64,000 nucleotides of DNA from a virus. This document shows, piece by piece, positions 1 through 64,000 of the stretch. The notes beneath the pieces were generated by a model. It was not told the DNA's origin. It saw only the letters and a program-made list of their open reading frames with translations, and did not search any database. The DNA lies in IMG/VR virus record IMGVR_UViG_3300005536_000001; one strand, written 5' to 3'. Numbering within the stretch: position 1 is the stretch's first letter; each line of letters begins with the position of its first letter. Made by a program: the position numbers and the translations under genes.

Positions 1-478
1 CCTCACCCTCGATGTTTGCACCGTCGCGCCACACATTGTCAGCACGACCCACCGTGACAGTGACATCATGCTGTCCGCCATGTGCAGTTTCCTTTTGCCA
101 CCGAATGAGCGGTGTGTCAACCCACTGGAGTGCTTCAGGCGAGAACTCACGGCCATCTCCCGTGGTGACGCCTTCCACCACAAGCGTACCACGCCACCGT
201 CGTGCAGCCTCAAATTCAGCCTGCGTCATCAGTGAACCATCACCAACACGGACATGACCATCAGGAATGATGCTCGAGTTGGCGAAAGCCATTTGCTGCG
301 CACTGTATCCACCGGACGATTCTGGCATGCCTTCTGCGGCAGCCATTTCGGCAATGTGCTCCTGCGCGGACGCCTCGGTGTCGTGGCACCCCATTACTTC
401 ATCGGTGTCGTCCTGCACGACTGCGAATGGCTCGCCATTCTCGCACTCAGTGCTGTTCTCAACAATGTGCCACGGCAC
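1..478 (-). CDS. capsid maturation (prohead) protease, N-terminal part; 3' end lies beyond window edge
   Basis: Open at window edge so absent from ORF track. GTG at 478 with GGAGG at 486-490. Translation VPWHIVEN...RWRGTLVVEGVTTGDGREFSPEALQWVDTPLIRWQKETAHGG fits actinophage prohead protease pattern. Position after portal/MuF. Confidence 0.65.
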   Translation of the reverse strand, partial: MPWHIVENSTECENGEPFAVVQDDTDEVMGCHDTEASAQEHIAEMAAAEGMPESSGGYSAQQMAFANSSIIPDGHVRVGDGSLMTQAEFEAARRWRGTLVVEGVTTGDGREFSPEALQWVDTPLIRWQKETAHGGQHDVTVTVGRADNVWRDGANIEGE

Positions 479-562
479 GGGTCCACCTCCTGATGATGAT
501 GTTAGTATATCAACGAGTGGTTACCATTCTGGATTCCACGTTACAGCGAGATCTTTAATTAC

Positions 563-1450
563 TCATTTACCTTTCTCGCCTTCATTCGGCCAGTGCCCCT
601 TTACTTCGTGATACCATTCCGATGTGACGCGTTTAGCCATTTCGTCAGGCATGAACTTCTTGAGGTGACCGTAGAGTGCAGTCCATGGATGCGGGTGGTC
701 AACCCACTTAGCAAGTCCTCTTGGGTCCTTCGTCCAGTAATCCTTAAGGTTGTTCTTATCACCGGACTTACCACCTGCTGCAGTGACCACCAAATCATCA
801 TGCAGCCTGATGTCAGTGATCTCGTGGCCAAACGCGATTCGCACTCGGTCAAACGTCACCGGACCAACACGCTCGCTGATTTCATCAAGCAAATCAGCGC
901 TTGAGTAGGCGATGCAAATATGAGGTTGCCATGGGGTGTGCTGTTCAGGCATATCAAAGCCTACGATGTTTGAAACGATCAATCCACGAGCGTGTGCAAG
1001 ATTCCACACGTAATTATCTTCTGCGTCTCCCACATTAAGAACCCATGCGGGTGACTTACCCTCTGGATTCCAATGTGCTGCACCAAATGCATTTCCACGA
1101 ATGACAGGCATACCCTCTGTGGCATGCACAACACCGTGAAGAATACGCAGCCGCTGCGCGATGTTGATTTCCTCATCGCCCAAATACCATAGCGTGAGAT
1201 GCAAATCCTCAGGTGGCTCTTCACCGTCCAGTGCAAGACGAGTGATGTCAGCATCAGTAGGAATGAGCGCAATCATTCCACCCGTGAATTTATCTTCGTT
1301 TGCGGCCGCCGTGACAGCATCAAGTGGTTCACCATTGAGCCACTTTGCAATTTGCTCGTCGGTGAAGCCCTGATCATCATTCTCAACAACATAGAACGAT
1401 TGCGCATCAGGGTCTTCAAGTGAAGTTGGCGGCTTTTCAGGTGTCGTCAC
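563..1450 (-). CDS. 2H phosphoesterase family protein (LigT / cyclic phosphodiesterase-like) with conserved head-protein C-terminal tail
   Basis: 295 aa ORF. GTG start overlaps MuF stop (GTGA). Two H-x-T/C-x motifs (DLHLTLWYLG, PHICIAYS) after a GGMIALIP strand, as in LigT-like enzymes. C-terminal LKDYWTKDPRGLAKW...GHWPNE tail. Confidence 0.6.
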   Translation of the reverse strand: MTTPEKPPTSLEDPDAQSFYVVENDDQGFTDEQIAKWLNGEPLDAVTAAANEDKFTGGMIALIPTDADITRLALDGEEPPEDLHLTLWYLGDEEINIAQRLRILHGVVHATEGMPVIRGNAFGAAHWNPEGKSPAWVLNVGDAEDNYVWNLAHARGLIVSNIVGFDMPEQHTPWQPHICIAYSSADLLDEISERVGPVTFDRVRIAFGHEITDIRLHDDLVVTAAGGKSGDKNNLKDYWTKDPRGLAKWVDHPHPWTALYGHLKKFMPDEMAKRVTSEWYHEVKGHWPNEGEKGK

Positions 1451-4400
1451 GGCGTGCCACTCCCTGGTACGATGCGAACCTTCATGACTCGCTGATTTGG
1501 CTCAGACCAGTGGGGTTCTACACTGATCACTTCAAACTCAGTGCCCGGCGCGAGAACGAATTCATTCTCATTCGGGTAGTGACTGATCGGCTGGACCCAC
1601 GCCATCTTGGATCCTGCTGGCGCTTCAATCTTGAGATGAACTTGTCCTGACCACGTACCCTCGACAATGCTCGTGCTAATGACACCATCATCACGAATTG
1701 TCTTACCAGCGAGAGCTTCAAGTTGCTCGTTTGAAGTAACACCAAACGTAGCCAAATTGGTCTTGCGATAGAGCTTGATGTTCTCAGTGCTCGGCTTCAT
1801 CGCTGCTTTAATCTGCTTGATCTTAGCGATTGTGGCCGGTGAGCATGCACCAGTTCCGCGCGCACACTTATTGATTTCAGTGTACGAGCCACCGGTGTAG
1901 TTCTTAAGTGCAGCCCGCTGTGCGGCAGTCCAGGGGGGTGGGCTAAGTAGATCCATCCTTTGCTGCATATTAGTCGCCGATGCCTTCGTAAGATTTTTTG
2001 CCGGCAAATTTGACTTTGGGATATTGACTGAAGACTTTGATGCAGCAGCTACGCTTGGTGTGACTGAGCCAACCGGCGCAGAGCCACCCTTCTCCTGCGC
2101 GTACTTCATTCCTGCCTTGGTGCTCAGGAACTTGTTCATCTTTGTGGCAAATGGATTATCAGTCTTCTTTAGAAGTGACTGATCCATGATGTCGAGTGCA
2201 TCGGCCATCGACAACGAAGAATCCTTCTTCGACACTTCAAGTGCAGCATCGTAAATCTTCTTCGTGTCAGTGTGCCATTTCACACCGTTACTGCCGAAAA
2301 TCGACTGGACATACGCCTTCTGAAAAGGTGTAAACGTCTTTGGTCCACTTGGAGCAGATGGAGCAGATGGAGCAGACACAGGATAATTTTCCGTGACTGA
2401 GTTGACATCAGTTTTCACTGACCACCAGTCTGCGGCAAAGCTATCTGCCATCTTAAACGCGCCGTCTTTATCACTCTCCTGGACGACGATCCAGTTACCT
2501 TTACCATCATTAGCACGTATCTTGAACTTTCCTCCTTCACGTGTAAGCTGATACGTGCCAAAAGCATTCATCGCAATTACAGAACCAGACGGATATGAAT
2601 CTTCAAACGTTGCCTGTGTAAGAGTGACCGGCTGGTCAAGCAACGCCTTGTTGCCCATATACACATGCTTTAGTTTATTAGCCGACTTAGTTGAAGTAGA
2701 TGAATTACCCGGTGTGTTTATGCTAGACGGACTAGCGTTTTCTGGCTCATGCCACTCAATAGAAAAGTTTTGCGCCATTGCGAGTGCACCATACTGATTG
2801 GCATTCTCGGTAACGAACCAAGTGCCACTTTTTTCATCAAGTTCAAGAATTTCATACTTACCATTATTACCCCAGGCAATTTTTGTCTTGCCGTCAGGTG
2901 TAATTGCAATTGTGCTGTTTGCTGGGTAATTTTGAAAGAAGAATTCCTGCGCTAGTGTAATAGGCCTGCCTGGTTCCACAGGCGCGTACTTATCAATCGT
3001 CTTAGATGGTGCCGTAGGCGTTGATTTTGGTGTACTTACATTTGGCGCGCCTGGTGCACTTGGTGCAGTTGCCTTTGATCCTGTCTCGACAGGCGCATGC
3101 CACTTAATGTTAAGCTTTGAGACTTCTTCGGCTTCTTTGCCATCAGTAAGCCACTGTGATCCGGTCCAAACTCCAAATTCTGCATTCCACTCTTGGACTG
3201 CAATCGTGTCATTCCAAGATCTCATGATACGCTTCGTACCATCTTCGTTAACTGCCAACACTGTCTTAGGCGGGAAGTTAACGTCCTTAAACATATCTTG
3301 TGTAATGTCGATCGGCTCGCCAGCAGTCATTGGCGATGTGCTCGGAACAGTCTTGGTCTTTTGTGTTGCTAGCTTAGGTGTGTACCACTCCTTGTTGAGC
3401 GACACAATGTCGCTGTACTCATCTCCCTTTTCAAACGATGTTAGAGGTCCCCAACCACCGACCTTCTTGTTCTTCTGAACTTCAAAGTACTTACCATTGA
3501 GTGAAACGACTCGATAGTTGCCGTCCTTTGTCACAGCAATTGTCGAATACTCTGGCACATCACCAGACAATGCATCTATGATCTTAAGAGGCTTATCTGC
3601 CTCAATCAACTCCTTTTCCATCGGAATGGGTGTTATCTTAGCGACAGCGTCAGACGCGACGCCAGTGTTTGATGCTACTGGCTTAGGTGTAGCCGCTGGA
3701 ACTAGTGACTTCTTATCACTCTTTGGTGTACCAACAGACACAGCGACAGGCTCATGCCAATAAGCATCCGCTTTATCGATCGCAGCCTGTGCATCACTCA
3801 TTGATGTTTCGTTATTCTTTACCCACTTATTTTTCGCGTCCATGTGGTGAAAAGAAATCTTATCACCATGCGCAGTAATCTTTTTGGTGCCGAACGTAGA
3901 AATGGCAATGACCGAATCGTCAGGAAACTCATGTGTATCAAGATACTGCTGATCAAGATTGATTTGCTTGCCTGGCTTGATATATTTGACATCGTTCGGC
4001 AAAGTCGTTGCTGCAGACTTAACGGACTTCACTGCTGGTGCAGGTGTCTTCCGTGTAGAAGGAAGTTCGGTGTCATCACCCTTGGCTACCGGCTCATGCC
4101 ACGCCGAGTCAAAGTCGTTAACTTCCTTGTAGGCTTTCGACTTAATGGCCGTCTTCTCGGTCTTCCATGACCCATCGGCCTGCTTCTTATCGAGATCGTA
4201 TGACTTGCCATTCCAGGTGACCTTCTTATCACCATTCTTATTGACAGCAATCGTCGTGCCATCAGCGTGCTTCTTGTGAATAAGCCCGTGCGTGATCTTA
4301 AGCGATGCGCCAGATGCTGTGTCAGTAGCGACTGGTGTCGGTGCGGCTGCTGGAGTAGGTGTAGTCTTCTTATCAGTGGTGACCTTCTTGTCACCATCAT

Positions 4401-5538
4401 CTGTCTTCTTGTCACCAGGCTTTTCCTGATCTGGCTCGTGCCAGTCAGAAGCAAAATCACTGATTTCCTTGTATGCCTTTGACTTGATGACCGTCTTCTT
4501 GGTCTGCCACAGACCATTGTCATCTTTCTCACGAAGGTGATACTTGTTGCCTTCCCACAGGATGTGCTTCTTGCCGTCCTTTGTGACAGCGATAATCGAG
4601 CCGTCAGCCTGCTTCTTATGCACAAGACCATGTGTAATCTTAAGAGACTTGCCAGCCTTAAGACCACGAAGACCCTTACGACCATGATCCTTCTGGTCGT
4701 GCCTACCGCGCAAGTGAAACGCAGTCGCTGCCGCTGCTAGTGGTTCACCGTCAATCATCAAGAACTCCTCATCGGGAATATCCCAACCTAGCGTGCAGCG
4801 ACAAGAAATGGTTTCTTGCGGCGGTCCGGTGGGGTCGTGAGGATACGACATAGCATACCCGCCGACGATGAACTTATCGTCGATGCCAACTTCTTCACCA
4901 TCGATGTGTTCATGCGAAGGACGTGTGCGACTGTCGGTCGTCGCAATCCATTCCTTCGTCGCATTAAGTCCGGTGGCCTTCATCTCAGCGTATGAACCGG
5001 CATTGCTCGCGCCAATCACCTCGGTACGCGCAATGACCTCAGCGCGCGGTGAAGCAAGTTCAGTCGTCTTCATGAGACGATGACGAATCTCAGTAATGCT
5101 TTCACCGGCTTGCATACCAATCAGCATCTGCTGACGTGCGACGTTCCACACGAGATCGCCAATGGAGACAAGTCGATTAATCGCACTCTCGAGAAACAAC
5201 TCAGCAAGACGACTAACAACCTTCGGCACAAGAAACGCAGCGGTGAGTGCAACTGGTTGAGACTGCTGTGGTTGTGTCTGAGTCACCCGAGCAGCCGCTC
5301 GAATCAACTTCCCGTAGGTGTCGTCAGCCGAGTCAACCCACGCGTTACGGAGGTGTTCAATCAGCGCGTCGTTGACAGCAGAGGTCCAGTGGGTTCGAAT
5401 GATCGCGAGATCATTGATGTCTCCCACCTTAGGCATAGTGATATTGACGATCCTAGCAATCGTGCGCCTAATATCAGCAGCGAATCGATCACCACGATCA
5501 TCAAGCTGATCAAGACTAGGACCCGAGACGTGTACCAT
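1447..5538 (-). CDS. MuF-like minor capsid protein fused to seven repeat domains and a C-terminal ADP-ribosyltransferase domain
   Basis: 1363 aa ORF, RBS GAGGAAGG. N-terminal SPP1 gp7/Mu F-like motifs (RTEVIGASNAGSY, TRPSHEHIDGE, ETISCRCTL). Seven ~75 aa repeats each ending W(H/Y/W)xP. C-terminus carries LYRKT, ISTSIV and NENEFVLAPG (R, S-T-S, E-x-E). Confidence 0.9.
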   Translation of the reverse strand: MVHVSGPSLDQLDDRGDRFAADIRRTIARIVNITMPKVGDINDLAIIRTHWTSAVNDALIEHLRNAWVDSADDTYGKLIRAAARVTQTQPQQSQPVALTAAFLVPKVVSRLAELFLESAINRLVSIGDLVWNVARQQMLIGMQAGESITEIRHRLMKTTELASPRAEVIARTEVIGASNAGSYAEMKATGLNATKEWIATTDSRTRPSHEHIDGEEVGIDDKFIVGGYAMSYPHDPTGPPQETISCRCTLGWDIPDEEFLMIDGEPLAAAATAFHLRGRHDQKDHGRKGLRGLKAGKSLKITHGLVHKKQADGSIIAVTKDGKKHILWEGNKYHLREKDDNGLWQTKKTVIKSKAYKEISDFASDWHEPDQEKPGDKKTDDGDKKVTTDKKTTPTPAAAPTPVATDTASGASLKITHGLIHKKHADGTTIAVNKNGDKKVTWNGKSYDLDKKQADGSWKTEKTAIKSKAYKEVNDFDSAWHEPVAKGDDTELPSTRKTPAPAVKSVKSAATTLPNDVKYIKPGKQINLDQQYLDTHEFPDDSVIAISTFGTKKITAHGDKISFHHMDAKNKWVKNNETSMSDAQAAIDKADAYWHEPVAVSVGTPKSDKKSLVPAATPKPVASNTGVASDAVAKITPIPMEKELIEADKPLKIIDALSGDVPEYSTIAVTKDGNYRVVSLNGKYFEVQKNKKVGGWGPLTSFEKGDEYSDIVSLNKEWYTPKLATQKTKTVPSTSPMTAGEPIDITQDMFKDVNFPPKTVLAVNEDGTKRIMRSWNDTIAVQEWNAEFGVWTGSQWLTDGKEAEEVSKLNIKWHAPVETGSKATAPSAPGAPNVSTPKSTPTAPSKTIDKYAPVEPGRPITLAQEFFFQNYPANSTIAITPDGKTKIAWGNNGKYEILELDEKSGTWFVTENANQYGALAMAQNFSIEWHEPENASPSSINTPGNSSTSTKSANKLKHVYMGNKALLDQPVTLTQATFEDSYPSGSVIAMNAFGTYQLTREGGKFKIRANDGKGNWIVVQESDKDGAFKMADSFAADWWSVKTDVNSVTENYPVSAPSAPSAPSGPKTFTPFQKAYVQSIFGSNGVKWHTDTKKIYDAALEVSKKDSSLSMADALDIMDQSLLKKTDNPFATKMNKFLSTKAGMKYAQEKGGSAPVGSVTPSVAAASKSSVNIPKSNLPAKNLTKASATNMQQRMDLLSPPPWTAAQRAALKNYTGGSYTEINKCARGTGACSPATIAKIKQIKAAMKPSTENIKLYRKTNLATFGVTSNEQLEALAGKTIRDDGVISTSIVEGTWSGQVHLKIEAPAGSKMAWVQPISHYPNENEFVLAPGTEFEVISVEPHWSEPNQRVMKVRIVPGSGTP
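2415..4650 (-). repeat. seven tandem in-frame domain repeats inside the MuF-ART gene
   Basis: Units such as LKITHGLVHKKQADGSIIAVTKDGKK...DWHEP, LKITHGLIHKKHADGTTIAVNKNGDKK...AWHEP and five more diverged copies. Copies are separated by P/T/S/A-rich linkers. Confidence 0.8.
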
Positions 5539-7417
5539 TGATTACCTTCCTCGGATTCGCGACAAGTCGTGTATCGTCGTGATTGATGAGTCGCTGCCCG
5601 ATGGACAACTCGCCGCGATCAGTGAGGAAGCACTCGTAATCACCCTTTGTGCCAGGGCGGAATCGCACGCCTTCATAACTGGCATGCGTGAACGGGCAGG
5701 AGAATTGCTTCTCCATGCAGATGAGTGGATGCTTAAGCCGCCAGCTGTCAATCGTGAATTCCATCACGTGACGCATACCAGCTTGCATGATTGCGAACGC
5801 GCGATTCTCAGACGAGAGTGATTCGAATGGTACAGGACTTGGAATCAACGAACCAGCGGGCTTAGGCAACACGCTTTCAATTGCAATACGCTCAAGCTCA
5901 GCAGCCAATGCGGCAGGCGCAGGTGGTTCATCGTTTCCAGTGTTCGGTGGCCCATCGTTTGATGCACCACTATCGCCATCAGACTCAGCGCCAGTCACCA
6001 CTGGACCTTCGGTGGAAACAGCCGCCTGATTCGCCGGCTCTTCAAGTTTGATGCCAGTGAGTTCCTGCAATGCCTGAATGGCAAGAGTCGGGTTTGTTGC
6101 CAGCTTCTTAAGGATCATGTTGGCAAGCTCGGTGTCGTCAGGCGCATCATCCTCGTCAAAACCAGTTTCACGACGAAGAGCAGTGCCCGACAACTCGAAG
6201 CGGTCGTACACATCCTTGGCATTGTCCGACTTGTCTGGCCGCACCATCAATTCAGATGCGTCATACCAAACAACCCAGTCCTCGTAATCTTCGATGCCAG
6301 CAGCACGCATACGCGGGTGCAAGTATCCGGTAGTGAGACCATGAGTAATGATCTCAACATCAGGTGTGATGTAGGTACGAATGGCACCTTCTTCAAGCTG
6401 CCACAATCCCCAGTGATTGACATCACCTGCCTGGAAGAGCAGGTCGGCTGGGACGTTAATCTGTGAAGCCAAACGATTCCGAGCTGAGTCACGCTTTGCG
6501 ATGATGTTATCATCCATCTTAAGCGTGAAGTCAATGTGCTTTACCTTCTCCACGTACTCAGCAGGCACGCGAATTGGAAGCGGGATCAGCGATGATGCTG
6601 AGCCAGGATTCTTGATGGCTTCAGCAGCAGTCTCAATCCATTCACGAATGAACGGGTCAGGCTCATTCATAAATTCAGGACGCACAGGAAAAGTAATCTC
6701 ATCGGGGAAAATGATGAGACCGGCTGACGCAAGACGTGATAGGTACTGTGCCTGAATGTGTCGGTTGACCAACTCAAGTTCACGCATCGCGCTACGCGCG
6801 GAGTACGCGGACGAGTATGGTAGATAATGAAGCCGCTTGTGCGGACGCCAAATACGTGTCACGTATGATGTGGCAACAGGAAGCGTACGCCAAATGACAT
6901 CGGATTCCGTCGATTCATCAGAGATGACTTCATACTCGCGTCCACGACGTCGAATTTCGTCACTCGAGATGACACGCCACTTCTGCCGGTTACCCGTTGT
7001 CTCACCAACAAGCCAGCCCTCAGCGGGCACATCAAGGTACACAGAGAGCGAACCGAGCATTTCGGTCTGTCCGGCGGTGCCACGACAAAGTTCATTCACA
7101 AAGTCAGCCGCTGGACCTACATCGACAATCTCAGGCTCATCTGAACCGGGCTTCAACCTTGCAGCACGAAGCCGCACGCGAGAGATCATGTATGAACGCC
7201 ACGTCACGGAGATGTTGAATTCACCGAGCGTGTCGTAGTAATCCCACAGCTCACGCTGCCAACCATCATACTTTGGCGTTATGCGCGTGCGACCCCGTGC
7301 GATTGTGTTGACCGTCTGAGCAGCGGCGGTCAAAACACGTTCATCACGCGATGGCACAACGAGACGGGTGTCAACTGCCGCATGCTTGCTCTTCTTACGG
7401 CGATCCCACCATACCAT
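5516..7417 (-). CDS. portal protein
   Basis: 633 aa ORF lying between terminase and MuF. N-terminal KYDGWQRELWDYYDTLGEF pattern typical of actinophage portals. Size and synteny fit. Confidence 0.8.
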   Translation of the reverse strand: MVWWDRRKKSKHAAVDTRLVVPSRDERVLTAAAQTVNTIARGRTRITPKYDGWQRELWDYYDTLGEFNISVTWRSYMISRVRLRAARLKPGSDEPEIVDVGPAADFVNELCRGTAGQTEMLGSLSVYLDVPAEGWLVGETTGNRQKWRVISSDEIRRRGREYEVISDESTESDVIWRTLPVATSYVTRIWRPHKRLHYLPYSSAYSARSAMRELELVNRHIQAQYLSRLASAGLIIFPDEITFPVRPEFMNEPDPFIREWIETAAEAIKNPGSASSLIPLPIRVPAEYVEKVKHIDFTLKMDDNIIAKRDSARNRLASQINVPADLLFQAGDVNHWGLWQLEEGAIRTYITPDVEIITHGLTTGYLHPRMRAAGIEDYEDWVVWYDASELMVRPDKSDNAKDVYDRFELSGTALRRETGFDEDDAPDDTELANMILKKLATNPTLAIQALQELTGIKLEEPANQAAVSTEGPVVTGAESDGDSGASNDGPPNTGNDEPPAPAALAAELERIAIESVLPKPAGSLIPSPVPFESLSSENRAFAIMQAGMRHVMEFTIDSWRLKHPLICMEKQFSCPFTHASYEGVRFRPGTKGDYECFLTDRGELSIGQRLINHDDTRLVANPRKVINGTRLGS

Positions 7418-7430
7418 CGCTTTACATCCC

Positions 7431-7769
7431 CTATCGAGTCAAGAATTCCTCAAGGTGCGAGATCAAACTTGCACCTGCCGCGATCGCGAGCCAGACGAGT
7501 AGTGGCGCCGGAACACCGATGGTCAATGCGGTCAAGCTCGTTACAACGGCCGAAGTCCAGACTGGCATGCACCACATGCAGGTCCAGAGGTAGGCAAGCC
7601 AGTAAGGTACCTTCGTCTCTCGTCGAGTGCGATCATTAGCCTGTGGTGTGTATGGATCGGTCAGCTTCTTACGAAGCCAAAGCAGCGGTGGGAAATCATC
7701 TTCCGTGAGAAGCTTTGCGGTGCGGTATGTGACCAAAGTCATCAGCACCAAGAGTACCTCGTTTGACAT
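7431..7769 (-). CDS. membrane protein, DUF1360-like
   Basis: ORF track 7431..7802 trimmed to the ATG at 7769 (RBS AGGGGTG, avoids overlap). Hydrophobic segments and a CMWCMPVW motif. Confidence 0.55.
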   Translation of the reverse strand: MSNEVLLVLMTLVTYRTAKLLTEDDFPPLLWLRKKLTDPYTPQANDRTRRETKVPYWLAYLWTCMWCMPVWTSAVVTSLTALTIGVPAPLLVWLAIAAGASLISHLEEFLTR

Positions 7770-7779
7770 TGTCACACCC

Positions 7780-8046
7780 CTACTTTGCGATGATCGGTGC
7801 AAATGTACCGATCAGTGATACAACCGATGCGATAAGTGTGAGGTAGAGCAACCAACTTCGATCGGCAGTCTTATCCATCTTCGTTTCTACCTGCGTAAGA
7901 CGGTGATTGAACAACGCCATTTGCGGCTCCTGTGCCCGCATGTACGCATCCATCTTACCGTCAAGAATCATCAGAATGTCGTATATTTCTTTTACACCAA
8001 TCTCAACTGAGCCCGAAGCCACTTCGTCACCTCTCTCGGATTCCAT
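7780..8046 (-). CDS. hypothetical protein with C-terminal transmembrane segment
   Basis: ORF track 7780..8094 trimmed to the ATG at 8046, just after the terminase stop. C-terminal WLLYLTLIASVVSLIGTFAPII helix. Confidence 0.45.
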   Translation of the reverse strand: MESERGDEVASGSVEIGVKEIYDILMILDGKMDAYMRAQEPQMALFNHRLTQVETKMDKTADRSWLLYLTLIASVVSLIGTFAPIIAK

Positions 8047-8062
8047 TAACGTATCATAACAG

Positions 8063-9424
8063 CTATCCGATCGAGCGGGACATGGAACCTCCACCTGCGA
8101 ATGAACCCATACCGCGAGGACGCGTGGCTACGATCTTGTTATGCCAAGCAGTCCACACCATAGCGTCAAGTCGGTCGGGTGAGTAATCGAGCTCAGGAGT
8201 CCAGGTGCACAACTGATCCTCAAGCTCTGGGAAAGTACCAACGTGATGCCACTGACCACGAGTGGAAAGTGCTGCAACAGGCTCGGCACGAACACGCTTA
8301 CCACGTGTTGCCACGACCATTTTCACGGGAATGGTGATACCCATTGAAAGCGCCGCGTCTCGGATTGTGACAACGGCCATTTCACCACCGTAGTTCGTCT
8401 CGACAACGATGTCGTCTGCTTCCCAGTCAATCGCCGCCTGGACTGCCCGACGACCCCATCCGGCAGGGCCGAGACGACACGTCATATCGGAAAGAACGAA
8501 ACCTTCAAAGCGCTTTTGCTTACGCTCCTTGACGATCTCATCGATGATGAACTTACCCGCGACGACGATACCTTGCTCACCAGCACCACCCGATGGGTCA
8601 ACACCGACCGTGACGCGTACAAGCTCAGGAGCTTCCTTAACACGGAAGTGATCGATGTCATCGCGTCGCCACAACGCGTTTTCATCCTGATCCATGACTT
8701 CGGCGTACAGTTCCTGTCGACCAATTTGCGTGCCTTCATAGTCCGCAAAAAGTTCGTCTCGAACGTGCTGCTCAAGGTAGGGATTATCGTGAGTCGTTGC
8801 GTGCGTGACAATGACGTTGTGCGGCGTGTTCTTAACAAGCTTCTTGATGAGCAACTTTGGCTTAGGCGTCGTACTCGCGATCCAGCGAGGTGTCTTACCG
8901 GTACGAAGACCAAACCGCATCTGCTCATAGCATTTGTCGAGATGACGCCAAGCCGCGAGTTCTTCAGCCCATACTAGGCATGTGTTACCGCCTGCGCGTA
9001 GACGTTCGATATCATCAGGCGTGGAAGCCCCGAATAGCTTCGCTTGCGAGCCGTTACTCCACTTGATAACAGTGCCGCCTAGACCTCCCGCAATACGAGA
9101 GGTCGGGTCGTTCGGTCCAATCCCCGCCGGCCCCGCGAAACACGCCTGGACAGCGTCTCCAAGCGTCGGACCAATGATACCAATCCAGTGAGGTGTGCTG
9201 CCGGGTAGACACGGCGGGCCCTTCACATGATCGATCACGTATTGCGCACACGTGCGGGTTTTTCCAGAACCACGACCCGCGTTCAAAAGCCAGCCATACC
9301 AGTTTCCAGCTGGTGGAATCTGGTGAGGGCGGGGGTTCCAACCCGGCGGGCGCTCGAGATAACTCATCAAAGCGCGTGCAGAAGCGCCAGCGACTTCGCT
9401 GCGCGTCATTCCACCGGCGGTCAT
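8063..9424 (-). CDS. terminase large subunit
   Basis: 453 aa. Walker A NAGRGSGKT. Nuclease-domain VGVDPSGG. Located upstream of the portal gene. Confidence 0.9.
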   Translation of the reverse strand: MTAGGMTRSEVAGASARALMSYLERPPGWNPRPHQIPPAGNWYGWLLNAGRGSGKTRTCAQYVIDHVKGPPCLPGSTPHWIGIIGPTLGDAVQACFAGPAGIGPNDPTSRIAGGLGGTVIKWSNGSQAKLFGASTPDDIERLRAGGNTCLVWAEELAAWRHLDKCYEQMRFGLRTGKTPRWIASTTPKPKLLIKKLVKNTPHNVIVTHATTHDNPYLEQHVRDELFADYEGTQIGRQELYAEVMDQDENALWRRDDIDHFRVKEAPELVRVTVGVDPSGGAGEQGIVVAGKFIIDEIVKERKQKRFEGFVLSDMTCRLGPAGWGRRAVQAAIDWEADDIVVETNYGGEMAVVTIRDAALSMGITIPVKMVVATRGKRVRAEPVAALSTRGQWHHVGTFPELEDQLCTWTPELDYSPDRLDAMVWTAWHNKIVATRPRGMGSFAGGGSMSRSIG

Positions 9425-9467
9425 TGCGCTATCTTAGCAACAGTGACGTTGCCTTACACGAACGAGA

Positions 9468-9501
9468 GGCTGCGCAGCCACGAGAAAATGACTGCGCAGC
9501 C
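9468..9501 (-). terminator. hairpin after amidase gene (GGCTGCGCAG / CTGCGCAGCC, 10 bp)
   Basis: Two copies of the self-complementary CTGCGCAG motif 14 nt apart. Lies between the amidase stop (9507) and the terminase start (9424). Confidence 0.4.
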
Positions 9502-9506
9502 AGGTG

Positions 9507-10454
9507 CTACAGCGGCTGAGCCGACGGCTTGAGGATCATGTCGAGTCGAGCCAGCGACTTGTCAAGCATTTCCTGCACGTCGGCCTTCGTGACATTCCCG
9601 CCAGTGCCGGAACCCATCTTGTCGAGCTTGCCCGAAATGGCGGAGAGAACACTTTGCATTGCGGCGAAACTGTCCGTCATCGCCTTGAGCTCGGCGGCAT
9701 CACGCGCCTTGGCCTCAGCGGCAGCCTGCCACGTGGCGTCGAACAGGGTCTCGCGCTCGCCGTCAGCCGGGTTCACCGGCGCGTCAGCCGTGATGGACAG
9801 GAACGCGTTGATGCGCTCGACGTTGTGCGCAACGTTGGCGAGCAGAGCCGCTTCGTCAGGGGTCATGTCGTTCTCCTCATTGTTGTATCCGTACCGAATG
9901 AGTCGTGCGATGTCGAGTGCGCCAGGGTCCCAGTGCGAGTCAGGCGCGGGCAGGTGCTGATGCCCAAGCCAACCAGAGAAGTCACGAAGCTGCGCAGGCG
10001 TGATGCGAAGCGGCGAATTCGGTGATGCGATCGTGACACCATCAGTGTCATCAAGCCACTGCTTCTCGATGCTCTCAGGCGGCACACCGAATGCATCGGC
10101 AATCGGCCCAATGACGTCGGCTGCGATGTTGCGGTACGCGATGTCGGGCCAGTTGCGCGTGTCGTGCGCGAAGCCAACCAGCTCAATCTGGACCATGAAG
10201 TCGTCGTCATTGCCGTCCATCGCGGAGTACGATGCAAGGTCCAGTGGGATGTGCTGCTTAGCTTCCCTTGTCCGCCAGTCGTAAATGCCGTGAGGCGGAT
10301 AAGGTGCGTATGCATTAACCGCACCTGCGATGGACGTACCCTCGGTCGTGTGCAGGCAGCACTTGGGATTTTCCACAAATTGGTAAAGCTTGCCGCGTAC
10401 ATCACCACCGAGTGGATTCTTCGCCCACCCGGGCAACCACTGTGATTTGACCAT
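9507..10454 (-). CDS. N-acetylmuramoyl-L-alanine amidase (endolysin component)
   Basis: 315 aa. Amidase_2/PGRP-like motifs CLHTTEGTS and GHQHLPAPDSHWDPG. C-terminal coiled-coil-like region. Confidence 0.75.
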   Translation of the reverse strand: MVKSQWLPGWAKNPLGGDVRGKLYQFVENPKCCLHTTEGTSIAGAVNAYAPYPPHGIYDWRTREAKQHIPLDLASYSAMDGNDDDFMVQIELVGFAHDTRNWPDIAYRNIAADVIGPIADAFGVPPESIEKQWLDDTDGVTIASPNSPLRITPAQLRDFSGWLGHQHLPAPDSHWDPGALDIARLIRYGYNNEENDMTPDEAALLANVAHNVERINAFLSITADAPVNPADGERETLFDATWQAAAEAKARDAAELKAMTDSFAAMQSVLSAISGKLDKMGSGTGGNVTKADVQEMLDKSLARLDMILKPSAQPL

Positions 10455-10462
10455 AATTCCCC

Positions 10463-11155
10463 TTACGCTGCCATCTGAACGGTGATGTCATCGAGTGTGA
10501 CACCGGCCATCAATTGATTGCGGTCGAACCTCGATACCTGTGAGCCAGGCATCGTGACACCAGGAATGATTTCCTCCAAGTCAAACTGGTGAATGGCGGT
10601 GCGTCCGTTAAACGTAAAGCTAGTCTTACCTGCAAATTCGTCAGGTGACTGGCCCTTCGGAGTGGCCCACTTTGCCGTGTGCCCAACCCAGAAACGAACA
10701 CGCGAATCGAGATTATCATCGACGCGTACTTTGTCACGAAGAAAGCTACCCGAACCATAGAGCATCAACGGGACTTCTGAGTGTAGCATGTACGTGGCAA
10801 TGAAGTCACGAGTCCACGCTGCCCAATCAACCTTAGCACTTCCGGCGATGTCATCAGTCGGCTCGATGTCAACAGCCGGAAAGAGATTACCAGGAAGCAT
10901 GAGGCCAAGTGCATCAATGACACTGAGCATGTCAATCGCTTCAGCATACGGTGAACGCTTCACAGCATCAACCCGATAGTACCCACCAGTAACTCGAGTA
11001 CGACTTGCGTTGATAGCATTCGTTCGTGCCATTTTATCGACACAGCCACTTCGCCAGTCCATCGCACCGATGTAGGCGAATTCGACCCAGTCAGGCATCG
11101 CTTCCCAGTTCAGATATCCCTGATAACGTGAGACGTCGATTCCACGAGTCACCAC
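10463..11155 (-). CDS. glycoside hydrolase family 25 muramidase (endolysin component)
   Basis: 230 aa. N-terminal GIDVSRYQG and EFAYIGAM motifs typical of GH25 lysozymes. Confidence 0.8.
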   Translation of the reverse strand: MVTRGIDVSRYQGYLNWEAMPDWVEFAYIGAMDWRSGCVDKMARTNAINASRTRVTGGYYRVDAVKRSPYAEAIDMLSVIDALGLMLPGNLFPAVDIEPTDDIAGSAKVDWAAWTRDFIATYMLHSEVPLMLYGSGSFLRDKVRVDDNLDSRVRFWVGHTAKWATPKGQSPDEFAGKTSFTFNGRTAIHQFDLEEIIPGVTMPGSQVSRFDRNQLMAGVTLDDITVQMAA

Positions 11156-11163
11156 TGGACCTC

Positions 11164-12378
11164 CTACTTACGACCGGGCGTGACAAGCGTGATGTGCGAA
11201 GCCGCAGGAATGTAACCAAACGGGTCAATCACGACGCTACCGCTCGGGAACGTGATGTTGGCGTATTCAGGGTGCTTCGTCGCGATGAAGAAAATGCGTG
11301 CTGTGAAAGACGAGGTGGACATGTACGGGTCCTTGCCCTCAACGATGAAGTCAGTGTGCAAGAACTTGATGCCTGCACCTGCGAGAAGATCAGCGAGTAG
11401 CATCGCGGGAGAACCTGCGGTGGAATTGACGCATGGCTTGTATGTCATACCAAAGATGGTGATTGGTAGTCCAGTGAGGCGCTGCCACTTTACGATGAGA
11501 CTTGCCTGCCACGACGCATGCGCCTGCCGCGCTGAGACGAGATACCCCATCAAGTCGACCGACATGTTGTGCTTGACTGCGAGTGCTGACATGGCAATGT
11601 TGTCACGCGGATGGCACGCTCCGCCATCACCCATTCCAGCGGTGAGATACTTCGTCGAGATGATGCGGTCAGTACCATAGCCGAGGGCGGTCGTCACCTC
11701 ATCGACGTCAGCGCCAGTGTTGTCGCACATTTCCGCCATCGTGTTGGCGAACACAATCTTCATAGTGATGAAGGTGTTGTAGGCCACCTTCGTGAGCTCT
11801 GCCGACGCGATCGAGACCACGCAAGGCGGCGAAGAATGCATGCCCTCATAGAGATCGAGGACCCGCTGTTCGTCACCCGGAGTGTCCACGCCGAGCAACA
11901 CGAATTCCGGGTTGGTGAAGTCATCGATCACGGTGCCCATGGCGATGAAGAACGGGTGATATACAAGTCGAGTGTGCACATTGAGTAGCGGACGAATGTC
12001 TCGATCAACCGTGCCAGGCAGCACAGTGGAGACGATGACAATCGTGATGTTCTTGCCCAGATCACTCGCTGTCTTGGCAATTGCACGCACCGCGTTGATG
12101 AGATAGCCATACTCGAAATCTTCAGGCTCGAAGTCATCATCCATCGCGGTTTCACCGCCAAAGTCAGCGGCATGCGGCGTCTGGACAGCGACGTACACGA
12201 CATCATCAGTGTGCTTGACAACATCATCGAGGGAATTAGTTCGTGACACAAACTTTCCCTCTTCAGTCGCGCCACCGTTGATGTCGTAACCGAGAACATC
12301 ATGCCCACCATACACGTTCAAGGCCCATGCGCACGGTAGCCCCAACTTACCAAGTCCCACCCAGCTGACCGCACTCAC
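11164..12378 (-). CDS. nucleotide-sugar dehydrogenase (UDP-glucose/GDP-mannose dehydrogenase family)
   Basis: 404 aa. Rossmann motif VGLGKLGLPCA. Catalytic-Cys motif GGACHPRDN. Confidence 0.75.
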   Translation of the reverse strand: MSAVSWVGLGKLGLPCAWALNVYGGHDVLGYDINGGATEEGKFVSRTNSLDDVVKHTDDVVYVAVQTPHAADFGGETAMDDDFEPEDFEYGYLINAVRAIAKTASDLGKNITIVIVSTVLPGTVDRDIRPLLNVHTRLVYHPFFIAMGTVIDDFTNPEFVLLGVDTPGDEQRVLDLYEGMHSSPPCVVSIASAELTKVAYNTFITMKIVFANTMAEMCDNTGADVDEVTTALGYGTDRIISTKYLTAGMGDGGACHPRDNIAMSALAVKHNMSVDLMGYLVSARQAHASWQASLIVKWQRLTGLPITIFGMTYKPCVNSTAGSPAMLLADLLAGAGIKFLHTDFIVEGKDPYMSTSSFTARIFFIATKHPEYANITFPSGSVVIDPFGYIPAASHITLVTPGRK

Positions 12379-12980
12379 GAGTTAGTCCTCCTCTTGTACA
12401 ACCCCTTGAACGGCGTTCCATCAACGGTAGACTCTACTGCCACCAGCGAGAGCTGGGGGTACTGAAACACCATCTTCGCAGGGGTCAGAGTATCCTGCAA
12501 GTGACGCTGATGGATGTTCCCGTCTTCCTCACCCTGAGGATAATCATAGGGAACGATCACGTAGTATTCAGTGCACACACGCTCAAAATCAAGCAGCATC
12601 TGCTGTGCGCGCTCGAGATCCAAGTGCTCAAGCACATCGCCAAAAATGACCACATCCCAGTGCGTGCCATCGGGGAATTGCGTGACAACATACGCGGCAT
12701 CACCGATGTACACAGTGTCATACAATTCATGAAGCCTATGTTCTTCGATGTATGGCTCGAAAATCTCGATGGCATCCATCTGTGGGTAATCGGCAAGAAG
12801 CACTCGATACTTACCCTGCCCAGCGCCAACGTCAAGGATGCGAATGTCCAGTGGGTCGTATTGACTCACCTGTCGTCGAACCTGCGCACCCGCCCAATCA
12901 TACGTACTCAGCCAGTTGTTCCGGTATGCATGCGCCATCGCATCCGAAAGATGTTCATTCACAGCTGCTCCACCAGCCAC
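12375..12980 (-). CDS. class I SAM-dependent methyltransferase
   Basis: 201 aa. Motif I ILDVGAGQGKY. Later VIFGDVLEHL. Confidence 0.7.
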   Translation of the reverse strand: MAGGAAVNEHLSDAMAHAYRNNWLSTYDWAGAQVRRQVSQYDPLDIRILDVGAGQGKYRVLLADYPQMDAIEIFEPYIEEHRLHELYDTVYIGDAAYVVTQFPDGTHWDVVIFGDVLEHLDLERAQQMLLDFERVCTEYYVIVPYDYPQGEEDGNIHQRHLQDTLTPAKMVFQYPQLSLVAVESTVDGTPFKGLYKRRTNS

Positions 12981-13933
12981 TTCACAGTCTGCTCAAGACC
13001 ATCATCAAATGAATGGGTTGGACTCCAGTCTTGATTTGGAATAAGCTCTGCGTACTTCGGATCCCAACCCGGTCGTGCATCTTCACCGCGCTGCTTAATG
13101 GTGTATGGTGCTTTACCCATCATATCACCGATGCGATTAACGAGCGACATATTATCCACGTACTCTTGCCCCTGAAGCACGATACGCTCTGGGAACTGAA
13201 ACAAATCACTCGTGTGTTCAGCATCTTCACGAAGAAGCCCGATGATGTGTTCGGTAACATTCTTCACATAGGTGTAATGCCGACCACCAGGGAAATCCGC
13301 GTAGTAATGCACGGGAATTCGAGTACCCTCGTTGATCCAGCGCACAACCTTGGGGATGAAGGCCAGCTCAGACTGCCTCTGGCCAAACATATTGGCGCTA
13401 TTGACAATCGCTACCGGAATTCGGAACGTACGCCTGTACGAGTGACAGATGTCCTCCTGAGACGCCTTAGAGGCGGCATACGGACTGCTTGGCTGGTGAT
13501 CTGCTGGGGCGCAGGGGGACGTCCGTCCGTACACCTCGTCCGTTGACATGTGAATGAATCGACGCGGTCCCGTTTCACGCGCCAATTCAAGCATGTTGAG
13601 CATCAACTGGACATTGTTGCTAATGAAGCCAACAGGGTCTTTAATGCTTGCCTCGACCTGACTCATCGACGCGATGTTCACGATGTAGTCAATGTCACCG
13701 ATAAAATCAAACTGCTGATTGCGAAATGGCACCGAGAGATCATGTGTCATGTGCGAAACACCACGACCAGCCTGTCGCAAATCGGACATAGCCTGCATCG
13801 TTGACCGGACATTCCCGTTATGCCAGGCCTTGAGGGAATCAATGCAGACGACATCCCAGTCAGTCTTCTGCAACACCGTCTCGAGGACATGACTCCCCAC
13901 GAATCCAGCAGTGCCTGTGATAAGTACTCTCAC
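12959..13933 (-). CDS. NAD-dependent sugar epimerase/dehydratase (SDR family)
   Basis: 324 aa. MRVLITGTAGFVGSHV glycine-rich loop. YAASKAS (YxxxK) catalytic motif. Confidence 0.85.
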   Translation of the reverse strand: MRVLITGTAGFVGSHVLETVLQKTDWDVVCIDSLKAWHNGNVRSTMQAMSDLRQAGRGVSHMTHDLSVPFRNQQFDFIGDIDYIVNIASMSQVEASIKDPVGFISNNVQLMLNMLELARETGPRRFIHMSTDEVYGRTSPCAPADHQPSSPYAASKASQEDICHSYRRTFRIPVAIVNSANMFGQRQSELAFIPKVVRWINEGTRIPVHYYADFPGGRHYTYVKNVTEHIIGLLREDAEHTSDLFQFPERIVLQGQEYVDNMSLVNRIGDMMGKAPYTIKQRGEDARPGWDPKYAELIPNQDWSPTHSFDDGLEQTVKWLVEQL

Positions 13934-14586
13934 GTGGAACTCCCCGGGTGATATGAGAAGTAAGGGCTATTGACGACAACACGCGTGTGCTGCTTCGCAG
14001 ACACAGGCACAGATCCCGGCTGCCATGTGCTGTCACCACTGGACGAGTAATATTCGTACATGATGCGATCGATGTAGTGTTCGGTGATGGCGAGACCACG
14101 CATCTGATCACACCACGCAACATCCTCAGGCGGCACAGTCTTTCGGAAATCAGCCTGCTTGGCAAGCTGCAACCTCACTGGATTGAGGTGACTCACATCG
14201 CGATAGTAGCCCTCATGATCATCCCACCAGTGATCAAACTGCAAGCTGTGGTATGTCGGCTTAAGTGGATTCCCGTCGATGTACGTCTGCATCCGCCAGC
14301 CAATGTAATCAACACCGTCAAGTCGGCTCACGATTTCGTCGACGAAATAGTGCGGCACGATGTCGTCATCATCGATGAACGAAACGTACTCACCATCAGC
14401 ACGCTCGATAAGCGATTGCCGAATGTGCGACAGCGAGTGCTCACCATTGTTCCACAACGCTGTGACGATGACATCACCATCGTACTTATCAACCTGTGGC
14501 ATGAGGATATCGATAAGGCGCTTAAACCGATCACCTCGCTGTCCAAGAGTCGCAATCAGGATGTTCCACTTAGGCGACACACGCAC
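13930..14586 (-). CDS. glycosyltransferase (GT-A fold, DxD)
   Basis: 218 aa. WNILIATLGQR N-terminus and VSFIDDDD motif. 4-nt overlap with the downstream gene. Confidence 0.7.
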   Translation of the reverse strand: MRVSPKWNILIATLGQRGDRFKRLIDILMPQVDKYDGDVIVTALWNNGEHSLSHIRQSLIERADGEYVSFIDDDDIVPHYFVDEIVSRLDGVDYIGWRMQTYIDGNPLKPTYHSLQFDHWWDDHEGYYRDVSHLNPVRLQLAKQADFRKTVPPEDVAWCDQMRGLAITEHYIDRIMYEYYSSSGDSTWQPGSVPVSAKQHTRVVVNSPYFSYHPGSST

Positions 14587-14588
14587 TC

Positions 14589-15278
14589 CTAGGCAGTGAA
14601 CGCAGCGATAGCTGCTCGTAGCTTGTTGGCATCCTCGAGACGCTCATGCGCCTTGGAATTGTAAATCGCCTGGACGTTATCCTGCTGATGACGGGCGAGC
14701 CGCTCGTTGTGCGTCGTGTCCCATGGCCCCTTGTTCACAACAGGATGCATGTGCTCGGTGTAGACGTGGTGCAGGTAGGTTCGCCGGCCAATCGTATCAG
14801 CGACTTCAGTGTTCCATGAGTCGTTGTAGTCGGAGCTGAAGTATGGTGGAACCAGGTAGCCTAGTGTGTCAGTCCAGCGGCGATGATAAAAGCCGTGCGT
14901 GGCGAGGTTCGCATCTTGATAGCCATCACGGCCATGGACGAGCACGATCTTGTCGGGAATGCGTGCGAACGCGTCAAGCACGTGTGAGTCCCAGCCTTCC
15001 GATCGGAAGATGATGTCGTCACCACAATGCATGAAGATATCGCTATCCTCATTCGCCTGCATCCAGCAGGCGTTCCACATCTCCGAGAGGATGATGCGCG
15101 GACCAACGACAGCCTTGACGTCAAGACGCTCAGCCATCTCGTAAGATGCCATGTCGTCTTCATCGATGTAGAAGACGAACTCCAGGTCGTCCGGCATTGT
15201 CGCTGTCTTGCGTGCCGAGGTAACCATACGCTGCATGCTGTCGGGACGACCACGCGTGGGGCAAAGAATGCTGATCAT
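14589..15278 (-). CDS. glycosyltransferase-like protein
   Basis: 229 aa. ISILCPTRGRP N-terminus and FVFYIDEDD acidic motif. Confidence 0.6.
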   Translation of the reverse strand: MISILCPTRGRPDSMQRMVTSARKTATMPDDLEFVFYIDEDDMASYEMAERLDVKAVVGPRIILSEMWNACWMQANEDSDIFMHCGDDIIFRSEGWDSHVLDAFARIPDKIVLVHGRDGYQDANLATHGFYHRRWTDTLGYLVPPYFSSDYNDSWNTEVADTIGRRTYLHHVYTEHMHPVVNKGPWDTTHNERLARHQQDNVQAIYNSKAHERLEDANKLRAAIAAFTA

Positions 15279-15297
15279 GTCTTCTCCTTGATGCGAA

Positions 15298-15332
15298 AGT
15301 GCCCGGTCCAGCGGGTTGCTGAACCGGGCACT
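15298..15332 (-). terminator. strong hairpin inside glycosylation operon (possible attenuator or processing site)
   Basis: AGTGCCCGGTCCAGC-GGGTT-GCTGAACCGGGCACT: 14 bp stem with one mismatch. On the minus strand it is followed by UUUCGC and then the RBS AAGGAGAAG of the next gene. Confidence 0.5.
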
Positions 15333-15341
15333 CAGATGAAC

Positions 15342-15974
15342 TTACTTCCAGGCCCTGCCGCTAGTGTGGTTCCCGTGCCAGACCCAGCGCCACGTACGCC
15401 TAGGCGCGTGTACGAACTTCGCGCCTTCACGCAACATCTTCTGCCAGCAGCCCCAGTCCTCGTTGGTTTCGTTCGGCCACTCCTCGGTGCCAGGCTGCGG
15501 GAAGCCACCAACCTTCTCGAGCATTGAGCGCTTCACGAGAACCGTGATGGGAATGAAGTTGCCCTCGGTCATGATGTACCGAGCAGCATCATCACCGAAT
15601 GGAACACCGAGGGGCGAGACGTACTTCCCGTTGTGGAGAACCGAGAGCGGGTCCGGTCCTTCCCACAAGTCAAACCATGGGTACACCAGGTCGGCACCCG
15701 TTGCCTCAGCGGTCTGGAGCAGGAACTCGAGATGATTGGGGTAGATGACATCATCGTCATCGACGAAGGCGATCCAGTCGGTGTCAGGATGCGAGAGCTG
15801 CCACGCCATGTTGCGATTCTTCGCCGCGCCAAGACCTTCGGTGTCGACACGAACGATGATCTCGTCGGCTTGACGTATTTGTGTTTGCACTGACCGAACG
15901 GCACGCTCGAGCATCTCCTCCCGACTAGGAATCGTGGGAATACAAACGGCGATCGTTGCTGCCATGAGTCTCAC
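15342..15974 (-). CDS. glycosyltransferase family 2
   Basis: 210 aa. IAVCIPTIPSR N-terminus. WIAFVDDDDVIYPNHL DxD motif. Confidence 0.8.
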   Translation of the reverse strand: MRLMAATIAVCIPTIPSREEMLERAVRSVQTQIRQADEIIVRVDTEGLGAAKNRNMAWQLSHPDTDWIAFVDDDDVIYPNHLEFLLQTAEATGADLVYPWFDLWEGPDPLSVLHNGKYVSPLGVPFGDDAARYIMTEGNFIPITVLVKRSMLEKVGGFPQPGTEEWPNETNEDWGCWQKMLREGAKFVHAPRRTWRWVWHGNHTSGRAWK

Positions 15975-16162
15975 TTCTCAGGGTCTCGATTGGGAATACC
16001 GAACACAGCACCCAGAGTGACGACGAATGCACCGGCTGCGGTCAACCAATCCGTGAGGTCAATCACCTGATCCTGACTCCCCATCACGAGCGCCGAAATA
16101 AGCGCACCAGCCGCAGCAATCCATGCCTTGGTCGACTCCGGGGAGAACAAAGTCTTGAGCAT
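15971..16162 (-). CDS. two-TM membrane protein (possible holin)
   Basis: ORF track 15971..16252 trimmed to the ATG at 16162, which follows AGGAGG. Helices AWIAAAGALISALVMG and WLTAAGAFVVTLGAVFGI. 4-nt overlap with the next gene. Confidence 0.45.
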   Translation of the reverse strand: MLKTLFSPESTKAWIAAAGALISALVMGSQDQVIDLTDWLTAAGAFVVTLGAVFGIPNRDPEK

Positions 16163-16196
16163 TTCCTGACCTCCTAGACCTTCGACCGACTGGCCG

Positions 16197-16415
16197 TCAG
16201 CCGTCGCTAGATGTCGCTGTCGCCTCTGTCTGGCTGCTAACAGCTTCCCCACTAGGGAAATTACCAGCTACCACCTCGAGTCCGCTAGGGAGGTGACAGC
16301 GACACCTGCACGTCATGTCATTAGGCAGTGGAAACAGACCACAGCGATCGTGCGCACCCTTCGCAGTGCTGTTGCAGAAGCCGGAAACGTACGTGCTAGC
16401 TTTCTTGACCTTCAC
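16197..16415 (-). CDS. Cys-rich hypothetical protein (C..C.C.CH motif)
   Basis: Part of ORF 16197..16514. GTG at 16415 follows GAAAGGTGG. Sequence GFCNSTAKGAHDRCG...CRCRCH. Start is uncertain. Confidence 0.35.
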   Translation of the reverse strand: MKVKKASTYVSGFCNSTAKGAHDRCGLFPLPNDMTCRCRCHLPSGLEVVAGNFPSGEAVSSQTEATATSSDG

Positions 16416-16659
16416 CGTACACCACCTTTCCATCTTCGTCGGTGGCCTGATGCGTGTCCCACTCGCCACTGAGCTCAAGACTGTATGTTTGGCCCCAACC
16501 ACCACACCGAGCACAGATGCCGGGTGTGTCGATCAAGCCACTCTCGACGAGATCAGCGACTGCACTGTGCACACCCTCTTCATCGATCGTTTTCTGTGGA
16601 ATTTCCACTTCCACAGACGCACTTGCGGTTGTGGTGAAGTACACCGTGAATTTAGGCAC
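16396..16659 (-). CDS. hypothetical protein
   Basis: 87 aa ORF, co-oriented. Overlaps the upstream gene by 8 nt. Confidence 0.55.
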   Translation of the reverse strand: MPKFTVYFTTTASASVEVEIPQKTIDEEGVHSAVADLVESGLIDTPGICARCGGWGQTYSLELSGEWDTHQATDEDGKVVYGEGQES

Positions 16660-17020
16660 GTGCCCGTCCCTTCCACTTCATCTTGAAACCGGCAACCCAG
16701 TCACCGCGAAAAGTGAACACTCGCTCGGCACCGTCGATCTCAACCGAAATGGTGTGCCATGGAATATTGCCATCCACTTCAGGATCTTCCACCGTCACGA
16801 GCCAGATCTTAAAGCTCCTCAAAGCATCTTCATAGTCGACGCCCTTCCACGGCAATGGAATGTCATTGATTCCGGCGACCGAGAACACAACATCAAACCA
16901 CAGCTCGGGCTCACCATCATGCGTTGTGACCTGCTGCATTCGACGGGCTTCCAATTCGTTCTTGTACGCACGATGCTCTGCGATCTCAGCGTCCATCCAA
17001 CCCACCGGACTTCTCCTCAC
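16652..17020 (-). CDS. hypothetical protein
   Basis: 122 aa ORF (GTG at 17020; alternative ATG at 16996). Confidence 0.55.
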   Translation of the reverse strand: MRRSPVGWMDAEIAEHRAYKNELEARRMQQVTTHDGEPELWFDVVFSVAGINDIPLPWKGVDYEDALRSFKIWLVTVEDPEVDGNIPWHTISVEIDGAERVFTFRGDWVAGFKMKWKGRARA

Positions 17021-17102
17021 TTGCTTTCCCTATGTTCCTGACGTTTCCTGCTTTCCTAAGTATATCCAACACATACTACACGTGATGTCTAAAGTGTATG
17101 TA

Positions 17103-17186
17103 TCACGTGTACATCCAGAGGATTCCGGTAATCACGAAAATGAGCAACGAAGTGATGGCAATGATTACCCGGAATGCGAGCGACAT
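17103..17186 (-). CDS. 27 aa single-pass membrane micro-protein
   Basis: MSLAFRVIIAITSLLIFVITGILWMYT. The ATG is 1 nt after the upstream stop (TAAAATG). Below the ORF-track size cutoff. Confidence 0.3.
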   Translation of the reverse strand: MSLAFRVIIAITSLLIFVITGILWMYT

Positions 17187-17187
17187 T

Positions 17188-17592
17188 TTAGCTCGACGTG
17201 TCCTCAGCTTTAGGAGTGGGCAGGATGGTGTAGTCACGTACATCATCGGGCAAACCGATAAACGCACTCTTCAACGAGATGAACGACGTGGACTCAGCTG
17301 GTGCCTTAACTGGCGCACCTTGCGGCCTAACATTATGATGCTCGAGAACGACAACGGTGTCGAGTGGGGTGACATATTCACCAACGAGAAGATCATGGAA
17401 GATGTCCTCATCGGTGACAGGCTCAAGACGCTCAGCCTTGTCACGATCTGGAAAGTGCAGGTCCAGCAGGTCGCCGATGAACGTAGGCGGAATGCTGTCA
17501 GGCGTGTGCACGTTGAATCCGCCTTCCCAGCATTCTGCTTCAGTCATCAACGCGTTAAAGATCAACGGCTGTTCCAATTTGAGTTTTGGCAC
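17188..17592 (-). CDS. hypothetical protein
   Basis: ORF track 17188..17610 begins at a TTG that overlaps a TATAAT box. GTG at 17592 follows AGGAGA and is the more likely start. Confidence 0.55.
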   Translation of the reverse strand: MPKLKLEQPLIFNALMTEAECWEGGFNVHTPDSIPPTFIGDLLDLHFPDRDKAERLEPVTDEDIFHDLLVGEYVTPLDTVVVLEHHNVRPQGAPVKAPAESTSFISLKSAFIGLPDDVRDYTILPTPKAEDTSS

Positions 17593-17609
17593 AAGATCTC
17601 CTAAGATCA

Positions 17610-17637
17610 ATTATATCATAAAATGAGAGCGAGTCAC
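17610..17637 (-). promoter_or_regulatory. sigma-70-like promoter GTGACT-16-TATAAT
   Basis: Minus-strand read: -35 at 17632-17637, -10 at 17610-17615. Lies immediately upstream of the AGGAGA RBS. Confidence 0.5.
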
Positions 17638-17779
17638 AGGCTTGCCCGCCACCTATGACCCGCTCTCGGCAACATCGGTCGCGCAGGAACTCTCATGGCA
17701 GGAGATAAGTGATGTCCCCCGATCGAACCTTTACGTGCGGTACTCTTCGTGGTCCACGTTTTGACGCACCGATGTCAAG

Positions 17780-18211
17780 TCAGGTTTGGTCACCAAATTC
17801 AGTGACGCTATCAGGAATCCGAATCGCGCCGTTAGTCCAGGTGTTAGCGTAGCCCCACAGGTCGTGAAGCGAATTCGACGCGCAGAAAAACGTCGCTGCC
17901 TGCCATGACTCAAAACCAAGCAGCTCTTGCGCGATGTAGCGAATGACTTGCGTTGTGCCACTCGGTGTGATCGCATGAGTACCAAAACTTGTTACATCAT
18001 CGCTAGGGTGCCAAACAATCGAGTATCGGTCATCGAGTGCGACGGTCCAGCCGGCCGCGCAGTGCGCAGTCATACACGGGCGATTGCCACGCTGCGTGTG
18101 AATGGCCCACTCACGCTGATCATGCATCTCAGGATGCTCAGTGAGGTGCTCGAGCAACGCACGCAGTCGATCAACATCGATGACAGGCTCATGCACGACG
18201 TCGGTTTCCAT
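17780..18211 (-). CDS. hypothetical protein
   Basis: 143 aa ORF. Contains a CMTAHCAAGW motif. No function recognised. Confidence 0.6.
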   Translation of the reverse strand: METDVVHEPVIDVDRLRALLEHLTEHPEMHDQREWAIHTQRGNRPCMTAHCAAGWTVALDDRYSIVWHPSDDVTSFGTHAITPSGTTQVIRYIAQELLGFESWQAATFFCASNSLHDLWGYANTWTNGAIRIPDSVTEFGDQT

Positions 18212-18602
18212 CTGCTAGCCTCCTCTCTTGAAGCATGGGCTCGAGTCCGTACTTCACGCGAATCGGATTGAGCATGTCGATGTTCTTTTCGCACCAATTG
18301 CGAAAGCGCTCGTCCTCTTCCATCGAGTAAAAGATACCTCGTGTTCGGAGGTGCTGCTCGCAGTAAACTCCGTCGATCCCGCCGCCTTCACGCTTGAGCC
18401 CACGGAAGCGAAACTTACCCTTGTTCTTACAGCGGTACTTTTCTTTGAGCGTTTCAGCGAGGGGCCCAAATCTCGCCTTCATCGGCCGGTCACGATACCC
18501 GGTGCACTGCGCTCTGGGACGCTTGAGGATGAACACCCACGGAATGAGTCCGGTGAGCTCCAGCCGGTACTCCTTAAGTTGCTTCGCGGTGGGCATCCTC
18601 AC
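18189..18602 (-). CDS. hypothetical basic protein
   Basis: 137 aa ORF, co-oriented. 23-nt overlap with the next gene. Confidence 0.55.
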   Translation of the reverse strand: MRMPTAKQLKEYRLELTGLIPWVFILKRPRAQCTGYRDRPMKARFGPLAETLKEKYRCKNKGKFRFRGLKREGGGIDGVYCEQHLRTRGIFYSMEEDERFRNWCEKNIDMLNPIRVKYGLEPMLQERRLADGNRRRA

Positions 18603-18829
18603 TCCTCTCGTACGTACTTGTCGATGATCTCGGTAATCTCGGTGACTGCCCTCTCACGCCTCGCGGCAGCCCCTCGACGCCTCGCGATGTCCGCTGTGGT
18701 ATCCCATGTAGGCTTCGATGCCAGCAAACCCTGTGCAGCTCGGAGGACGAAGAAGGGACGAGCGAGCGCATCCATCAACCGGACGACTCGCTCGACCTCT
18801 TCATCCTCGTGGTCTACTGATGCCACCAC
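18599..18829 (-). CDS. hypothetical protein
   Basis: 76 aa ORF with GTG start. 4-nt overlap downstream. Confidence 0.5.
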   Translation of the reverse strand: MVASVDHEDEEVERVVRLMDALARPFFVLRAAQGLLASKPTWDTTADIARRRGAAARRERAVTEITEIIDKYVREE

Positions 18830-19161
18830 GGTGGTTCACCGTCGACAGCACACACGCGCTCACCCTCTGGACGCTGGTAGTGATTGTCGCGCAACCACTT
18901 CAGTTGATCGATGAGACGATCGACATCATCGAGTTCGATGTGCATCGACACCGAGATCGTCTCACTGCGAGGATCACCCGGGTGCTTCTTCATCACACCG
19001 TTCAACCACACGTGCGGTGAGTCGGCAGCAGATGATTCGTACACCGCGATGCGACCATCGTAGCTGACGCCGAGCGTCGGCATGTGCTTGAAACCGCGGT
19101 TGGTCAGCTCAGGTCGAAGGTGTTCGGGGTAATCCTCGAAGCCAGGAACGGGAACACTCAT
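18814..19161 (-). CDS. hypothetical protein
   Basis: ORF 18814..19182 trimmed to the ATG at 19161, which overlaps the upstream stop (ATGA). Confidence 0.55.
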   Translation of the reverse strand: MSVPVPGFEDYPEHLRPELTNRGFKHMPTLGVSYDGRIAVYESSAADSPHVWLNGVMKKHPGDPRSETISVSMHIELDDVDRLIDQLKWLRDNHYQRPEGERVCAVDGEPPWWHQ

Positions 19162-19490
19162 TCCGCCACCCACGTCTTCCACCTCATTGCCACCTCAACG
19201 GTGGCAAGTGCATCCGGGTCGTCAGACTCGATGAAGTCGAGCAGTTCGTCCCACGTCTTTTGGCCCATATTGACGCGGCCTGAGACAAACCACAGGTCAC
19301 TTTTGAAACCACGTCGAGCGACGTAGTTGTACGACTTGCCGTTGTCGCGGAACCTCTTCGTGAACCGAATCGTATCCGACCTCGGTTCGGCCGGGCGATT
19401 CTTGAGCTTGCCGACTTCCTCGGCCATCGCTCCTAACTGCTCCGACAGCACCGCCATCCGGATTTCAAGCCGTTCCCTACGTGATACCAT
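19158..19490 (-). CDS. hypothetical protein
   Basis: 110 aa ORF. RBS AGGAGAG-N4-ATG. Confidence 0.6.
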   Translation of the reverse strand: MVSRRERLEIRMAVLSEQLGAMAEEVGKLKNRPAEPRSDTIRFTKRFRDNGKSYNYVARRGFKSDLWFVSGRVNMGQKTWDELLDFIESDDPDALATVEVAMRWKTWVAE

Positions 19491-19550
19491 TGTGCTCTCC
19501 TCGCATCTTATTGTCGAGCGCGTGTATCGACCCTACTACGTGAACCTATC

Positions 19551-19988
19551 TCAGTGCCGACGAAGCAAGTCGCCGATTCGAGAAGCGTCACTGACCGTGA
19601 ATTCGGTATTGCGTTCTCCCGGCGGGGTCCAGCCGAGACCGGCGAGCAGTGGCCGTACGCCGCTCCACCACCCCATGTAGCGCTCTCCGAACTTCGCGAA
19701 GAAGTACTCGACCGAATACATCACGTATTCATTCTGAGGCTCAGGGATGACGAGGTTGAGGCCGGCCGAATTGACGAACAGGAACGTCATCCTCGGCACC
19801 GGCTCGACGGTCTGCTCAAGTGGTTGCATCTTCAACAGTGCAACGACGTATCGAGTGTAATCGCCCGGCGCCCAGTAGATCGCGCGTGGTGTGTTGTCCT
19901 CACCCGGCCCAACGTTGTACGCCAGCGTGATGGCGTCGATCGCATTGGCGGTTTTCTTGATCTCTCTCACTGGATCTTCATCCTCCAT
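19551..19988 (-). CDS. hypothetical protein
   Basis: ORF 19551..20078 trimmed to the ATG at 19988, which overlaps the upstream stop (ATGGAGGATGA). Confidence 0.55.
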   Translation of the reverse strand: MEDEDPVREIKKTANAIDAITLAYNVGPGEDNTPRAIYWAPGDYTRYVVALLKMQPLEQTVEPVPRMTFLFVNSAGLNLVIPEPQNEYVMYSVEYFFAKFGERYMGWWSGVRPLLAGLGWTPPGERNTEFTVSDASRIGDLLRRH

Positions 19989-20637
19989 TTCGTTTACGAA
20001 GATCTTCCAGCATCTCACGCTTCTCAGTCTCGATCTTCGTCTGATCGATCTTGAAGTGCTGAGCAAGCATGGTGGCAATGCTAACGCCGTAGGGCGCCCA
20101 ACCTGAACGCTTCACCTCAACGACGTTAGCGCCACCGCATGTCTGGCATGCTTCACCTCGACACGTGTCCATCATCGTGCCATCGCATGCCTCGATATCG
20201 ATCGTCTCGGTCCAGCGCATCAGGCGCACGCCTTGTGTCTCAAGACACTCAAGAAACTCGCCGATTGCCTGTGAAAGCGGTGCAATCTTAGCGAGCTTCT
20301 CGTGCTCGACATACACCTTATCATCTGGACCTGTCATGGTTTCATCCCTGGCTTTGCTCTCAGCACGTGTGCGCAAGCGCTGCTTCGCCGACATGATGCT
20401 GACCCACTTCACGCCAAGGCGCTCAGCAATCTCTTCACGGTCAACACCTGCCGTACGAAGAAGATCTGCCTCAGCGACAAGATCTTCCGCCTTCCATGTC
20501 TTACGCGGGAAGTCAGCGAGTGTACCATCGTTCAAATGTCGACTATGACACGTCGTGCATAGCCCACGACCCGCGTCAGTCATACCGGTGTCACCACCGA
20601 TTTTACGAGCGCATGAACGACACTTCTTTACACCCAT
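19978..20637 (-). CDS. putative zinc-ribbon / HTH DNA-binding protein
   Basis: 219 aa. N-terminal CRSC...CTTCH four-Cys cluster. HTH-like VDREEIAERLGVKWVSIMSAKQR. Second Cys cluster CRGEACQTCGG. Confidence 0.5.
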   Translation of the reverse strand: MGVKKCRSCARKIGGDTGMTDAGRGLCTTCHSRHLNDGTLADFPRKTWKAEDLVAEADLLRTAGVDREEIAERLGVKWVSIMSAKQRLRTRAESKARDETMTGPDDKVYVEHEKLAKIAPLSQAIGEFLECLETQGVRLMRWTETIDIEACDGTMMDTCRGEACQTCGGANVVEVKRSGWAPYGVSIATMLAQHFKIDQTKIETEKREMLEDLRKRNGG

Positions 20638-20654
20638 GCTCTCCTCGTTCCGAT

Positions 20655-20704
20655 GTCCTCATCAGCGTGAGACTTACTCACGGACGCCTCCCGGCGTTTC
20701 GGAC
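20655..20704 (-). ncRNA. type II hammerhead ribozyme, copy A (50 nt)
   Basis: Minus strand: GUCC-GAAAC-GCC-GGGA-GGC-GUC|CGUGAG-UAAGU-CUCACG-CUGAUGA-GGAC. All core nucleotides present. Predicted cleavage between 20683 and 20682. Confidence 0.85.
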
Positions 20705-20710
20705 TGTAAC

Positions 20711-20965
20711 CTACGGGTACTTCTTGCCGATCTCGTATTGCGTAGCGACAGCGAACGACACGCACTTCTTCTTGAACCGATCGGACGCCTTGGTGCGCTC
20801 GCCCTGATCGATCACAAGCAGCCACTCGGTCTTCGCACAGTTGAACACCTGCGGAACGCCCGAGCGCGCGTCATGCTTTTCGATCACGACGCCTGTCACC
20901 GCTTTTGCACAGCCGGCAAGAGCCATCGCGATGATGACAGCGGTGTACATAACTCGTAAGTGCAC
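20711..20965 (-). CDS. lipoprotein
   Basis: 84 aa. GTG start after AGGAGAG. Signal peptide with lipobox LAGC. C-terminus YEIGKKYP is paralogous to the next lipoprotein. Confidence 0.65.
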   Translation of the reverse strand: MHLRVMYTAVIIAMALAGCAKAVTGVVIEKHDARSGVPQVFNCAKTEWLLVIDQGERTKASDRFKKKCVSFAVATQYEIGKKYP

Positions 20966-21021
20966 TTACTCTCCTAGCTTGTCGAGCACGGATCGAGATG
21001 TCAGTGCAACTTCACGTGAAT

Positions 21022-21051
21022 GGGTCGCCGCCACGGATGTGACGGCGACCC
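21022..21051 (-). terminator. hairpin GGGTCGCCG / CGGCGACCC
   Basis: 9-11 bp GC-rich stem directly after the stop of 21058..21291. Confidence 0.5.
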
Positions 21052-21057
21052 ACTTCA

Positions 21058-21291
21058 TCAGCCCCTGTACACGTCACCGATCTTGTACTTGTCGTACGTT
21101 GCCTGGGTCACGCAGACGACCATCTCGCCTGCGTCGCCCGTCTTGGTGAACATGATGAACGGCGTGTCACCCGAGCAGAGCGCTTCGTTGACCGCGCCCT
21201 TCTTGTCAGTGACGTGCGTACGAGTACCCTCGCAGGCAGTGACGCTTGCCAGCGCGGCAATGACCGCGAGTCCAGTGAGGAAAACCTTCAC
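21058..21291 (-). CDS. lipoprotein
   Basis: 77 aa. Signal peptide MKVFLTGLAVIAALASVTAC (lipobox VTAC). C-terminus YKIGDVYRG. Confidence 0.65.
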   Translation of the reverse strand: MKVFLTGLAVIAALASVTACEGTRTHVTDKKGAVNEALCSGDTPFIMFTKTGDAGEMVVCVTQATYDKYKIGDVYRG

Positions 21292-21329
21292 CGAATACCA
21301 CTCCTTGTTTTGGTTTCGCTTACAAGGTA

Positions 21330-21358
21330 ATCTTATCAGGACCCAAGTCGTTATGCAA
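21330..21358 (-). promoter_or_regulatory. promoter TTGCAT-17-TAAGAT
   Basis: Minus-strand read. Member of the repeated early promoter family. Confidence 0.6.
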
Positions 21359-21366
21359 ACAACGCC

Positions 21367-21780
21367 TCAGTCCTCCGAGAAGACGACGTGGTCCATTCCT
21401 TCCCAGTTGTCCACGCCCGCGGCTTCCATGGCCGTCAGACGAGCGTCACGCCGGCGCCACTCCTTGACCTGTTCGGCGCTGACGTACACGCTGTCCCCGG
21501 TCGTGAGGCGCCTGTATGACTGCTCGACCAAGCGCAGCGTCAGCAGCTCTTCATCGTTGGCTAGTGTCCTCACACCCATGTCAGAGAGCGTGTTGGCCCT
21601 GCCGCCGGCAAGCCTCGTCAGCTGGTCGCTCGCCCACTCGGCGAGATCAATGGTCGCAGCCACGGCCTCACTCGGGTAGAAGCGATAGTTATCACAACCG
21701 CGTTCAATGGTGCGCTCCATCCGCACGCTCCCCTCTGCGTGGCCATTCGACTCCACGATCAGCGTGACCTTCACGGACAT
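21367..21780 (-). CDS. hypothetical protein
   Basis: 137 aa ORF. RBS GGGAGA. Confidence 0.6.
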   Translation of the reverse strand: MSVKVTLIVESNGHAEGSVRMERTIERGCDNYRFYPSEAVAATIDLAEWASDQLTRLAGGRANTLSDMGVRTLANDEELLTLRLVEQSYRRLTTGDSVYVSAEQVKEWRRRDARLTAMEAAGVDNWEGMDHVVFSED

Positions 21781-21791
21781 GATATCTCCCT

Positions 21792-21841
21792 GGACTCGTC
21801 AGGACACGCATCACGTGTCGACCCCTCCCGGGGTTTCGTCC
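21792..21841 (-). ncRNA. type II hammerhead ribozyme, copy B (50 nt)
   Basis: GGAC-GAAAC-CCC-GGGA-GGG-GUC|GACACG-UGAUG-CGUGUC-CUGACGA-GUCC. N7 is C, which the consensus allows. Cleavage between 21820 and 21819. Confidence 0.85.
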
Positions 21842-21843
21842 TT

Positions 21844-22185
21844 TCAGTCGAGGTAACCCATTGCTTGGAGCACATCGCCGATGCCAGGCTCTCGTTCGAC
21901 CTCAACGCCATCTTCTTCGATGATCGTGTTGTCCACCTGCGCACGTAGCTCACGAAGCTCTCGACTGAGCCTCGCACGCTCAGCACGCAGCTCGTAGATG
22001 TCCTCGATGAGTGCCGGCACGTCATCGAGCAAACGAATGAGATCGTTTGCCCGGTTCGATGCATCACGCGCGAGGATGTGTGGCACCGCGCGAAAGAGCA
22101 TGCGCCGCACTCGTGCTTCATCACTGAACTTCGAGACCACGCGCTCGTGTCGGGCGAGGATCTTTCTGATATGCGTGCCTTTCAC
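21844..22185 (-). CDS. hypothetical coiled-coil protein
   Basis: 113 aa. GTG start overlaps the upstream stop (GTGA). Confidence 0.6.
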   Translation of the reverse strand: MKGTHIRKILARHERVVSKFSDEARVRRMLFRAVPHILARDASNRANDLIRLLDDVPALIEDIYELRAERARLSRELRELRAQVDNTIIEEDGVEVEREPGIGDVLQAMGYLD

Positions 22186-22571
22186 TCGCCCTCCTCATTC
22201 TTCTCTTCCGCGGATCGCTCCACGTGGAACACGAGGCGTTGCGCAGCACCAGGCTGGCACACCGGGTCGTTGGCGAGGAAGTCGGCGAACTCATCCGGAC
22301 CGAAGACACCCGACATGAACGTGATGTCAGGCGACGTCTCATCGATCCAGTCGCCGTCATGGTGCATGAATGCACCATCACCAAGCCGATGCATTCCAGC
22401 GTGGTTGATTTTACCGGTCATCAGCCAGTAATGCGACCATCCATCACTGTACACCAGGTACGAGCCCGGCGGGACGAGGACCGCAGCGCCGTCGTTGCTC
22501 GTCGAAGTAGGGTCGAGGCTGTACGTGCGAGGAAAGAGCACATCGACCGTGCCGATCTGCGTAGTGCCCAT
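22182..22571 (-). CDS. hypothetical protein
   Basis: 129 aa. ATG overlaps the upstream stop (TAATG). Confidence 0.6.
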   Translation of the reverse strand: MGTTQIGTVDVLFPRTYSLDPTSTSNDGAAVLVPPGSYLVYSDGWSHYWLMTGKINHAGMHRLGDGAFMHHDGDWIDETSPDITFMSGVFGPDEFADFLANDPVCQPGAAQRLVFHVERSAEEKNEEGE

Positions 22572-23026
22572 TACTCGCCCCCGCCAATCAGCTCGACGAG
22601 CTGCGCGATGGCGTCGATTAGTTCATCACGACAACCGGACAATTCCTCGTCCGCTTCTTCCATCGCGTTTTCGGTGCGGGTGACCTCGCTGTCAAGCTCT
22701 TCGAATTCGTCACTCTCGCTATCACCGTCGAACTCTTCACGTGCTTCGTTCGCCGAGTCGAATTCGTCGGACGCGGTGTCAGCGCTTTCCACCGCCGTGG
22801 CAACATCATCGCACTTGCCACTCATCTCGTGGACGTACTCTGTGAGATCATCGATGAGCGCGCGCAACGGAACCACGATCTCAGTCTCGATCTCGGAGAC
22901 ACGCGCCTCAAGCGCTTCCCTCGTCTCGAATCCATCGCCCGTGGGCAAGTCCTTGCCCAAGCCCGTGGTCAGTTCCACACGCGCTTTCTTCAGGATTTCG
23001 ATGAAGGTTTCCGCAACATCGGTCAT
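22571..23026 (-). CDS. highly acidic hypothetical protein
   Basis: 151 aa, rich in D/E. Confidence 0.6.
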   Translation of the reverse strand: MTDVAETFIEILKKARVELTTGLGKDLPTGDGFETREALEARVSEIETEIVVPLRALIDDLTEYVHEMSGKCDDVATAVESADTASDEFDSANEAREEFDGDSESDEFEELDSEVTRTENAMEEADEELSGCRDELIDAIAQLVELIGGGE

Positions 23027-23044
23027 CAGTCTATCCTCACTCTT

Positions 23045-23094
23045 GGCCTCATCAGGCAGCGCGTCACGCTGCGACGTCTCCCGACGTTTCGGCC
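23045..23094 (-). ncRNA. type II hammerhead ribozyme, copy C (50 nt)
   Basis: GGCC-GAAAC-GUC-GGGA-GAC-GUC|GCAGCG-UGACG-CGCUGC-CUGAUGA-GGCC. Cleavage between 23073 and 23072. Confidence 0.85.
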
Positions 23095-23099
23095 TTCAG

Positions 23100-23183
23100 T
23101 TATCGACCACCACATCCCGCGTGACCGCAGCCACCGCAGAAACCGCCGTTACAGCATTCACAACCACATCCGCCATGAATCAT
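23100..23183 (-). CDS. 27 aa Cys/Gly-rich micro-protein
   Basis: MIHGGCGCECCNGGFCGGCGHAGCGGR. RBS AGGAGAG-N4-ATG. The stop lies 5 nt before hammerhead C. Below the ORF-track cutoff. Confidence 0.45.
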   Translation of the reverse strand: MIHGGCGCECCNGGFCGGCGHAGCGGR

Positions 23184-23199
23184 TGCGCTCTCCTAGTGC

Positions 23200-23682
23200 T
23201 CACTTGATCAGTTCAAACCAGACATCCACGGGCGAACCGACGAGGGTCCAGCGGGTGCTCAAGATGTGGCCGGGGCTGCACGCGCACATCGAGCAGCCGG
23301 CCTTCGACGAGAAGTGCATGGTTGGCGGGTCGATGCCAAGTCGGCCAAGCCCGTACGCGTGAAGGAGTGCGATCGGCTCGATGAGCGCCAACTTCACGTC
23401 CTTCAGCGCCTTCGCCTTGAGCGCTCGGTATGCCTTCATGTGCGCGTCGCGCTCGTCTTCGGTGAAGCCGTCACCGTCGCCCCACGCAGGCTTACACGCG
23501 TTCTCGTAGATCTTTTCTTCGAGATCAGGTGCGAACGTAGTGATGGCGCCATACACTCGGGTCAGCGAATTCCAGTGACGATCAGTGTCATGCACTCGCT
23601 TGACGATGATGGCTTTCCAGTCACCCTTGCTGATTTCGGTGCGTCGCGGGTCAACGGCCCGCACGTGCACGTCGTTCTTCAT
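23200..23682 (-). CDS. hypothetical protein
   Basis: 160 aa ORF. Confidence 0.6.
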   Translation of the reverse strand: MKNDVHVRAVDPRRTEISKGDWKAIIVKRVHDTDRHWNSLTRVYGAITTFAPDLEEKIYENACKPAWGDGDGFTEDERDAHMKAYRALKAKALKDVKLALIEPIALLHAYGLGRLGIDPPTMHFSSKAGCSMCACSPGHILSTRWTLVGSPVDVWFELIK

Positions 23683-23696
23683 GCTCTCCTCTTTCC

Positions 23697-23746
23697 GGCC
23701 TCATCAGTGCCAGCATCACTGGCAGACTCCTCACGGAGTTTCGGCC
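23697..23746 (-). ncRNA. type II hammerhead ribozyme, copy D (50 nt)
   Basis: GGCC-GAAAC-UCC-GUGA-GGA-GUC|UGCCAG-UGAUG-CUGGCA-CUGAUGA-GGCC. Cleavage between 23725 and 23724. Confidence 0.85.
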
Positions 23747-23752
23747 TTACAT

Positions 23753-23938
23753 TCAGCACCACTCACTGACCCAGCGTACTTCTTCACGCCTACGAATTGC
23801 GCGACGAATGAGACGCTTGCCACTCTTACCGGACCCCCCACGCGACTTGAAACCACGGTACTCGTAAAAGCCATCGCTAAGATGCGGGTTGTCGACGTGG
23901 AGCGTGCCACGATTGCGTTCGCTTGCCATCATCCCCAT
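23753..23938 (-). CDS. 61 aa basic hypothetical protein
   Basis: ORF 23753..24040 trimmed to the ATG at 23938, which follows GAGGAG. The N-terminal extension in the track runs through ribozyme E. Confidence 0.5.
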   Translation of the reverse strand: MGMMASERNRGTLHVDNPHLSDGFYEYRGFKSRGGSGKSGKRLIRRAIRRREEVRWVSEWC

Positions 23939-23954
23939 GATATTCTCCTCACGT

Positions 23955-24004
23955 GGGCTCATCAGCAGCGGCATCACCGCTGGACACCTCTCGGTGTTTC
24001 GCCC
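23955..24004 (-). ncRNA. type II hammerhead ribozyme, copy E (50 nt)
   Basis: GGGC-GAAAC-ACC-GAGA-GGU-GUC|CAGCGG-UGAUG-CCGCUG-CUGAUGA-GCCC. Cleavage between 23983 and 23982. Confidence 0.85.
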
Positions 24005-24014
24005 TGCACGACCA

Positions 24015-24290
24015 TCAAACCGTAATGCCCATCGACGCAAGCTCGGCCGCGTAACGCTTCGTGAGCTCCGTGTTGATCACCCGGCCGATTTCCCGGGCGC
24101 TCGTTCCACTCGTCGCCGCCAGCTGCTTGATCGCGGTGAACATACCCGCGACCTGCTCGTACATCTCTTCATCACGGCTCACAGTGTGAATCCCGAACTC
24201 GGTCGCCCGCTTGAGCGTGTCAGCCGGGATGTGGTCGAGAGCGGCGAACTGGGCAAGCGAACGAGCATCGGTGTGGGTCGTGATGTCCAT
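24015..24290 (-). CDS. hypothetical protein
   Basis: 91 aa ORF. RBS GGAGAAT. Confidence 0.6.
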   Translation of the reverse strand: MDITTHTDARSLAQFAALDHIPADTLKRATEFGIHTVSRDEEMYEQVAGMFTAIKQLAATSGTSAREIGRVINTELTKRYAAELASMGITV

Positions 24291-24331
24291 GATATTCTCC
24301 GTTTTCGTTTTGCTGTTTTGCTTGTAAGACT

Positions 24332-24360
24332 ACAGTAACAGGCTACTGTGACTAATGCAA
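24332..24360 (-). promoter_or_regulatory. promoter TTGCAT-17-TACTGT
   Basis: Minus-strand read, followed by the conserved AGTCTTA leader. Confidence 0.6.
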
Positions 24361-24430
24361 ACAAGCAAGTCCCACGACTTCAGACATCCCCAGACAGTCA
24401 CACCCGGTTGACCACCAGCAACTACAACCC

Positions 24431-24470
24431 CTGGACCGCTCGGGCTCCCGTAAGAGACTGAGCGGTCCAG
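24431..24470 (-). terminator. hairpin CTGGACCGCTC / GAGCGGTCCAG (11 bp)
   Basis: Directly after the stop of 24478..24666 and upstream of the promoter. Confidence 0.5.
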
Positions 24471-24477
24471 AGGGTAC

Positions 24478-24666
24478 TCAGCGCCACCCGCGGTTGCGGT
24501 AACGACAGTTCTCTTCAGCGTCTTCTCTTGACGTGAACGTGCGCTTCGTGAATGATGCTTGTTCGCCACGAAGATACTTCACGTACTCGCTACGCGCCAC
24601 AACGAGGAGCGCACTCGTGTAGTTTCCCTCGGCATCGGGCTCAAGAATCATCCACGGAGCGTTCAC
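24478..24666 (-). CDS. hypothetical protein
   Basis: 62 aa ORF. Confidence 0.5.
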   Translation of the reverse strand: MNAPWMILEPDAEGNYTSALLVVARSEYVKYLRGEQASFTKRTFTSREDAEENCRYRNRGWR

Positions 24667-24686
24667 GTTCGATCACCACCTATGCG

Positions 24687-24785
24687 TCACTTTTTCTTTG
24701 ATGTCCCGAGAGCGATGAGTGCGGCCACCACCAGCACGATGACAACGATCCCGCCCTTTTGCTCGTTTCCCCACTGGAACAGCAC
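24687..24785 (-). CDS. 32 aa single-pass membrane micro-protein (tentative)
   Basis: VLFQWGNEQKGGIVVIVLVVAALIALGTSKKK. GTG start with no clear RBS. Confidence 0.25.
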   Translation of the reverse strand: MLFQWGNEQKGGIVVIVLVVAALIALGTSKKK

Positions 24786-24796
24786 CTGGGATAAAA

Positions 24797-24991
24797 TCAC
24801 GAGTCGATCACCGCGCCACCCTCGCCCTCCCAGGCATCATGATTGACTTCATCGAACGTGTGAGCAATGAAATCATCCGACGTGGGGCCGTGCTGGTTTC
24901 GTCGCGCCGGCCGACGCAATCCCGCGGTGATGTCAGCGAGGTGATCCGGATGCGTGGGTGTGGAGAGATCGTACATGTGCTGATCGTTCAC
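24797..24991 (-). CDS. hypothetical protein
   Basis: 64 aa ORF. GTG overlaps the upstream stop (GTGA). Confidence 0.5.
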   Translation of the reverse strand: MNDQHMYDLSTPTHPDHLADITAGLRRPARRNQHGPTSDDFIAHTFDEVNHDAWEGEGGAVIDS

Positions 24992-25104
24992 GGCTTCCTC
25001 CGATTCCGAAGCCAGACAACACCTACGATCGTGAGACCGACAACAGCGAAGAACGCCACGTCAGGCCACGATGTGGGGTGATACTCGAAAGAACTCATTT
25101 CCAT
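24988..25104 (-). CDS. 38 aa single-pass membrane micro-protein
   Basis: MEMSSFEYHPTSWPDVAFFAVVGLTIVGVVWLRNRRKP. ATG overlaps the upstream stop. Confidence 0.4.
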   Translation of the reverse strand: MEMSSFEYHPTSWPDVAFFAVVGLTIVGVVWLRNRRKP

Positions 25105-25214
25105 CCGTTCTTGTCGAAAAGCTTGAAGATGACGACGATGACGACGATGATAATGACAACGCCAAGCCCTTGTGATGCCGGAGAGCTTTGGCTGTCTTCG
25201 ATGACCGTGTTCAT
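25095..25214 (-). CDS. 39 aa single-pass membrane micro-protein
   Basis: MNTVIEDSQSSPASQGLGVVIIIVVIVVIFKLFDKNGWK. ATGA overlap with the upstream stop. Confidence 0.4.
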   Translation of the reverse strand: MNTVIEDSQSSPASQGLGVVIIIVVIVVIFKLFDKNGWK

Positions 25215-25327
25215 TTCTTCTTCCCCACGAGAGCCGCAACGACGAGAAGCGCGGCGAGGATGAGCACGAAAGAACCGATCCCATTCAGTGCGGTCGGCTG
25301 TTGGCCCTGTGCGATGAATGCGATCAC
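25211..25327 (-). CDS. 38 aa single-pass membrane micro-protein
   Basis: VIAFIAQGQQPTALNGIGSFVLILAALLVVAALVGKKK. GTGA overlap with the upstream stop. Confidence 0.4.
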   Translation of the reverse strand: MIAFIAQGQQPTALNGIGSFVLILAALLVVAALVGKKK

Positions 25328-25689
25328 TTCTTCGAGCGCTCTCGCTTGCGTGCCCGGCGGTCGGCGGCGTTAACGACCTTCTGCGCGTAGTCGGCCAGCT
25401 CCTGGGCGCGCGTCTTCTTGACCTTGCGCTGCACCTTCACGGTGCGCGTGGCGACCTCGCCAAGCTCATCGGTGTTGACCGACGGGCCAAGTGGCCCGAA
25501 CATATTGTCCTGTGACGTGCCCGCAGTGATCGCAGTGCCGTGCACAGCCGGCTCGAACACCGCCGTGCCGATCGCGACGTACCGCGCGTCGCACTTGCTG
25601 CCGTCACCACGGTGACGAATCACGGGCTTCTTCTCGATGTCACGAACGACAACCACACGTCGCTCGTGCGTGCACTTCAGGTGAGCCAT
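25324..25689 (-). CDS. hypothetical protein with basic C-terminus
   Basis: ORF 25324..25815 trimmed to the ATG at 25689, which follows AAGGAGAG. Confidence 0.55.
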   Translation of the reverse strand: MAHLKCTHERRVVVVRDIEKKPVIRHRGDGSKCDARYVAIGTAVFEPAVHGTAITAGTSQDNMFGPLGPSVNTDELGEVATRTVKVQRKVKKTRAQELADYAQKVVNAADRRARKRERSKK

Positions 25690-25705
25690 GATCTCTCCTT
25701 GTTTC

Positions 25706-26068
25706 CTAGGCCGCGAGCAGGATGATCGCAGCAGCGCGGTGGTAGCAGTTGCGGGACTTGAGTCCGGCGGGGCAGTTGCACGCCGCCGGGTGCGTGAGGT
25801 ATTCAGCAGTGCCATCGGTCGAAACCGAACGGAACACGTTCGGGCGAACCTTCACGATCGCCGCGTCCTCGATCAGGTCCAGGGCCGACTGGACCTGGGC
25901 CGGCTTGAAGTCACTCAAGTCGACGGTCTTCGCTGCCTTGTTGACCTTCGTCTGGCAGGCCGCGCCGCGACCACGCTTGACGGACTTGACGGAGCGAAGC
26001 ATCCGCCCACACTCGAGGCACGGGATCGGAGTGGGGGCCGTGATCGGGGCGGTCGTGGTCGCGTTCAT
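25706..26068 (-). CDS. SWIM zinc-finger protein with N-terminal CxxC...GxGxxC domain
   Basis: 120 aa. CNCPAGLKSRNCYH (CxCxnCxH SWIM motif). N-terminal CLECGRMLRSVKSVKRGRGAAC. Confidence 0.6.
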   Translation of the reverse strand: MNATTTAPITAPTPIPCLECGRMLRSVKSVKRGRGAACQTKVNKAAKTVDLSDFKPAQVQSALDLIEDAAIVKVRPNVFRSVSTDGTAEYLTHPAACNCPAGLKSRNCYHRAAAIILLAA

Positions 26069-26074
26069 AATCTT

Positions 26075-26102
26075 ATCCTAACAGGCGACGGGACTTATGC
26101 AA
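26075..26102 (-). promoter_or_regulatory. promoter TTGCAT-16-TAGGAT; predicted leaderless transcript
   Basis: The -10 box ends 6 nt before the ATG at 26068 and no RBS is possible. Confidence 0.55.
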
Positions 26103-26108
26103 ACAGGC

Positions 26109-26405
26109 TCACGATCCAAAGCGAATGAGGTCTGGATACTGCTCATGGTCAAACGCAACGATGAAGTCAGTGATGGAGCTGCCAAGACCGTACGTGCGTA
26201 GTGCGACGGGCATAGGCGAGAGATCATTGAGCGTGTAGGCACCTACTTGGACGGACACATCCGTCTCAGCACCCACGTAGTTCGCGATGGGACAGTCGGT
26301 CGTGATGTGTCGTCGACCCCTGATGCCTTTCTCGGCGAGCAAGTCGTGAATGCCATCTGCATTGAGTGCGTTGAGCGAATTGATGACTTCTTGAATGGTG
26401 CGCAT
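26109..26405 (-). CDS. hypothetical protein
   Basis: 98 aa ORF. Confidence 0.6.
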   Translation of the reverse strand: MRTIQEVINSLNALNADGIHDLLAEKGIRGRRHITTDCPIANYVGAETDVSVQVGAYTLNDLSPMPVALRTYGLGSSITDFIVAFDHEQYPDLIRFGS

Positions 26406-26406
26406 A

Positions 26407-26679
26407 TTAACCCAATTTCTTACGCTCGATTACATCAAGTGCGCGAGCAACGTTAAAGCTACACGAAAGACAACGCGAGTTGCCACGCTGATTCGCATGA
26501 CCATGATCGGTATTGAAGACGGTCCTCAGCACAGGTGAGACGCGGTGCTCAGGTTCGAGCTCAAGAACGAGATGCGCACGCCTACTACATGTACGACACG
26601 CCAACTTCTGCGCCCTCGTCACCGCATCATGCGAGACGCACAATGCAATGACGAGGTCTTCATGCGTGATGTCAGCCAT
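26407..26679 (-). CDS. hypothetical Cys-containing protein
   Basis: ORF 26407..26754 trimmed to the ATG at 26679, which overlaps the upstream stop (ATGGCTGA). Confidence 0.5.
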   Translation of the reverse strand: MADITHEDLVIALCVSHDAVTRAQKLACRTCSRRAHLVLELEPEHRVSPVLRTVFNTDHGHANQRGNSRCLSCSFNVARALDVIERKKLG

Positions 26680-26950
26680 TACCCGCACCAAAGAACGGTT
26701 CACCGGTGTCGCCCATCTTCTTGGGCAAGTTCCACCAAGAACCACGATCACCAAACTTGTGTGCCTTCATCATGTCGTTGTCATCAGCATACTTCCGAAG
26801 AGCGTCGAGAGTCCACCACGTGTGGCTATCCTCGCAATGAATGCACCCGCCCTCCAAACAGACGACGTCCGGATTCGGATAGCACATCATCACCTGATCA
26901 AACTCTTGCATGACAACGACCGGTGCTTCTTTCCAGTCCATATGATTCAT
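26672..26950 (-). CDS. hypothetical protein
   Basis: 92 aa ORF. 4-nt overlap upstream. Confidence 0.55.
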   Translation of the reverse strand: MNHMDWKEAPVVVMQEFDQVMMCYPNPDVVCLEGGCIHCEDSHTWWTLDALRKYADDNDMMKAHKFGDRGSWWNLPKKMGDTGEPFFGAGNG

Positions 26951-27207
26951 GACCGTGGCACCCTCGACTTCACCGGGTCAACGCTCTCGATGTCTTCCAC
27001 AAGAGCAAGGTGCTTGCCCACGCGCTCAACGAGTGCATCGAGCTCGTCCGACTTGAGCGTCAGTGCCGTCAGCTCGGTGACGGTGCGCTTTGGCTCCCTG
27101 ATCTTCGAGTTGCCGACTCCACCGTAAGTCTCGATCAACTTGTGATCAACACGCTCAACGACGATGCGAGCAACGTAGTGTGATGATTCTTCAATCTGCT
27201 GAGACAC
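26947..27207 (-). CDS. hypothetical protein
   Basis: 86 aa ORF. Confidence 0.55.
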   Translation of the reverse strand: MSQQIEESSHYVARIVVERVDHKLIETYGGVGNSKIREPKRTVTELTALTLKSDELDALVERVGKHLALVEDIESVDPVKSRVPRS

Positions 27208-27215
27208 TTTTCTCC

Positions 27216-27482
27216 TTAGACATGCGCGTGTTCTTTGTCCAATGAGACAACTGACGAATTAATGCCTCCTCCGATGTGCGGTGTTTCCTCCTTCGCACTC
27301 GTCAATTTCATGTGGTGCGTGTTAAGCGTGTCGAATAGTTTCCACAACGCAACGGGAAACAACCCAATCTTCACCATGATGGATGCCGATGCGATTCCCA
27401 AGCAGGTCCAGAGGAACGTCATCAACAGACCCGTCACAAGTGAACTATGTCGACGCTGCCAGCGGCACAGTCGTGTCAGCAC
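27216..27482 (-). CDS. membrane protein
   Basis: 88 aa. GTG follows GGGGG. Arg-rich N-terminus followed by hydrophobic helices. Confidence 0.45.
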   Translation of the reverse strand: MLTRLCRWQRRHSSLVTGLLMTFLWTCLGIASASIMVKIGLFPVALWKLFDTLNTHHMKLTSAKEETPHIGGGINSSVVSLDKEHAHV

Positions 27483-27502
27483 GAAACCCCCAGGAAATCA
27501 GT

Positions 27503-27724
27503 TCACGGTGGGAAGTCAGGAGCGGCGTCGTTGCCTACCTCACGTTCCTTCTTCACAGCGAGACGCATCGCGCCAACGATGATGCCGTTGAACGCAGCCG
27601 TAAGAATCATGACTTCCTCAGCGGTCGTCAAGTCGTGCTTCTTCAGCCACGTCCCAAGCGCAACATCGAGCGCGCGACGTGCCTCATTCACGATTTTAGC
27701 ACGCGGATGCATCTCGTTTGTCAT
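27503..27724 (-). CDS. hypothetical protein
   Basis: ORF 27503..27967 trimmed to the ATG at 27724, which follows GAGGAGAG. Confidence 0.5.
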   Translation of the reverse strand: MTNEMHPRAKIVNEARRALDVALGTWLKKHDLTTAEEVMILTAAFNGIIVGAMRLAVKKEREVGNDAAPDFPP

Positions 27725-27770
27725 GCGACTATCTCTCCTCAGATCCTGTCGTACACGTCCGTCACGTCCG

Positions 27771-28001
27771 TCACGTCGAACGAGAAAACTTCCATTCCTT
27801 CGGCCATCCTGCCTGCACTGCGATGATCTGCAAAGCGCGAATGTCGTGCGGCTCGACCCTGCGGCACATGCCAACAGCGATCTCGCTGGTGCTATGCACG
27901 CAACCATGCTCGCTGTCAACACCTGACTCGTAGTCAAGAATCTCGTTGACGAGCTCGTCGTTGACATTCTCTTGCGCGTGAAGCCATTCCATGAAATTCA
28001 T
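27771..28001 (-). CDS. hypothetical protein
   Basis: ORF 27771..28106 trimmed to the ATG at 28001 (ATGA overlap). Confidence 0.5.
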   Translation of the reverse strand: MNFMEWLHAQENVNDELVNEILDYESGVDSEHGCVHSTSEIAVGMCRRVEPHDIRALQIIAVQAGWPKEWKFSRST

Positions 28002-28234
28002 GCGACCCTCCCTGGGATAACTCCGCCACCACGCGCGACGTGACGGTCTAGTCGTGCAACCACCGTCGCACGGTCTCCTACCGTCCGCAACATGCGCTCG
28101 TGACAAGCCGTCTTCAGCTGTTCATCTGTCATCAGGTGAAACCAGTCGCGTGCCATCACCTGCTTTCGAAAGAGACACAGCAGCTCCTTCGCCTGCTCGG
28201 CGTCAAGCGCTATGATCTCCGGGAGATTGTCCAT
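27998..28234 (-). CDS. hypothetical protein
   Basis: 78 aa ORF. Confidence 0.55.
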   Translation of the reverse strand: MDNLPEIIALDAEQAKELLCLFRKQVMARDWFHLMTDEQLKTACHERMLRTVGDRATVVARLDRHVARGGGVIPGRVA

Positions 28235-28235
28235 A

Positions 28236-28379
28236 TCACATTCCCATCATGTAAGCGAAGAGCGGGCCAAGCGGCTTGACGACACCGAGAACAACACCGG
28301 CGAATGCGGATGTGATGATGGCGTTGACGACGGTCACAGGCCGAATCGGCTGGACGACGTGCGAACGATGGCGGCTCAT
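28236..28379 (-). CDS. 47 aa membrane micro-protein
   Basis: MSRHRSHVVQPIRPVTVVNAIITSAFAGVVLGVVKPLGPLFAYMMGM. RBS AGGAGAG-N4-ATG. First gene after the promoter. Confidence 0.45.
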   Translation of the reverse strand: MSRHRSHVVQPIRPVTVVNAIITSAFAGVVLGVVKPLGPLFAYMMGM

Positions 28380-28417
28380 GATGCTCTCCTATTAATCTTC
28401 ACGGGTTGGTAATGAAG

Positions 28418-28446
28418 ACTTTACCACATCACCTCACAAGTAGCAA
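28418..28446 (-). promoter_or_regulatory. promoter TTGCTA-17-TAAAGT
   Basis: Minus-strand read. Confidence 0.5.
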
Positions 28447-28459
28447 CTAATCACGGGTA

Positions 28460-28747
28460 TCATTCACCGTCCAACTGGGCCCGAACTTCGGGCAGGTTCC
28501 ACAGCTCCTCATATGTCGTGCACTCTGGGTGAAACTCCATCGCCGTTCTAAGATGCTTGTTCACCACACCGGACGCGTAGTCAAGTGCACGCGCAATACT
28601 TGCCTGTGTTTCACCGGCACGAAGACGCCGAAGGATAACGATCTGGTGAAAGGTGAGAGCGTTGCCGCGCGCCTGTTTCGCGATGGCCCTGGGATTATGC
28701 CATGGCTGTGGCTGACGAAGACCGTTGTACTCTCTCCGCCTATTCAC
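28460..28747 (-). CDS. LuxR/GerE-type HTH DNA-binding protein
   Basis: 95 aa. LTFHQIVILRRLRAGETQASIARALDYASGVVNKHL. Confidence 0.6.
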   Translation of the reverse strand: MNRRREYNGLRQPQPWHNPRAIAKQARGNALTFHQIVILRRLRAGETQASIARALDYASGVVNKHLRTAMEFHPECTTYEELWNLPEVRAQLDGE

Positions 28748-29052
28748 TGCTCCAGCAATTCCTGCACGCGAGGAAGGTCCAGGAGTTCCTCACGCGTTTC
28801 AACGTCAAACCGCGCCATCGCACGTACGATGTGCGTGTAGACCGTCTGCCTTGACATGCTAAGCGCTGCGCCTATCGCGCCCGTCTTTTCACCTGTGGCA
28901 ACACGGCGAAGAATGACGGTCTCGATGAGTGTGAGTTCGTCAGTCGGTGTCGCTGGTTTTGGATTGTGCCTGGGTCCGCTCCAACTTTGTGGTCGAGCGG
29001 CAGGTGCATGAAGTGCATCACGCTCGGTGCTCGTCAGTTTGCGCACCATCAA
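28744..29052 (-). CDS. LuxR/GerE-type HTH DNA-binding protein (paralog)
   Basis: 102 aa. LTLIETVILRRVATGEKTGAIGAALSMSRQTVYTHI. Confidence 0.6.
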   Translation of the reverse strand: MMVRKLTSTERDALHAPAARPQSWSGPRHNPKPATPTDELTLIETVILRRVATGEKTGAIGAALSMSRQTVYTHIVRAMARFDVETREELLDLPRVQELLEQ

Positions 29053-29420
29053 CCTTCACCCCACTGGGCAGCCACTTCACCAAGAAGCGTGTAGAGATCG
29101 TCTCCCGCCTCAACGAAAGTGATGAACTTACCTTCGGGCGAATCGTCAGTCTCCAACTCAAGCGTGAGGTAACCGTCGTGATCGGCAATCTTCGCTCGCT
29201 TACACATCTCAGCGAAGAGAGGGGCCGCGGCTTCCGCCTGCTCAAAGTAATTCGTCACCTTGATCGGCTCAGGCGATGCCTTGATCATTACCGTCGTGGC
29301 ATTAACGTCAGCTTTCGAGTACACAACGCACTCTGATGTAGCGTCAGCACCTGGCAATTCACGCATCGCTGCTGCCGCTTGGATGAAGAAGTTGACGCCT
29401 GTATGCTTTTCGTCAGCCAC
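29049..29420 (-). CDS. hypothetical protein
   Basis: ORF 29049..29459 trimmed to the GTG at 29420, which overlaps the upstream stop. Confidence 0.5.
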   Translation of the reverse strand: MADEKHTGVNFFIQAAAAMRELPGADATSECVVYSKADVNATTVMIKASPEPIKVTNYFEQAEAAAPLFAEMCKRAKIADHDGYLTLELETDDSPEGKFITFVEAGDDLYTLLGEVAAQWGEG

Positions 29421-29805
29421 GTCCCTGCCTCGCTCGCTTCTTAGTGGTTGACAATGCAACCTTCTTGACGGAAATCATCTTCCGCTCAGACACTCGCCAG
29501 TGTCCACCCGCGTTCTCCACGCAGGAACAACCGAAGGTACCGTAGCCGGACTGCGTAGAGCGGCCGCAGCGGCAGTACAGCCAGGTGCAGTTGCCCTTCT
29601 CGCAATCAACTGCGATGTCGATGCTCGCGTCGTCAGCAGTACCGCAACACTCGCGCGGTGGGAGGACGTAATCATCGGGAATGAGCGTCGCGAACAGGTC
29701 ATCGATCGCATCATCCTCTTCCTGCTTGCTGTCGAATTCGCGAGCAGGAGGTTGCTCACGCCACTTCATGTTGTCACCAAGCTCGATTTCAAACTCGTCA
29801 GTCAT
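29413..29805 (-). CDS. Cys-rich hypothetical protein
   Basis: 130 aa ORF containing 10 Cys. Confidence 0.55.
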   Translation of the reverse strand: MTDEFEIELGDNMKWREQPPAREFDSKQEEDDAIDDLFATLIPDDYVLPPRECCGTADDASIDIAVDCEKGNCTWLYCRCGRSTQSGYGTFGCSCVENAGGHWRVSERKMISVKKVALSTTKKRARQGRG

Positions 29806-30269
29806 GATCCTCCGCTCGTTCCAGCACTTGCGCCGGCCTTCACGCCAAACCCGCCGCGCGAAATCGTGCTCGTCTTGCCACCCGTGGCAGGCACCTTCGT
29901 CCCTACCGTCTTGCCTGTGTCAGCGACCCTATACGTACGAACATACCCGGCGGGATTTCCTACGGGCATCTTCTGCCCCACCGCGGGAATATCACCACGG
30001 TACGTGCGCGTGTCAAAGATCATGTAGTGGTAACCACCAGCGAAGATGACACCGCCGTCATCGCCGTAATCGCCGCACTGTGAATCGTCGACGCGTGTGA
30101 AGCCATCTGGACTCGTGCACACCGCGAGTGCGTCAGCTTCATCGCCAGCAACTTCACCTGTGGCAACAGCGATGATGCCTATGACGACCGCAAGTGCGCC
30201 TAGTCCTAGGACAGAAACCGCCGCAGCTTCGCCAACGCTTAAGCCAGGGCTACGCCCATAGTATCCCAT
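29802..30269 (-). CDS. membrane-anchored hypothetical protein
   Basis: 155 aa. N-terminal TM helix AAAVSVLGLGALAVVIGIIAVA. Confidence 0.55.
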   Translation of the reverse strand: MGYYGRSPGLSVGEAAAVSVLGLGALAVVIGIIAVATGEVAGDEADALAVCTSPDGFTRVDDSQCGDYGDDGGVIFAGGYHYMIFDTRTYRGDIPAVGQKMPVGNPAGYVRTYRVADTGKTVGTKVPATGGKTSTISRGGFGVKAGASAGTSGGS

Positions 30270-30273
30270 CCTA

Positions 30274-30507
30274 CTATCCTACTTCCTGTGAATCTGCGTG
30301 AATGAGGGGACGTCCCTCAGCGTCGTATGCGCAGGGTCCAGTGGAGCCGCACTGAACGCATGATGAGCCCGTGAGTGAAAGCTTTTCAACGATCTCGTCT
30401 TCGGGCTCGATCATCGGCCCTTCAAACTCAAGCGAAACGTCAAGCACCTCATCCCAAAACTTTTCGTCACTCAACGCAGCTCGGCGATCATGATCGGGGC
30501 AAATCAC
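30274..30507 (-). CDS. hypothetical protein
   Basis: 77 aa. GTG follows GGGAGG. Confidence 0.5.
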   Translation of the reverse strand: MICPDHDRRAALSDEKFWDEVLDVSLEFEGPMIEPEDEIVEKLSLTGSSCVQCGSTGPCAYDAEGRPLIHADSQEVG

Positions 30508-30676
30508 GTGTTGCCTCCCACTGCTCCTGCGCGTCGGTGACGATTCTCGGCGGAATCTCGGCGTCCCGCATGGTCGTGTTCAAGCCAAGGTCAATCTTGA
30601 TTCGCTGCACCTCCAGGTCGGCTAGTCGAACTGCCAACCATCTCCAAACCGGCTTCAGTCTCCCCTGAGCGGGCAT
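30488..30676 (-). CDS. hypothetical protein
   Basis: 62 aa. RBS GAGAGGAGG. Confidence 0.5.
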   Translation of the reverse strand: MPAQGRLKPVWRWLAVRLADLEVQRIKIDLGLNTTMRDAEIPPRIVTDAQEQWEATRDLPRS

Positions 30677-30702
30677 CTGAGACCTCCTCTCAACCGCCTA
30701 AG

Positions 30703-30740
30703 GCCCCGGCCGAAGCAGTTGCCGCTACTTCGGGCGAGGC
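30703..30740 (-). terminator. imperfect GC-rich hairpin (11 of 13 bp)
   Basis: GCCCCGGCCGAAG / CTTCGGGCGAGGC. Lies after the stop at 30765. Confidence 0.35.
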
Positions 30741-30764
30741 GATCAGGAGGAGGTGCTGGGGTAC

Positions 30765-30905
30765 CTAGCTGCCGACGCGAACACCGATAAGGTTACCGAC
30801 GCCGGTGAAGTACGCTTCGAGCAGTGCGAAGTGTCCGGGAATCGCGATCTCGATCAAGAAGAGCCCGCCCACGACGCAGCAGACGATGAAAAGAACCCTC
30901 TTCAC
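30765..30905 (-). CDS. 46 aa membrane micro-protein
   Basis: VKRVLFIVCCVVGGLFLIEIAIPGHFALLEAYFTGVGNLIGVRVGS. GTG follows GAGG. Confidence 0.35.
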   Translation of the reverse strand: MKRVLFIVCCVVGGLFLIEIAIPGHFALLEAYFTGVGNLIGVRVGS

Positions 30906-30915
30906 AGCGCGTACC

Positions 30916-31317
30916 TCACTTATCTTTGAAGAAGTCGGTGACAGTTTGCCCGTCGATGGAGCCTGCCTGAATCAGCGGGCCGTTCACCTCGCCGTTGACG
31001 ACGTTGTGCACGCCCCCCTGGACATGCTCACGCTTCACCGGCGCCGGGCTGGGCTTGATCGCGAAGTCCAGTGGGAGAGTGCTTGCCACCACCTTGTGCT
31101 CACCCGCGGCGAACCACACAGTGAAGCCACCCGGGCGAACCTGATCGCGTAACGTACACGTCGCCTTACGCTGGTTCGATCCTGCAGTGGGGTGCTCGAT
31201 GTGATGGATGCGTACCCACGCACGACCATGCTTCACAAGCATGCCCGCAGCAAGCTCACGCTGCTGGACCTTGACCTTTCGTTCGAACACGCTCTCCTCG
31301 ATTCCTAGGGGTCTCAT
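30916..31317 (-). CDS. hypothetical protein (start uncertain)
   Basis: ORF 30916..31347. The ATG at 31317 lies inside the ribozyme-like CCGAUGA box. Alternative in-frame GTG at 31290 follows GAGGAGAG. Confidence 0.5.
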   Translation of the reverse strand: MRPLGIEESVFERKVKVQQRELAAGMLVKHGRAWVRIHHIEHPTAGSNQRKATCTLRDQVRPGGFTVWFAAGEHKVVASTLPLDFAIKPSPAPVKREHVQGGVHNVVNGEVNGPLIQAGSIDGQTVTDFFKDK

Positions 31318-31364
31318 CGGGCCGGTCTCTTTCCCGGCGACGCCCACGTGCAGGCGTTTCGACC
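31310..31364 (-). ncRNA. hammerhead-like element, copy F (core variant CCGAUGA)
   Basis: GGUC-GAAAC-GCC-(8 nt)-GGC-GUC|GCCGG-(8 nt)-CCGGC-CCGAUGA-GACC. Same architecture as the other copies but with U4 changed to C. Possibly a weak or decayed copy. Confidence 0.4.
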
Positions 31365-31428
31365 AGTTAACGAGTATCCTACCACGTGCATTTCATTCGG
31401 TGAGGAAGGCGACATCGGCCGCCCTCAC

Positions 31429-31662
31429 TCATCGACTGAAACGAAAGTCACCGTGCTCGTGGGAGATCATGAACGCCTCATGCTTGTCGAGATCGACTCC
31501 ACGCATCGATGCGGTCGCGTACGCGCACTCGATGATGATCTCTGCCATCTCTTCAGTCTCGGTCCACTCGCATTCGTACGCGACCGGGAGCGTGATGAGC
31601 GTGTCGATGTCGTTCTGGCGAACGAACGAAACAATGAAGTGGGTAACGGGTGCCTGCGGCAT
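31429..31662 (-). CDS. hypothetical protein (family with 31758 and 32035 genes)
   Basis: 77 aa. RBS AGGAGAG-N4-ATG. Confidence 0.55.
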   Translation of the reverse strand: MPQAPVTHFIVSFVRQNDIDTLITLPVAYECEWTETEEMAEIIIECAYATASMRGVDLDKHEAFMISHEHGDFRFSR

Positions 31663-31704
31663 GATGCTCTCCTGGGTTCCTGTGGTGTTCGTGTTGATAT
31701 GTTT

Positions 31705-31733
31705 ATTGTATCACACTAAATGATGGGGTGCAA
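31705..31733 (-). promoter_or_regulatory. promoter TTGCAC-17-TACAAT
   Basis: Minus-strand read. The -35 box is embedded in the terminator hairpin. Confidence 0.6.
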
Positions 31734-31748
31734 CAGGCACACCCCATC
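31722..31748 (-). terminator. hairpin GATGGGGTG / CACCCCATC (9 bp)
   Basis: Directly after the stop of 31758..31976. Confidence 0.5.
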
Positions 31749-31757
31749 ATCGTGAAA

Positions 31758-31976
31758 TCACGCGAACTGCTTGATGGGCAGGCCGCCAAACTTGATCTCC
31801 ACGAGCGTGTAATCGCGCATATCAAGTTCTGCACCATTGATGAAGTCGTCTGCTTCGCTCATGATGGTAGTCGCATCCAACATGACGGCCAAAGGAACAT
31901 CATCCGAGTCGATGTCAACCGTGATGCGTACCGCGAAAAGGAAGTCGTGACGCCAAACGAGCGTGTACGTGTTCAT
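31758..31976 (-). CDS. hypothetical protein
   Basis: 72 aa. RBS AGGAGAG-N4-ATG. Confidence 0.55.
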   Translation of the reverse strand: MNTYTLVWRHDFLFAVRITVDIDSDDVPLAVMLDATTIMSEADDFINGAELDMRDYTLVEIKFGGLPIKQFA

Positions 31977-32013
31977 CGTGCTCTCCTAACGATCAAGTCG
32001 TTGTGTTAAGACT

Positions 32014-32043
32014 ATTGTATCAGGAAAGCGTGATCTAGTCGAA
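32014..32043 (-). promoter_or_regulatory. promoter TTCGAC-18-TACAAT
   Basis: Minus-strand read. The -35 box overlaps the stop of the upstream gene. Confidence 0.45.
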
Positions 32044-32262
32044 CGAAATGATGACCATCCCGCCGTATGCGATGCTCTTGAGCGTGTAGTCACTCAGGTC
32101 AATATTCATGTCGGCGGCACGGTCGTACGCGTACGCGACGAACGCAGTAAACCCGTCGTCGATGTCCCACGGCATCTTCTCGAAGTCGACCTTCATCACC
32201 AATGAGAAGATGTTGCTGTAGTCGTTCTCAAACACGAGAACGTACGGGGACGTGTTCTTCAT
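32035..32262 (-). CDS. hypothetical protein
   Basis: ORF 32035..32274 (TTG) trimmed to the ATG at 32262, which follows GGAGG and overlaps the upstream stop (TGATG). Confidence 0.55.
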   Translation of the reverse strand: MKNTSPYVLVFENDYSNIFSLVMKVDFEKMPWDIDDGFTAFVAYAYDRAADMNIDLSDYTLKSIAYGGMVIISFD

Positions 32263-32492
32263 CAGAACCTCCAAATCGTCTTTCCATTGCGCGTGATGCA
32301 GTACGCCGAGTACCCGTCAAGCTTGATCTCTGGCTGGTTCGCCGCGACGAGCGCACGCGCGAAGTCAACGATCGCGTTGGCGTGCTCGTCGATGTCGGCC
32401 GGATTCGCCGGGTGGTCAGTCGGCACAAGCGTTTCGAACGCCGGGTTGGTGTCCTTGCGGAACGTGACGTTGTATCGGTACGTGGTGGGCAT
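32262..32492 (-). CDS. hypothetical protein
   Basis: 76 aa. RBS AGGAGAG-N4-ATG. Confidence 0.55.
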   Translation of the reverse strand: MPTTYRYNVTFRKDTNPAFETLVPTDHPANPADIDEHANAIVDFARALVAANQPEIKLDGYSAYCITRNGKTIWRF

Positions 32493-32536
32493 GTTGCTCT
32501 CCTAGGTCACGTGCGAAAGTCCTTCTACTCCCACAA

Positions 32537-32562
32537 GCCGCCACGCACGAATGCGTGACGGC
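32537..32562 (-). terminator. hairpin GCCGCCACGCA-CGAA-TGCGTGACGGC
   Basis: 11 bp with one mismatch and a tetraloop. Lies after the stop of 32582..32821. Confidence 0.45.
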
Positions 32563-32581
32563 GAGGGGAGCGTGTTGTGTG

Positions 32582-32821
32582 CTAGGCCGACGTGATGCGC
32601 GAGATCACTTCGTTCGCGTCACCCGTGTCGAGAGCGTAACGGTTGGCCACGATGACGAGGTCCTCCCGCGTGCCGGTGAACTTGATCTCGGGCCAACCAC
32701 CGGCCGCGTGAACGCCCGTGAAGTCGGCCGTCACATCAGTCTCGTGCACCAGCGCGTCAACCGCGTCGGTCACCTCTTCCTCGGGCCCGAAGCAAACGTC
32801 CAGGGTGAGTGCCTGCATCAT
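32582..32821 (-). CDS. hypothetical protein
   Basis: 79 aa. RBS AGGAGAG. Confidence 0.55.
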   Translation of the reverse strand: MMQALTLDVCFGPEEEVTDAVDALVHETDVTADFTGVHAAGGWPEIKFTGTREDLVIVANRYALDTGDANEVISRITSA

Positions 32822-32856
32822 GCTCTCCTTGTGCTCGTGATTTCGGTACTAAGACT

Positions 32857-32884
32857 ACAGTACTAGGCGACGTGATCAATGCAA
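32857..32884 (-). promoter_or_regulatory. promoter TTGCAT-16-TACTGT
   Basis: Minus-strand read, with the conserved AGTCTTAG leader. Confidence 0.6.
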
Positions 32885-32889
32885 ACGTG

Positions 32890-33075
32890 TCAGAAACTAC
32901 GTGATGTGCAGCGATCGTCGGCTGCCGAGCACGCCCAACACGGATCATCTTCCTCGCACCGCGTATCGACCTCGTTAGGCGTAACGATGTTCGACGTAGG
33001 TGTGGGAGTTTTCACTGGACGTTCGCACGCGCTCAACGCAAGTGCAAGTGCAATGATAACGAAAGCCTTGCGCAT
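32890..33075 (-). CDS. small lipoprotein
   Basis: 61 aa. MRKAFVIIALALALSAC (lipobox LSAC). Four further Cys residues. Confidence 0.6.
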   Translation of the reverse strand: MRKAFVIIALALALSACERPVKTPTPTSNIVTPNEVDTRCEEDDPCWACSAADDRCTSRSF

Positions 33076-33236
33076 CAGTGCGCTTTCTCCAAGTTCTTGA
33101 TTCGCTCAGCGATAACGAGTTCTGACTCTCGTCGTGCGAATTCAGCGAGCACACCCTCAAATGTGAAGTCACCCGCTGTCTGCTTCTCGTAGATCTCACG
33201 CAGCTTCGCAGCGTACTCAGTGATCAACTCGTCCAT
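33075..33236 (-). CDS. 53 aa hypothetical protein
   Basis: MDELITEYAAKLREIYEK... TGATG overlaps at both ends. Below the ORF-track cutoff. Confidence 0.45.
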   Translation of the reverse strand: MDELITEYAAKLREIYEKQTAGDFTFEGVLAEFARRESELVIAERIKNLEKAH

Positions 33237-33661
33237 CACTTGACCGCCTTCTTATTCGCTCGTATGGCCTTCTTCACGCAGTCGCCAGCCAACTCAACCA
33301 TCAGCTGCGCCGGACTCGCATACCCGTGGCACTCCGAGATCTCGGCGTCAAGCTGCATCAACACACGCTCGATTGCGGCGAGTCGAACGGCAATGTCATC
33401 AATCGTGCGTCGCCTCACTTCATCTGGGTCAGCCGGCGGCTTCATATCGATGATGGCGTCAACAACACCACGCTCGTGTTGGAGAAGCAGGACTGCCTCA
33501 TCCCAATCGTCAGTCTGAAGCAACACCGTGAACGTGATATGGATATCCTCAATCATACGATTGCGCAAGCGCTTGGGCTTTTCATCCGGTGCGAGCTGCT
33601 CGCTTGAATTGACCACACCTACGTAACCATCACTACGCTTATACACAAAGTACGCCATCAC
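33236..33661 (-). CDS. hypothetical protein
   Basis: 141 aa. RBS AGGAGAG-N4-ATG. Confidence 0.6.
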   Translation of the reverse strand: MMAYFVYKRSDGYVGVVNSSEQLAPDEKPKRLRNRMIEDIHITFTVLLQTDDWDEAVLLLQHERGVVDAIIDMKPPADPDEVRRRTIDDIAVRLAAIERVLMQLDAEISECHGYASPAQLMVELAGDCVKKAIRANKKAVK

Positions 33662-33735
33662 GCTCTCCTAAGTTCCGCAAGTTCGGGGACCCGGGCCCGT
33701 GGCGGTCCAGAGGGGACACCGGGTCGCTCAAGACA

Positions 33736-33764
33736 ATCATACCACACACGTGTCTGGTTGTCTA
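33736..33764 (-). promoter_or_regulatory. promoter TAGACA-17-TATGAT
   Basis: Minus-strand read. Followed by a GC-rich structured leader (GACCCGG...CCGGGUC). Confidence 0.5.
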
Positions 33765-33917
33765 GGTTAGCTGCACATACACCGTGCCGCCACCGGGCAT
33801 ACGCTTGAAGAAGCGTGCTGGGTTGTTGTACCATGATGCAGAGCGAGTCTCAGGCGTATGCACTGGGTGCTCACCACGAACATCGCACGTTGCGTCGTTG
33901 CACTGGTCTTCCATCAT
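33762..33917 (-). CDS. 51 aa hypothetical protein (tentative)
   Basis: MMEDQCNDATCDVRGEHPVH... The ATG is 6 nt after the upstream stop (TAAGGATGCATG). Confidence 0.3.
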   Translation of the reverse strand: MMEDQCNDATCDVRGEHPVHTPETRSASWYNNPARFFKRMPGGGTVYVQLT

Positions 33918-33923
33918 GCATCC

Positions 33924-34526
33924 TTACTCTCGTTGAAGAATGACACGTCCGAAGTAGATGTCACCCTGCTCAAGAATCTTGAACCCGTGATCGAGCAGGT
34001 AAGGCACAGCAGCACCACACTTGCCATTCCACCCGGGTCCGGTGGTGGGGTCAAGTACTGACGGCAGCACCCACGTGTCATCACATGCGACGATGCCACC
34101 TGGGATGACCCACGGCTCGACAAGCTTCGCAATGGTGAGGTGCGATGCACGACTTGCTTCACGCGAATATGCCTGCCCACGCGCGAGATACTCTCGCTCC
34201 TGGGCGTCCCACATGCCCTCGGTTGCGTGCTCGTAGGGCCAGTCATGGCCGTCAAGCCACGCAAAACCGATGGGCAAATCCCAGTGTTCAAGCACGTGCT
34301 CAGCACCACCAAGATATGCTGTCACGTTAGGAATCTGTCTCGCACGCTCCACCTGTGTCGGCTCCACGTCGATGACATGAACCGGTGGACCCACCCGTGA
34401 GAGAAACGTCGTGGAGCCGTCTCCCACCGAATCACGCTCGGCGCCGACCTCAAGAATGACGCTACTCGTCCCGTAATCCGTCTCGTACGAGACGTCAGTC
34501 GCTCGCTGATACCCGTTTGTTCCCAC
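33924..34526 (-). CDS. putative class I SAM-dependent methyltransferase
   Basis: 200 aa. VILEVGAERDSVGDGST (motif I-like), VHVIDVEP, GGIVACDD. GTG start. Confidence 0.45.
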   Translation of the reverse strand: MGTNGYQRATDVSYETDYGTSSVILEVGAERDSVGDGSTTFLSRVGPPVHVIDVEPTQVERARQIPNVTAYLGGAEHVLEHWDLPIGFAWLDGHDWPYEHATEGMWDAQEREYLARGQAYSREASRASHLTIAKLVEPWVIPGGIVACDDTWVLPSVLDPTTGPGWNGKCGAAVPYLLDHGFKILEQGDIYFGRVILQRE

Positions 34527-34533
34527 GCGGTCG

Positions 34534-34542
34534 ACTATATCA
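34534..34542 (-). promoter_or_regulatory. extended -10 promoter TGATATAGT; predicted leaderless transcript
   Basis: The -10 box ends 7 nt before the GTG at 34526. No -35 box and no RBS. Confidence 0.4.
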
Positions 34543-34543
34543 C

Positions 34544-34579
34544 AAAGGCCCCGGCCCTCCGAGAAGGAGGACCGAGGCC
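34544..34579 (-). terminator. intrinsic terminator (14 bp GC-rich stem plus U tract)
   Basis: Minus strand: GGCCUCGGUCCUCC-UUCUC-GGAGGGCCGGGGCC followed by UUUGUG. Confidence 0.7.
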
Positions 34580-34593
34580 TTCGTGCGTGTCAG

Positions 34594-34908
34594 TTAACAG
34601 CCGCAGCCGGTGTTCTTCGTCTTACCGCAGCGGTAACAGAACTTGTCTTGGGGATCGGGCATGGTGCTCTCCTTGTTTCCGTTGATCTCGTCGTCCATCT
34701 CACCGATCATCTTCGCGAGTACGGCGTGACGGCGAACCTGCACCATCATCAACTTCGTCACCGCAGAGATGAGGTGCGTGGTGCGAACCTCGACCGTGTC
34801 AATCTCGACACCGTCAAGATCGAACACCCGAATCGTCGATGTGCCCGTGATGTCACTCGGGTCGAAATCAATTCGACATAAGTGATGTCGAACACTGGCC
34901 ACAATCAT
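34594..34908 (-). CDS. hypothetical protein with C-terminal CxxC...CGC tail
   Basis: ORF 34594..34926. The track ATG is the AUG of the CUGAUGA box. ATG at 34908 or GTG at 34902 follows GGAGAGG. An internal AAGGAGAGCACCATG precedes the last 22 codons. Confidence 0.55.
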   Translation of the reverse strand: MIVASVRHHLCRIDFDPSDITGTSTIRVFDLDGVEIDTVEVRTTHLISAVTKLMMVQVRRHAVLAKMIGEMDDEINGNKESTMPDPQDKFCYRCGKTKNTGCGC

Positions 34909-34918
34909 CCTCTCCATC

Positions 34919-34980
34919 GGACTCATCAGCGTGCGCTTTACGCACGGACTACATCACCTCACGGTGGTGTAGTTTCGTCC
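34919..34980 (-). ncRNA. type II hammerhead ribozyme, copy G (62 nt)
   Basis: GGAC-GAAAC-UACACCACC-GUGA-GGUGAUGUA-GUC|CGUGCG-UAAAG-CGCACG-CUGAUGA-GUCC. Cleavage between 34947 and 34946. The 5' end abuts a TAG stop. Confidence 0.85.
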
Positions 34981-35156
34981 TAGTAATCTTCATCAATGAC
35001 GGTGATGAGCACCCTACCTGCATCTCCACCCGCTGATGCGATCACTGACTTAAGAACGTTAACCGCATCATTCCCATCAACACCCCACGCAGAAATCTCA
35101 TGCTGCGTGTTATCCTCACGCACAACCAGAAGAACATACTTCGTCGTAGGCATCAT
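34980..35156 (-). CDS. 58 aa hypothetical protein (cassette paralog 1)
   Basis: MMPTTKYVLLVVREDNTQHEISAWGVDGNDAVNVLKSVIASAGGDAGRVLITVIDEDY. RBS AGGAGAG. Bracketed by ribozymes H and G. Confidence 0.5.
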   Translation of the reverse strand: MMPTTKYVLLVVREDNTQHEISAWGVDGNDAVNVLKSVIASAGGDAGRVLITVIDEDY

Positions 35157-35171
35157 GCTCTCCTAACACCT

Positions 35172-35233
35172 GGACTCATCAGCGCGGCAGTAAGCCGCGG
35201 ACCACGTCATCTCCCGATGATGTAGTTTCGTCC
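35172..35233 (-). ncRNA. type II hammerhead ribozyme, copy H (62 nt)
   Basis: GGAC-GAAAC-UACAUCAUC-GGGA-GAUGACGUG-GUC|CGCGGC-UUACU-GCCGCG-CUGAUGA-GUCC. Cleavage between 35200 and 35199. Confidence 0.85.
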
Positions 35234-35406
35234 TAGTAGAGCGCGGCGGTGATCGACTTCACTGCCTCGTTGTTACCGTCAACTGCCTTGATGAAGTGTC
35301 GCACAGTGTCGATGGCGTCATCCTCACTCTCCGCGAAAACGAAAAACTCGTGACTGGCACCGAACGCACCGGTGACAATATTCACCATGTACTTACGATT
35401 CATCAT
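35233..35406 (-). CDS. 57 aa hypothetical protein (cassette paralog 2)
   Basis: MMNRKYMVNIVTGAFGASHEFFVFAESEDDAIDTVRHFIKAVDGNNEAVKSITAALY. RBS AGGAGAG. Bracketed by ribozymes I and H. Confidence 0.5.
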   Translation of the reverse strand: MMNRKYMVNIVTGAFGASHEFFVFAESEDDAIDTVRHFIKAVDGNNEAVKSITAALY

Positions 35407-35423
35407 GCTCTCCTAAACTCTCT

Positions 35424-35486
35424 GGACTCATCAGCATGGCAGCGAGCCATGGACCTGCGTCACCTCCCGGCAATGCGGTTTCGTCC
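35424..35486 (-). ncRNA. type II hammerhead ribozyme, copy I (63 nt)
   Basis: GGAC-GAAAC-CGCAUUGCC-GGGA-GGUGACGCAG-GUC|CAUGGC-UCGCU-GCCAUG-CUGAUGA-GUCC. Cleavage between 35452 and 35451. Confidence 0.8.
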
Positions 35487-35659
35487 TAGCCGTCGATGTC
35501 GACCATCACGTCGTACACGTTCCTGGTGTCGCCACCGAAGGCCTTGGCCATACGCGTCACGACGGCGACCGCAGCTTCCCGGCTCTCAGCGCGCGTGAAC
35601 ACCTCGATTGGCTCGTCGTGCTGGGTAACGAAGATGTGGAGTACGTAGCGCTCGCTCAT
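35486..35659 (-). CDS. 57 aa hypothetical protein (cassette paralog 3)
   Basis: ORF 35486..35722 trimmed to the ATG at 35659, which follows AAGGAGAG. Sequence MSERYVLHIFVTQHDEPIEVFTRAESREAAVAVVTRMAKAFGGDTRNVYDVMVDIDG. Confidence 0.55.
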   Translation of the reverse strand: MSERYVLHIFVTQHDEPIEVFTRAESREAAVAVVTRMAKAFGGDTRNVYDVMVDIDG

Positions 35660-35708
35660 GATTCTCTCCTTGTGTCCTGCACCCGGGCTGTTTTCCGGTG
35701 CTAAGACT

Positions 35709-35738
35709 ACAGTATCAAGCAATCATACGTATGTACAA
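35709..35738 (-). promoter_or_regulatory. promoter TTGTAC-18-TACTGT
   Basis: Minus-strand read, with the conserved AGTCTTAGCACCG leader. Confidence 0.55.
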
Positions 35739-35759
35739 CACAACTTGTGTGAACTTACG

Positions 35760-35933
35760 TCACTTGCCCGGCCTGAGCACCTCCGCCAACACCAGGGCGT
35801 AGAACTGCTCGGACCCCGGTTCGACGCTCGCGTGGATGTCTGAGACAGCCTGTTCGGCCCACGCAGCGAGGTTGGCTCGCAGACCAAGAGGATCATCACC
35901 GATCCAGAGAAGCAACTGGTCACGACTTGACAT
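35760..35933 (-). CDS. 57 aa hypothetical protein (LLxW(I/V)GDD...FYALVLE family)
   Basis: ORF 35760..35963 trimmed to the ATG at 35933. Paralog of 35920..36117. Confidence 0.5.
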   Translation of the reverse strand: MSSRDQLLLWIGDDPLGLRANLAAWAEQAVSDIHASVEPGSEQFYALVLAEVLRPGK

Positions 35934-36117
35934 CTTCGCCACTATCATCACCCCCAAGCACACGCTCGAGAACGAGTGCGTAAAAGCCCTCGCTTCGGTA
36001 CGGCACCGTGCACGTGTCCATGATGAAAATCATCGCGCCGTAAGCAATGTGCTTACGCGAGGTGTCATCACCTACCCAGGCGAGAAGTCGCTCCCGATTT
36101 TTCAGCTTCTCCATCAT
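35920..36117 (-). CDS. hypothetical protein (LLAWVGDD...FYALVLE family)
   Basis: 65 aa ORF. ATG overlaps the upstream stop. Confidence 0.55.
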   Translation of the reverse strand: MMEKLKNRERLLAWVGDDTSRKHIAYGAMIFIMDTCTVPYRSEGFYALVLERVLGGDDSGEDVKS

Positions 36118-36200
36118 CGCCTCCGTGCGCGTCGTACGAGTGCGATCATGATACCCACACTCGAGCCAACGAGTAGCACTGTCCAGAGGATGTTACCCAT
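36114..36200 (-). CDS. 28 aa single-pass membrane micro-protein
   Basis: MGNILWTVLLVGSSVGIMIALVRRARRR. Stop overlaps the next start (ATGATG). Confidence 0.35.
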   Translation of the reverse strand: MGNILWTVLLVGSSVGIMIALVRRARRR

Positions 36201-36208
36201 CAGCCCCG

Positions 36209-36439
36209 TCACCGTTGCCACTTCCCGTGTGTAACACCCTGGTCCAGTGCAACGACAAGAGACCGAATGATGCTGGGCTCATCTGCCTCAGACACCCTCG
36301 GAGCTAGCTTCCGTCCGGCGGTAACAATACCCGTCAGAAAGTCGCGCGACGCCGCGTCGGGCGCAATCAGAAGCGCTGAGCGCAGTAGAAGGTTGGTCGC
36401 AACGCGGAGCGATTCCTTCGGAGCAGGCTTGTTGACCAT
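36209..36439 (-). CDS. hypothetical protein
   Basis: ORF 36209..36466 trimmed to the ATG at 36439, which follows GGGAGAA. The track extension runs into ribozyme J. Confidence 0.55.
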   Translation of the reverse strand: MVNKPAPKESLRVATNLLLRSALLIAPDAASRDFLTGIVTAGRKLAPRVSEADEPSIIRSLVVALDQGVTHGKWQR

Positions 36440-36452
36440 ACGTTCTCCCTCT

Positions 36453-36514
36453 GGACTCGTCAGCACGGGCCTTACCCGTGGACGCGAACGCTTCCCAGCG
36501 TGCGCGTTTCGTCC
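36453..36514 (-). ncRNA. type II hammerhead ribozyme, copy J (62 nt)
   Basis: GGAC-GAAAC-GCGCACGC-UGGGAA-GCGUUCGC-GUC|CACGGG-UAAGG-CCCGUG-CUGACGA-GUCC. Cleavage between 36481 and 36480. Confidence 0.85.
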
Positions 36515-36527
36515 TTAGCCTAGGCTA

Positions 36528-36668
36528 CTAGTACCAGCCCTGCCCTGAGCAGGTGTTGCACTCGTCGCCATCGGGGCTGACGCCCGAGCCACCGCAGTCA
36601 GGACACTTCTTCTTCGGACTGTGTAGTCCCAGTGCCACAGGCAGGGTCAGCACGTTCTCAGGAATCAT
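36528..36668 (-). CDS. 46 aa DnaJ-type zinc-finger micro-protein
   Basis: MIPENVLTLPVALGLHSPKKKCPDCGGSGVSPDGDECNTCSGQGWY (CxxCxGxG twice). RBS GAGGAGAG. Bracketed by ribozymes K and J. Confidence 0.5.
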   Translation of the reverse strand: MIPENVLTLPVALGLHSPKKKCPDCGGSGVSPDGDECNTCSGQGWY

Positions 36669-36685
36669 CTTGCTCTCCTCACATC

Positions 36686-36745
36686 GGACTCATCAGTGCG
36701 GGCTTCACCCGCAGACCCGCTGCCTCACGACTGTGGGTTTCGTCC
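36686..36745 (-). ncRNA. type II hammerhead ribozyme, copy K (60 nt)
   Basis: GGAC-GAAAC-CCACAGUC-GUGA-GGCAGCGG-GUC|UGCGGG-UGAAG-CCCGCA-CUGAUGA-GUCC. Stem III is imperfect. Cleavage between 36714 and 36713. Confidence 0.75.
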
Positions 36746-36755
36746 TGGGCGGTGA

Positions 36756-37013
36756 TCAGCTCGGCTCGACGACCGTGCCGTCGGGGCAAGTGACGGACGT
36801 GAAGTCGTGCAGTGCGATGAAGTCGTATTCACCGCGTGCGCGATCTTCTAGCGCGGTCAAGCACTCCTGCACGTACTCGTACTCGCCAAGCGAAGAGTCC
36901 TCAGTGAGAATGAGCATCTCCGGGACGATGTTTGAATCGACGACAATCGTGGCCGTCTCGGTCGCACAATCGTCGTGCTCGCGCGTGAACGTGACCTTAT
37001 ATGCGTGCATCAT
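36756..37013 (-). CDS. hypothetical protein
   Basis: 85 aa. RBS AGGAGAG. Confidence 0.55.
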   Translation of the reverse strand: MMHAYKVTFTREHDDCATETATIVVDSNIVPEMLILTEDSSLGEYEYVQECLTALEDRARGEYDFIALHDFTSVTCPDGTVVEPS

Positions 37014-37052
37014 GCTCTCCTAAGTTCCTAGGGCATTCGTGGTGCTAAGATA

Positions 37053-37081
37053 AATATATCACAACACGCACTCGGTGTAAA
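37053..37081 (-). promoter_or_regulatory. promoter TTTACA-17-TATATT
   Basis: Minus-strand read. Confidence 0.6.
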
Positions 37082-37095
37082 CAAGCAATATGAGT

Positions 37096-37129
37096 GCCCG
37101 TGCGCCGATCTGTGAGCGCACGCACGGGC
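37096..37129 (-). terminator. GC-rich hairpin GCCCGTGCGC / GCGCACG(CAC)GGGC
   Basis: Lies after the stop of 37141..37407 and immediately upstream of the promoter. Confidence 0.45.
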
Positions 37130-37140
37130 TGCCACGCGAG

Positions 37141-37407
37141 TCAGGCGGCGATCTTCTCCGCCGTGGTGCGGCCCTTGCGAAGAACGATCGGCTTGACACC
37201 GTCGGCCGGGAGACGGACGAGGCGCGTCGGCCGGTCGGCGAGCGACTCGATCGCGACACCAGTCGCGATGAACTTGGCGTCACCCGTGCGGTTGAACGCG
37301 ATGAACTTGTCCATCACGTTCGAGAGGTGGCCGGCGGTCGCCTTCGCGCTCTCCATGATGGTGATGTACTTGCGGTTGACGAAAACCTGGACGGCGTACT
37401 TGGCCAT
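37141..37407 (-). CDS. hypothetical protein
   Basis: 88 aa. RBS AGGAGAG-N4-ATG. Confidence 0.55.
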   Translation of the reverse strand: MAKYAVQVFVNRKYITIMESAKATAGHLSNVMDKFIAFNRTGDAKFIATGVAIESLADRPTRLVRLPADGVKPIVLRKGRTTAEKIAA

Positions 37408-37457
37408 GATGCTCTCCTAAGATCTATTGTGCGTGACGTGAAACGATGTGGTGAAGA

Positions 37458-37724
37458 TCAGGGGGCGGTGATGTACTCGATGCCGTCCCACTGGGCGTCG
37501 ACCTTCAGGCGGTACGTGTCGAACACCTCGCCGTCGATGATCAAGTCCCAGCCCTTGCCGAACGAGCTCTTCGAAACCCTCATCTCACGACGGCTGTCGA
37601 CCTGGACCCGGCTCGTGGTGCCGACCCCGATCAGCGCGTACGACGTGCTGTCGACGCCCACCCAGATGAAATCGCCGGCGCCGGTCTTCTTGGGAACGAA
37701 GCGGGTCGTGGTGGCGATCGCCAT
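37458..37724 (-). CDS. hypothetical protein
   Basis: 88 aa. RBS AAGGAGAG. Confidence 0.55.
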   Translation of the reverse strand: MAIATTTRFVPKKTGAGDFIWVGVDSTSYALIGVGTTSRVQVDSRREMRVSKSSFGKGWDLIIDGEVFDTYRLKVDAQWDGIEYITAP

Positions 37725-37766
37725 GAGTCTCTCCTTGGATCCGGGGTGGTTCGTGGTGATATGATA

Positions 37767-37795
37767 AATCTAACAGGATCCTGCACTCGTGTAAA
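37767..37795 (-). promoter_or_regulatory. promoter TTTACA-17-TAGATT
   Basis: Minus-strand read. Confidence 0.6.
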
Positions 37796-37807
37796 CAGGC
37801 AACGTGA

Positions 37808-38107
37808 TTAATCGTCGAAACGTACTTCGATGATGAACGAATTGCGTGCCTGAGCGCGGTGAAAACCAGCGTACGCGTCTGTGTCCGCGCGTGCAATCTG
37901 CTCGTTACGAGCATCCACCGCGTTGGTCCAGCAGACGTCGGCGAACACCTTCGCTGCTTCCCGTGAATTGGTGGGGAACGTGACATCAACTCGTCGTGCG
38001 ATGCCGAACTGCTGGGTGCGAGTGACCTTCCACCCGCCCTCGATCGTCTGCATGATCGCGATCTTCACAGTCGTTCCGGGGACCGTGACGGAAGTGTTCT
38101 CCTTCAT
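37808..38107 (-). CDS. hypothetical protein
   Basis: 99 aa ORF. Confidence 0.55.
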   Translation of the reverse strand: MKENTSVTVPGTTVKIAIMQTIEGGWKVTRTQQFGIARRVDVTFPTNSREAAKVFADVCWTNAVDARNEQIARADTDAYAGFHRAQARNSFIIEVRFDD

Positions 38108-38147
38108 GTGAGGCTCCAGGGTCTGTGTAGTTGTTGTGCGTAAACTA

Positions 38148-38176
38148 ATCGTATCACACGCGTGTGACTATGTAAA
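38148..38176 (-). promoter_or_regulatory. promoter TTTACA-17-TACGAT
   Basis: Minus-strand read. Confidence 0.6.
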
Positions 38177-38190
38177 CCACCACGTGTGAT

Positions 38191-38391
38191 TTATGCAACG
38201 AGCTTCTCACCGTTGCGGAATTCGGCGATCACGTCGAGCCCGGACTCGTCCATCACCCTGATGAGGCGGCCCGTGAAGGTGCTCTGCGACAGCTCACGCG
38301 CCCGGTCCTCGGCACTCTCGACGCAAAAGCCCTCACCGATGAGCGAACCCATGAGCGTAACGTCATAGCGAATCGCGGTCTTCGTGGGCAT
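38191..38391 (-). CDS. hypothetical protein
   Basis: 66 aa ORF. Confidence 0.5.
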   Translation of the reverse strand: MPTKTAIRYDVTLMGSLIGEGFCVESAEDRARELSQSTFTGRLIRVMDESGLDVIAEFRNGEKLVA

Positions 38392-38430
38392 GTCGTCTCC
38401 CGTGTTCGTGGTGGTTTCCTGCTAGTGACT

Positions 38431-38459
38431 ACTTTATCACGACACCACGTGAATGTAAA
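38431..38459 (-). promoter_or_regulatory. promoter TTTACA-17-TAAAGT
   Basis: Minus-strand read. Confidence 0.6.
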
Positions 38460-38465
38460 CAAGCA

Positions 38466-38497
38466 AAAGTGGGAGACCCCGTAGGATCTCCCACTTT
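38466..38497 (-). terminator. intrinsic terminator AAAGTGGGAGA / TCTCCCACTTT plus U tract
   Basis: 11 bp stem. On the minus strand it is followed by UUUUGCUUG. Confidence 0.7.
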
Positions 38498-38506
38498 CAC
38501 CCGCTC

Positions 38507-38677
38507 CTAGCGATCACGACACAGCGCGTCGAGCACCAGTCGCAGGTCAGAGGCGCGCAACTCCTTGTGGTTCGCCTTGTGGAGCACCTCTTGGTCCACC
38601 CCACCCAACGTCTTGAATTCGTCGAGCCAGGCGCGCACTCGCGTCACCGCATCGCTGACCTTGTCATCGTGTTCCAT
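38507..38677 (-). CDS. 56 aa hypothetical protein
   Basis: MEHDDKVSDAVTRVRAWLDEFKTLGG... RBS AGGAGAG-N4-ATG. Below the ORF-track cutoff. Confidence 0.45.
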   Translation of the reverse strand: MEHDDKVSDAVTRVRAWLDEFKTLGGVDQEVLHKANHKELRASDLRLVLDALCRDR

Positions 38678-38712
38678 GTTGCTCTCCTAAAGTCTTTTAC
38701 GGTGTTAAGACT

Positions 38713-38740
38713 ACAATACTAGGCAATCACACTAATGCAA
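38713..38740 (-). promoter_or_regulatory. promoter TTGCAT-16-TATTGT
   Basis: Minus-strand read, with AGTCTTAACACCG leader. Confidence 0.6.
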
Positions 38741-38746
38741 ACCAGC

Positions 38747-39058
38747 TCAGACACGGGCGGCGAACGTGACGTACATGTCAATCATCGTGGTGACGGCCTT
38801 CGCCTTGCTCGTTTGGACGAAGTTGCTCCGTGCGCAGGTGCGCGTCACGTTGGCAGCCACACGGGCAGCGTTCGTCATCTCCCAGCTCCAGCCCTTCTTG
38901 ACCGTCTGACCCACGCGAATCATGCCAGACATCTTGTACGTGGTGGTCGTGTCCTTGCGGACGGTGCCGATCACGGTCTTGTCCATGGTGACGGTCCAGA
39001 GGGTCTCGCCATCGTAGTCGACCTTGTCGGACTTCGTAACCGTGATCGTGGCAGCCAT
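38747..39058 (-). CDS. hypothetical protein
   Basis: 103 aa. RBS AGGAGAG-N4-ATG. Confidence 0.55.
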   Translation of the reverse strand: MAATITVTKSDKVDYDGETLWTVTMDKTVIGTVRKDTTTTYKMSGMIRVGQTVKKGWSWEMTNAARVAANVTRTCARSNFVQTSKAKAVTTMIDMYVTFAARV

Positions 39059-39095
39059 CGTGCTCTCCTAAGTTCTGGTTTTCGGTGCTAAGACA

Positions 39096-39123
39096 AATCT
39101 ATCACGTCTTCACACTAATGCAA
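39096..39123 (-). promoter_or_regulatory. promoter TTGCAT-16-TAGATT
   Basis: Minus-strand read, with GTCTTAGCACCGAAA leader. Confidence 0.6.
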
Positions 39124-39131
39124 ACAAGAAA

Positions 39132-39157
39132 GTGGGAGAAACTTTCGTCTCTCCCAC
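39132..39157 (-). terminator. intrinsic terminator GTGGGAGA / TCTCCCAC plus U-rich tail
   Basis: 8 bp stem followed on the minus strand by UUUCUUGUUUG. Confidence 0.6.
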
Positions 39158-39172
39158 CGTCTCGCTTACTCG

Positions 39173-39421
39173 TTACTTCTGCGCGTCGTTCTCACGTTGA
39201 CGCGCAAGCGCTTTACGCAAGTTCAACGCGATGATGGAGCCGTACGCGATCGCCGAGACGAGAAAGCCGTACTGCTTCGTCACGATCGCGTAGATGAACC
39301 ACAGGATCTGCGCAGCCGCACCAACGACCCAACCCGCAATCGTGGCGCGGCCTCCTCGTCCCGCGAGATACAGACCGGTGACACCGACGACCATCAAGCC
39401 CCACGACCATAACTGATGCAC
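39173..39421 (-). CDS. three-TM membrane protein
   Basis: 82 aa with GTG start. WGLMVVGVTGLYLAG, IAGWVVGAAAQILWFIYAIV, GFLVSAIAYGSIIAL. Confidence 0.55.
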   Translation of the reverse strand: MHQLWSWGLMVVGVTGLYLAGRGGRATIAGWVVGAAAQILWFIYAIVTKQYGFLVSAIAYGSIIALNLRKALARQRENDAQK

Positions 39422-39456
39422 GTGCTCTCCTTATTCCTACGAGTGGTGCAAGACTA

Positions 39457-39485
39457 ACTCTATCATAAGTCATATTACTGTGCAA
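39457..39485 (-). promoter_or_regulatory. promoter TTGCAC-17-TAGAGT
   Basis: Minus-strand read. Confidence 0.55.
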
Positions 39486-39486
39486 A

Positions 39487-40842
39487 CTATCGCTTGCACA
39501 TATTCGGCTGGACCTTCGTGGAGAACGCCTTGCGGATGATTGGGTCTAGTGAGGTGAACAGCCGTCGCTGGTCGTCGTTATCCTGAGTGTCCCACGTCCA
39601 CCCAAGTGCTCCCTTCGCTCCAGCGCCAACACCACATGATGCCGCCCTCGCACTTCGCATCCCGTTACCCGCTGCTATCGGGTCATTCGCGTACACGTCG
39701 CGGAACGCACCAAGCTCGCCGATGAACCACGGCTTGTTCGTGATGAGATGCGCCTCCGCTGAGCGAAGATCACTCGCCACGTCATACGTACCAGCACGTG
39801 GGTACAGGTGGATATCCACCACGTCGACCGCACCGTACATCGCTGCGATAAGACCGCGTGCCGGGTAACGGTAGTCCAGTGAGACATCACATGCTGTGCT
39901 ACAGCTCGTCATCAACCCGCTTGGGCCGTCTCCCTTACCCACAGCCTGATGGCCATAGAACCCCATCATCAGCTTCCCGTTTGGGTCTCCCTCAAGCAAG
40001 CCTGCCTTCGCCTCAAGCGTGTATCGCACCAGCGTGGCGTCGGCTGCCTGCTGCCGCTCACTTGGGATGCTCATATCGTACGTTCCACCATCAGACGGTG
40101 TGATGGTTCCGCTTGACATGCTCCACGGAAGCTTGTTCGTGGGGTAGTAGGCCTCATTCTCAGCCTCGTATGCGATGATCACGCTGCTGTTCTCCTGCCC
40201 AATGCGTGAAAGCAGGCCCGTGCTGAACTGCTTCAGGTACTCTCGCTTCGCTGCAACGTATCCCGTGTCCATGAAGAGAGCGTTACGTCCCTCGATGTTC
40301 GGCGTCCTTGGCGTCACGCTGCAGGTGCCATTTCCCTGGACGATCCTGAAGTAGAAGCAGTTCTGTGGGAACCTGTACGTCACGGGAATGACGTAAATCT
40401 TGTTCGCAATCGCTCGCTTGACGAAGTCCGCGACATTGTCCATATATGCGGGGTCGTATGAACGCTCGTCCTCAGTGCCCCGGTCAATACCATGAAGGTC
40501 ACCCACCTGCGAATCAAGGGGGCGACCTTCGTCGATGAAGATTCGTACGACGTTGTTACCGTCTGCTACCTGGGCCTTCAGCATCGTCTCCATCGCGTTG
40601 CCGTCGTACTGCCCAGGCTCGAAGTGCGAAAGATACCACACGCCTCCACTGTCGTGCAATCGTAGGTAGTTCGTGCCGCGCAGAATGAATGCGGCTCCGG
40701 TGCTGCTCTTGGTGAAGCCAGTGCTCGAGAAACTGATTCGTGGGAGCGGGGTCACGGCGGGTGCCGCTTCCGCCAGTGGCTGAACGCAAGCGCCCAGTGC
40801 GAGACATGCGAACAGTGCGCTCGCTGTCCGTGTGATCTTCAT
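39487..40842 (-). CDS. secreted lipoprotein, GH5-like glycoside hydrolase
   Basis: ORF 39487..40854 trimmed to the ATG at 40842, which follows GGAGAA. Signal peptide MKITRTASALFACLALGAC (lipobox). TIM-barrel hydrolase-like motifs VVRIFIDEG and IIAYEAENEAYY. Confidence 0.6.
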   Translation of the reverse strand: MKITRTASALFACLALGACVQPLAEAAPAVTPLPRISFSSTGFTKSSTGAAFILRGTNYLRLHDSGGVWYLSHFEPGQYDGNAMETMLKAQVADGNNVVRIFIDEGRPLDSQVGDLHGIDRGTEDERSYDPAYMDNVADFVKRAIANKIYVIPVTYRFPQNCFYFRIVQGNGTCSVTPRTPNIEGRNALFMDTGYVAAKREYLKQFSTGLLSRIGQENSSVIIAYEAENEAYYPTNKLPWSMSSGTITPSDGGTYDMSIPSERQQAADATLVRYTLEAKAGLLEGDPNGKLMMGFYGHQAVGKGDGPSGLMTSCSTACDVSLDYRYPARGLIAAMYGAVDVVDIHLYPRAGTYDVASDLRSAEAHLITNKPWFIGELGAFRDVYANDPIAAGNGMRSARAASCGVGAGAKGALGWTWDTQDNDDQRRLFTSLDPIIRKAFSTKVQPNMCKR

Positions 40843-41001
40843 GCTGTTCTCCATTGCCTATGACATGTGTATTGTGATACCGACGGTAACACATCCCATC
40901 ATTCTCAGCAACAAGAGGCATGCGTGCACCGGCCTTGGGTCCAGTGTGACACTCGCACCAGCAATCCTGTGGACACAGGTACCAGCACGGCTGGGTGCAC
41001 T

Positions 41002-41313
41002 TCAATGGCGCCACGGAACCCATCCTGACTTCACGTTGATGTCGTACTCGCGGTTCCTTCGTGCGTGCAACCGAAATGTCAAGCCGACACGCGTGAATGT
41101 GACATCCCATCCTTCAAGGCGAAGCTTCTTCGCGAACGTGCGAATGAATATGTACACCGCGATGCGGTCAGTGACAGCTGCGAGAACGATGTACGCGATA
41201 AGCCAACTGAGAATCTCCATCACTGCGTCACCTCGCATATCGGCCACGTACATGTCTTTGTCAGACACGGCAGCGGGCCAATAAGCGTTGACCACTGCGA
41301 CTTCTCTGGGCAT
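41002..41313 (-). CDS. membrane protein (start uncertain)
   Basis: 103 aa ORF. TM helix ILSWLIAYIVLAAVTDRIAVYIFI. Confidence 0.45.
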   Translation of the reverse strand: MPREVAVVNAYWPAAVSDKDMYVADMRGDAVMEILSWLIAYIVLAAVTDRIAVYIFIRTFAKKLRLEGWDVTFTRVGLTFRLHARRNREYDINVKSGWVPWRH

Positions 41314-41493
41314 TTCTTACAGGTGCAGGTGTCACACCCTGGATGACGCTCGCAAGGTCCGGGCGCGTCGACGTCGTCATCATCTATGTCGGGCATCGGA
41401 CTACACATCATGCATCAACCATTCACACGACGTCGGCAAATCGGACAATGCCAAATCTGCCACCACTTCAACCTAATCTGACACCAGCTACAC

Positions 41494-41850
41494 TTACGTA
41501 CTCGCATCGTTCTTCCCCATCCTGTTGCGCAACACCTTCAGTCGCGCGAAGTACTGCGGCGCGAGCGTCGGGTACTCGCCGATTTGCTCAAGCAACCACT
41601 CCTCATACTCTTCATCGCTCCAATCCTCGAGCTCCTGCGCGAAGCGATCGTAGTACTGCGATTCATCCACGCAATTCCAGCCTCGAGTGTGCAAGAACGC
41701 GGCAAACCTCTTCACATCGTCTCGAATGAGATCATCGACGAATTCGGTGATCGACTCCTCGCCCGCTGCTGGACCCGAGAACTCTTTCATCACCTTGTCG
41801 ACAATTTCCACCATCGAGTCAAAGATGACGGTGCCGTCGTCGCAACCCAC
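41494..41850 (-). CDS. acidic hypothetical protein
   Basis: 118 aa. GTG overlaps the upstream stop. Confidence 0.55.
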   Translation of the reverse strand: MGCDDGTVIFDSMVEIVDKVMKEFSGPAAGEESITEFVDDLIRDDVKRFAAFLHTRGWNCVDESQYYDRFAQELEDWSDEEYEEWLLEQIGEYPTLAPQYFARLKVLRNRMGKNDAST

Positions 41851-42047
41851 TATTCTGTCTCCTCATTCGTAAACGTGGGATGAATCTCCGGATTCAGCTC
41901 CACGTGCCTCACCATTGCATCATAGAGCTCATCCTCGATGGGAATGATCGAGAGGCTCATGTCATCACCGAGCACGACATCCGCGGGCACAGCGATCTTT
42001 GCCCCGCAATCGGGACACTGATGTCGTAGGACAACTCTGTTGCTCAT
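41850..42047 (-). CDS. hypothetical protein with CPDC motif
   Basis: ORF 41850..42089 trimmed to the ATG at 42047 (ATGA overlap). Confidence 0.5.
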   Translation of the reverse strand: MSNRVVLRHQCPDCGAKIAVPADVVLGDDMSLSIIPIEDELYDAMVRHVELNPEIHPTFTNEETE

Positions 42048-42202
42048 CGCGTTCGCCTGATCCCACAGCTCTCGCACTGCTGCATGCAAAGACCATAGTC
42101 ATTGACACGCTCCCAGGGTGTCCACGTGTAATGTCTACACCAGTACCCAACAGTCAGCCTAAATCTCAATCGCTTGAAGAACTCAAGCCCGAAGATGACC
42201 AT
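42044..42202 (-). CDS. 52 aa hypothetical protein
   Basis: MVIFGLEFFKRLRFRLTVGYWCRHYTWTPWERVNDYGLCMQQCESCGIRRTR. Coupled to neighbours at both ends (TGATG, ATGA). Confidence 0.4.
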   Translation of the reverse strand: MVIFGLEFFKRLRFRLTVGYWCRHYTWTPWERVNDYGLCMQQCESCGIRRTR

Positions 42203-42378
42203 CAGAACTCCCCGCTATGAGTCTTCTCTACAGTGACCTGCACTCCACGCACCGCGGGATCGCGAAGCAGCTTGCGAAGATCGGTCACCATAGTGCGGCC
42301 GTCATCGAGAGTGATCCGGCTTGGGTTCTTACCCTTCACCCCGGGCCAATACTGCACATCAAACGTAATGGGCTTCAT
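42202..42378 (-). CDS. hypothetical protein
   Basis: ORF 42202..42393 trimmed to the ATG at 42378 (ATGA overlap). Confidence 0.5.
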   Translation of the reverse strand: MKPITFDVQYWPGVKGKNPSRITLDDGRTMVTDLRKLLRDPAVRGVQVTVEKTHSGEF

Positions 42379-42470
42379 CGTCGCTGACTCCATAGCACGA
42401 GAGCGATGATGATTACGGACAAGCAGCCCGACAGCAGCACTGCAGTGCCAATGATCTCGAGTGTATTCAT
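42375..42470 (-). CDS. 31 aa single-pass membrane micro-protein
   Basis: MNTLEIIGTAVLLSGCLSVIIIALVLWSQRR. ATGA overlaps at both ends. Confidence 0.4.
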   Translation of the reverse strand: MNTLEIIGTAVLLSGCLSVIIIALVLWSQRR

Positions 42471-42562
42471 CGCCACATGTCCTTAAGATAGTGTCGAATG
42501 ATCAGCAACGTGGCGAGTACACCCACCATAATGCCGATGATCAATACAGCGGTCCAGTGCAT
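42467..42562 (-). CDS. 31 aa single-pass membrane micro-protein
   Basis: MHWTAVLIIGIMVGVLATLLIIRHYLKDMWR. RBS GGGAGATAGG. Confidence 0.4.
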   Translation of the reverse strand: MHWTAVLIIGIMVGVLATLLIIRHYLKDMWR

Positions 42563-42737
42563 GCGCCTATCTCCCATCGTGTTTAGTACATCCACAGCTC
42601 TGCTCCACAGCGTGAGCATCGAAAGCCAGCAGGAAAATCGAATGGATGAGTGATCATCTCTGACATACTATGTGCAGTGATCATCAAGCAGAAGAACTGA
42701 CGAAGTCGCTTCACTTTGGCAACACTATTTCCCTTCA

Positions 42738-42926
42738 TCAATACCCGTTGGTGCCCGTTGCCATTTCAAGTGCAGTCAGCCGACCCCTAATTTCGTCGAG
42801 TGCGCACGAACTAAGCGGTTGCAAAGACGTTGGCCTGATGCCCAACGTAAACTCAATGTTCTCCAGTCGGGCAGCGAACTGCTCCACCCGCTCCGTCAGC
42901 ATGTCGATCTTATCTTCCATGTCCAT
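42738..42926 (-). CDS. hypothetical coiled-coil protein
   Basis: 62 aa ORF. Confidence 0.5.
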   Translation of the reverse strand: MDMEDKIDMLTERVEQFAARLENIEFTLGIRPTSLQPLSSCALDEIRGRLTALEMATGTNGY

Positions 42927-42948
42927 TGCCTGATCCTATCAGGTCTTC

Positions 42949-43635
42949 CTACGGACGAGGATCGTCGTTAATATCCTGCATCTGGTTCGGTGCGATGACG
43001 CGCAAGTGCCCAAGAATTTGCTTTGCCATCTCGCAGATCTCCACATCAGCGTGCTCGCTAAAGCGCATGTGAATCACGTGTCGCCATGCACGAATGTTTC
43101 CCGTGACGACGATGCGCGTCTCGTGTCCGCCTGGGAGCACGGCCCTAGCCGCTTGCCTCGCCTGCTTACGCTTGTAGCCTTCTTTCATCATCGTGTCAAC
43201 GATCTCATCATAAAAAATCTTCGCGTCCTGATGGAAGTGATCGATCTTCTCCACGAGTCCAGAGAGTGACGCATCTCCCATGATGTCTGGTGGAATGATC
43301 ATCTTGCCATACGACTCATCGACGTACCGTTGCGACTGGACAGAAAACGAAAGATGCCTGTGGCGGGTCAGCTCGACGAGCAGATTTCGGCTCACCTCTG
43401 TGAGACGGAACGTCGCACTCGAGTGTTCCATGATCGACGTGTGATCAATCTCAAGGATGTGCTTGAGGTAATCCTCATTGTCCGACGTCTTCGGATTAGG
43501 CCGGTGAAAAGACTGGTAGCATTCGCGGCCACCGAGCTCCGCGAGGTGATCGGCCGCTGCCGTTCCACGCTGATACTCCAAGACCTCAAGTGCAGTAGGC
43601 GTGATGGCCGTGAACGCGAGCAGGTCAACCTTCAT
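42949..43635 (-). CDS. thyX: FAD-dependent thymidylate synthase ThyX
   Basis: 228 aa. ThyX signature RHRHLSFSVQSQRY. Confidence 0.9.
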   Translation of the reverse strand: MKVDLLAFTAITPTALEVLEYQRGTAAADHLAELGGRECYQSFHRPNPKTSDNEDYLKHILEIDHTSIMEHSSATFRLTEVSRNLLVELTRHRHLSFSVQSQRYVDESYGKMIIPPDIMGDASLSGLVEKIDHFHQDAKIFYDEIVDTMMKEGYKRKQARQAARAVLPGGHETRIVVTGNIRAWRHVIHMRFSEHADVEICEMAKQILGHLRVIAPNQMQDINDDPRP

Positions 43636-43772
43636 ACTCGGTACTCCTCTTCATCTTGCTCAACATAACAGCGGCAGTTATCACCGTCAGGTTCTTGACA
43701 CCAGCCACACGGCGTAATGACTTCCTCATCCTCATCATGATTCCCGATGGACCAGTGCAATTCACGCGGCAT
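43632..43772 (-). CDS. 46 aa acidic Cys-containing micro-protein
   Basis: MPRELHWSIGNHDEDEEVITPCGWCQEPDGDNCRCYVEQDEEEYRV. RBS AAGGAGGGGA. ATGA overlap with thyX. Confidence 0.45.
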   Translation of the reverse strand: MPRELHWSIGNHDEDEEVITPCGWCQEPDGDNCRCYVEQDEEEYRV

Positions 43773-43774
43773 AT

Positions 43775-44059
43775 CTACGTCCCCTCCTTAAGCGTCCGCA
43801 CCTCACGCTCGAGATTATGAATCTTCGTGTAGGCACGGTCCAGTCGCTCGACGAGTTTGTCAATGCGCTTATCGCGCACCACATCTTCACGATCTCGCGC
43901 TTGACGGTACTCTTGCAGTGTGTCAATGCGGCGATTGAGAATTACGTTCATCTCATCGTGTGCAATCACATATTCCTGTAGCGCAGCAAGATGCCTATCA
44001 TGCTCAGCAAGGAGCCTGTCAATTACCCTAACAGTCGGTTCTCCTAGTGAGCCACTCAT
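43775..44059 (-). CDS. hypothetical coiled-coil protein
   Basis: 94 aa ORF. Confidence 0.55.
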   Translation of the reverse strand: MSGSLGEPTVRVIDRLLAEHDRHLAALQEYVIAHDEMNVILNRRIDTLQEYRQARDREDVVRDKRIDKLVERLDRAYTKIHNLEREVRTLKEGT

Positions 44060-44202
44060 ACAGTCTTACCCTTCTTCCACCGAACGCAGTATGCGTGACG
44101 CCCAAGTACGACTGCCAACACCTGGGCATGTCGGTCAAGATGGCATCTCAATCCCGCATCAGCAACGACGTACCTATACACACTCCATCGTCCCAAGCTC
44201 AT
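44056..44202 (-). CDS. 48 aa basic hypothetical protein
   Basis: MSLGRWSVYRYVVADAGLRCHLDRHAQVLAVVLGRHAYCVRWKKGKTV. ATGA overlaps at both ends. Confidence 0.4.
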   Translation of the reverse strand: MSLGRWSVYRYVVADAGLRCHLDRHAQVLAVVLGRHAYCVRWKKGKTV

Positions 44203-44507
44203 GTGCCATCCTTACCACAGAACGTACACGTCAAGATCGTGCCATCGGCATTCCACTCGCAGATGCTCTTTACGAACTTACGTGGAACGGTGTCCTCATC
44301 CTCGGGAATCTCGACCTGATGCGTGCACTTTGCGATGATGTGCGCGCATTGAGGATCATCGCAGATGTACAGCTCGAGCGGTCCTAGGTATTTCATCGTC
44401 GCAGACGGGTGCAACCCTTCACACATCTGCACCGACCTGATGACATCGGCCATCGCGTGCTTCATGTCATCGCCTAGCTCGGCAACGGCGTCATCTTCTT
44501 TTGTCAT
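44199..44507 (-). CDS. Cys-rich hypothetical protein
   Basis: 102 aa ORF. Confidence 0.55.
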   Translation of the reverse strand: MTKEDDAVAELGDDMKHAMADVIRSVQMCEGLHPSATMKYLGPLELYICDDPQCAHIIAKCTHQVEIPEDEDTVPRKFVKSICEWNADGTILTCTFCGKDGT

Positions 44508-44929
44508 CGCTTACCTCTCTTCTTAAATGGCTTCGGCCTAGGTCCAGTGGGTGGTGCCTGACGCTTCACACCTTCACCTACCCCATCAATGAATCCCGTG
44601 ATGATGTTTCTTCCGGATGTTATCCAACCGTCCTCTTGCACCTCAACCTTCTCATCTCCCACCATCACATATCTCTTCGCACCTCCATCTCCACCCAGTA
44701 GTTCTCCTCGCTGCTCTAGGATCCGAATTACGTCTCTTCCCAGCGAGACGACTAGCGGCGCGTCTTCACGAATGCGTTGTGTCGCCCGGCACTCCTCAAT
44801 GAGTATACCCAATGCCGTGACGATGCCTACGCCGTATCCCATCGGCATCTCATACGTGGCTCCAACGCCCGGCGCGTCCGTGTCAAGCAGCTCCATCGGA
44901 ATGTCCAGTGAGTCAGCGAGTCGCTGCAT
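44504..44929 (-). CDS. hypothetical protein with basic C-terminus
   Basis: ORF 44504..45016. The ATG at 44929 follows TAAGG and is preferred; alternative ATG at 44953. Confidence 0.5.
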   Translation of the reverse strand: MQRLADSLDIPMELLDTDAPGVGATYEMPMGYGVGIVTALGILIEECRATQRIREDAPLVVSLGRDVIRILEQRGELLGGDGGAKRYVMVGDEKVEVQEDGWITSGRNIITGFIDGVGEGVKRQAPPTGPRPKPFKKRGKR

Positions 44930-44936
44930 GACAACC

Positions 44937-45608
44937 TTATTGCCTGGCTCCATCTCCGTCGTCCTCCCCCTCAGACCTCCCCGGATCGCCCCTGTCCGCA
45001 ACCCCAGGGTCGACAACCCCCGGCGGACTCCAGGTGCCCTGGACCTCTACTGGGGTACCAGACGGGGCCTCTAGTACTAGCAGCTGCCGATGCGCCTCCT
45101 CGAAAGCCAACACCCTCACCGCAGGGTCCAGTGAAAGCTTGTCAAGCACTCGCCCGATGACCTCCGCCACCAGCTGTCCCTCCAACTCGACATTTCGTAC
45201 GAGCCTCTCAGCAACACCCGCGTCGATCGCTGCCTTCGAGACTTTAGCCAGATGCGTCCTCTCGTCTCGGCTTTCCTTCAGCCAGATCCTGACTTCAGCC
45301 GCGCTCTCCTCACCATCATTCCTTCGTGTTGCCTCACGAAGTTGCTCATCAACCCATGCCACTCGCCCGGCGCTCAACCTGACCGTCTTGATCAGTGCTT
45401 CCCATGGCGAGACATTCAGTTCCCGTGCGACGTCCAACGCCATCTCCCACGCTCGATGTTCCTTAGCCTGTCCGTGAATGCGACACGGCCCAAAACCTTT
45501 GTGCTTCGTACCTTCACCGGCTGGCATCCTGCACTCACCGACTCCGCCGCGCTTCGGCTTACGACAGCGTATGACCGCGTTGCGAGCCATCTTACCAGCG
45601 CTAATCAT
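44937..45608 (-). CDS. putative zinc-ribbon DNA-binding protein
   Basis: ORF 44937..45647 trimmed to the ATG at 45608 (ATGA overlap). RCRKPKRGGVGECRMPAGEGTKHKGFGPCRIHG Cys cluster followed by a helical region. Confidence 0.5.
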   Translation of the reverse strand: MISAGKMARNAVIRCRKPKRGGVGECRMPAGEGTKHKGFGPCRIHGQAKEHRAWEMALDVARELNVSPWEALIKTVRLSAGRVAWVDEQLREATRRNDGEESAAEVRIWLKESRDERTHLAKVSKAAIDAGVAERLVRNVELEGQLVAEVIGRVLDKLSLDPAVRVLAFEEAHRQLLVLEAPSGTPVEVQGTWSPPGVVDPGVADRGDPGRSEGEDDGDGARQ

Positions 45609-45949
45609 TCTTGTGAAGACTTCACGCCGCGTGGCAAGAATTCCCACTGTGCATGTTCTCGGTAGCCATCAGCGACAACCTGAATTTCAGGAACCCAATT
45701 TGATGCAGTCGTACTGTCCCAAAATGAAAGAATAGCTATCGTGTCAAGCTTCTTATCATTCTTACGTACAAAGAATGGACCACCCGTCTCAAGTTCTGTG
45801 TCAACACCTTCATACAAGCTATACGTAATGAGAGCGATAAGTTTTTCCGGGTGCGCAACTCCCTTAATCCACGCGACGACATTTGGGACTGGAATCGCCG
45901 AGTCGATGAACCAGTGACAATCAGTGAGATAATCAATGTTCTTACTCAT
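45605..45949 (-). CDS. hypothetical protein (AT-richer gene)
   Basis: 114 aa ORF. First gene after the iteron region. Confidence 0.55.
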   Translation of the reverse strand: MSKNIDYLTDCHWFIDSAIPVPNVVAWIKGVAHPEKLIALITYSLYEGVDTELETGGPFFVRKNDKKLDTIAILSFWDSTTASNWVPEIQVVADGYREHAQWEFLPRGVKSSQE

Positions 45950-46201
45950 GTCCTCAACCTTATCCTATGAGTCTCTCACGGTATTTGCTCAAAAGCAGCC
46001 CTAAACAGCTCTTCGGAGATCAACAAAACTACTACTCTCCAACTGCCATTGTTGATCTCTAACATTAATCCGTTACACCAGTTACAGCAACTCTCCGGTA
46101 GTTCCAAATACGGACGGTAGAGCAGCTATCGCGTAGTCCGTTTGTATTAATCATGTTAGTCTTACCCCCTCGACCGAGCGTATACGGTCAACTGGAGAAT
46201 T

Positions 46202-46228
46202 TGCTGTAACTGCTGTAACTGCTGTAAC
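46202..46228. repeat. three tandem TGCTGTAAC 9-mers
   Basis: Perfect direct repeats in the 470-nt non-coding gap. Confidence 0.9.
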
Positions 46229-46305
46229 GAAGTATAAAAATTATCCTAAAACCCGACTTCAAAGATTCGTATGAGTTTCATTAGTAGGTAACAATACCTA
46301 ATAGT

Positions 46306-46404
46306 CCTGCTGTTACCTACATTCGGCCTGCTGTTACCTACCCGACATCTTGCTGTTACCGCAACAGCTGCTGTTACCGCAGTTGTTACCGCAACTGTTA
46401 CCGC
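46306..46404. repeat. six direct TGTTACC-core iterons (putative replication origin)
   Basis: CCTGCTGTTACCTAC x2, TGCTGTTACCGC x2, TGTTACCGC x2. An inverted GGTAACA lies at 46287-46293. AT-rich flank. Adjacent to the primase/helicase gene. Confidence 0.6.
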
Positions 46405-46419
46405 AAGAAACTCAGTGAT

Positions 46420-48783
46420 TCACGACCTCAAACTGTTCAACCATGACGTAGTTCCATTGGCGAACTTAATGCCTCGATAACCCCGACCCTTCTCCCCATT
46501 AATCGAAATCGCACCTGGCGGCCGCTCAATGCCATGTCCAACAAGTGCCTTACCCAAGACAGCAGCGTTGAACTTATCAACACCGCGCAAGCCATGTTCC
46601 ACAGCCCATCGTTCGTACGCAGCATAAAGATCTTTATTAAAGAGCGCGTCCCCGCTATTGCCCGTCCTAATCAATACATCATCGATGAATTGCCCAACGT
46701 AGTCCTCTTCATCACGATAAGATTGCACATCTGCCTTGATGCTGTCCGGAATTCCGAGTCCGCCAAGCTCGCGGTAACCCTGCAATCCTTCCAGTGCCCA
46801 GCGTAGGATGCCCGACGCTTCCTCCGAGTACAACAAATCTCCATAGCCAGCAATCGCCTTACCAGGCGCAATCTTTCCATGACAGACAACCCGATGCATT
46901 CGATTCCAGACACCATCACTGGGATCCCGAATCGTAGGCTGCCCATTTCCGGCAATCCACAATTTGAACTGCGCGTCGAACTCATAGAAGTTTTTGTTCA
47001 TCTTCCGGGCTTTGACACGCTTTGACCCGGTCAACGCCTTCAGTCGCTCGACGTTAAGCGCCTTACCCTGTCGTGTCTCATCGATGAAGACCAGCCGTGC
47101 TCCTTGGAGATCCGCCAGGATCGTCGGGTGCTGCTCATCACCACCGGTCAACAATGCAGTGGTGGCGGTCTTCGCGTAACTTCCCATCACCATCATAAGC
47201 GGCTCAACGAATGCATTTTTACCGTTACTTCCCGTTCCCTCCATGAAGAAGAACGATCGCGCGCCGACATTACCGGTGAGCGAATATCCAGCAGCACGCT
47301 GCAGGTACGCCATCAGAATGGGATCACCATTACAGACAAAATGTACGTGAGACAACCACCGCTCGAACGGTGCATCCTCGACGTAATCCACTTCAGCCAA
47401 GTGACTACACAGCTCATCTCTCCTTGACTCGCGCAACTTCCCAGTGAGCAAATCCAGTGTGCCGTTGCGTACCACCAGGATATTGGGGTCGCTATCCATA
47501 TCAGTCGTGTTGATAACCAAGCTAGGCTCGGACTCTGCGCCCGCGATCATTGCTTTACGACGAGCTAGACTTTCCGAGTCTCTTGCCCAGTTGAGCCAGC
47601 GGGTGCGGTCATCTCCCTCCGCAGCGATAGCATCAGCACGAATGGCATCGACGACATTCTTAGTGAGTTCCATGACACGGTTCGTGTCGTCGGGACACCA
47701 GCGAACGTCATCCCAGACATACCACTGATCTTCACGCACCGCGTACCTGATGCGATCTCCAAGCAACTGCACCATCCGCATGGAGTTACCCATGTCAGTG
47801 GCGAGTGCTTCACGTGGTGGCAGCTCGTTAACTTCAGTGAGCGCCTGTCCACCAGCGAGTCGCTGTGCGTACGCAAGAGCCCCTGGACCCAAACCCTGCA
47901 TCATTCCACTACTCAAGCCAGGCGAGTAGGTGCGCCGAACCCGATCCACCATCTCGATGATGTCACTCGCGGTCCAGGGTTGCTCACCCGGAACGTTCTC
48001 CATGCGCTGAAGAAGCAGCATCCCAACGCTGATCATCTCGACGCGTCGGAAGTTCCTTGCACGCATAGAGCACATATAGTCGAACAACCGCGCGTTCTGC
48101 TCACCCGGCGGCAGACCGTGCTCGAACATCGCATCGACATTGATGACCTGACCGTCTTGCCCGGTAAGCGGTGAATCATCACCACTGTGATCTTCACCGC
48201 TGCCAGACGTCCGAGGACCACTACCTGCTTGCAGCCCCGCGACCCACTCATCAGGCAGCGCAGGGAACTCCCCCAGTCCGGGGATGTCATCCAAGACCGT
48301 GTTATCCGGCGCGAGCCACTTGTACGTCTCATTGATGTCAGGATGCACAGACGGCCACACCATGGCAAACCGGTGTCCGAAGCGGATGATCTCGACGTTC
48401 GATCCGGTGCCAAGATCCGACTTCCAGTTCAAGCCAGGCGGAACCCGGAAGAACCTGATGCCCGAGCCATCGGTTCTCGCACTGGACCTGGGTGAAAGCG
48501 GCAATACACAATCCAGCTGTGATTCCCACCACTCGATGGTCTCGAGACCCTTACGCCCGTCATATGCATCGACATCGATACCAATGATGTCATCAGGCAT
48601 ACGCAGACCGATGTTATCAGTGCCCCGGACATTCACCCAGTCATCAATGACGGCATCAGTAGGCCATGCACCGTTATACCCGGTGTACCCAGTCGGTGCC
48701 ATTCGTTTACCCACAATAGGCAGCACACCCTGCCAACCAGCATTGCGGTAAAGCTCCGCGGCCTCCCCATACGGCCCCGTCAT
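46420..48783 (-). CDS. bifunctional DNA primase-polymerase / D5-type helicase
   Basis: 787 aa. N-terminal prim-pol motifs (IGLRMPDDIIGIDVDAYDG). C-terminal Walker A MEGTGSNGKN. Confidence 0.85.
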   Translation of the reverse strand: MTGPYGEAAELYRNAGWQGVLPIVGKRMAPTGYTGYNGAWPTDAVIDDWVNVRGTDNIGLRMPDDIIGIDVDAYDGRKGLETIEWWESQLDCVLPLSPRSSARTDGSGIRFFRVPPGLNWKSDLGTGSNVEIIRFGHRFAMVWPSVHPDINETYKWLAPDNTVLDDIPGLGEFPALPDEWVAGLQAGSGPRTSGSGEDHSGDDSPLTGQDGQVINVDAMFEHGLPPGEQNARLFDYMCSMRARNFRRVEMISVGMLLLQRMENVPGEQPWTASDIIEMVDRVRRTYSPGLSSGMMQGLGPGALAYAQRLAGGQALTEVNELPPREALATDMGNSMRMVQLLGDRIRYAVREDQWYVWDDVRWCPDDTNRVMELTKNVVDAIRADAIAAEGDDRTRWLNWARDSESLARRKAMIAGAESEPSLVINTTDMDSDPNILVVRNGTLDLLTGKLRESRRDELCSHLAEVDYVEDAPFERWLSHVHFVCNGDPILMAYLQRAAGYSLTGNVGARSFFFMEGTGSNGKNAFVEPLMMVMGSYAKTATTALLTGGDEQHPTILADLQGARLVFIDETRQGKALNVERLKALTGSKRVKARKMNKNFYEFDAQFKLWIAGNGQPTIRDPSDGVWNRMHRVVCHGKIAPGKAIAGYGDLLYSEEASGILRWALEGLQGYRELGGLGIPDSIKADVQSYRDEEDYVGQFIDDVLIRTGNSGDALFNKDLYAAYERWAVEHGLRGVDKFNAAVLGKALVGHGIERPPGAISINGEKGRGYRGIKFANGTTSWLNSLRS

Positions 48784-48870
48784 CCCTGACCCTCACCGTG
48801 AAGTCGGCGCGTGATACTATCTGCCACGGGTATCTCACCTTTCGGAGGGGTGTCGAGCCTGAGCACAACG

Positions 48871-48938
48871 GTGCCAAGAGCGCGTTCTTTGTTTCGTCCA
48901 ATCCCACTGGACTTGTGCATCGAGCGTGCTCTTGGCAC
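48871..48938. promoter_or_regulatory. 14 bp inverted repeat in the divergent control region
   Basis: GTGCCAAGAGCGCG (48871-48884) and CGTGCTCTTGGCAC (48925-48938), 13 of 14 complementary. Lies between the minus and plus transcription units. Confidence 0.4.
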
Positions 48939-49047
48939 TGCTCGCATCGGGCAGTTTCATCGAAGAGTAGACCTCAAATCTACAACCTCGCTGCCCGCTG
49001 TCTTGATCAGAGAGTACACTTAGGACCTAGGAAAGCAGCCCCTTATT

Positions 49048-49401
49048 ATGGACAAAAACTACCGTCATCAGATGATCCAGATCGCAGCACTCATCGTCAT
49101 TCTTCTCGCAGGCGTAGGTGTCATCCTATCCCTCACCGCATGCACGCCTACGAAGACAGACACCAATCGTTCTTATACCGCGAAAGAACGAGCGTACTTG
49201 TCCGATGTTCAACCAGTTCTCGGTGCTGACGCGGACACTGATCTTGAAGAAAGTTCAGTCATCGCAATCGGCAAGTTGACGTGTCAGCAGCGTGAAGCAG
49301 GTATCTCAACTGAGAGCATCATCGCGGGTCTCACTTCCTCCTGGACAGAACTAGGCGCACGCGTGATGGTCAACGCAGCAGACAAGTATTTCTGCAAGTA
49401 A
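49048..49401 (+). CDS. lipoprotein (DUF732-like)
   Basis: 117 aa. Signal peptide with lipobox LTAC. Two conserved Cys in the mature part. Confidence 0.65.
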   Translation: MDKNYRHQMIQIAALIVILLAGVGVILSLTACTPTKTDTNRSYTAKERAYLSDVQPVLGADADTDLEESSVIAIGKLTCQQREAGISTESIIAGLTSSWTELGARVMVNAADKYFCK

Positions 49402-49493
49402 CACATCATCTCACCGCTGGACACCCGCTTGTTAGAGTTGCCATCGACCGACCCCGCACGACCCCCCGACCGTGCTCCCCCGGGTCGGTCACG

Positions 49494-49534
49494 CTGGCCG
49501 GGTACGTGATTCCAAGATCACAACGCCCGGCCAG
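49494..49534 (+). terminator. long hairpin CTGGCCGGG...CCCGGCCAG with inner GTGAT/ATCAC
   Basis: Lies downstream of the lipoprotein gene and before the next RBS. Confidence 0.45.
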
Positions 49535-49589
49535 CAACCAGCTTATGCTGTACTGCACCACACATAGGAAACTAGGAGAGGACGACACG

Positions 49590-50102
49590 ATGTCAAGCGT
49601 GCTCAACGATCATATGAAGCTTCCCCACGTCCGCAGCGTCGGCCACCGCACCACCTGGACCCTGCCGGTAAGTCGTAGTGAACCGATCGTGATCAACGCC
49701 CGGTTCATCGGCATCGGCTCATCCGCACGGACTCGACACCACAACCATCTGGACGATGCTGAGTTCGCGCAGCCTAAGCACCACTGCAACGCGTGCCGGT
49801 GGTTCGAGACCCGCATCTTTCGCCTCGTGGCATCCGCTGAGGAAGACGGCGAACTCGTGGGATCCAACTACCTACTCCATCACTCGGGTGTCTCGATCGT
49901 GCCTGGGGAAGTAGTGCACTACCGTTACGAAGCGGTTCGCTCACCTCATGAAGTCATCGAGGCGTTCACCATCCGTAAGACTGGGCCATCCGGTGACGCA
50001 CAGCCTCCCTTTCTCACACGCCCGGCGGCACGTGCACTTGCACAGGCCGCTGGGTTCGACACCGACCTCGAGCGTGCCTACACTCAGCGAGCGACGGCAT
50101 GA
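49590..50102 (+). CDS. hypothetical protein
   Basis: ORF 49506..50102 trimmed to the ATG at 49590, which follows AGGAGAGG. Confidence 0.55.
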   Translation: MSSVLNDHMKLPHVRSVGHRTTWTLPVSRSEPIVINARFIGIGSSARTRHHNHLDDAEFAQPKHHCNACRWFETRIFRLVASAEEDGELVGSNYLLHHSGVSIVPGEVVHYRYEAVRSPHEVIEAFTIRKTGPSGDAQPPFLTRPAARALAQAAGFDTDLERAYTQRATA

Positions 50103-50578
50103 ACGAGAAGCTTCCACCGGGTGAGTATGATGTTTCATATGAAGACCTTAAGAAACTAGGTGGCGTTCACACGATCCCCAAGCGTCCCTACGTCAGAAAA
50201 CTTCGACGTGATGACGGTTATTGGACATCTAGTGAGTGGCTCATGTATATGCTTTATCCGTGGATCCTTTCGGATGAGCGCGGTGGCACCGATATTTCTG
50301 CGTTTCGTACGTGGGAAGACGCATACGCGAAAGCGTATGACATGGTCACTGCGATACCAAAGCCAATTGACTTCGCTCGCCTGCGTCAACGATTTACCAC
50401 TGACGCGATGTACCGACTTTTTGGTGCGCATGGCCTCGTAATGCCTAATGAAAGCAAACCCACTGTTCGTTGTGATTGTGGTCATGTCATGATCGTGCAT
50501 GACTACACTTCAGATGGTCTCTACCGCGCTGGTTGCGCAGTGTGCGACTGTAAGAAAACACGCAGTTATACTCAATAG
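50099..50578 (+). CDS. hypothetical protein with C-terminal Cys cluster
   Basis: 159 aa. ATGA overlap. CDCGH...CAVCDC. Confidence 0.55.
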   Translation: MNEKLPPGEYDVSYEDLKKLGGVHTIPKRPYVRKLRRDDGYWTSSEWLMYMLYPWILSDERGGTDISAFRTWEDAYAKAYDMVTAIPKPIDFARLRQRFTTDAMYRLFGAHGLVMPNESKPTVRCDCGHVMIVHDYTSDGLYRAGCAVCDCKKTRSYTQ

Positions 50579-50611
50579 CAAGTTGTTAAACGAATCTAGG
50601 AGAGCACACCA

Positions 50612-51790
50612 GTGGAACAGATCAACGATAAGCTCGTCAACTTCGCGTCCATTCTCGAAGACCAGACACGCAAGCAGGCCGAGCAGACTTCAACGATGCC
50701 GTTCATCCACCCACACGTTACGCTCATGCCCGACGCGCATCTCGGCCGTGGAAGTACCGTCGGCTCCGTGATTCCGACGCTCGGTGCCATCATGCCAGCA
50801 GCGGTCGGCGTGGATATCGGGTGTGGAATGATCGCAGTGCGCACGCAGTTCACCAAGCATGACTTCACGGAATCCGAGAAGTCTCTCACGGCGCTTCGGG
50901 AGCTGATCGAAGCAACCATCCCGACGTCGGCCGGCAAGTACAACACGGAACTCACGAACACCGCCAAGTTGCGCATTGACATCCTCAAGAGGAAGGCTCT
51001 CGAGTCCGCCGAGTTCAACCCGAGCGACTACTCGCACAACTGGGAACTCCAGCTTGGCACTTTGGGTGGCGGCAACCACTTCATCGAGATCACCATCGAC
51101 GAAATGGATCGCGTGTGGCTCTTTCTCCACTCGGGCTCACGCGGTGTTGGCAACAAGATCGCGCAGCGACACATCAAGATCGCGGCGCAGCAGTGCGAGA
51201 AGCGATGGATCAGCCTTCCGAACCCGGACCTCGCGTACCTCGTCGAGGGTGAGCCCGAGTTCTGGCGCTACATCCGCGAGATGCGGTGGGCTCAGGAGTT
51301 CGCATGGATGAACCGCGAAGAGATGATGGATCGTCTCATGCTGTGTGTTGAGGAGTGGAGTGGTGAATCGATCGAGGTGCAGGACACGGTGAACTGTCAC
51401 CATAACTACACCATGTCCGAAAAGCACTTCGGCAAGCAGGTGTGGCTGTCTCGCAAGGGTGCCATTGATGCGTCACTTGGTACCATGGGTCTCATCCCAG
51501 GTTCGATGGGAACGGCATCGTACGTGGTCGAGGGCAAGGGCAATCACGTCTCGCTCAACTCTTCACCACACGGCGCGGGACGCAACTTCTCGCGTAAGGA
51601 GGCACGGAAGATGTTTACGCATGACGATCTTCGTGAAGCGATGAAGGGCATCGAGTATCGTGACTCCGCGGCGTTCGTGGACGAGATCCCCGGCGCGTAC
51701 AAGGACATCGACGTCGTGATGGCCGATTCCACCGATCTCGTCACCGTCAAGCACACGCTTCATCAGATTCTCAATGTGAAGGGCGACTAA
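50612..51790 (+). CDS. rtcB: RNA ligase RtcB (3'-phosphate/2',3'-cyclic phosphate to 5'-OH)
   Basis: 392 aa. GTG follows AGGAGAG. Motifs DAHLGRGSTVGSV, GVDIGCGM, GGGNHFIE, HSGSRGVGN, CHHNY, GSMGTASYVV, SSPHGAGR. Confidence 0.9.
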   Translation: MEQINDKLVNFASILEDQTRKQAEQTSTMPFIHPHVTLMPDAHLGRGSTVGSVIPTLGAIMPAAVGVDIGCGMIAVRTQFTKHDFTESEKSLTALRELIEATIPTSAGKYNTELTNTAKLRIDILKRKALESAEFNPSDYSHNWELQLGTLGGGNHFIEITIDEMDRVWLFLHSGSRGVGNKIAQRHIKIAAQQCEKRWISLPNPDLAYLVEGEPEFWRYIREMRWAQEFAWMNREEMMDRLMLCVEEWSGESIEVQDTVNCHHNYTMSEKHFGKQVWLSRKGAIDASLGTMGLIPGSMGTASYVVEGKGNHVSLNSSPHGAGRNFSRKEARKMFTHDDLREAMKGIEYRDSAAFVDEIPGAYKDIDVVMADSTDLVTVKHTLHQILNVKGD

Positions 51791-51791
51791 C

Positions 51792-51986
51792 GTGTCCGCG
51801 CTCAACCAGACATCACTCTGGGTGATCTTTATCATCCTGACTCTCTTCGCACTCGCGTCAGCTCTTCTCTCGGTGTCGGCACTAACTCAACTGAAGAGCA
51901 CAAAGTCGGTGCTCATTCCAATCGCCGTATTCCTCATCTCGCTGTGCGGTATCATCTTGGTAAACTTAGTGACATCGCCCAACTAA
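51792..51986 (+). CDS. two-TM membrane protein
   Basis: 64 aa. The GTG is 1 nt after the rtcB stop. Confidence 0.5.
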   Translation: MSALNQTSLWVIFIILTLFALASALLSVSALTQLKSTKSVLIPIAVFLISLCGIILVNLVTSPN

Positions 51987-52030
51987 TCCCGATACCTGAT
52001 TTCTAGCCTGCGGAACTGAGGAGAGATACA

Positions 52031-52348
52031 GTGTACGAGGTAGAGATTCAGAACGGACTCGATCTGCTCGACGAGAAGCTTGGCCGTGATGTTTGGCTCT
52101 CCCGAATCGACCCGGCTCGAATTCGCATGTTGAATCCTTGGGGTTGCGTCGCAGCGCAGGCAACGGGCGTAGGTTATGACGGTGCGCTGACTGTGCTTGA
52201 GATCGCGTACTTGACTGATGCTGTGAAGTACGGATTCGAGCTCCAGCACAATCACCTCACAACTCCCATCGTCACGATCCAGGCAAACTGGAAAACACTC
52301 GAGCGTGAGTGGCAGGACACCATTGCTGCCATGAAGTTCCCCGACTAG
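52031..52348 (+). CDS. hypothetical protein
   Basis: 105 aa. GTG follows GAGGAGAG. Confidence 0.55.
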   Translation: MYEVEIQNGLDLLDEKLGRDVWLSRIDPARIRMLNPWGCVAAQATGVGYDGALTVLEIAYLTDAVKYGFELQHNHLTTPIVTIQANWKTLEREWQDTIAAMKFPD

Positions 52349-52364
52349 AAGGGCAACACCAAGC

Positions 52365-53354
52365 ATGCGTAAGTTCATCGCGGCCGGCGTCGTCGGCGTT
52401 CTCTCGCTCGTGCCGGTGATTCTGTGCTCACCATCGGCCAAGTCGCAGGTCACCGACTCGGTACCGAGTGGCGTGTGTAAGATCGACGGTATGTGGAAGT
52501 TCACCGAATCACGTGCGCACTCCCCGGTGCGAGTCCAGGACTTCGTGCCTGACGGTCTCATACTTGACATCACAGGACCGCGTGCGCAACAAGATCCGAC
52601 GACAGTCTCCCCAGCAGGCGGGAAGGTTGCCGGCTATGTGGCCGTCACGCCAACTCTGCTCGCTGATGTTGATATCGCCTCACTGGACTTCGTGCAGTCG
52701 GTCGGCTCAGCAAAGCCGGGCTACCAGCTCGTCGTTGACCGCACGCCTTCCGATCCCGATGATGGCTACGATGGCATTCTCGTCGGTGAACCCAGTGCGT
52801 ATGGCGATATCTGGTGGGCATCAAAGCCATCACGATGGGTTGGTGGTCCGGAGAACATCACCGTACCGACGAACACGGACGTGGACGGGACGCTCGCTGA
52901 TTTCGCCGGGTTTGACCCGGATGCTAAAGTTGTCGCTGTCGGCTTCTCGCTTGGCACCTTGGGTGTCGGCACCGAAGCACGTGGTGTTCTCAAGACGTTG
53001 ACGTTCAATGACAGTGTCTGGAACTTCAGCCTGTGCACTCCAACTGAAACGACTACGACGACTTCACCGACCAGCACGACAACGACCACCTCTACAACCT
53101 CCTCTACCACCGCCACGACAACTACCCCACTGACAACTACCAGTACTACGTCTATGACGTCTGTCGAGAGTTCTACGTCGGCTACAACGTCGACTACGCA
53201 GCCCGCGGTAGTTCCGGTTGGCTCTACCTCTGGACTTGCGAACACGGGAACATCAGAAATTGGCACGTACCTGGGAATCGCAGGATTCCTGATCGCACTC
53301 GGACTTGGTTCGTTCGTTTGGCTGCGTGTCCAGCTCAGGCGCGAACAAGTTTAA
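52365..53354 (+). CDS. cell-wall-anchored surface protein (LAxTG sortase signal)
   Basis: 329 aa. N-terminal signal peptide. Thr/Ser-rich stalk. C-terminal LANTG followed by a hydrophobic helix and an RVQLRREQV tail. Confidence 0.75.
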   Translation: MRKFIAAGVVGVLSLVPVILCSPSAKSQVTDSVPSGVCKIDGMWKFTESRAHSPVRVQDFVPDGLILDITGPRAQQDPTTVSPAGGKVAGYVAVTPTLLADVDIASLDFVQSVGSAKPGYQLVVDRTPSDPDDGYDGILVGEPSAYGDIWWASKPSRWVGGPENITVPTNTDVDGTLADFAGFDPDAKVVAVGFSLGTLGVGTEARGVLKTLTFNDSVWNFSLCTPTETTTTTSPTSTTTTTSTTSSTTATTTTPLTTTSTTSMTSVESSTSATTSTTQPAVVPVGSTSGLANTGTSEIGTYLGIAGFLIALGLGSFVWLRVQLRREQV

Positions 53355-53515
53355 GTCACACAGAATTCGGCATAGCTTAATCACCAGTGATCACGGCCAA
53401 TGTCCCGTGAGAGCGAAAAAGCCTGTGGCCTGACGGACACAGAGATCCAGTGAGTGGTCAACCTGGTGTCGTCTCCATTAACATCAACCTCAAAGTGATC
53501 ACAGGATAGGAAGTC

Positions 53516-54253
53516 ATGTCTCGTCGTCTCATCTCGGTCGTCATGCTTCAGCGCACGCTCAAGGCGCGAGTCAGCACGGTCGTGAACGAAGCATACAAGA
53601 ACGTGCAGAAGGCGCCACTCTTCGCGGGTATCGCGCGTGAGTACACTCCCAAGGCAGAAGAGGGCCAGAAGCTTCCGTCTGAGGCACTTCAGGTCCAGCT
53701 GGTGGCCTCTTCGCTGATCAGTGCCATTGCGACTGATCTCGGTCAGCTGTGGGACCTGACCGCAACGCGTGACGCGGGTAACCAGGTTGCCAAGGGCAAC
53801 GTTGTTGTGCGTGGCCGTGTCATCCTGAACGACGTCTCGAGCAGCAACCTCCTCTTCCTGGAGAAGCAGCTCATCGATGTTCGTACGTTCATCACCGCGT
53901 GCCCCGTGCTCGACACGGCCAAGGAGTGGACGACCGACGAGATCACTGGCATCAGTCGCACCCGGCCGGTCGAAACGACCCGTTCGGAGAAGATCGAGGA
54001 AACGGTCGTCGTGGTGCCGCCCAACGAGCGTCACCCGGCACAGACTCGTGATCGCGTGCGTGACCAGATCGTCGGCACGTGGGCCACGACTCACCTCTCT
54101 GGTGCACTCACGGCGCTCCAGCAGCACAAGCTGATCAATCGCGTGAACGAGCTCATCGACGCGGTGAAGATCGCGCGTGAGGAAGCCAACCTCGTCACCG
54201 TCGAGGACGTGAAGGTCGGCGACGCTCTCTTCGGCTTTCTGCTCGAAGAGTAG
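53516..54253 (+). CDS. hypothetical protein
   Basis: 245 aa ORF lying directly upstream of the tRNA-like cluster. Confidence 0.6.
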   Translation: MSRRLISVVMLQRTLKARVSTVVNEAYKNVQKAPLFAGIAREYTPKAEEGQKLPSEALQVQLVASSLISAIATDLGQLWDLTATRDAGNQVAKGNVVVRGRVILNDVSSSNLLFLEKQLIDVRTFITACPVLDTAKEWTTDEITGISRTRPVETTRSEKIEETVVVVPPNERHPAQTRDRVRDQIVGTWATTHLSGALTALQQHKLINRVNELIDAVKIAREEANLVTVEDVKVGDALFGFLLEE

Positions 54254-54345
54254 CGGGTTTGATAGAGTTTCCTAGTCGACAAACTGCTTGAAAATCTTCG
54301 GACTTCAATCGGTGTTCGTCAGGGGAATGTTCGGGCTGTAAGGTT

Positions 54346-54433
54346 TACACGGGAGCTCACTCGGTTCAGAGCATCCTGGCTGACTGTGGTGGTGAAGCCA
54401 GGAAGGTTGCGGGTTCAAATCCCGTCCGTGTAG
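54346..54433 (+). tRNA. tRNA-like gene with expanded anticodon arm (anticodon not assignable)
   Basis: Acceptor TACACGG/CCGTGTA. D arm GCTC-ACTCGGTTCA-GAGC. T arm GCGGG-TTCAAAT-CCCGT. The anticodon position holds an 8 bp stem (TCCTGGCT/AGCCAGGA) with a 14 nt loop. Confidence 0.45.
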
Positions 54434-54468
54434 CGCGGTACCAACCTCAATCTCATGAAGTGCAAAAA

Positions 54469-54544
54469 CCCAGGACATAGTGCAGGTTCGAACCCTGCCT
54501 CCGGCACTCAAGTCGGAGTAGCCCAAACTGGCAGAGGCGCTGGG
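54469..54544 (+). ncRNA. permuted tRNA-like module 1 (3' half, loop, 5' half)
   Basis: Order along the strand: CCCAG, T arm GCAGG-TTCGAAC-CCTGC, CTCCGGC, loop ACTCAA, GTCGGAG, TA, D arm GCC-CAAACTGGCAGA-GGC, CTGGG. The acceptor and anticodon stems pair across the permutation. Confidence 0.55.
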
Positions 54545-54636
54545 CACGACCTTATCAGCTTCAAGAGTCATCCTGTCGTACCACAACCTCAGCTTAAGCT
54601 TGTGCGATCCCGGATCAATCGGGTGCGACCTAATCA

Positions 54637-54707
54637 GCTCAAGACCCGGGTTCAAATCCCGGGGCAGCCTCTGCGTGGCTGCCTGGTGTTAGCGGTAACA
54701 CGTGAGC
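54637..54707 (+). ncRNA. permuted tRNA-like module 2 (3' half, loop, 5' half)
   Basis: Order along the strand: GCTCA, AGAC, T arm CCGGG-TTCAAAT-CCCGG, GGCAGCC, loop TCTGCGT, GGCTGCC, TG, D arm GTGT-TAGCGGTA-ACAC, G, TGAGC. All four helices are perfect. Confidence 0.6.
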
Positions 54708-54765
54708 GAATTAAACCTGAGTTGCATCCTTAAACGTCGCCGGGTTCGTAATCACAGGCAACAAC

Positions 54766-54837
54766 CGACACGTAGCTCACTTGGCAGAGCAACAGACTAT
54801 TAATCTGTATGAACCGGTTCGAATCCGGTCGTGACAA
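54766..54837 (+). tRNA. tRNA with anticodon loop CTATTAA (anticodon ATT)
   Basis: 72 nt cloverleaf. D arm GCTC-ACTTGGCA-GAGC. Anticodon stem ACAGA/TCTGT. T arm ACCGG-TTCGAAT-CCGGT. Acceptor CGACACG/CGTGACA has C1-A72 and A3-A70 mismatches. Confidence 0.55.
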
Positions 54838-54846
54838 CACTTCTAT

Positions 54847-54882
54847 GGGGGCCGGGCCAGGGTAGGCTCGGTCCCCTCTTTT
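54847..54882 (+). terminator. intrinsic terminator after tRNA cluster
   Basis: GGGGCCGGGCC-AGGGTA-GGCTCGGTCCCC followed by TCTTTT. Confidence 0.65.
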
Positions 54883-54914
54883 AATTCCCACCCGGGATTT
54901 AAATAGGAGAGCGC

Positions 54915-55235
54915 ATGGGAGCTATGATCAGCGAACCCTCTGGACCCCGTGAGCCTGCGGTCAGTGTAGTCAACCTGCCGCCAGTGATCCGAGAACCGGC
55001 CCCAGAACCTCCTCTGCCACTCGAACGACAGGTCGGGGGTAACCACTACCGGGGCTTGGCGATTCAGCCAATCGAGTACATCCTGGCGAACTCACTGGAC
55101 TTCTGCCAAGGTAACGTGATCAAGCTCGTCACTCGGTACCGCGATAAGGGCGGTATCGAGGATCTCAACAAGGCTATCCACTACATCGAATTCATGAAAG
55201 CACAGGCAAATGACGAAGATGCCTCAACCCTCTGA
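54915..55235 (+). CDS. DUF3310-like protein
   Basis: 106 aa. QVGGNHY, IQPIEYI, GNVIKLVTRY, EDLNKAIHYIEF. RBS AGGAGAG. Confidence 0.6.
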   Translation: MGAMISEPSGPREPAVSVVNLPPVIREPAPEPPLPLERQVGGNHYRGLAIQPIEYILANSLDFCQGNVIKLVTRYRDKGGIEDLNKAIHYIEFMKAQANDEDASTL

Positions 55236-55449
55236 TGCGCCTAAGCCCGGCTTCATCCGGGTAAAATACGAGTTGGTGTACACGAGCGATGTTCCACTCA
55301 GTGCTTACCCTGATATGTCAGTGGAAGAAGCCGTCAAGTTCGAACTTGAAAGTGATGTTGAGACAATCATCGAAGCCATCACTGGTTCAGATGGCGCTGA
55401 AGATGATAGACTCATCGTAAGGTGTAATGCAGAGTACATCACCGAGTAA
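55210..55449 (+). CDS. hypothetical protein
   Basis: 79 aa ORF. Overlaps the upstream gene by 26 nt. Confidence 0.5.
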   Translation: MTKMPQPSDAPKPGFIRVKYELVYTSDVPLSAYPDMSVEEAVKFELESDVETIIEAITGSDGAEDDRLIVRCNAEYITE

Positions 55450-55467
55450 CGATCAAAGGAAAGTAAG

Positions 55468-56433
55468 ATGCTCATCATATTGGAAGGGCCGGATTGTAGC
55501 GGAAAATCAACTCTTGCGAGCAAACTAGCGTGTGAACTCGAGAAGCGATTTCCCGATAACACCGTGACTCTTCTCCACAAGGGTCCACCGGAAGTACACC
55601 CACTTGACGAATATGAAACACCCCTGCTGGACTATCGTCCACAGCGAGGTCATCACATCATCTGTGATCGTTGGCATTGGGGTGAAAGTGTTTATCCCAC
55701 AGTGTTGAACCGTCCAACGCTCATGGATGACGGTGTTCGTCTTCACATCGAGATGTTTTTGCGTTCACGCGGTGCCATCGTTGTACACGTGTCGGCCAGC
55801 GACCGTGTACTTGATCAGTGTATCTCTCGTCGCGGTGATGATCTCATCGAGGCAGGTAAGGGACATCAGCTCAACGAATTGTATGAAATCGTTGCGCAAT
55901 CAAGTCTTCTGCCTATCGTCAACGTGGATGGTCGGCACGTGATTGATGACACGATCCAAGCAATCATTCACCGTGCAGGTATCGAGTCGACAGCGGCCGT
56001 GAAGCTAAATCCATTCACGACGTACATCGGACCGCCGTCACCGCGCATGCTTCTTATCGGCGATGTGCGACACCATGTCGATCCTGATGCTTCTGCATCT
56101 GATCCTCGGCCTGCATTCATGCCATATCAGTCAACCTCTGGGCATTTCCTCACTAATGTACTTGCGCGACACGCTGACATTCGCGAACTTCGCACGATGG
56201 GTATTGTCAACGCATGCGATGTGGATGACATCGATCTTCTGCGTCATATGCTCGATAGGCCTACATCGGTTGCTCTTGGACGCAAAGCATTCAAAGCTGC
56301 GCACTGGGCTGACTGGCCGGTGTCACACCCACAATTCATTCGTCGTTTCAAGCACAGCACAGGTTCGACATACGTGAACGATATTCTTGGTCGCGGTCGG
56401 ACAGATTTTTATGATCGTGTTGAAAGGCTCTGA
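55468..56433 (+). CDS. thymidylate-kinase-like dNMP kinase fused to a uracil-DNA-glycosylase-superfamily-like domain
   Basis: 321 aa. N-terminal ILEGPDCSGKST P-loop and CDRWHWGESVY (Tmk-like DR motif). C-terminal LLIGDVRH, FMPYQSTSGHFL, GIVNAC, VALGRKA, VSHPQF, in the order of UDG-superfamily motifs. Confidence 0.6.
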   Translation: MLIILEGPDCSGKSTLASKLACELEKRFPDNTVTLLHKGPPEVHPLDEYETPLLDYRPQRGHHIICDRWHWGESVYPTVLNRPTLMDDGVRLHIEMFLRSRGAIVVHVSASDRVLDQCISRRGDDLIEAGKGHQLNELYEIVAQSSLLPIVNVDGRHVIDDTIQAIIHRAGIESTAAVKLNPFTTYIGPPSPRMLLIGDVRHHVDPDASASDPRPAFMPYQSTSGHFLTNVLARHADIRELRTMGIVNACDVDDIDLLRHMLDRPTSVALGRKAFKAAHWADWPVSHPQFIRRFKHSTGSTYVNDILGRGRTDFYDRVERL

Positions 56434-57302
56434 TGGAACTGAAGCTGAACGACCTGCGCGGCGATTACGTCAAGTTGGTCAATTACATCATCAATAAGGG
56501 TGAAAGCGTTTCAGCACGTGGAATTCCAACACGTGAACTCACTGCAGTGACGTTGATTGTTCCCAACACCCTTGAGCCGCTACTTCCAGTCGGTGTTGGC
56601 CGTGGTGTGAACTTGAAGCTTGCGGCGCTTGAGGCGCTCCAACTCATCTCTGGAACTCCACGCTCCGACCTAGTCAGGGTAGCTGCTCCAACGTTCGAAA
56701 GTGTCCTGGTGGATGCTACGGACCCTGATTACGGTGCCTACGGACCTCGCGTGGTGCAGCAACTCGCGGACTGCATCGAACTTCTCAAGGAGGATCCGTC
56801 CAGTAGGCAAGCCATCGCAGTCATCTGGACCAAAGCTGACCTACGGCACATCGGTGACAAGCCATGCACCGTGTTCTTTCAGTTCCTCATCCGTGAAAGC
56901 GGTCACGGCTTCCCAGCTCTCGAAATGCACACGCATATGCGCAGCCAGGACGTGTGGTTGGGCGTACCGTACGACTTCTTCATGTTCACCCAACTTCAGC
57001 ACACCATCGCATACGAACTGCACATGCCGGTGGGCAGGTACGTGCATCACACGACGAGTCTGCACATCTACGAGCGTGACATCGAAGCAGCGGGTAAGTT
57101 GCACATGCCAACTGATTTCACGTTCATCGATTTGCCGCTCGGCGTATGCTCAGCGAGTCGTGATGCATCCTCACTGGACGTCGCAGCGTATCTCCTCGAG
57201 GGCAACACCACGCAGGAGGAAGATGAAGCCAACCCGTGGTACACCAAACAACTCGACCTGATCGAAGCACTTCTTCCCAATGAAAACGTGGTGTCAGCGT
57301 GA
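56433..57302 (+). CDS. ThyA-family pyrimidine C5 transferase, Asp variant (candidate dCMP hydroxymethylase/methylase)
   Basis: 289 aa. Catalytic KPCTVFFQF. RSQDVWLGVPYDFFMF aligns to the ThyA motif RSCDVFLGLPFNIASY, with Asn replaced by Asp. Start overlaps the upstream stop. Confidence 0.65.
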   Translation: MELKLNDLRGDYVKLVNYIINKGESVSARGIPTRELTAVTLIVPNTLEPLLPVGVGRGVNLKLAALEALQLISGTPRSDLVRVAAPTFESVLVDATDPDYGAYGPRVVQQLADCIELLKEDPSSRQAIAVIWTKADLRHIGDKPCTVFFQFLIRESGHGFPALEMHTHMRSQDVWLGVPYDFFMFTQLQHTIAYELHMPVGRYVHHTTSLHIYERDIEAAGKLHMPTDFTFIDLPLGVCSASRDASSLDVAAYLLEGNTTQEEDEANPWYTKQLDLIEALLPNENVVSA

Positions 57303-57991
57303 GTGACGAAGATAACATCAACGAACAGCGCATCTATGAAGATGATACACAAACGAAGCCAATCGGTTTCGTGTGGCAAGTCAACGTGATATTGCCAAGT
57401 GGTGCAAAAGAAAAGCACTACGCATGGAGTTCGGTGCAAGGATACAAGTCTCCATTCTTCTGCACAACCCGCACAGCTGCCATCGCAGCACTTCGTGAAC
57501 ATTCCAAGTTGCCTGTGAAAAAGACCCGTCCCTCGATGGACCAGACACTTATGCAAATGGCAAAGCTGATGGCAGATCGTGCCACCTGTTCGCGTGCCCA
57601 AGTCGGTGCTGTCATTGTCATTGAGACGAGGCCAGTGTCCAGTGGATACAACGGCACAGCGACCGGACTTCCACATTGCAATCACGCATGCGACTGCACA
57701 AAGCTTCCGACGAACCCTGACCCCAAGCACCATTGGGCTGACTGCAACTCAAGGCAACCTTGCCGATTCAGCGTGCACGCTGAAGCTAATGCCATCGCAT
57801 TCGCCGCGAAAAACGGCGTGTCAACTAATGGTGCTACGTTGTACACGACCATGGCTCCCTGTCTCGAGTGCGCCAAGCTGATCGTGAACGCGGGCATTGT
57901 TCGTGTCGTTGCGGCATCGCAATACCGTGATGATAGCGGTACACGCTTGCTTCATCAGCTCGGTGTGGAAGTACGCGCAGAACTTCTCTAG
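57299..57991 (+). CDS. dCMP deaminase family protein with ~80 aa N-terminal extension
   Basis: 230 aa. HAEANAI and PCLECAKLI zinc motifs. Cys/His-rich insert. GTGA overlap with the upstream gene. Confidence 0.8.
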   Translation: MSDEDNINEQRIYEDDTQTKPIGFVWQVNVILPSGAKEKHYAWSSVQGYKSPFFCTTRTAAIAALREHSKLPVKKTRPSMDQTLMQMAKLMADRATCSRAQVGAVIVIETRPVSSGYNGTATGLPHCNHACDCTKLPTNPDPKHHWADCNSRQPCRFSVHAEANAIAFAAKNGVSTNGATLYTTMAPCLECAKLIVNAGIVRVVAASQYRDDSGTRLLHQLGVEVRAELL

Positions 57992-58013
57992 TGTTAGGAA
58001 CATAGGAACTTAG

Positions 58014-58127
58014 ATGGAAATCATAATCGTTCTTGCGGCAATTGCGTTTTTCTATGGTCTTGGGCGTAGGCATGGTCGTCGTGCTGTGCAGCGTCAGGCA
58101 CGTGTGTTTCTTGACTGGTTGAAATAG
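58014..58127 (+). CDS. 37 aa single-pass membrane micro-protein
   Basis: MEIIIVLAAIAFFYGLGRRHGRRAVQRQARVFLDWLK. Weak RBS AGGAA. Confidence 0.35.
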   Translation: MEIIIVLAAIAFFYGLGRRHGRRAVQRQARVFLDWLK

Positions 58128-58136
58128 GAGCAAGCG

Positions 58137-59933
58137 TTGAGTCTTGATGAAGTCAAGGGCATTCATCTGATCGATAACATCGAGACCGCGTGGGAGTGTC
58201 AAAGATGGATGTCGACATGCGATGAAATTGCAGTCGACACCGAGGGCACCGGTTTGAACACACGTATCGATAAGGTACGTCTTCTCCAGTTCGGTGATCG
58301 ACAGACCGCGTATTGCATTCCCATCGACTTCCCCGGCTGGGGAGCATTCGGCGCAGACATGCTCAAGCGCTTTCAAGGAACGTACGTTGCGCACAACCTG
58401 ACGTATGATGCCGACATGATCCGTGGCACTCTTGGATACTCACTCCCAGAGTCCAGGTGTCATGACACTCGACTTATGTCGCACGTGCTCGAATCAACCG
58501 GCTCCACAGCACTCAAGACTCTTACTCGTCGTCTGGTCGATAGGCGCGCAGGCAACTTCCAGCATCAACTGGACGATGCGATGAAGGCAGGTGGCTGGAA
58601 CTGGGCCACCGTGCCGATCGATCTTGAAGCCTATTGGATGTATGGTGGGCTTGACACCATCCTCACCATGCAGCTCAAGGACGAGCTCTATCCACGGGTG
58701 ATGGCTGAGGCACCTAAGTCATACGAACTTGAACTTGCGGTGTCATGGGTCGCTCGACGCATGGAGAACAAAGGCGTCGTTGTCGATCGTGAGTACACGC
58801 AAAAGTTGATGGATGAACTCGATGCATATGTGAAGTCGGCCGAGAAGTGGTGTCATGACGTTCACGGCATCTCACCGGGTGCCAATGCAAAGGTCATCGA
58901 AAAGCTTCAGTCATTCGGAGTCGAGTTCACCAAGATGACCGGTGGTGGTCAATACTCACTAGACAAGGAGGTTCTCGAGAGCATTGACCACCCGCTAGCA
59001 GCAACTGTTCTCAACCGCCGGCGTGCGCAGAAGATGGTGTCGACCTACCTGGCAAACTATCTTACGATGTCGGAGTGGGATGGCAAGATCCATCCATCGA
59101 TCAACACCGTGGGTGGCACCGATAAGAACCCATTCGAGCCTGGTGGTGGCTCTGGTGTTCGCACGGGTCGCATGTCGATGAGTGACCCTAATCTACAAAA
59201 TGTCCCAATCAGGACTAAGTTCGGGCGAAAAATTCGCAACTGCTTCACTGCATCAATTGATCACCGGTGGGCCAAGGCCGACTTTGGGCAGATCGAAATG
59301 CGGGTCATGGCGCATATGTCCCAAGACCCGGGGATGATTGCTGCGTTTATGACGCCCGGTGACTTCTTCGTTAACATGGGTGTGCAACTTTTTCACGAGC
59401 CGAGTTTCACAAAGGCAGATCCTCGTAGGCAGCTGCTTAAGAACGGTGGCTATGCGAAGATCTATGGCGCAGGCATCCCGAAATTTGCTAAGACCGCAGG
59501 TGTGCCTGAAGATGAAGCCGGACAATTCATGCGGGACTTTGACAAAATGTACAGTCGAGTCCCCGAATGGATTAAGGAAGTTGAGAGTGAAGGCCGTGCC
59601 AATCTCAACTTGACCGGTGAAGCATTCGTGCGTTCACCACTCACTGGACGCAAGCACACTGCTGATGCAGGTAAGCTGTACACCTTGGTTAACTATGAAA
59701 TCCAGGGAACGGCAGGTGAGATTCTTAAGATGAAGATCGTGGAAGCTGATGCCGCCGGACTTGGGCCATACATGACAATTCCCGTGCACGACGAGATCGA
59801 CTTTGACATTCCTAATGATGATTTCGATGACGTCATGCACACCATTGAACTCGTCATGAATGATGATAAACTTCTCACAGTTCCCATTACCTCATCGATT
59901 GGCGTCGGGCAGCGTTGGGGAGAGGTAGAATAG
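58137..59933 (+). CDS. DNA polymerase I (family A) with 3'-5' exonuclease domain
   Basis: 598 aa with TTG start. Exo motif IAVDTEGTGL. Pol motifs ADFGQIEMRVMAH, RQLLKNGGYAKIYG, VHDEIDF. Confidence 0.9.
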   Translation: MSLDEVKGIHLIDNIETAWECQRWMSTCDEIAVDTEGTGLNTRIDKVRLLQFGDRQTAYCIPIDFPGWGAFGADMLKRFQGTYVAHNLTYDADMIRGTLGYSLPESRCHDTRLMSHVLESTGSTALKTLTRRLVDRRAGNFQHQLDDAMKAGGWNWATVPIDLEAYWMYGGLDTILTMQLKDELYPRVMAEAPKSYELELAVSWVARRMENKGVVVDREYTQKLMDELDAYVKSAEKWCHDVHGISPGANAKVIEKLQSFGVEFTKMTGGGQYSLDKEVLESIDHPLAATVLNRRRAQKMVSTYLANYLTMSEWDGKIHPSINTVGGTDKNPFEPGGGSGVRTGRMSMSDPNLQNVPIRTKFGRKIRNCFTASIDHRWAKADFGQIEMRVMAHMSQDPGMIAAFMTPGDFFVNMGVQLFHEPSFTKADPRRQLLKNGGYAKIYGAGIPKFAKTAGVPEDEAGQFMRDFDKMYSRVPEWIKEVESEGRANLNLTGEAFVRSPLTGRKHTADAGKLYTLVNYEIQGTAGEILKMKIVEADAAGLGPYMTIPVHDEIDFDIPNDDFDDVMHTIELVMNDDKLLTVPITSSIGVGQRWGEVE

Positions 59934-59935
59934 CA

Positions 59936-60439
59936 ATGACAATCATCAAACCTCTCGGCCTCATCATTGGTGTCGATCCGGGTACAAGCATGGGCATTCT
60001 TGCGCTTAAACTCCACAACACATACGCAGAACGCATACACTTCCTCCAGACTGACGTTTCGACGGCAGTAAACTGGCTGGAAGAGACACTCTACGCCATC
60101 AACAAGGGTCCAGAGGGTGTACTAATCGCTTGCGAGCGGTACACAGTAACTCCGGAGACCGGAAAGCGAACTCAGCAGCCAACCGCTCTCCAAGCGATTG
60201 GAAGCGTCAAAATTTTCGCTGAGCGGTTTAATGCCCGTCTCGTTATGCAGCCGCCTGCTGATGCAAAGAAGCTTGCGACAAATGAAATGCTCAAACGACT
60301 GGACTTCTACACCACGCCAAAGGAAGTCAACCTACCCGATGCAAACGACGTAAATGACGCAGGACGTCATGCGACACTTGCTCTCGCTCGCTTCAAAGCA
60401 TCCATCTTTGATGCAATGCTTGCCAATTCGGGTGTCTGA
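59936..60439 (+). CDS. RuvC-like Holliday junction resolvase
   Basis: ORF 59915..60439 trimmed to the ATG at 59936, which follows GGGGAGAGG. GLIIGVDPGTSMG and DANDVNDAGRHA motifs. Confidence 0.7.
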   Translation: MTIIKPLGLIIGVDPGTSMGILALKLHNTYAERIHFLQTDVSTAVNWLEETLYAINKGPEGVLIACERYTVTPETGKRTQQPTALQAIGSVKIFAERFNARLVMQPPADAKKLATNEMLKRLDFYTTPKEVNLPDANDVNDAGRHATLALARFKASIFDAMLANSGV

Positions 60440-60498
60440 CCGTCGTGTAATTGCTTGATAGATTCTCCTTAACACGGAATATCGGAAAGGACTATGAC

Positions 60499-60681
60499 AT
60501 GTCTGTCTCAGAAATGGTCACTGCCTGGATAGTTAGCTTGATTGCAGCATTCCTAGCGAATGCCATCGACAAGAAGTCGATCAACACATACTTCAATCGA
60601 ATTCACACCGGAGCCGACATCGAGTGGGCTGTGAGTCTTCGAGAATCAACAGGACGTCACGCACTTCGCGTCGTACGCTAG
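60499..60681 (+). CDS. small membrane protein
   Basis: ORF 60451..60681 trimmed to the ATG at 60499, which follows GGAAAGGA. TM helix VTAWIVSLIAAFLANAI. Confidence 0.45.
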   Translation: MSVSEMVTAWIVSLIAAFLANAIDKKSINTYFNRIHTGADIEWAVSLRESTGRHALRVVR

Positions 60682-60691
60682 GAGAACGTGA

Positions 60692-62620
60692 GTGCCGCTA
60701 GGTGACATTGGTGTTGACGAAAAAGGTAAGCAAGTAATTACCGTCACCACCGAGTGGAATGAAAAAGAATTGATCAAGAAAATCTCTGGTTGTCGGTGGC
60801 TCCCCATCAAGAAAATTTGGTGTGTTCCACCCACCTGGGCTTCTCTTGTGACACTTCGTGGTGTGTTCAAGGAGACGTTTACACTCACCCCAGCACTCAT
60901 CGACTGGGCCTGGGACATCCGTAGAAAGCGTATTGATCCGGCACTTGAGGTTCGTAACTTGCTTGAGTGGCCAGCGATCCCAGGCCTCGATGAGCACCTC
61001 TATCATTATCAAAGGGCTGGCGTCGAGTTCATGCGACGAGCGGGCTCTGGACTGCTTGGCGATGATATGGGTACAGGCAAAAGTCTTCAAACGCTAGCTC
61101 TTAATCTAGCGCATGAACACGAACGTAAAAATGCACTGCCTGCGCTTATCATTTGTCCTAACTCGGTAAAGCGACACTGGGTACGCGAAGTCAGCAAATG
61201 GATGCCCACAGCACACGTGTACAATGTTGAGGGCACCGCGGCGAAGAAGCGCGCGATCCTCAATGAAGCCAAGCAAAACCCGCATTGCATCGTGCTCATG
61301 AACATCGAGTCGGTGCGTTCGTTCACGCGTCTTGCCCCGTTCGGCTCAGTAAAGTTGAAGAAGTGTCGTACATGCGACCCAAAATTTGGTGACGTTAAGC
61401 TGACGACAGCACGGTGTGAAGTACACAAGAAGGAACTCAACGACTTCAACTTTGTCACTGTCACACTTGATGAAGCACATCGTGTGAAAGAACCGAAGTC
61501 TTTGCAAACACGTGCCATTTGGCATGTTATGCATCAGCCAGGTGTTGAGTATCGCTGGGCTCTTACTGGGACACCCGTTGCAAACCATCCGGGTGATCTC
61601 TGGTCCATCATGCACGCGGTGGCACCGGAAGATTTTCCAACTAAGTCCCAATTCGTGGAACGTTACTGCCTGGCTGCGTGGAACGCGTTCGGGAAACTCG
61701 ACATCATCGGCATCAATCCCGACACGCGTGAAGAGCTTTTCAAGCTCCTAGATCCTCGTTTTCGGCGAATGATTAAGGCTATCGTTCTCCCACAACTTCC
61801 ACCTAAGGTACGGCAGACACGGTACGTTGATATGGCTGCATCACAGTCGAAAATGTACGGTGAACTCAAGAGCCGCCTCATTACTCGAACACCTGATGGC
61901 GATCTCTTCATCGCACCATCACATCTTGAGGCATCACTTCGCTTGATGCAGGTCGCGTCATCGTCTGTGAAGATGGTAAAGCGTGACCCGGATGACATCA
62001 CGCAGTGGGATGTCATGCTCGCGGAACCGTCTCCCAAACTCGATGCATTCGAAGAAGTGCTTGAGGAGAAGGGCATCCTCTCACCGTCATACGACGGACC
62101 GCCTGTCATCGTCGCTGCTGAGTTCAAGCAACTGATTAACCTCGCAACGAAGCGTCTTGATAAGCTCGGTGTGCGGTACGCACTCATCACTGGTGATGTA
62201 TCACCACTTGAGCGAGAGCGTTCACTGGACGCGCTTCGTAAGAGACAGGTCAAGGTGCTTCTCTTCACGAATGCCGCAGGTGGTGTTGGTCTTGATATGA
62301 CCGCTGCTGACACACTCATCAACTTGCAGCGCTCGTGGTCTCTCGTGGCGGAGGTCCAGAAGGAAAGCCGCAACCACCGCATTGGCTCCGAAATTCACGA
62401 CTCGATTACGATCATCGACATTGTGATGAAGGACACGCTCGAGGAAGACCAGATTACAAAGCTTCACGAGAAGTTCAATCGACTTGATGAAATCACTCGT
62501 GATCGCGCGGCTCTACTTGCAGCGAACCCGCACGCCGACACATCTATCATCGATGCGCAAGAAGCGCTTGTCTTGAACACCCCGTTGGCGTCCATTCCGT
62601 ACGTCGGCGTCGACGAGTAG
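60692..62620 (+). CDS. SNF2-family helicase
   Basis: 642 aa. GTG follows GGAGAA. DDMGTGKSLQ, TLDEAHRVK, TGTPVANHPGDLWS, NAAGGVGLDMT, QKESRNHRIGS. Confidence 0.9.
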   Translation: MPLGDIGVDEKGKQVITVTTEWNEKELIKKISGCRWLPIKKIWCVPPTWASLVTLRGVFKETFTLTPALIDWAWDIRRKRIDPALEVRNLLEWPAIPGLDEHLYHYQRAGVEFMRRAGSGLLGDDMGTGKSLQTLALNLAHEHERKNALPALIICPNSVKRHWVREVSKWMPTAHVYNVEGTAAKKRAILNEAKQNPHCIVLMNIESVRSFTRLAPFGSVKLKKCRTCDPKFGDVKLTTARCEVHKKELNDFNFVTVTLDEAHRVKEPKSLQTRAIWHVMHQPGVEYRWALTGTPVANHPGDLWSIMHAVAPEDFPTKSQFVERYCLAAWNAFGKLDIIGINPDTREELFKLLDPRFRRMIKAIVLPQLPPKVRQTRYVDMAASQSKMYGELKSRLITRTPDGDLFIAPSHLEASLRLMQVASSSVKMVKRDPDDITQWDVMLAEPSPKLDAFEEVLEEKGILSPSYDGPPVIVAAEFKQLINLATKRLDKLGVRYALITGDVSPLERERSLDALRKRQVKVLLFTNAAGGVGLDMTAADTLINLQRSWSLVAEVQKESRNHRIGSEIHDSITIIDIVMKDTLEEDQITKLHEKFNRLDEITRDRAALLAANPHADTSIIDAQEALVLNTPLASIPYVGVDE

Positions 62621-62632
62621 GAGACACCACCC

Positions 62633-64000
62633 TTGTATGCAGCAGATGAACTCACTGGTGCACTCGTTCTTCAGGTGCGTACTCAACACAAGGTGTCACG
62701 TGCGAAGTTCAGCACTCTTGCTGGACTGACAGGAAAAAGTACAGCGCATCTCTACAACATCGAGACGAAAGACTCGTGGAAGCCAGGCGATCGTGATCGA
62801 GTTGCGCGTGCGCTCAATGACATCGTAGCGAACGGTCCGGCTGCAAAAGCACCACTTAAGACAACGGTGCCAAAGCCGCCGCCACCCCCTTCGGGCCCTA
62901 TCATGTTGTCCTCCCTGGACCTCCCTGACGACACCGAAGATACCCTGGCACAGGTATTGCCGGCTGAAGAAGGCGCACAGCTCTATCACTATGCTCTGCC
63001 CATTATTGACCCGTATCCAGAAGCCCAGGACGGTGTCTACCGAATCTCGAACTCCGAACTCCAGACATACAAGCGGTGTAAGCGTAAGTGGTGGCTTGGC
63101 TGGTACCGCGAACTCACGCTGAAGACCGAATCTTACACCGGAGTGCGCTCTACTGGCACACGCATTCACCGTGCATTGGCAGCGTGGTATGTTCCCGAAG
63201 GTGAGCAGCGAGTCGATCCACGTGATGCACTTGAACGTGTGATCGTCGAAGACTGGACGTCCATCAGGAACCTCGCCGCAGAGCGCGATGCCACCGATGA
63301 ACGTCTTGCTGAGTTCGCCACCGAGTTTTCAGCGAGTTGCAACCTCGAACGTGCAATGGTGGAGGGATACGTCCAGTGGCTTGAAGAGACTGGTGCTGAC
63401 TCAGATCTTCGCATCATCGCGTCAGAAACTCCACTCGTTGCGGACATCACCGTTCCAATGCGTGACACGAGTGATGAGCGCGAAGTGCAGCTGATCGGTC
63501 TTCTTGACACTCGTGCGTATCGTGTCACCGACGGTGTTCGCGTGTTCATCGACCATAAGACTGTGGGATCTCTGACCGCTCCCATTCTCACGCTTCCGCA
63601 AAACGAACAGATGCTCCACTATCACATCTTGGAAATGCTGGCATCAAAGGAAGGTGAAGAGCATTGTGATGGTGCTCTTTACAACATGCTTCGCCGTGTA
63701 AAGCGAAGTGCTAAAGCTAAGCCACCGTTCTACGATCGCATCGAGGTGAGGCACAACCCGTACGAACTCGAGTCCTATCGTCGTCGCTTGCTCGCAACAA
63801 CACGTGAGGTGCTTGAAACAATCGACGCCTTGGACCGCGGGCAACACCATCTCGATATTGTGTACCCGACGCCCAATGGCGATTGTTCTTGGTCGTGTGA
63901 TTTCTCGGCCATCTGCAATATGTTCGATGATGGATCCAGTGGAGCAAATGATATGCTTGATGCGCTCTACAAGAAGAACAACCCGCGTGATCGTTACGAT
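62633..64000 (+). CDS. Cas4/RecB-family PD-(D/E)xK exonuclease with N-terminal HTH-like region; 3' end beyond window
   Basis: Open to the window end so absent from the ORF track. TTG at 62633 follows GGAGA. ISNSELQTYKRCKRKWWLGWY, IDHKT, and a C-terminal CSWSCDFSAIC iron-sulfur-type Cys cluster. Confidence 0.7.
   Translation, partial: MYAADELTGALVLQVRTQHKVSRAKFSTLAGLTGKSTAHLYNIETKDSWKPGDRDRVARALNDIVANGPAAKAPLKTTVPKPPPPPSGPIMLSSLDLPDDTEDTLAQVLPAEEGAQLYHYALPIIDPYPEAQDGVYRISNSELQTYKRCKRKWWLGWYRELTLKTESYTGVRSTGTRIHRALAAWYVPEGEQRVDPRDALERVIVEDWTSIRNLAAERDATDERLAEFATEFSASCNLERAMVEGYVQWLEETGADSDLRIIASETPLVADITVPMRDTSDEREVQLIGLLDTRAYRVTDGVRVFIDHKTVGSLTAPILTLPQNEQMLHYHILEMLASKEGEEHCDGALYNMLRRVKRSAKAKPPFYDRIEVRHNPYELESYRRRLLATTREVLETIDALDRGQHHLDIVYPTPNGDCSWSCDFSAICNMFDDGSSGANDMLDALYKKNNPRDRYD

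Follow-up and report, generated by a model that had tools for sequence, protein, structure and literature searches.

A six-gene sugar-activation and glycosyltransferase cassette in an uncultured actinobacterial phage, with a putative role in virion glycosylation

Actinophage glycosylation operons and the six-gene cassette

Phage-encoded glycosyltransferases have been shown by experiment to glycosylate capsid and tail-tube proteins in Che8, Corndog and Myrna (Freeman 2023, cited in PMC12363180 and PMC11600133), and Che8 gp110 and Corndog gp38 have been named as essential for capsid glycosylation (PMC12363180). The operons differ in content: Che8 contains three glycosyltransferase genes, Cluster O phages an O-methyltransferase gene and three glycosyltransferase genes (PMC11600133), LittleE four glycosyltransferase genes and one for a kinase, and phiAsp2 a glycosyltransferase, a glycosyltransferase-methyltransferase fusion and a further glycosyltransferase.

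The window analyzed here is a 64,000-nucleotide stretch (IMGVR_UViG_3300005536_000001) of an uncultured actinobacterial phage. A first-pass annotation had described a cluster of six genes at positions 11164-15974, and this was confirmed: all six ORFs are present, co-directional on the minus strand and positive in coding scores, and their family matches agree with the description. Judged by these matches, they code for three GT-A (GT2-type) glycosyltransferases (GT1, GT2 and GT3), an RmlB-like SDR, a class I SAM-dependent methyltransferase (MT) and a UDP-glucose dehydrogenase-type enzyme (UGDH). With two tailoring enzymes and a methyltransferase in addition to three glycosyltransferases, the cassette is larger than the operons of Che8, Cluster O, LittleE and phiAsp2, as had been proposed. 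Its conservation (45-98% amino-acid identity) extends to one Mycolicibacterium prophage and approximately 20 contigs of uncultured phages.

GT3 and GT1 are homologous to proteins of these actinophage operons (Che8 gp108, LittleE gp15 and phiAsp2 Pas33). LittleE gp15 lies after the major capsid protein (MCP) gene. The GodonK homologues, gp81-82, are flanked by the adaptor and major tail protein genes, and in phiAsp2 the tail genes are followed by Pas33-35, whereas Che8 gp108-110 are located near the right genome end, with unannotated neighbours and outside the structural modules. GT3 shares 39% identity with Pas33, 30% with LittleE gp15 and 27% with GodonK gp81; its relationship to the validated Che8 operon is remote, at 27% identity with the gp108 N-terminal domain. 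In a comparison that covered Che8, gp110 showed no BLAST-level similarity to the cassette.

Predicted products of the cassette

GT1 (15342-15974, minus strand; 210 aa) and GT3 (13930-14586, minus strand; 218 aa) code for GT-A/GT2-family glycosyltransferases matching PF00535 (E 6.7e-13 and 3.9e-5, respectively) and phrog_14775 (E 2.8e-30 and 7.8e-40). GT1 contains FVDDDD and EDW motifs and GT3 FIDDDD and PEDV, and an R...DDDD...ED...W pattern is common to both. GT2 (14589-15278, minus strand; 229 aa) is a GT-A glycosyltransferase of a distinct family. A Pfam search with GT2 itself gave no match; it matched phrog_14945 "glycosyltransferase" (E 1.4e-40), and many of its 354 homologues, including some at 55-69% identity, carry PF00535. 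Its AlphaFold (AF2) model (pLDDT 96.2) matched the GT-A enzymes SpsA, TarS, TarP, RmlT and K4CP in Foldseek (E approximately 1e-8 to 1e-7). In the model, D39-D42 follow strand beta2 and D87-D88 follow beta4, which we take to be equivalent to Asp39 and Asp98/99 of SpsA. These matches, the Asp motifs and the model bear out the assignment of all three proteins as GT-A enzymes. GT2 also has a homologue in phiAsp2, the N-terminal domain of Pas34. Its gene directly adjoins that of UGDH in contigs L046, L047 and L049 and is close to it, with a GT3 homologue or about 0.8 kb in between, in L050, L013, L017-L019 and L052; GT2 is a candidate hexuronosyltransferase.

UGDH (11164-12378, minus strand; 404 aa), a nucleotide-sugar 6-dehydrogenase by its matches, contains all three UDPG_MGDP_dh domains (PF00984, E 1.7e-21; PF03721, E 5.5e-14; PF03720, E 1.4e-3) and matched TIGR03026 with 162 bits, the next best models being AglM and TuaD. 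Its best PDB matches are UDP-glucose dehydrogenases, and its GGACHPRD aligned with GGSCFPKD, keeping the catalytic Cys, in agreement with the proposed nucleotide-sugar dehydrogenase. The nearest curated families of GT1, GT3 and UGDH belong to shared uronic-acid pathways, AglG/AglM and TuaG/TuaD.

The SDR (12959-13933, minus strand; 324 aa) is an extended SDR of the NDP-hexose 4,6-dehydratase (RmlB) type. It matched PF01370 (E 1.7e-41) and TIGR01181 (dTDP-glucose 4,6-dehydratase), the latter with 155 bits, short of the equivalog cut-off (365). Among curated families and structures alike, its best matches are dTDP-glucose 4,6-dehydratases (top PDB matches 2hun, 6bi4 and 1g1a). The GxxGxxG, STDEVYG and YAASK motifs aligned, the last two forming the catalytic signature, whereas the UDP-GlcA 4-epimerase 6zl6 has STSSVYG in place of STDEVYG. 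The earlier assignment as epimerase or dehydratase is thus narrowed to the latter, epimerase activity being disfavoured by these matches and the signature.

MT (12375-12962, minus strand; approximately 195 aa) could be called from 12980, but its true start is likely the GTG at 12962, which overlaps the SDR stop codon in GTGA. It showed weak matches to Methyltransf_23, Methyltransf_11 and Methyltransf_25 (E 9e-6 to 1.7e-4), and the PDB search returned generic methyltransferase matches only. Its LDVGAGxGKY (here LDVGAGQGKY) and GDVxEH motifs are invariant across 10 orthologues, and the annotated SAM methyltransferase is upheld by these class I matches and the former motif.

A hydrophobicity check revealed no transmembrane segment in any of the six proteins, all of them being soluble, and no flippase or polyprenyl-phosphate transferase accompanies the cassette. 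This indicated direct transfer in the cytoplasm.

Gene coupling, flanks and position among virion genes

GTGA start/stop overlaps were found at the small membrane protein gene/GT1, GT3/SDR, SDR/MT and MT/UGDH junctions; GT2 and GT3 are separated by 2 nt, and 8-nt spacers lead to two lysin genes. Since the GT1/GT2 gap is 63 nt long and holds a strong conserved hairpin, the translational coupling previously ascribed to the cluster holds for most junctions but not for all. This RNA hairpin (15297-15333, minus strand) has a 16-bp stem and a minimum free energy of -33.2 kcal/mol (z = -3.9 versus shuffles). In contig L002 the stem is unchanged and the loop has one change, in a region of approximately 77% nucleotide identity. 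It was rejected as a canonical intrinsic terminator, its 3' tail being only UUUC.

Upstream of GT1, the ORF annotated as holin-like (15971-16162, minus strand) is extendable to 16252 and better read as a 63-aa protein from the ATG at 16162, which is preceded by an AGGAGG ribosome-binding site. The protein has two modestly hydrophobic segments (maximum KD19 1.71) and gave no match in Pfam, PHROG and NCBIfam searches. Downstream of UGDH come two endolysin genes (9507-11155, minus strand), outside the cassette: one for a GH25 muramidase (10463-11155; PF01183, E 2.1e-9; phrog_291 "endolysin") and an amidase-like one (9507-10454; weak Amidase_2 match, E 0.0025), and then TerL. The cluster does lie between a holin-like gene and lysins in the window, as annotated. 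However, no lysin homologues were found between UGDH and TerL in L002, L003, L004, L005 and L051. In these relatives no more than a short gap or a single small ORF lies between UGDH and TerL, and the cassette and the small membrane protein gene are kept; the latter adjoins GT1 in L002 (79%) and L004 (39%). The position next to lysis genes is therefore incidental.

These flanks, together with the teichoic acid glycosyltransferases among the top structural matches of GT2 (the prophage-encoded TarP, plus TarS and RmlT) and the NCBIfam near-matches to the teichuronic acid synthesis proteins TuaG and TuaD, would also fit cytoplasmic-side modification of a glycopolymer of the host cell envelope, which might block superinfection, prevent adsorption of progeny to debris or tune lysis. 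We regard this function as improbable, since the lysis-gene link is not conserved, the cassette lacks a membrane-anchoring domain, flippase or initiating transferase, and the copy in the Mycolicibacterium prophage sits inside a late structural operon, the wrong place for lysogenic conversion. Late expression in a lytic cycle would also leave little time for remodelling.

In every lineage examined, the cassette lies in or borders the virion/packaging gene block, and the cassette or its GT2-GT3-UGDH core occupies at least five different positions across independent phage lineages. It was found directly upstream of TerL (the window, L002-L005, L008, L009 and L051), upstream of an intein-containing protein, maybe the large terminase, with a Mu-type portal after it (L052), between TerL and portal (L014 and L016), directly after genes for the tape-measure and minor-tail proteins (L007), downstream of an SU10-type portal (L017), and, in the integrated prophage of Mycolicibacterium sp. 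S2-37, immediately after the major capsid gene and upstream of tail/connector genes. GT1 follows UGDH instead in L006, L007 and L010. Cyanophages and pelagiphages also carry UGDH-type genes, usually discussed as cell-surface or metabolic auxiliary genes. It is nevertheless very improbable that the cassette merely boosts nucleotide-sugar pools or makes a small glycosylated metabolite with no dedicated macromolecular target: its three transferase genes, tightly coupled to those of the tailoring enzymes, are inherited with them as a unit across lineages, consistently among virion genes.

Both this context and the homology to actinophage operons favour virion proteins, the target preferred from the outset. 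On balance, we consider that the cassette would glycosylate virion proteins late and in the cytoplasm, using donors made by the phage (probably a hexuronic acid and a 6-deoxyhexose) together with O-methylation; the six genes probably form a self-sufficient unit expressed with the late genes. The synthesis of a modified sugar had been proposed. Phage-made modified sugars are indeed implied. Since UGDH and SDR occur independently of one another in relatives, however, these enzymes probably supply two distinct donors and do not act in a single pathway.

Regarding sugar identities, acceptor proteins, expression timing and biological role, we infer the following scheme. The two tailoring enzymes would divert host nucleotide sugars, UGDH probably converting UDP-glucose to UDP-glucuronic acid and the RmlB-like SDR probably converting an NDP-glucose to NDP-4-keto-6-deoxyglucose, which could be used directly or turned into a 6-deoxyhexose such as rhamnose by host RmlC/RmlD. 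The three soluble transferases would then build up a short hetero-oligosaccharide of at most three sugars per round. They would do so in the cytoplasm, directly on phage structural proteins of the capsid and/or tail, either ahead of assembly or in its course, and MT would cap a hydroxyl of one sugar. If mycobacteriophages are a guide, the modification may mask or stabilize the particle surface. Against this reading, no long Ser/Thr-rich C-terminal extension was seen in the capsid protein; in its favour, though weakly and post hoc, Ser or Thr occurs within the last four residues of the MCP, the major tail protein, the phrog_779 protein and a head protein.

Probable 5-hydroxymethylcytosine synthesis and a separate DNA-type sugar module

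Hydroxymethylated DNA bases had been suggested as an alternative target, given a ThyA-like Asp variant on the other arm. This variant (56433-57302) was verified: it carries N177D and also L143D, with D169 and C146 retained, the signature of 5hmdCMP synthases and MilA (PMC13326640). Its gene is flanked by those of a P-loop kinase and a dCMP deaminase, and dTMP synthesis is covered by a separate ThyX (42949-43635). These features indicated 5-hydroxymethyl-dCMP synthesis, so that the phage, by its gene content, very probably makes 5hmC.

One or more of the GT-A enzymes might accordingly glycosylate 5hmC of replicated phage DNA, for example with hexuronic acid, or extend a first sugar added by a GT-B enzyme, yielding a partly methylated hetero-oligosaccharide that would block host nucleases. 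DNA glycosyltransferase activity has been proven for phage GT-A (GT2) enzymes that carry R..DDD..ED motifs and share their fold and top PDB matches (TarP and K4CP) with the cassette; some make HexA-5hmC, some need partner SDR "epimerases", and DNA-glycosylating clusters are also known near terminase and structural genes (bioRxiv 10.1101/2023.12.21.572611). DNA modification late, just ahead of packaging, is also normal (PMC13326640), and RL38J1 makes tri-hexosyl cytosine with three dispersed glycosyltransferases. Moreover, at least four contigs carry both the cassette and a ThyA(D/D) gene, and in L007 and L010 a distance of 5-8 kb separates the cassette from DNA-module homologues (GT-B, NTP-PPase and C5-MT) on the opposite strand.

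We nevertheless judge an action on DNA unlikely. In contigs 92-94% identical to the window, a separate and complete DNA-type sugar module follows shortly after the point where the window ends. It shares the replication arm with ThyA and PolA and is 40 kb from the cassette, which is on the other arm. It comprises genes for a GT-B enzyme, a sugar-1-P nucleotidyltransferase extended at its C-terminus by a long additional region, a KpsF/GutQ-type arabinose-5-P isomerase and an all-alpha NTP-pyrophosphatase (NTP-PPase)-like protein, and mirrors the DLP3/RB69 organisation. Since this module plausibly meets the need for DNA glycosylation, the six-gene cassette, apparently distinct from it, is not needed to explain that modification, though it may still act as an extender. 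The position of the cassette core right after the prophage capsid gene and the nearest cultured-phage homologues in structural operons, one operon being experimentally tied to virion glycosylation, also argue for virion proteins instead. Other lineages carry the core with no ThyA-like gene seen in the stretch available. Conversely, the related phage DSL-LC01, with no match to GT2, GT3 or UGDH of the cassette among the matches listed, has the ThyA module and keeps a glycosyltransferase, a UDP-galactopyranose mutase and MazG in the slot beside ThyA.

Enzymes encoded by the cassette

None of the enzyme classes described here is new, nor is the glycosylation of phage virions; without precedent is a compact and mobile version of six genes that has its own donor-sugar chemistry and is widespread in uncultured actinophages. 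The cassette (11164-15974, minus strand) contains three glycosyltransferase genes (GT1, GT2, and GT3), and one gene each for an SDR protein, a methyltransferase (MT), and a nucleotide-sugar dehydrogenase (UGDH). The first-pass annotation had located these six ORFs exactly, and its call of three GT-A transferases with DxD-type motifs was borne out by PF00535 and PHROG matches, by the fold of the GT2 model, and by the Asp motifs. GT1 (15342-15974) and GT3 (13930-14586) matched PF00535 with 49 and 24 bits, respectively (cut-off 23.3 bits), and both matched the same PHROG; the R, DDDD, P-E-D, and W positions were invariant over 17 GT1/GT3 orthologues. GT2 (14589-15278) had no Pfam match of its own; many of the 354 members of its family, close homologues included, carried PF00535, and profile A1, used for the GT2 assignment, matched TarP (E 0.0047). 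An AlphaFold model of GT2 obtained from 47 sequences (pLDDT 96.2) superposed on SpsA, TarS, TarP, RmlT, WrtF, and K4CP, with an alignment probability of 1.00 to the first four of them, and D39/D41/D42 and G86-D87-D88 were invariant among GT2 orthologues. Since GT1 and GT3 gave profile matches and the GT2 model superposed on classic GT-A enzymes, the three proteins are assigned to the GT-A fold (CAZy GT2-like), as predicted by the model for GT2 and by sequence for GT1 and GT3.

The SDR (12959-13933) had been annotated as an epimerase/dehydratase; its motifs agreed with the dehydratase part of that name and not with the epimerase part. Its best matches were dTDP-glucose 4,6-dehydratases, and the stretches GTAGFVGSH, STDEVYG, and YAASK aligned residue for residue with 2hun, 6bi4, and 1g1a. 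It carries GxxGxxG, the catalytic Thr-Asp-Glu triad (STDEVYG), and YxxxK, whereas the UDP-GlcA 4-epimerase 6zl6 has STSSVYG. Because the score against TIGR01181 (155 bits) was well under the RmlB equivalog cut-off (365) and other RmlB-conserved motifs (ESHVD, NNYGP) diverged, the protein was filed as dehydratase-type and not as RmlB. Decarboxylases carry Thr-Ser-Glu at the site of the triad. A UDP-xylose, UDP-arabinose, or UDP-GalA pathway formed by UGDH and SDR was considered and rejected, given Thr-Asp-Glu in the SDR versus Thr-Ser-Ser in 6zl6; the independent occurrence of both genes in relatives also argued against a single UDP-sugar pathway.

UGDH (11164-12378, 404 aa) matched PF03721, PF00984, and PF03720, and its GGACHPRD (with the catalytic Cys) and ELTKVAYNTF stretches aligned to UGDH motifs. 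The gene is assigned from these matches to the UDP-glucose/GDP-mannose dehydrogenase family, with a TIGR03026 score (162 bits) slightly under the subfamily cut-off of 190. Its best PDB and NCBIfam neighbours were the UDP-Glc dehydrogenases 4a7p, AglM, and TuaD, all of them far under equivalog cut-offs. MT, which probably starts at 12962, is a generic class I SAM methyltransferase, the narrowest type to which its Pfam and PDB matches assign it. No membrane segments were found in the six cassette proteins.

GTGA overlaps were present at four gene boundaries, and spacers of 2 nt and 8 nt at three others. The exception was the GT1-GT2 junction, where a 63-nt gap, the only sizeable one in the cassette, holds a GC-rich hairpin with a 16-bp stem (15297-15333, minus strand; -33 kcal/mol, z -3.9). 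A relative with ~77% identity in the flanking genes has exactly the same stem, and no U-run was present 3' of the hairpin, which may attenuate transcription, serve in RNA processing, or stabilise the mRNA. In a promoter and terminator scan the number of sites was no higher than expected by chance, and the sole promoter-like candidate (17637-17610) lay upstream of the gene run.

The cassette had been described as lying between a holin-like gene and the lysins. This placement turned out to be incidental, since no phage other than that of the window and its 96%-identical relative has the two lysins there. The ORF upstream of GT1 (15971-16252) encodes two weakly hydrophobic segments, had no family match in Pfam, PHROG, or NCBIfam, and still adjoins GT1 in relatives without lysins between UGDH and TerL. 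Two small proteins between TerL and the probable portal gene (7431-8094, minus strand), each with a C-terminal transmembrane segment, are alternative candidates for a holin or membrane protein, so that the name holin is not secure for 15971-16252; in L051, a related contig, DUF1360 is carried by the counterpart of one of the two. More distant relatives lack the lysin pair at this position. The GH25 lysin (10463-11155) was 78% identical to its counterpart in the related contig L001 (3764-4447), amid flanking UGDH, amidase, and TerL genes that were 98-100% identical, a difference which suggests local mosaic replacement of the lysin gene.

Genomic context and mobility of the cassette

A codon-usage-based gene call split the window into two arms, one on the minus strand from ~48.9 kb down to 0.5 kb and one on the plus strand from ~49.0 kb. 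At the start of the minus arm lies a gene for a primase/D5-type helicase (46420-48783), followed by thyX (42949-43635), which is separate from the ThyA-like gene, and by ~70 small ORFs. One of these early small genes encodes a 455-aa protein (39487-40854) with a weak GH5/cellulase match (E 4.5e-4). The arm ends, in this order, with the cassette region, the two lysins, TerL (8063-9424), a 633-aa protein (5516-7417), and a 1363-aa fusion protein (1447-5538), all on the minus strand. The 633-aa protein has no Pfam match; it keeps its place between TerL and the MuF gene in relatives and is probably the portal. In the fusion protein, a Phage_Mu_F (minor head) domain is joined by an ADP-ribosyltransferase (ART) exoenzyme/toxin domain at the C-terminus (E 5e-21), and the protein may be a virion-packaged ART effector; the equivalent region of L051 consists of two genes, each with an ART match. 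The plus arm encodes RtcB, a P-loop kinase-like protein, the ThyA-like enzyme, dCMP deaminase, PolA, and an SNF2 helicase. The RtcB RNA ligase gene (50612-51790; E 7e-117) lies ~3 kb upstream of the single tRNA gene called (54766-54838), a tRNA-Asn with the unusual anticodon ATT, and the two may form a tRNA repair or anti-anticodon-nuclease arrangement. A 329-aa protein (52365-53354) has a mucin-like Ser/Thr-rich stretch at residues 227-282.

The phage is an uncultured tailed phage with a genome of roughly 90 kb, and its relatives come from IMG/VR, Logan assemblies, and MAGs only. A near-identity DNA search of 50,697 phage records with the cassette region gave no match, and a PolA-based search for distant relatives returned close relatives only. 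TerL, the glycosyltransferases, and a WhiB gene just beyond the window point to an actinobacterial host.

IMG/VR and Logan contigs of 40-130 kb carry the same six genes, with amino-acid identities of 45-98%, and in the closest lineage the order was the small ORF upstream of GT1, GT1, GT2, GT3, SDR, MT, UGDH, and TerL. Over all lineages, the cassette, or a core of GT2, GT3, and UGDH, occupied at least five different sites, each of them inside or next to packaging, head, or tail genes. Outside the closest lineage, it lay between TerL and portal (contigs L014 and L016), ahead of an intein-containing protein, possibly the large terminase, with a Mu-type portal after it (L052), on the downstream side of an SU10-type portal (L017), immediately behind the tape-measure and minor-tail genes (L007), and, in a prophage on a 1.5-Mb scaffold of Mycolicibacterium sp. 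S2-37 (L050), right after the major capsid gene and upstream of tail and connector genes. The cassette behaves as a mobile unit that shifts position within the structural gene block, and for this reason it provides a tractable marker for predicted glycosylated virions, a prediction that bears on phage-therapy immunogenicity. The prophage (NZ_JAFEVR010000004.1, 412727-433410) encodes GT2-like and GT3-like proteins, UGDH, and a fourth glycosyltransferase (phrog_7009); as its host is cultivable, it could serve to test what the cassette core does.

SDR was present without UGDH in L014, and UGDH without an RmlB-like SDR in L017, L046, L047, L049, and L050. This independent gain and loss speaks for UGDH and SDR supplying two donors over a single pathway, which also fits the chemistry, as a C6 carboxylate is not open to 4,6-dehydration. 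GT2 was often closely linked to UGDH (directly adjacent in the contigs L046, L047, and L049), and it is therefore tentatively proposed as the best candidate for a hexuronosyltransferase; assignments of the glycosyltransferases are tentative because GT1 and GT3 show weak affinities to AglG and TuaG.

Based on these data, we propose virion proteins as the target of the cassette, a reading to which we give slightly better than even chances. In the proposed mechanism, two nucleotide sugars of the host would be tailored by soluble cassette enzymes that are probably expressed together with the late genes: UGDH would convert UDP-Glc to UDP-GlcA, and SDR would convert NDP-Glc to a 4-keto-6-deoxy derivative, possibly finished by host RmlC/RmlD. 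The three GT-A transferases would then, still in the cytoplasm, build up a short glycan on the structural proteins themselves, to be capped by MT; the sugars, acceptors, and timing are those we infer from the genes. That the glycan is destined for the host envelope is in our judgement quite improbable, and any other target or role still more so; a small share of the probability we assign to none of the readings considered.

Predicted DNA modification genes and the proposed target of the cassette

An Asp-variant ThyA noted in the first-pass annotation proved to be real: the enzyme has Asn177Asp and Leu143Asp and keeps Cys146 and Asp169. In the residue rules set out in Lee et al. (2026; PMC13326640), N177D makes the enzyme specific for dCMP, hydroxymethylases (the T4 enzyme and MilA, for example) are recognised by an acidic residue at 143, and D169N would mark 5-hydroxy-dCMP synthases. 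Under these rules, the retained C146 and D169 together with L143D and N177D fit an enzyme of the 5hm type and not of the 5ho type. The ThyA-like gene lies in the window between those for the P-loop kinase-like protein and dCMP deaminase (55468-57991). Contigs 92-94% identical to the window extend the plus arm past 64000, where a PD-(D/E)XK nuclease, an AAA_24 protein, and a DUF669 protein precede a sugar module. This module encodes, in this order, a GT-B-like glycosyltransferase (444 aa), a sugar-1-phosphate nucleotidyltransferase (502 aa) with a long extra C-terminal region, a KpsF/GutQ-type arabinose-5-phosphate isomerase, a dUTPase_2/all-alpha NTP-pyrophosphatase-like protein, and a C5 DNA methyltransferase, and WhiB comes next; the genes from GT-B to the C5 DNA methyltransferase lie within 10001-15266 of L035, a contig of the same phage type. 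Together with 55468-57991 and ThyX it constitutes an apparently complete toolkit for cytosine replacement and DNA sugar addition.

The DLP3/RB69 arabinosylation clusters described in PMC13326640 have essentially the same parts list as this module. Their ThyA homologues are of the 5ho type, unlike that of the phage studied here, which keeps D169. A ThyA-family enzyme, a kinase, dCMP deaminase, and an NTP-PPase-like gene are shared with DNA-glycosylation clusters in general (T-even, DLP3/RB69, and MT/5mYOX- or ThyS-associated). DSL-LC01, a freshwater Actinomycetia phage, has the same kinase-ThyA-deaminase-PolA-helicase synteny and, in the same slot, a glycosyltransferase, UDP-galactopyranose mutase, and MazG; DSL-LC01 was not among the matches listed for GT2, GT3, or UGDH. 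The variability of this slot and the presence of the L035 module make DNA glycosylation in this lineage appear to be the job of a variable replication-arm module. The phage whose genome carries the cassette seems also to glycosylate hydroxymethylated DNA, by a different module; in this genome, a DLP3/RB69-like DNA sugar module seems to be paired with a hydroxymethylase-type ThyA homologue.

The first-pass annotation had also raised the possibility that the cassette itself acts on DNA. CAZy GT2-class GT-A enzymes are proven DNA glycosyltransferases, and some make hexuronic-acid-5hmC with SDR partners (Pyle et al., bioRxiv 10.1101/2023.12.21.572611), so that the fold and the late position of the cassette are compatible with such a target. 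The cassette shares the CAZy GT2-type GT-A fold and the same top PDB neighbours with ThyS- and 5mYOX-associated DNA clusters, and HexA and SDR-dependent products are known on DNA. The gene for the L143D/N177D ThyA variant and the cassette occurred together on at least four contigs among the best 80 of 374 matches, viewed over +/-10 kb per contig, a sample from which absence elsewhere is not inferable. In two of the related contigs (L007 and L010), the structural arm ends with the cassette and comes to within 5-8 kb of homologues of the DNA module, which lie on the other strand, and dispersed DNA glycosyltransferases are known from RL38J1 (PMC13326640). However, in contrast to DNA clusters, the cassette and the ThyA-like gene are on different arms, ~40 kb apart, and the separate GT-B module fills the clustered position instead. 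On this evidence we regard DNA as an unlikely target of the cassette.

The joint presence of both modules also admits a lineage running two independent glycosylation systems, a replication-arm module that adds a pentose (arabinose-type) to 5hmC DNA and a late virion-coating cassette, a combination that we consider less likely than not. The coat would then perhaps be a methylated glycan of uronic acid and deoxyhexose made from phage-tailored donors. To our knowledge, pentose on 5hmC would have no precedent in actinobacterial phages, nor in combination with a ThyA homologue of the 5hm rather than the 5ho type. In a variant, the GT-A cassette may lengthen the DNA glycan, so that cytosine would bear a methylated hetero-oligosaccharide. 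Since the genome seems to carry both modules, a single phage could serve to separate protein-directed from DNA-directed viral glycosylation.

Comparison with known and predicted virion-glycosylation systems

In Che8, Corndog, and Myrna, phage glycosyltransferases glycosylate capsid and tail tube (Freeman 2023, Cell Host Microbe 31:1216, as cited in PMC12363180 and PMC11600133). The Corndog operon consists of an O-methyltransferase and three glycosyltransferases (PMC12363180, PMC11600133), and Che8 gp110 and Corndog gp38 are named as essential for capsid glycosylation (PMC12363180). The cassette resembles these systems in its tandem soluble GT-A enzymes, sometimes with an O-methyltransferase, in the actinobacterial hosts, and in the expected acceptors, capsid and tail proteins, which for the cassette are predicted from genes. 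GT3 and GT1 were 27% identical to the N-terminal glycosyltransferase domain of Che8 gp108 (E 4e-10 database-wide, 2e-16 pairwise), and no BLAST-level match was found between the cassette and Che8 gp109 or gp110, the operon compared being that of Che8. Unlike the operons inspected in Che8, LittleE, phiAsp2, and GodonK, none of which has either enzyme, the cassette has its own 6-dehydrogenase and 4,6-dehydratase-type SDR, and no Mycobacterium, Gordonia, or Actinoplanes phage was among the matches listed in the UGDH search. Che8 gp108-110 are surrounded by unannotated genes close to the right end of the genome, whereas the cassette adjoins the terminase. The other cultured homologues are in structural modules (LittleE, phiAsp2, and GodonK, in the last between adaptor and major tail protein).

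The closest cultured-phage relatives of GT3, and with Pas34 also of GT2, were phiAsp2 Pas33-Pas34-Pas35 and gp15-21 of cluster J (LittleE/Omega). GT3 was 39% identical to phiAsp2 Pas33, 30% to LittleE gp15, and 27% to the N-terminal domain of GodonK gp81; GT2 matched the N-terminal glycosyltransferase domain of Pas34 (26%), which is fused there to an O-methyltransferase, unlike in the cassette. Both clusters share with the cassette the content of glycosyltransferase, methyltransferase, and glycosyltransferase genes, and lack UGDH and SDR. The phiAsp2 cluster follows tail genes and that of LittleE the capsid gene, positions likewise taken by the cassette in L007 and in the Mycolicibacterium prophage, respectively. 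We know of no experimentally established targets for the clusters of phiAsp2 and cluster J.

Chloroviruses and mimiviruses encode 4,6-dehydratases, UDP-Glc dehydrogenase, and GT-A transferases for capsid glycosylation, and the best BFVD match of GT2 was a mimivirus CAZy GT2 protein (40% identity, TM 0.96). Those giant viruses have eukaryotic hosts and much larger gene sets, in contrast to the compact bacterial-style operon of this tailed phage. Particle glycosylation has so far been shown only for a few mycobacteriophages with glycosyltransferase-only operons; if virion proteins are the target, it would extend to a widespread group of uncultured soil and freshwater actinophages, and phages, like giant viruses, could carry donor-sugar chemistry (uronic acid, 6-deoxy sugar, and methylation).

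The C-termini of structural proteins showed a weak Ser/Thr enrichment, noted post hoc. A Ser/Thr-rich C-terminal extension was absent from the major capsid protein (589 aa, phrog_777), whose gene lies beyond the window and was taken from relatives; it has only a short ...TGSANGTGATNL tail. In GodonK (L053, 36704-39817), the consecutive structural proteins gp76 (major capsid), gp77, and gp78 (major tail) end in ...SGS, ...TGS, and ...TGS, respectively, and adjoin the two glycosyltransferase genes gp81-82; this phage also has a gene of the L143D/N177D ThyA clade (gp192). The C-termini of gp76-gp78 may represent a shared acceptor motif.

What the first reader, a model, noticed from the sequence alone, without database searches (positions are those of the whole stretch)
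20655..36745. Ten canonical type II hammerhead ribozymes, plus one core variant, occupy intergenic spacers of the early operons
Read on the transcribed (minus) strand, eleven spacers share one pattern: 5'-NNNC GAAAC [stem III capped by a GNRA loop] GUC / [stem I, 5-8 nt loop] CUGAUGA GNNN-3'.

Ten copies contain every invariant hammerhead core nucleotide (C3 U4 G5 A6 N7 G8 A9, G12 A13 A14, the A15.1-U16.1 pair, and a GUC cleavage triplet). The two ends pair as a 4 bp stem II (GGAC/GUCC, GGCC/GGCC, GGGC/GCCC), which is type II topology.

The helices covary while the core stays fixed. Stem I, for example, is CGUGAG/CUCACG, GACACG/CGUGUC, GCAGCG/CGCUGC, UGCCAG/CUGGCA, CAGCGG/CCGCUG, CGUGCG/CGCACG, CGCGGC/GCCGCG, CAUGGC/GCCAUG, CACGGG/CCCGUG or UGCGGG/CCCGCA.

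Five copies (20655, 21792, 23045, 23697, 23955) are exactly 50 nt. Five (34919, 35172, 35424, 36453, 36686) are 60-63 nt with a longer stem III. The copy at 31310 has CCGAUGA in place of CUGAUGA.

Each element begins 0-10 nt after the upstream stop codon and ends 3-20 nt before the next RBS. Cleavage would therefore cut the polycistron into single-gene mRNAs, each ending in the stem III hairpin and beginning with the stem I hairpin and a 5'-OH. This density of ribozymes acting as gene separators in a phage-like genome is, as far as I know, undescribed or at least very unusual.
Basis: partly seen in the sequence, partly recalled or inferred. Interest (0 to 1): 0.92.

Follow-up and report, generated by a model that had tools for sequence, protein, structure and literature searches.

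The report
Hammerhead ribozymes between phage genes
Eleven small self-cutting RNA motifs (type II hammerhead ribozymes) really do sit between small genes of this uncultivated phage, but such arrays between phage genes were described in 2011 and turn out to be common in viral metagenomes.

Summary
Exactly eleven elements on the minus strand (20655-36745) have the hammerhead core, with closed stems I and III and an open 4-bp stem II (type II). Ten are canonical; the copy at 31310 has U4C.

Support:
- Helices covary strongly: 96.6% of cells paired, 15 of 21 pairs with double changes, 0 of 500 shuffles as good.
- Ten of eleven fold into the three-way junction as the minimum-energy structure.
- A covariance model built only from other phages finds the same eleven (42-63 bits) and nothing else above 16 bits.
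- In a related 93-kb IMG/VR phage, six copies sit at orthologous junctions. They are 85-100% identical, against about 50-70% for most flanks, with compensatory stem changes.

The novelty claim fails.
- Perreault et al. 2011 described clustered hammerheads flanking single genes in prophages and showed cleavage in vitro.
- My scans found this subclass in at least 120 viral contigs (arrays of 5-7 per 1.4-6 kb) and 68 bacterial genome stretches.
- 79% of 126 copies lie between an ORF stop and a Shine-Dalgarno/start, against 6% of controls.

Most likely function, which is inferred: cutting co-directional transcripts into gene-sized mRNAs whose new ends each carry a hairpin.

All copies score below Rfam's gathering threshold because they lack the usual type II pseudoknot.

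Verdict: a new member of a known kind, of moderate interest.

The parts
36686..36745 (-). Type II hammerhead, 60 nt, long stem III. Stem II GGAC/GUCC, stem I UGCGGG/CCCGCA. Predicted cut 36714/36713.
   Evidence: R1 63.6 bits; R2 60.3 bits. MFE is the three-way junction. Ortholog L123:4146 has compensatory stem I changes.
36453..36514 (-). Type II hammerhead, 62 nt, core CUGACGA. Predicted cut 36481/36480.
   Evidence: Ortholog L123:4339 is 96.8% identical, against 49-54% for the flanks.
35424..35486 (-). Type II hammerhead, 63 nt. Its first base is the G of the upstream UAG stop. Predicted cut 35452/35451.
35172..35233 (-). Type II hammerhead, 62 nt, part of a 253-nt tandem unit of gene plus ribozyme. 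Predicted cut 35200/35199.
34919..34980 (-). Type II hammerhead, 62 nt, part of a 253-nt tandem unit. Predicted cut 34947/34946.
31310..31364 (-). Type II hammerhead with core variant U4C (CCGAUGA) and an 8-nt loop I. Its cleavage competence is uncertain.
   Evidence: Not used to train R1, yet scores 35 bits; R2 42.4 bits. MFE is the three-way junction. Ortholog L123:9059 keeps U4C (CCGAAGA) although the genes on either side (the 33-aa ORF 31415..31314, 77-aa 31662..31429 and 124-aa 31290..30916) have no tblastn hit in L123. U4C recurs in L049, L057 and L072.
23955..24004 (-). Type II hammerhead, 50 nt, stem II GGGC/GCCC. Predicted cut 23983/23982.
   Evidence: (Rfam RF02276, 24.9 bits).
23697..23746 (-). 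Type II hammerhead, 50 nt, stem II GGCC/GGCC. Predicted cut 23725/23724.
   Evidence: (Rfam RF02276, 27.6 bits, the best Rfam score).
23045..23094 (-). Type II hammerhead, 50 nt. Predicted cut 23073/23072.
   Evidence: The MFE is an alternative fold, the only one of the eleven. In ortholog L123:16504 stem I is entirely replaced but still paired.
21792..21841 (-). Type II hammerhead, 50 nt, core CUGACGA. It lies directly upstream of a gene with a T7 gp5.9-like RecBCD-inhibitor domain. Predicted cut 21820/21819.
   Evidence: Ortholog L123:17383 differs by one compensatory A-U to G-C change.
20655..20704 (-). Type II hammerhead, 50 nt, stem II GUCC/GGAC. It lies upstream of an HNH-domain gene. 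Predicted cut 20683/20682.
   Evidence: Ortholog L123:18668 is 50/50 identical, against 53-65% for the flanks.

Best explanation
The eleven elements are genuine type II hammerhead self-cleaving ribozymes, encoded in the spacers of co-directionally transcribed small accessory or host-takeover genes of an uncultivated tailed phage.

When a spacer is transcribed, three parts fold: stem III (capped by a GNRA loop), stem I (6 bp with a 5-nt U-N-A-N-G/U loop) and the open 4-bp stem II. The core then cuts after C17 of the GUC triplet.

Because the topology is type II, each product keeps a terminal hairpin.
- The upstream mRNA ends 22-35 nt past the start of the ribozyme, so its stop codon stays intact. 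It ends in the stem III hairpin with a 2',3'-cyclic phosphate.
- The downstream mRNA starts with a 5'-OH on the stem I hairpin. It is followed by CUGANGA, 4 nt, and then a Shine-Dalgarno sequence 1-11 nt further on.

The result would be gene-length mRNAs with standardised, insulated 5' leaders and protected ends. Stability and translation of neighbouring cistrons would be uncoupled.

Shown here: the motif, its covariation, its conservation at orthologous junctions, and its stop/RBS placement. Inferred: cleavage in vivo, and its effect on stability and translation.

The U4C copy is probably slow or conditionally active.
For: - Core and helices: all invariant core positions are present in 10 of 11 copies. 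96.6% of cells are paired, 15 of 21 pairs show double changes, and all six stem I pairs covary. 0 of 500 shuffles match this, and slid controls give 27-41% paired.
- Fold: the MFE is the three-way junction in 10 of 11.
- Independent model: R2, built from other phages only, recovers exactly these eleven.
- Orthologs: in IMGVR_UViG_3300043344_000002, six copies lie at syntenic junctions. They are 85-100% identical, against 49-71% for 11 of 12 200-nt flanks, with compensatory changes.
- Placement: all eleven lie in minus-strand intergenic spacers next to a Shine-Dalgarno sequence. In 126 independent IMG/VR copies, 100 lie between an ORF stop and an SD/start, against 43 of 710 controls.
- Candidate tertiary-contact nucleotides are conserved across phages: A at -1 of stem II in 142 of 148, loop I position 1 is U in 70 of 72, and position 3 is A in 54 of 72.
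- Literature: tandem prophage hammerheads cleave in vitro and in E. coli (PMC3088659). Three type II hammerheads near phage genes cleave in vivo in Desulfovibrio vulgaris (PMC8782182).
Against: - No cleavage data exist for these sequences.
- None reaches Rfam's RF02276 gathering score (best 27.6 against 37).
- They lack the loop I/3'-tail pseudoknot that gives fast cleavage in most type II examples. Activity at physiological Mg2+ therefore rests on an untested alternative contact.
- The upstream stop codon abuts or overlaps stem II, so a terminating ribosome would unfold the ribozyme. Cleavage may be partial or depend on translation.
- Several promoter-like sites lie within the region, so the transcripts may be shorter than one long polycistron.
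- The field still regards the biological role of phage hammerheads as unresolved (PMC6765202, PMC6155905).
Confidence: 0.8

Rival explanations
1. The ribozymes mark the boundaries of modular gene cassettes. Cleavage at two neighbouring copies releases a gene-length RNA. Its ends (5'-OH stem I ... stem III-C17>p) can be brought together by stem II pairing between the two half-ribozymes. The ends are then ligated, by the hammerhead's reverse reaction or by RtcB, to give a circular mRNA. Alternatively, the repeats act as recombination junctions through which cassettes are gained, lost and duplicated.
For: - All five upstream-cluster copies share stem II GGAC/GUCC, so neighbouring half-ribozymes are compatible.
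- Three tandem 253-nt units of a paralogous 57-58 aa gene plus a ribozyme are present.
- The relative's copy L123:6402 is a chimera of the 5' half of HH35172 and the 3' half of HH34919. The switch lies within GUCCG around the scissile bond, so the missing gene is exactly the RNA-level excision unit.
- Ribozymes are conserved islands next to non-homologous genes.
Against: - In the downstream cluster, neighbouring stem II halves are mostly incompatible (2-3 of 4 pairs), by my own comparison of the sequences.
- GGAC/GUCC is simply the most common stem II of the class, although that count is biased by my search pattern.
- The chimera is a single case and is equally explained by ordinary homologous crossover between 78%-identical repeats.
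- Perreault et al. looked for spliced or circular products and found none.
- No reverse transcriptase was noticed in the window.
Confidence: 0.1
2. Cleavage is not constitutive but works as a translation-sensitive switch. A ribosome terminating at the stop codon that abuts or overlaps stem II keeps the ribozyme unfolded. The transcript would then be cut mainly when the upstream gene is poorly translated.
For: - Stop-to-ribozyme distance is -1 to 13 nt for ten window copies.
- It is -2 to 13 nt for 103 of the 115 IMG/VR copies that have a nearby upstream stop (126 copies examined), and 28 of them overlap the ribozyme by 1-2 nt.
- A ribosome footprint reaches about 12-15 nt past the A site (general knowledge).
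Against: Tight spacing is normal in compact phage genomes. The A at -1 is conserved even where no stop codon is adjacent. There are no experimental data.
Confidence: 0.07
3. The elements are non-catalytic repeated hairpin modules, such as nuclease or protein binding sites, terminators or REP-like repeats, that only resemble hammerheads.
For: They score below Rfam gathering. One copy has a core substitution. No activity data exist.
Against: - Thirteen unpaired core nucleotides are invariant in ten copies and in about 140 copies from unrelated phages, while all helices covary. That pattern is not expected of a mere hairpin.
- No U-tract follows the hairpins.
- Close analogues cleave in vitro and in vivo.
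Confidence: 0.03

Closest known systems
Type II hammerhead ribozymes of bacteria and prophages (Perreault et al. 2011, PMC3088659; Rfam RF02276 Hammerhead_II)
   Same: - Same catalytic core, including the G10.1-C11.1 and A15.1-U16.1 pairs and the GUC triplet.
[quoted passage not shown]
- An unpaired A precedes stem II, as in the Rfam consensus.
- Phage-associated intergenic context.
   Different: - There is no loop I/3'-tail Watson-Crick pseudoknot, so scores are 20.8-27.6 bits against the cut-off of 37.
- Stem II is exactly 4 bp and cannot be extended in 141 of 148 copies.
- Loop I is a 5-nt U-N-A-N-G motif.
Clustered hammerheads flanking single genes in prophages: Agrobacterium tumefaciens (around ardA), Azorhizobium caulinodans, Clostridium scindens (Perreault 2011, Figure 3, S1, S2)
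   Same: Several co-oriented ribozymes separate small, poorly conserved or anti-defence genes. Processing of polycistronic RNA into gene-length mRNAs was proposed there, and cleavage was shown in vitro and, for A. tumefaciens, in E. coli. Here one flanked gene carries a T7 gp5.9-like RecBCD-inhibitor domain.
   Different: The tested arrangements had three copies. This window has eleven, in two clusters of five plus one singleton. This is a free phage-like genome rather than an annotated prophage.
Three type II hammerheads of Desulfovibrio vulgaris, detected by cyPhyRNA-seq (Olzog et al. 2021, PMC8782182)
   Same: Type II topology, next to hypothetical and phage-like genes, with two copies about 300 nt apart. 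In vivo 2',3'-cP and 5'-OH ends were demonstrated.
   Different: Those are Rfam-predicted copies of 68-70 nt in a bacterial chromosome. Their sequences were not compared here.
Loop-loop tertiary contact of type I/III hammerheads (sTRSV, Schistosoma; reviewed in PMC6155905)
   Same: Helix I is about 6 bp and helix II is 4 bp. The conserved U in loop I and the conserved A just outside stem II sit where the conserved reverse-Hoogsteen U:A pair of loop 1 and loop 2 would lie. The mapping is my inference; the conservation comes.
   Different: Here 'loop 2' is open: the A at -1 and the purine at +1 belong to the flanking mRNA. No structure or mutational test exists.
Synthetic ribozyme insulators such as RiboJ
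   Same: A hammerhead placed directly 5' of the RBS cleaves off upstream RNA and leaves a hairpin-led, standardised leader.
   Different: RiboJ is an engineered sTRSV-derived type III ribozyme with an added hairpin. The elements here are natural and type II, and also leave a hairpin on the upstream fragment.

Membership tests
Hammerhead ribozyme (class) | Conserved core C3 U4 G5 A6 N7 G8 A9, G12 A13 A14, and H17 at the cleavage site | tested here: met
   Invariant in 10 of 11 copies. The copy at 31310 has U4C, as does its ortholog.
Hammerhead ribozyme (class) | Pairs adjacent to the core are intact: A15.1-U16.1, N10.1-N11.1 and N1.1-N2.1 (acceptance rule of Perreault 2011, Methods) | tested here: met
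   A-U 10/10; C11.1-G10.1 10/10; 1.1-2.1 paired 10/10 as CG, GC or UA. All three also hold in 31310.
Hammerhead ribozyme (class) | Three helices around the core, supported by covariation | tested here: met
   21 pairs, 96.6% of cells paired, 15 pairs with double changes, 0 of 500 shuffles as good, slid controls 27-41%. Compensatory changes are also seen between orthologs.
Hammerhead ribozyme (class) | Site-specific self-cleavage giving 2',3'-cyclic phosphate and 5'-OH ends | not testable with these tools
   Needs in vitro transcription or end-specific RNA-seq.
Type II topology | Stems I and III closed by loops; stem II formed by the 5' and 3' ends | tested here: met
   The MFE structures of 10 of 11 show exactly this; see also the alignment.
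Rfam RF02276 Hammerhead_II | Score at or above the curated gathering threshold (37 bits) | tested here: not met
   No hit at gathering. Best scores are 27.6, 24.9 and 20.8 bits for 23697, 23955 and 23045; the other copies are not reported as type II. This is an operational cut-off of one model, not a defining property of the ribozyme class.
Rfam RF02276 / Perreault type II consensus | Pseudoknot of 4 or more bp between loop I and the 3' tail after stem II | tested here: not met
   Across 137 copies, complementarity of 4 or more bp occurs in 9, against 19.6 expected from permuted partners. No consistent pairing is seen in the window copies.
Natural fast-cleaving hammerheads | A tertiary contact between stem I and stem II elements | tested here: inconclusive
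   A at -1 is conserved in 142 of 148 copies, and loop I reads U-N-A-N-G. These are candidates for a loop-loop-type contact, but no structural or mutational test was possible.
Clustered phage/prophage hammerhead arrangement | Several co-oriented copies flanking single genes or short gene blocks in a phage genome | tested here: met
   All eleven copies are on the minus strand, between small ORFs. Phage identity is shown by portal, terminase, primase and polymerase hits.

The most novel reading that the evidence does not exclude
The ribozyme-bounded genes are modular cassettes whose RNA excision boundaries coincide with their DNA gain/loss boundaries. Evidence: the chimeric ribozyme in the relative, with its switch at the scissile bond, and tandem 253-nt gene-plus-ribozyme units. 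On this reading the hammerheads either generate circular, exonuclease-resistant mRNAs, by pairing half-ribozymes across a gene, or serve as junctions for cassette shuffling of anti-defence genes.
Probability: 0.1. Interest if true: 0.75.

Novelty: new member of a known kind. Interest (0 to 1): 0.35.

Why it matters
The biological role of bacterial and phage hammerheads is still called an open question (PMC6155905, PMC6765202).

This genome and its 93-kb relative form a compact comparative system. It has eleven and at least eight copies, six at orthologous junctions, and a conserved U4C variant. The processing or insulator hypothesis could be tested on it.

There is also a practical point. This pseudoknot-less subclass is common: at least 120 viral contigs and 68 bacterial genome stretches carry one stem II variant alone. 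Yet it falls below Rfam's gathering score, so routine annotation misses it.

It does not change what is known in kind.

Tried and rejected
- **Rfam at gathering threshold:** only a tRNA was found. In E-value mode there were three sub-threshold type II hits and two Hammerhead_3 hits. One of the type III hits spans 36721-36501 with a 170-nt insertion in stem II. It pairs the 3' half of one copy with the 5' half of the next. I rejected it as the primary fold because its stem III is poor and each spacer forms a complete ribozyme on its own.
- **First pattern:** my first search pattern assumed the wrong order of the halves and found nothing.
- **Cultured relatives:** megablast of the region against GenBank phages found none. 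Primase tblastn gave under 30% identity to actinophages, so the host is unknown.
- **tblastn against the first IMG/VR loci:** window proteins against the 120 ribozyme-bearing loci showed that none is a relative. The motif is shared across unrelated phages.
- **Further relatives:** The search for related loci with the 160-aa protein found nothing.
- **A twelfth candidate:** 22730-22751, at 14-16 bits, is only GAAC-GAAG...GUUC inside a gene, so I rejected it.
- **Gene annotation:** PHROGs and Pfam on ten flanked genes returned only a gp5.9-like domain and families of unknown function.
- **Pseudoknot test:** negative.
- **Literature since 2012:** no study of ribozyme arrays in phages beyond the papers cited.

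Full report

Yes. On the minus strand, the eleven stated spacers each contain the following pattern:

5'-[4 nt]-GAAA-[hairpin]-U-C-[6-bp hairpin with a 5-nt loop]-CUGANGA-[4 nt complementary to the first 4]-3'

- Five copies are exactly 50 nt. Five are 60-63 nt with a longer stem III. The copy at 31310-31364 reads CCGAUGA.
- Two copies (21792, 36453) read CUGACGA. This is still consensus because position 7 is free.
- A strict pattern gives 8 matches against 0.12 expected by chance.

**2. Is it a hammerhead?**

- *Alignment and covariation.* The ten canonical copies align with all core positions invariant. On the three-helix structure, 96.6% of cells form standard pairs. 15 of 21 pairs have changes on both sides, and all six stem I pairs covary with no mispair. 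None of 500 column shuffles reaches these values, and sliding the partners by 1-3 columns drops pairing to 27-41%.
- *Fold.* Ten of eleven adopt the three-way junction as their minimum-free-energy structure. 23045 has a competing fold.
- *Model R1.* A covariance model from the ten copies, run without filters over all 64 kb, returns the ten plus the untrained 31310 copy (35 bits, E 5.6e-9). The next hit scores 14 bits.
- *Model R2.* To avoid circularity I built a second model from 142 copies found in other viral contigs. It finds the same eleven at 42-63 bits, with the next hit at 15.7 bits. That next hit is a chance GAAC...GUUC inside a gene.
- *Rfam.* Rfam does not call the elements. There is nothing at gathering score, and only 27.6, 24.9 and 20.8 bits against 37 for three copies in E-value mode. 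The reason is structural: the Rfam type II consensus includes a loop I/3'-tail pseudoknot. This subclass lacks it, with 4-bp complementarity in 9 of 137 copies against 19.6 expected.

**3. Context**

- *Genome.* The window is a tailed-phage genome. It has portal, large terminase, a head-morphogenesis protein, primase, DNA polymerase and helicase. It has no cultured relative.
- *Position.* The eleven elements lie in spacers of a long run of small minus-strand ORFs between the replication and structural modules.
- *Spacing.* The upstream stop is -1 to 13 nt away for ten copies. In three of these the stop is UAG|GAC, overlapping stem II. For 31310 the distance is 64 nt. The next Shine-Dalgarno sequence follows 1-11 nt after the element.
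- *Flanked genes.* They are mostly ORFans. The gene after HH21792 has a T7 gp5.9-like RecBCD-inhibitor domain (Pfam PF25708, 38.3 bits). The gene after HH20655 has an HNH domain. This fits an early or host-takeover role but does not prove timing.
- *Transcription.* The region also holds promoter-like sites. Four are TTTACA-17-TAnnnT sites at 37081-38459. A five-copy repeat, GTTTGCATTAGT...TACTGTAGTCTTAGCACCG, lies at 24363, 32888, 35740, 38744 and 39127. Transcription therefore probably comes in several units rather than one long polycistron.

**4. Relatives**

A 93-kb IMG/VR contig, IMGVR_UViG_3300043344_000002, is a true relative, with its primase 80% identical. In the 20 kb I could read (L123) it has eight copies.

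Six sit at junctions orthologous to 36686, 36453, 31310, 23045, 21792 and 20655. They are 85-100% identical in nucleotides. The 200-nt flanks are 49-71% identical, with one exception.

| Window copy | Ortholog in L123 | Difference |
|---|---|---|
| HH20655 | L123:18668 | none (50/50 identical) |
| HH21792 | L123:17383 | one compensatory A-U to G-C change |
| HH23045 | L123:16504 | entirely different but still paired stem I |
| HH36686 | L123:4146 | two compensatory changes in stem I |
| HH31310 | L123:9059 | U4C variant kept (CCGAAGA), although the adjacent genes have no hit in the relative |

U4C also recurs in three unrelated contigs. This is purifying selection on the RNA structure and core.

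**5. How common is this?**

It also occurs in 68 stretches of bacterial genomes from many phyla.
- In the 80 loci I scanned there are 142 copies, always co-oriented within a locus. Arrays reach 7 in 5.7-6.0 kb (L045, L076), 6 in 4.3 kb (L001) and 5 in 1.4 kb (L012). None of these phages is related to the window.
- Of 126 copies with enough flank, 115 follow an ORF stop and 109 precede an SD/start/ORF within 60 nt. 100 do both, against 43 of 710 random control positions.
- Shared subclass features that my pattern did not impose:
  - A at position -1 in 142 of 148 copies;
  - stem II not extendable in 141 of 148;
  - loop I reads U-N-A-N-G, with U in 70 of 72, A in 54 of 72 and G in 50 of 72.
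- These map onto the positions of the loop 1/loop 2 reverse-Hoogsteen contact of type I/III hammerheads (PMC6155905). That mapping is my inference.

**6. Mechanism**

The most likely account is co- or post-transcriptional self-cleavage after C17. The type II topology gives both products a terminal hairpin.

- The upstream mRNA keeps its stop codon and ends in the stem III hairpin with a cyclic phosphate.
- The downstream mRNA begins with a 5'-OH on the stem I hairpin and a short fixed leader before its Shine-Dalgarno sequence.

This would uncouple the stability and translation of neighbouring genes, like a natural ribozyme insulator. The motif, its selection and its placement are shown. Cleavage and its consequences are inferred, supported by published activity of analogous elements:
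- in vitro and in E. coli (PMC3088659);
- in vivo in D. vulgaris (PMC8782182).

One caveat: a ribosome terminating at the abutting stop codon would unfold stem II, so cleavage could be sensitive to translation.

**7. Comparison with what is known, and novelty**

- Perreault et al. [quoted passage not shown] - The 2017 and 2019 reviews repeat this and call the function an open question.
- Eleven copies in one genome is on the high side of what I saw. The density per kilobase is matched elsewhere.
- The modest new points are these. The subclass lacks a pseudoknot and scores below Rfam's threshold. It has conserved flanking and loop nucleotides. The stop/RBS placement is now quantified. The U4C variant is conserved.

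**8. Most novel reading not excluded**

The relative's copy L123:6402 is a chimera. Its 5' half matches HH35172 with one difference, and its 3' half matches HH34919 with one difference. The switch lies within GUCCG around the scissile bond.

The gene missing in the relative is therefore exactly the unit that two cleavages would excise. The window also carries three tandem 253-nt units of a paralogous gene plus a ribozyme.

This could mean cassette shuffling at the ribozymes, or circular mRNAs. It is a single case, ordinary crossover between repeats explains it equally well, and circular products were sought without success in 2011. I give it about 10%.

Noticed in passing
L123:6402-6463 compared with window 35172-35233 and 34919-34980: The relative's ribozyme is a chimera of the 5' half of HH35172 and the 3' half of HH34919. 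The switch lies within GUCCG at the scissile bond. The 58-aa gene 35156..34980 is therefore an indel bounded exactly by the two RNA cleavage sites.
   Followed up: partly
window 34981-35739 (minus strand): Three tandem 253-nt units, each a paralogous 57-58 aa ORF. The second and third units each begin with a hammerhead (HH35424, HH35172), the third gene is followed by HH34919, and the first unit begins with a promoter-like repeat instead. Units are 54-62% identical to each other.
   Followed up: partly
window minus strand, about 24363-24314, 32888-32839, 35740-35691, 38744-38695, 39127-39078: A second intergenic repeat family, GTTTGCATTAGT..GATTGCCT.GTACTGTAGTCTTAGCACCGAAAA. It looks like a phage promoter (TTGCAT, 16 nt, TAYTGT) with a conserved initial transcribed region. 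One copy lies just upstream of the 24004-20655 ribozyme cluster and one lies inside the upstream cluster.
   Followed up: partly
window 37053-38459 (minus strand): Four sigma-70-like sites, TTTACA-17-TAnnnT with an extended TG, at 37081, 37795, 38176 and 38459. Two strong terminator-like hairpins lie at 38503-38460 and 39158-39131. Together they suggest a series of short early transcription units upstream of the ribozymes.
   Followed up: no
stem III of window 34919, 35172, 35424, 36453, 36686, and of L123:4146, 4339, 6402: Every long stem III carries a single internal mismatch (A.C, C.A, C.U or C.C) at about the fifth to seventh pair from the core. It is kept between orthologs. The reason is unknown.
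   Followed up: no
window 54766-54838 (+): A single tRNA gene is called tRNA-Asn with the unusual anticodon ATT (A34) by ARAGORN. Rfam scores it 57.7 bits as a tRNA.
   Followed up: no
window 1447-5538 (-): A 1363-aa protein with an N-terminal head-morphogenesis/minor-head domain and a C-terminal ADP-ribosyltransferase toxin-like domain (phrog_3895, residues 1237-1343). It may be a virion-delivered ADP-ribosyltransferase.
   Followed up: no
window 11164-12378 (-): A UDP-glucose dehydrogenase homolog (phrog_9148, E 6e-65) lies just downstream of the terminase gene, in the direction of transcription.
   Followed up: no
window 23100-23183 (-): A 27-aa Cys/Gly-rich ORF (MIHGGCGCECCNGGFCGGCGHAGCGGR) with a good Shine-Dalgarno sequence fills most of the 105-nt gap before HH23045. 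It may be a real micropeptide or may be spurious.
   Followed up: no
L049:3272-3322, L057:541-602, L072:3930-3984: Independent phage contigs also carry otherwise well-formed type II hammerheads with U4C (CCGANGA). This suggests a recurrent tolerated or functional core variant.
   Followed up: partly
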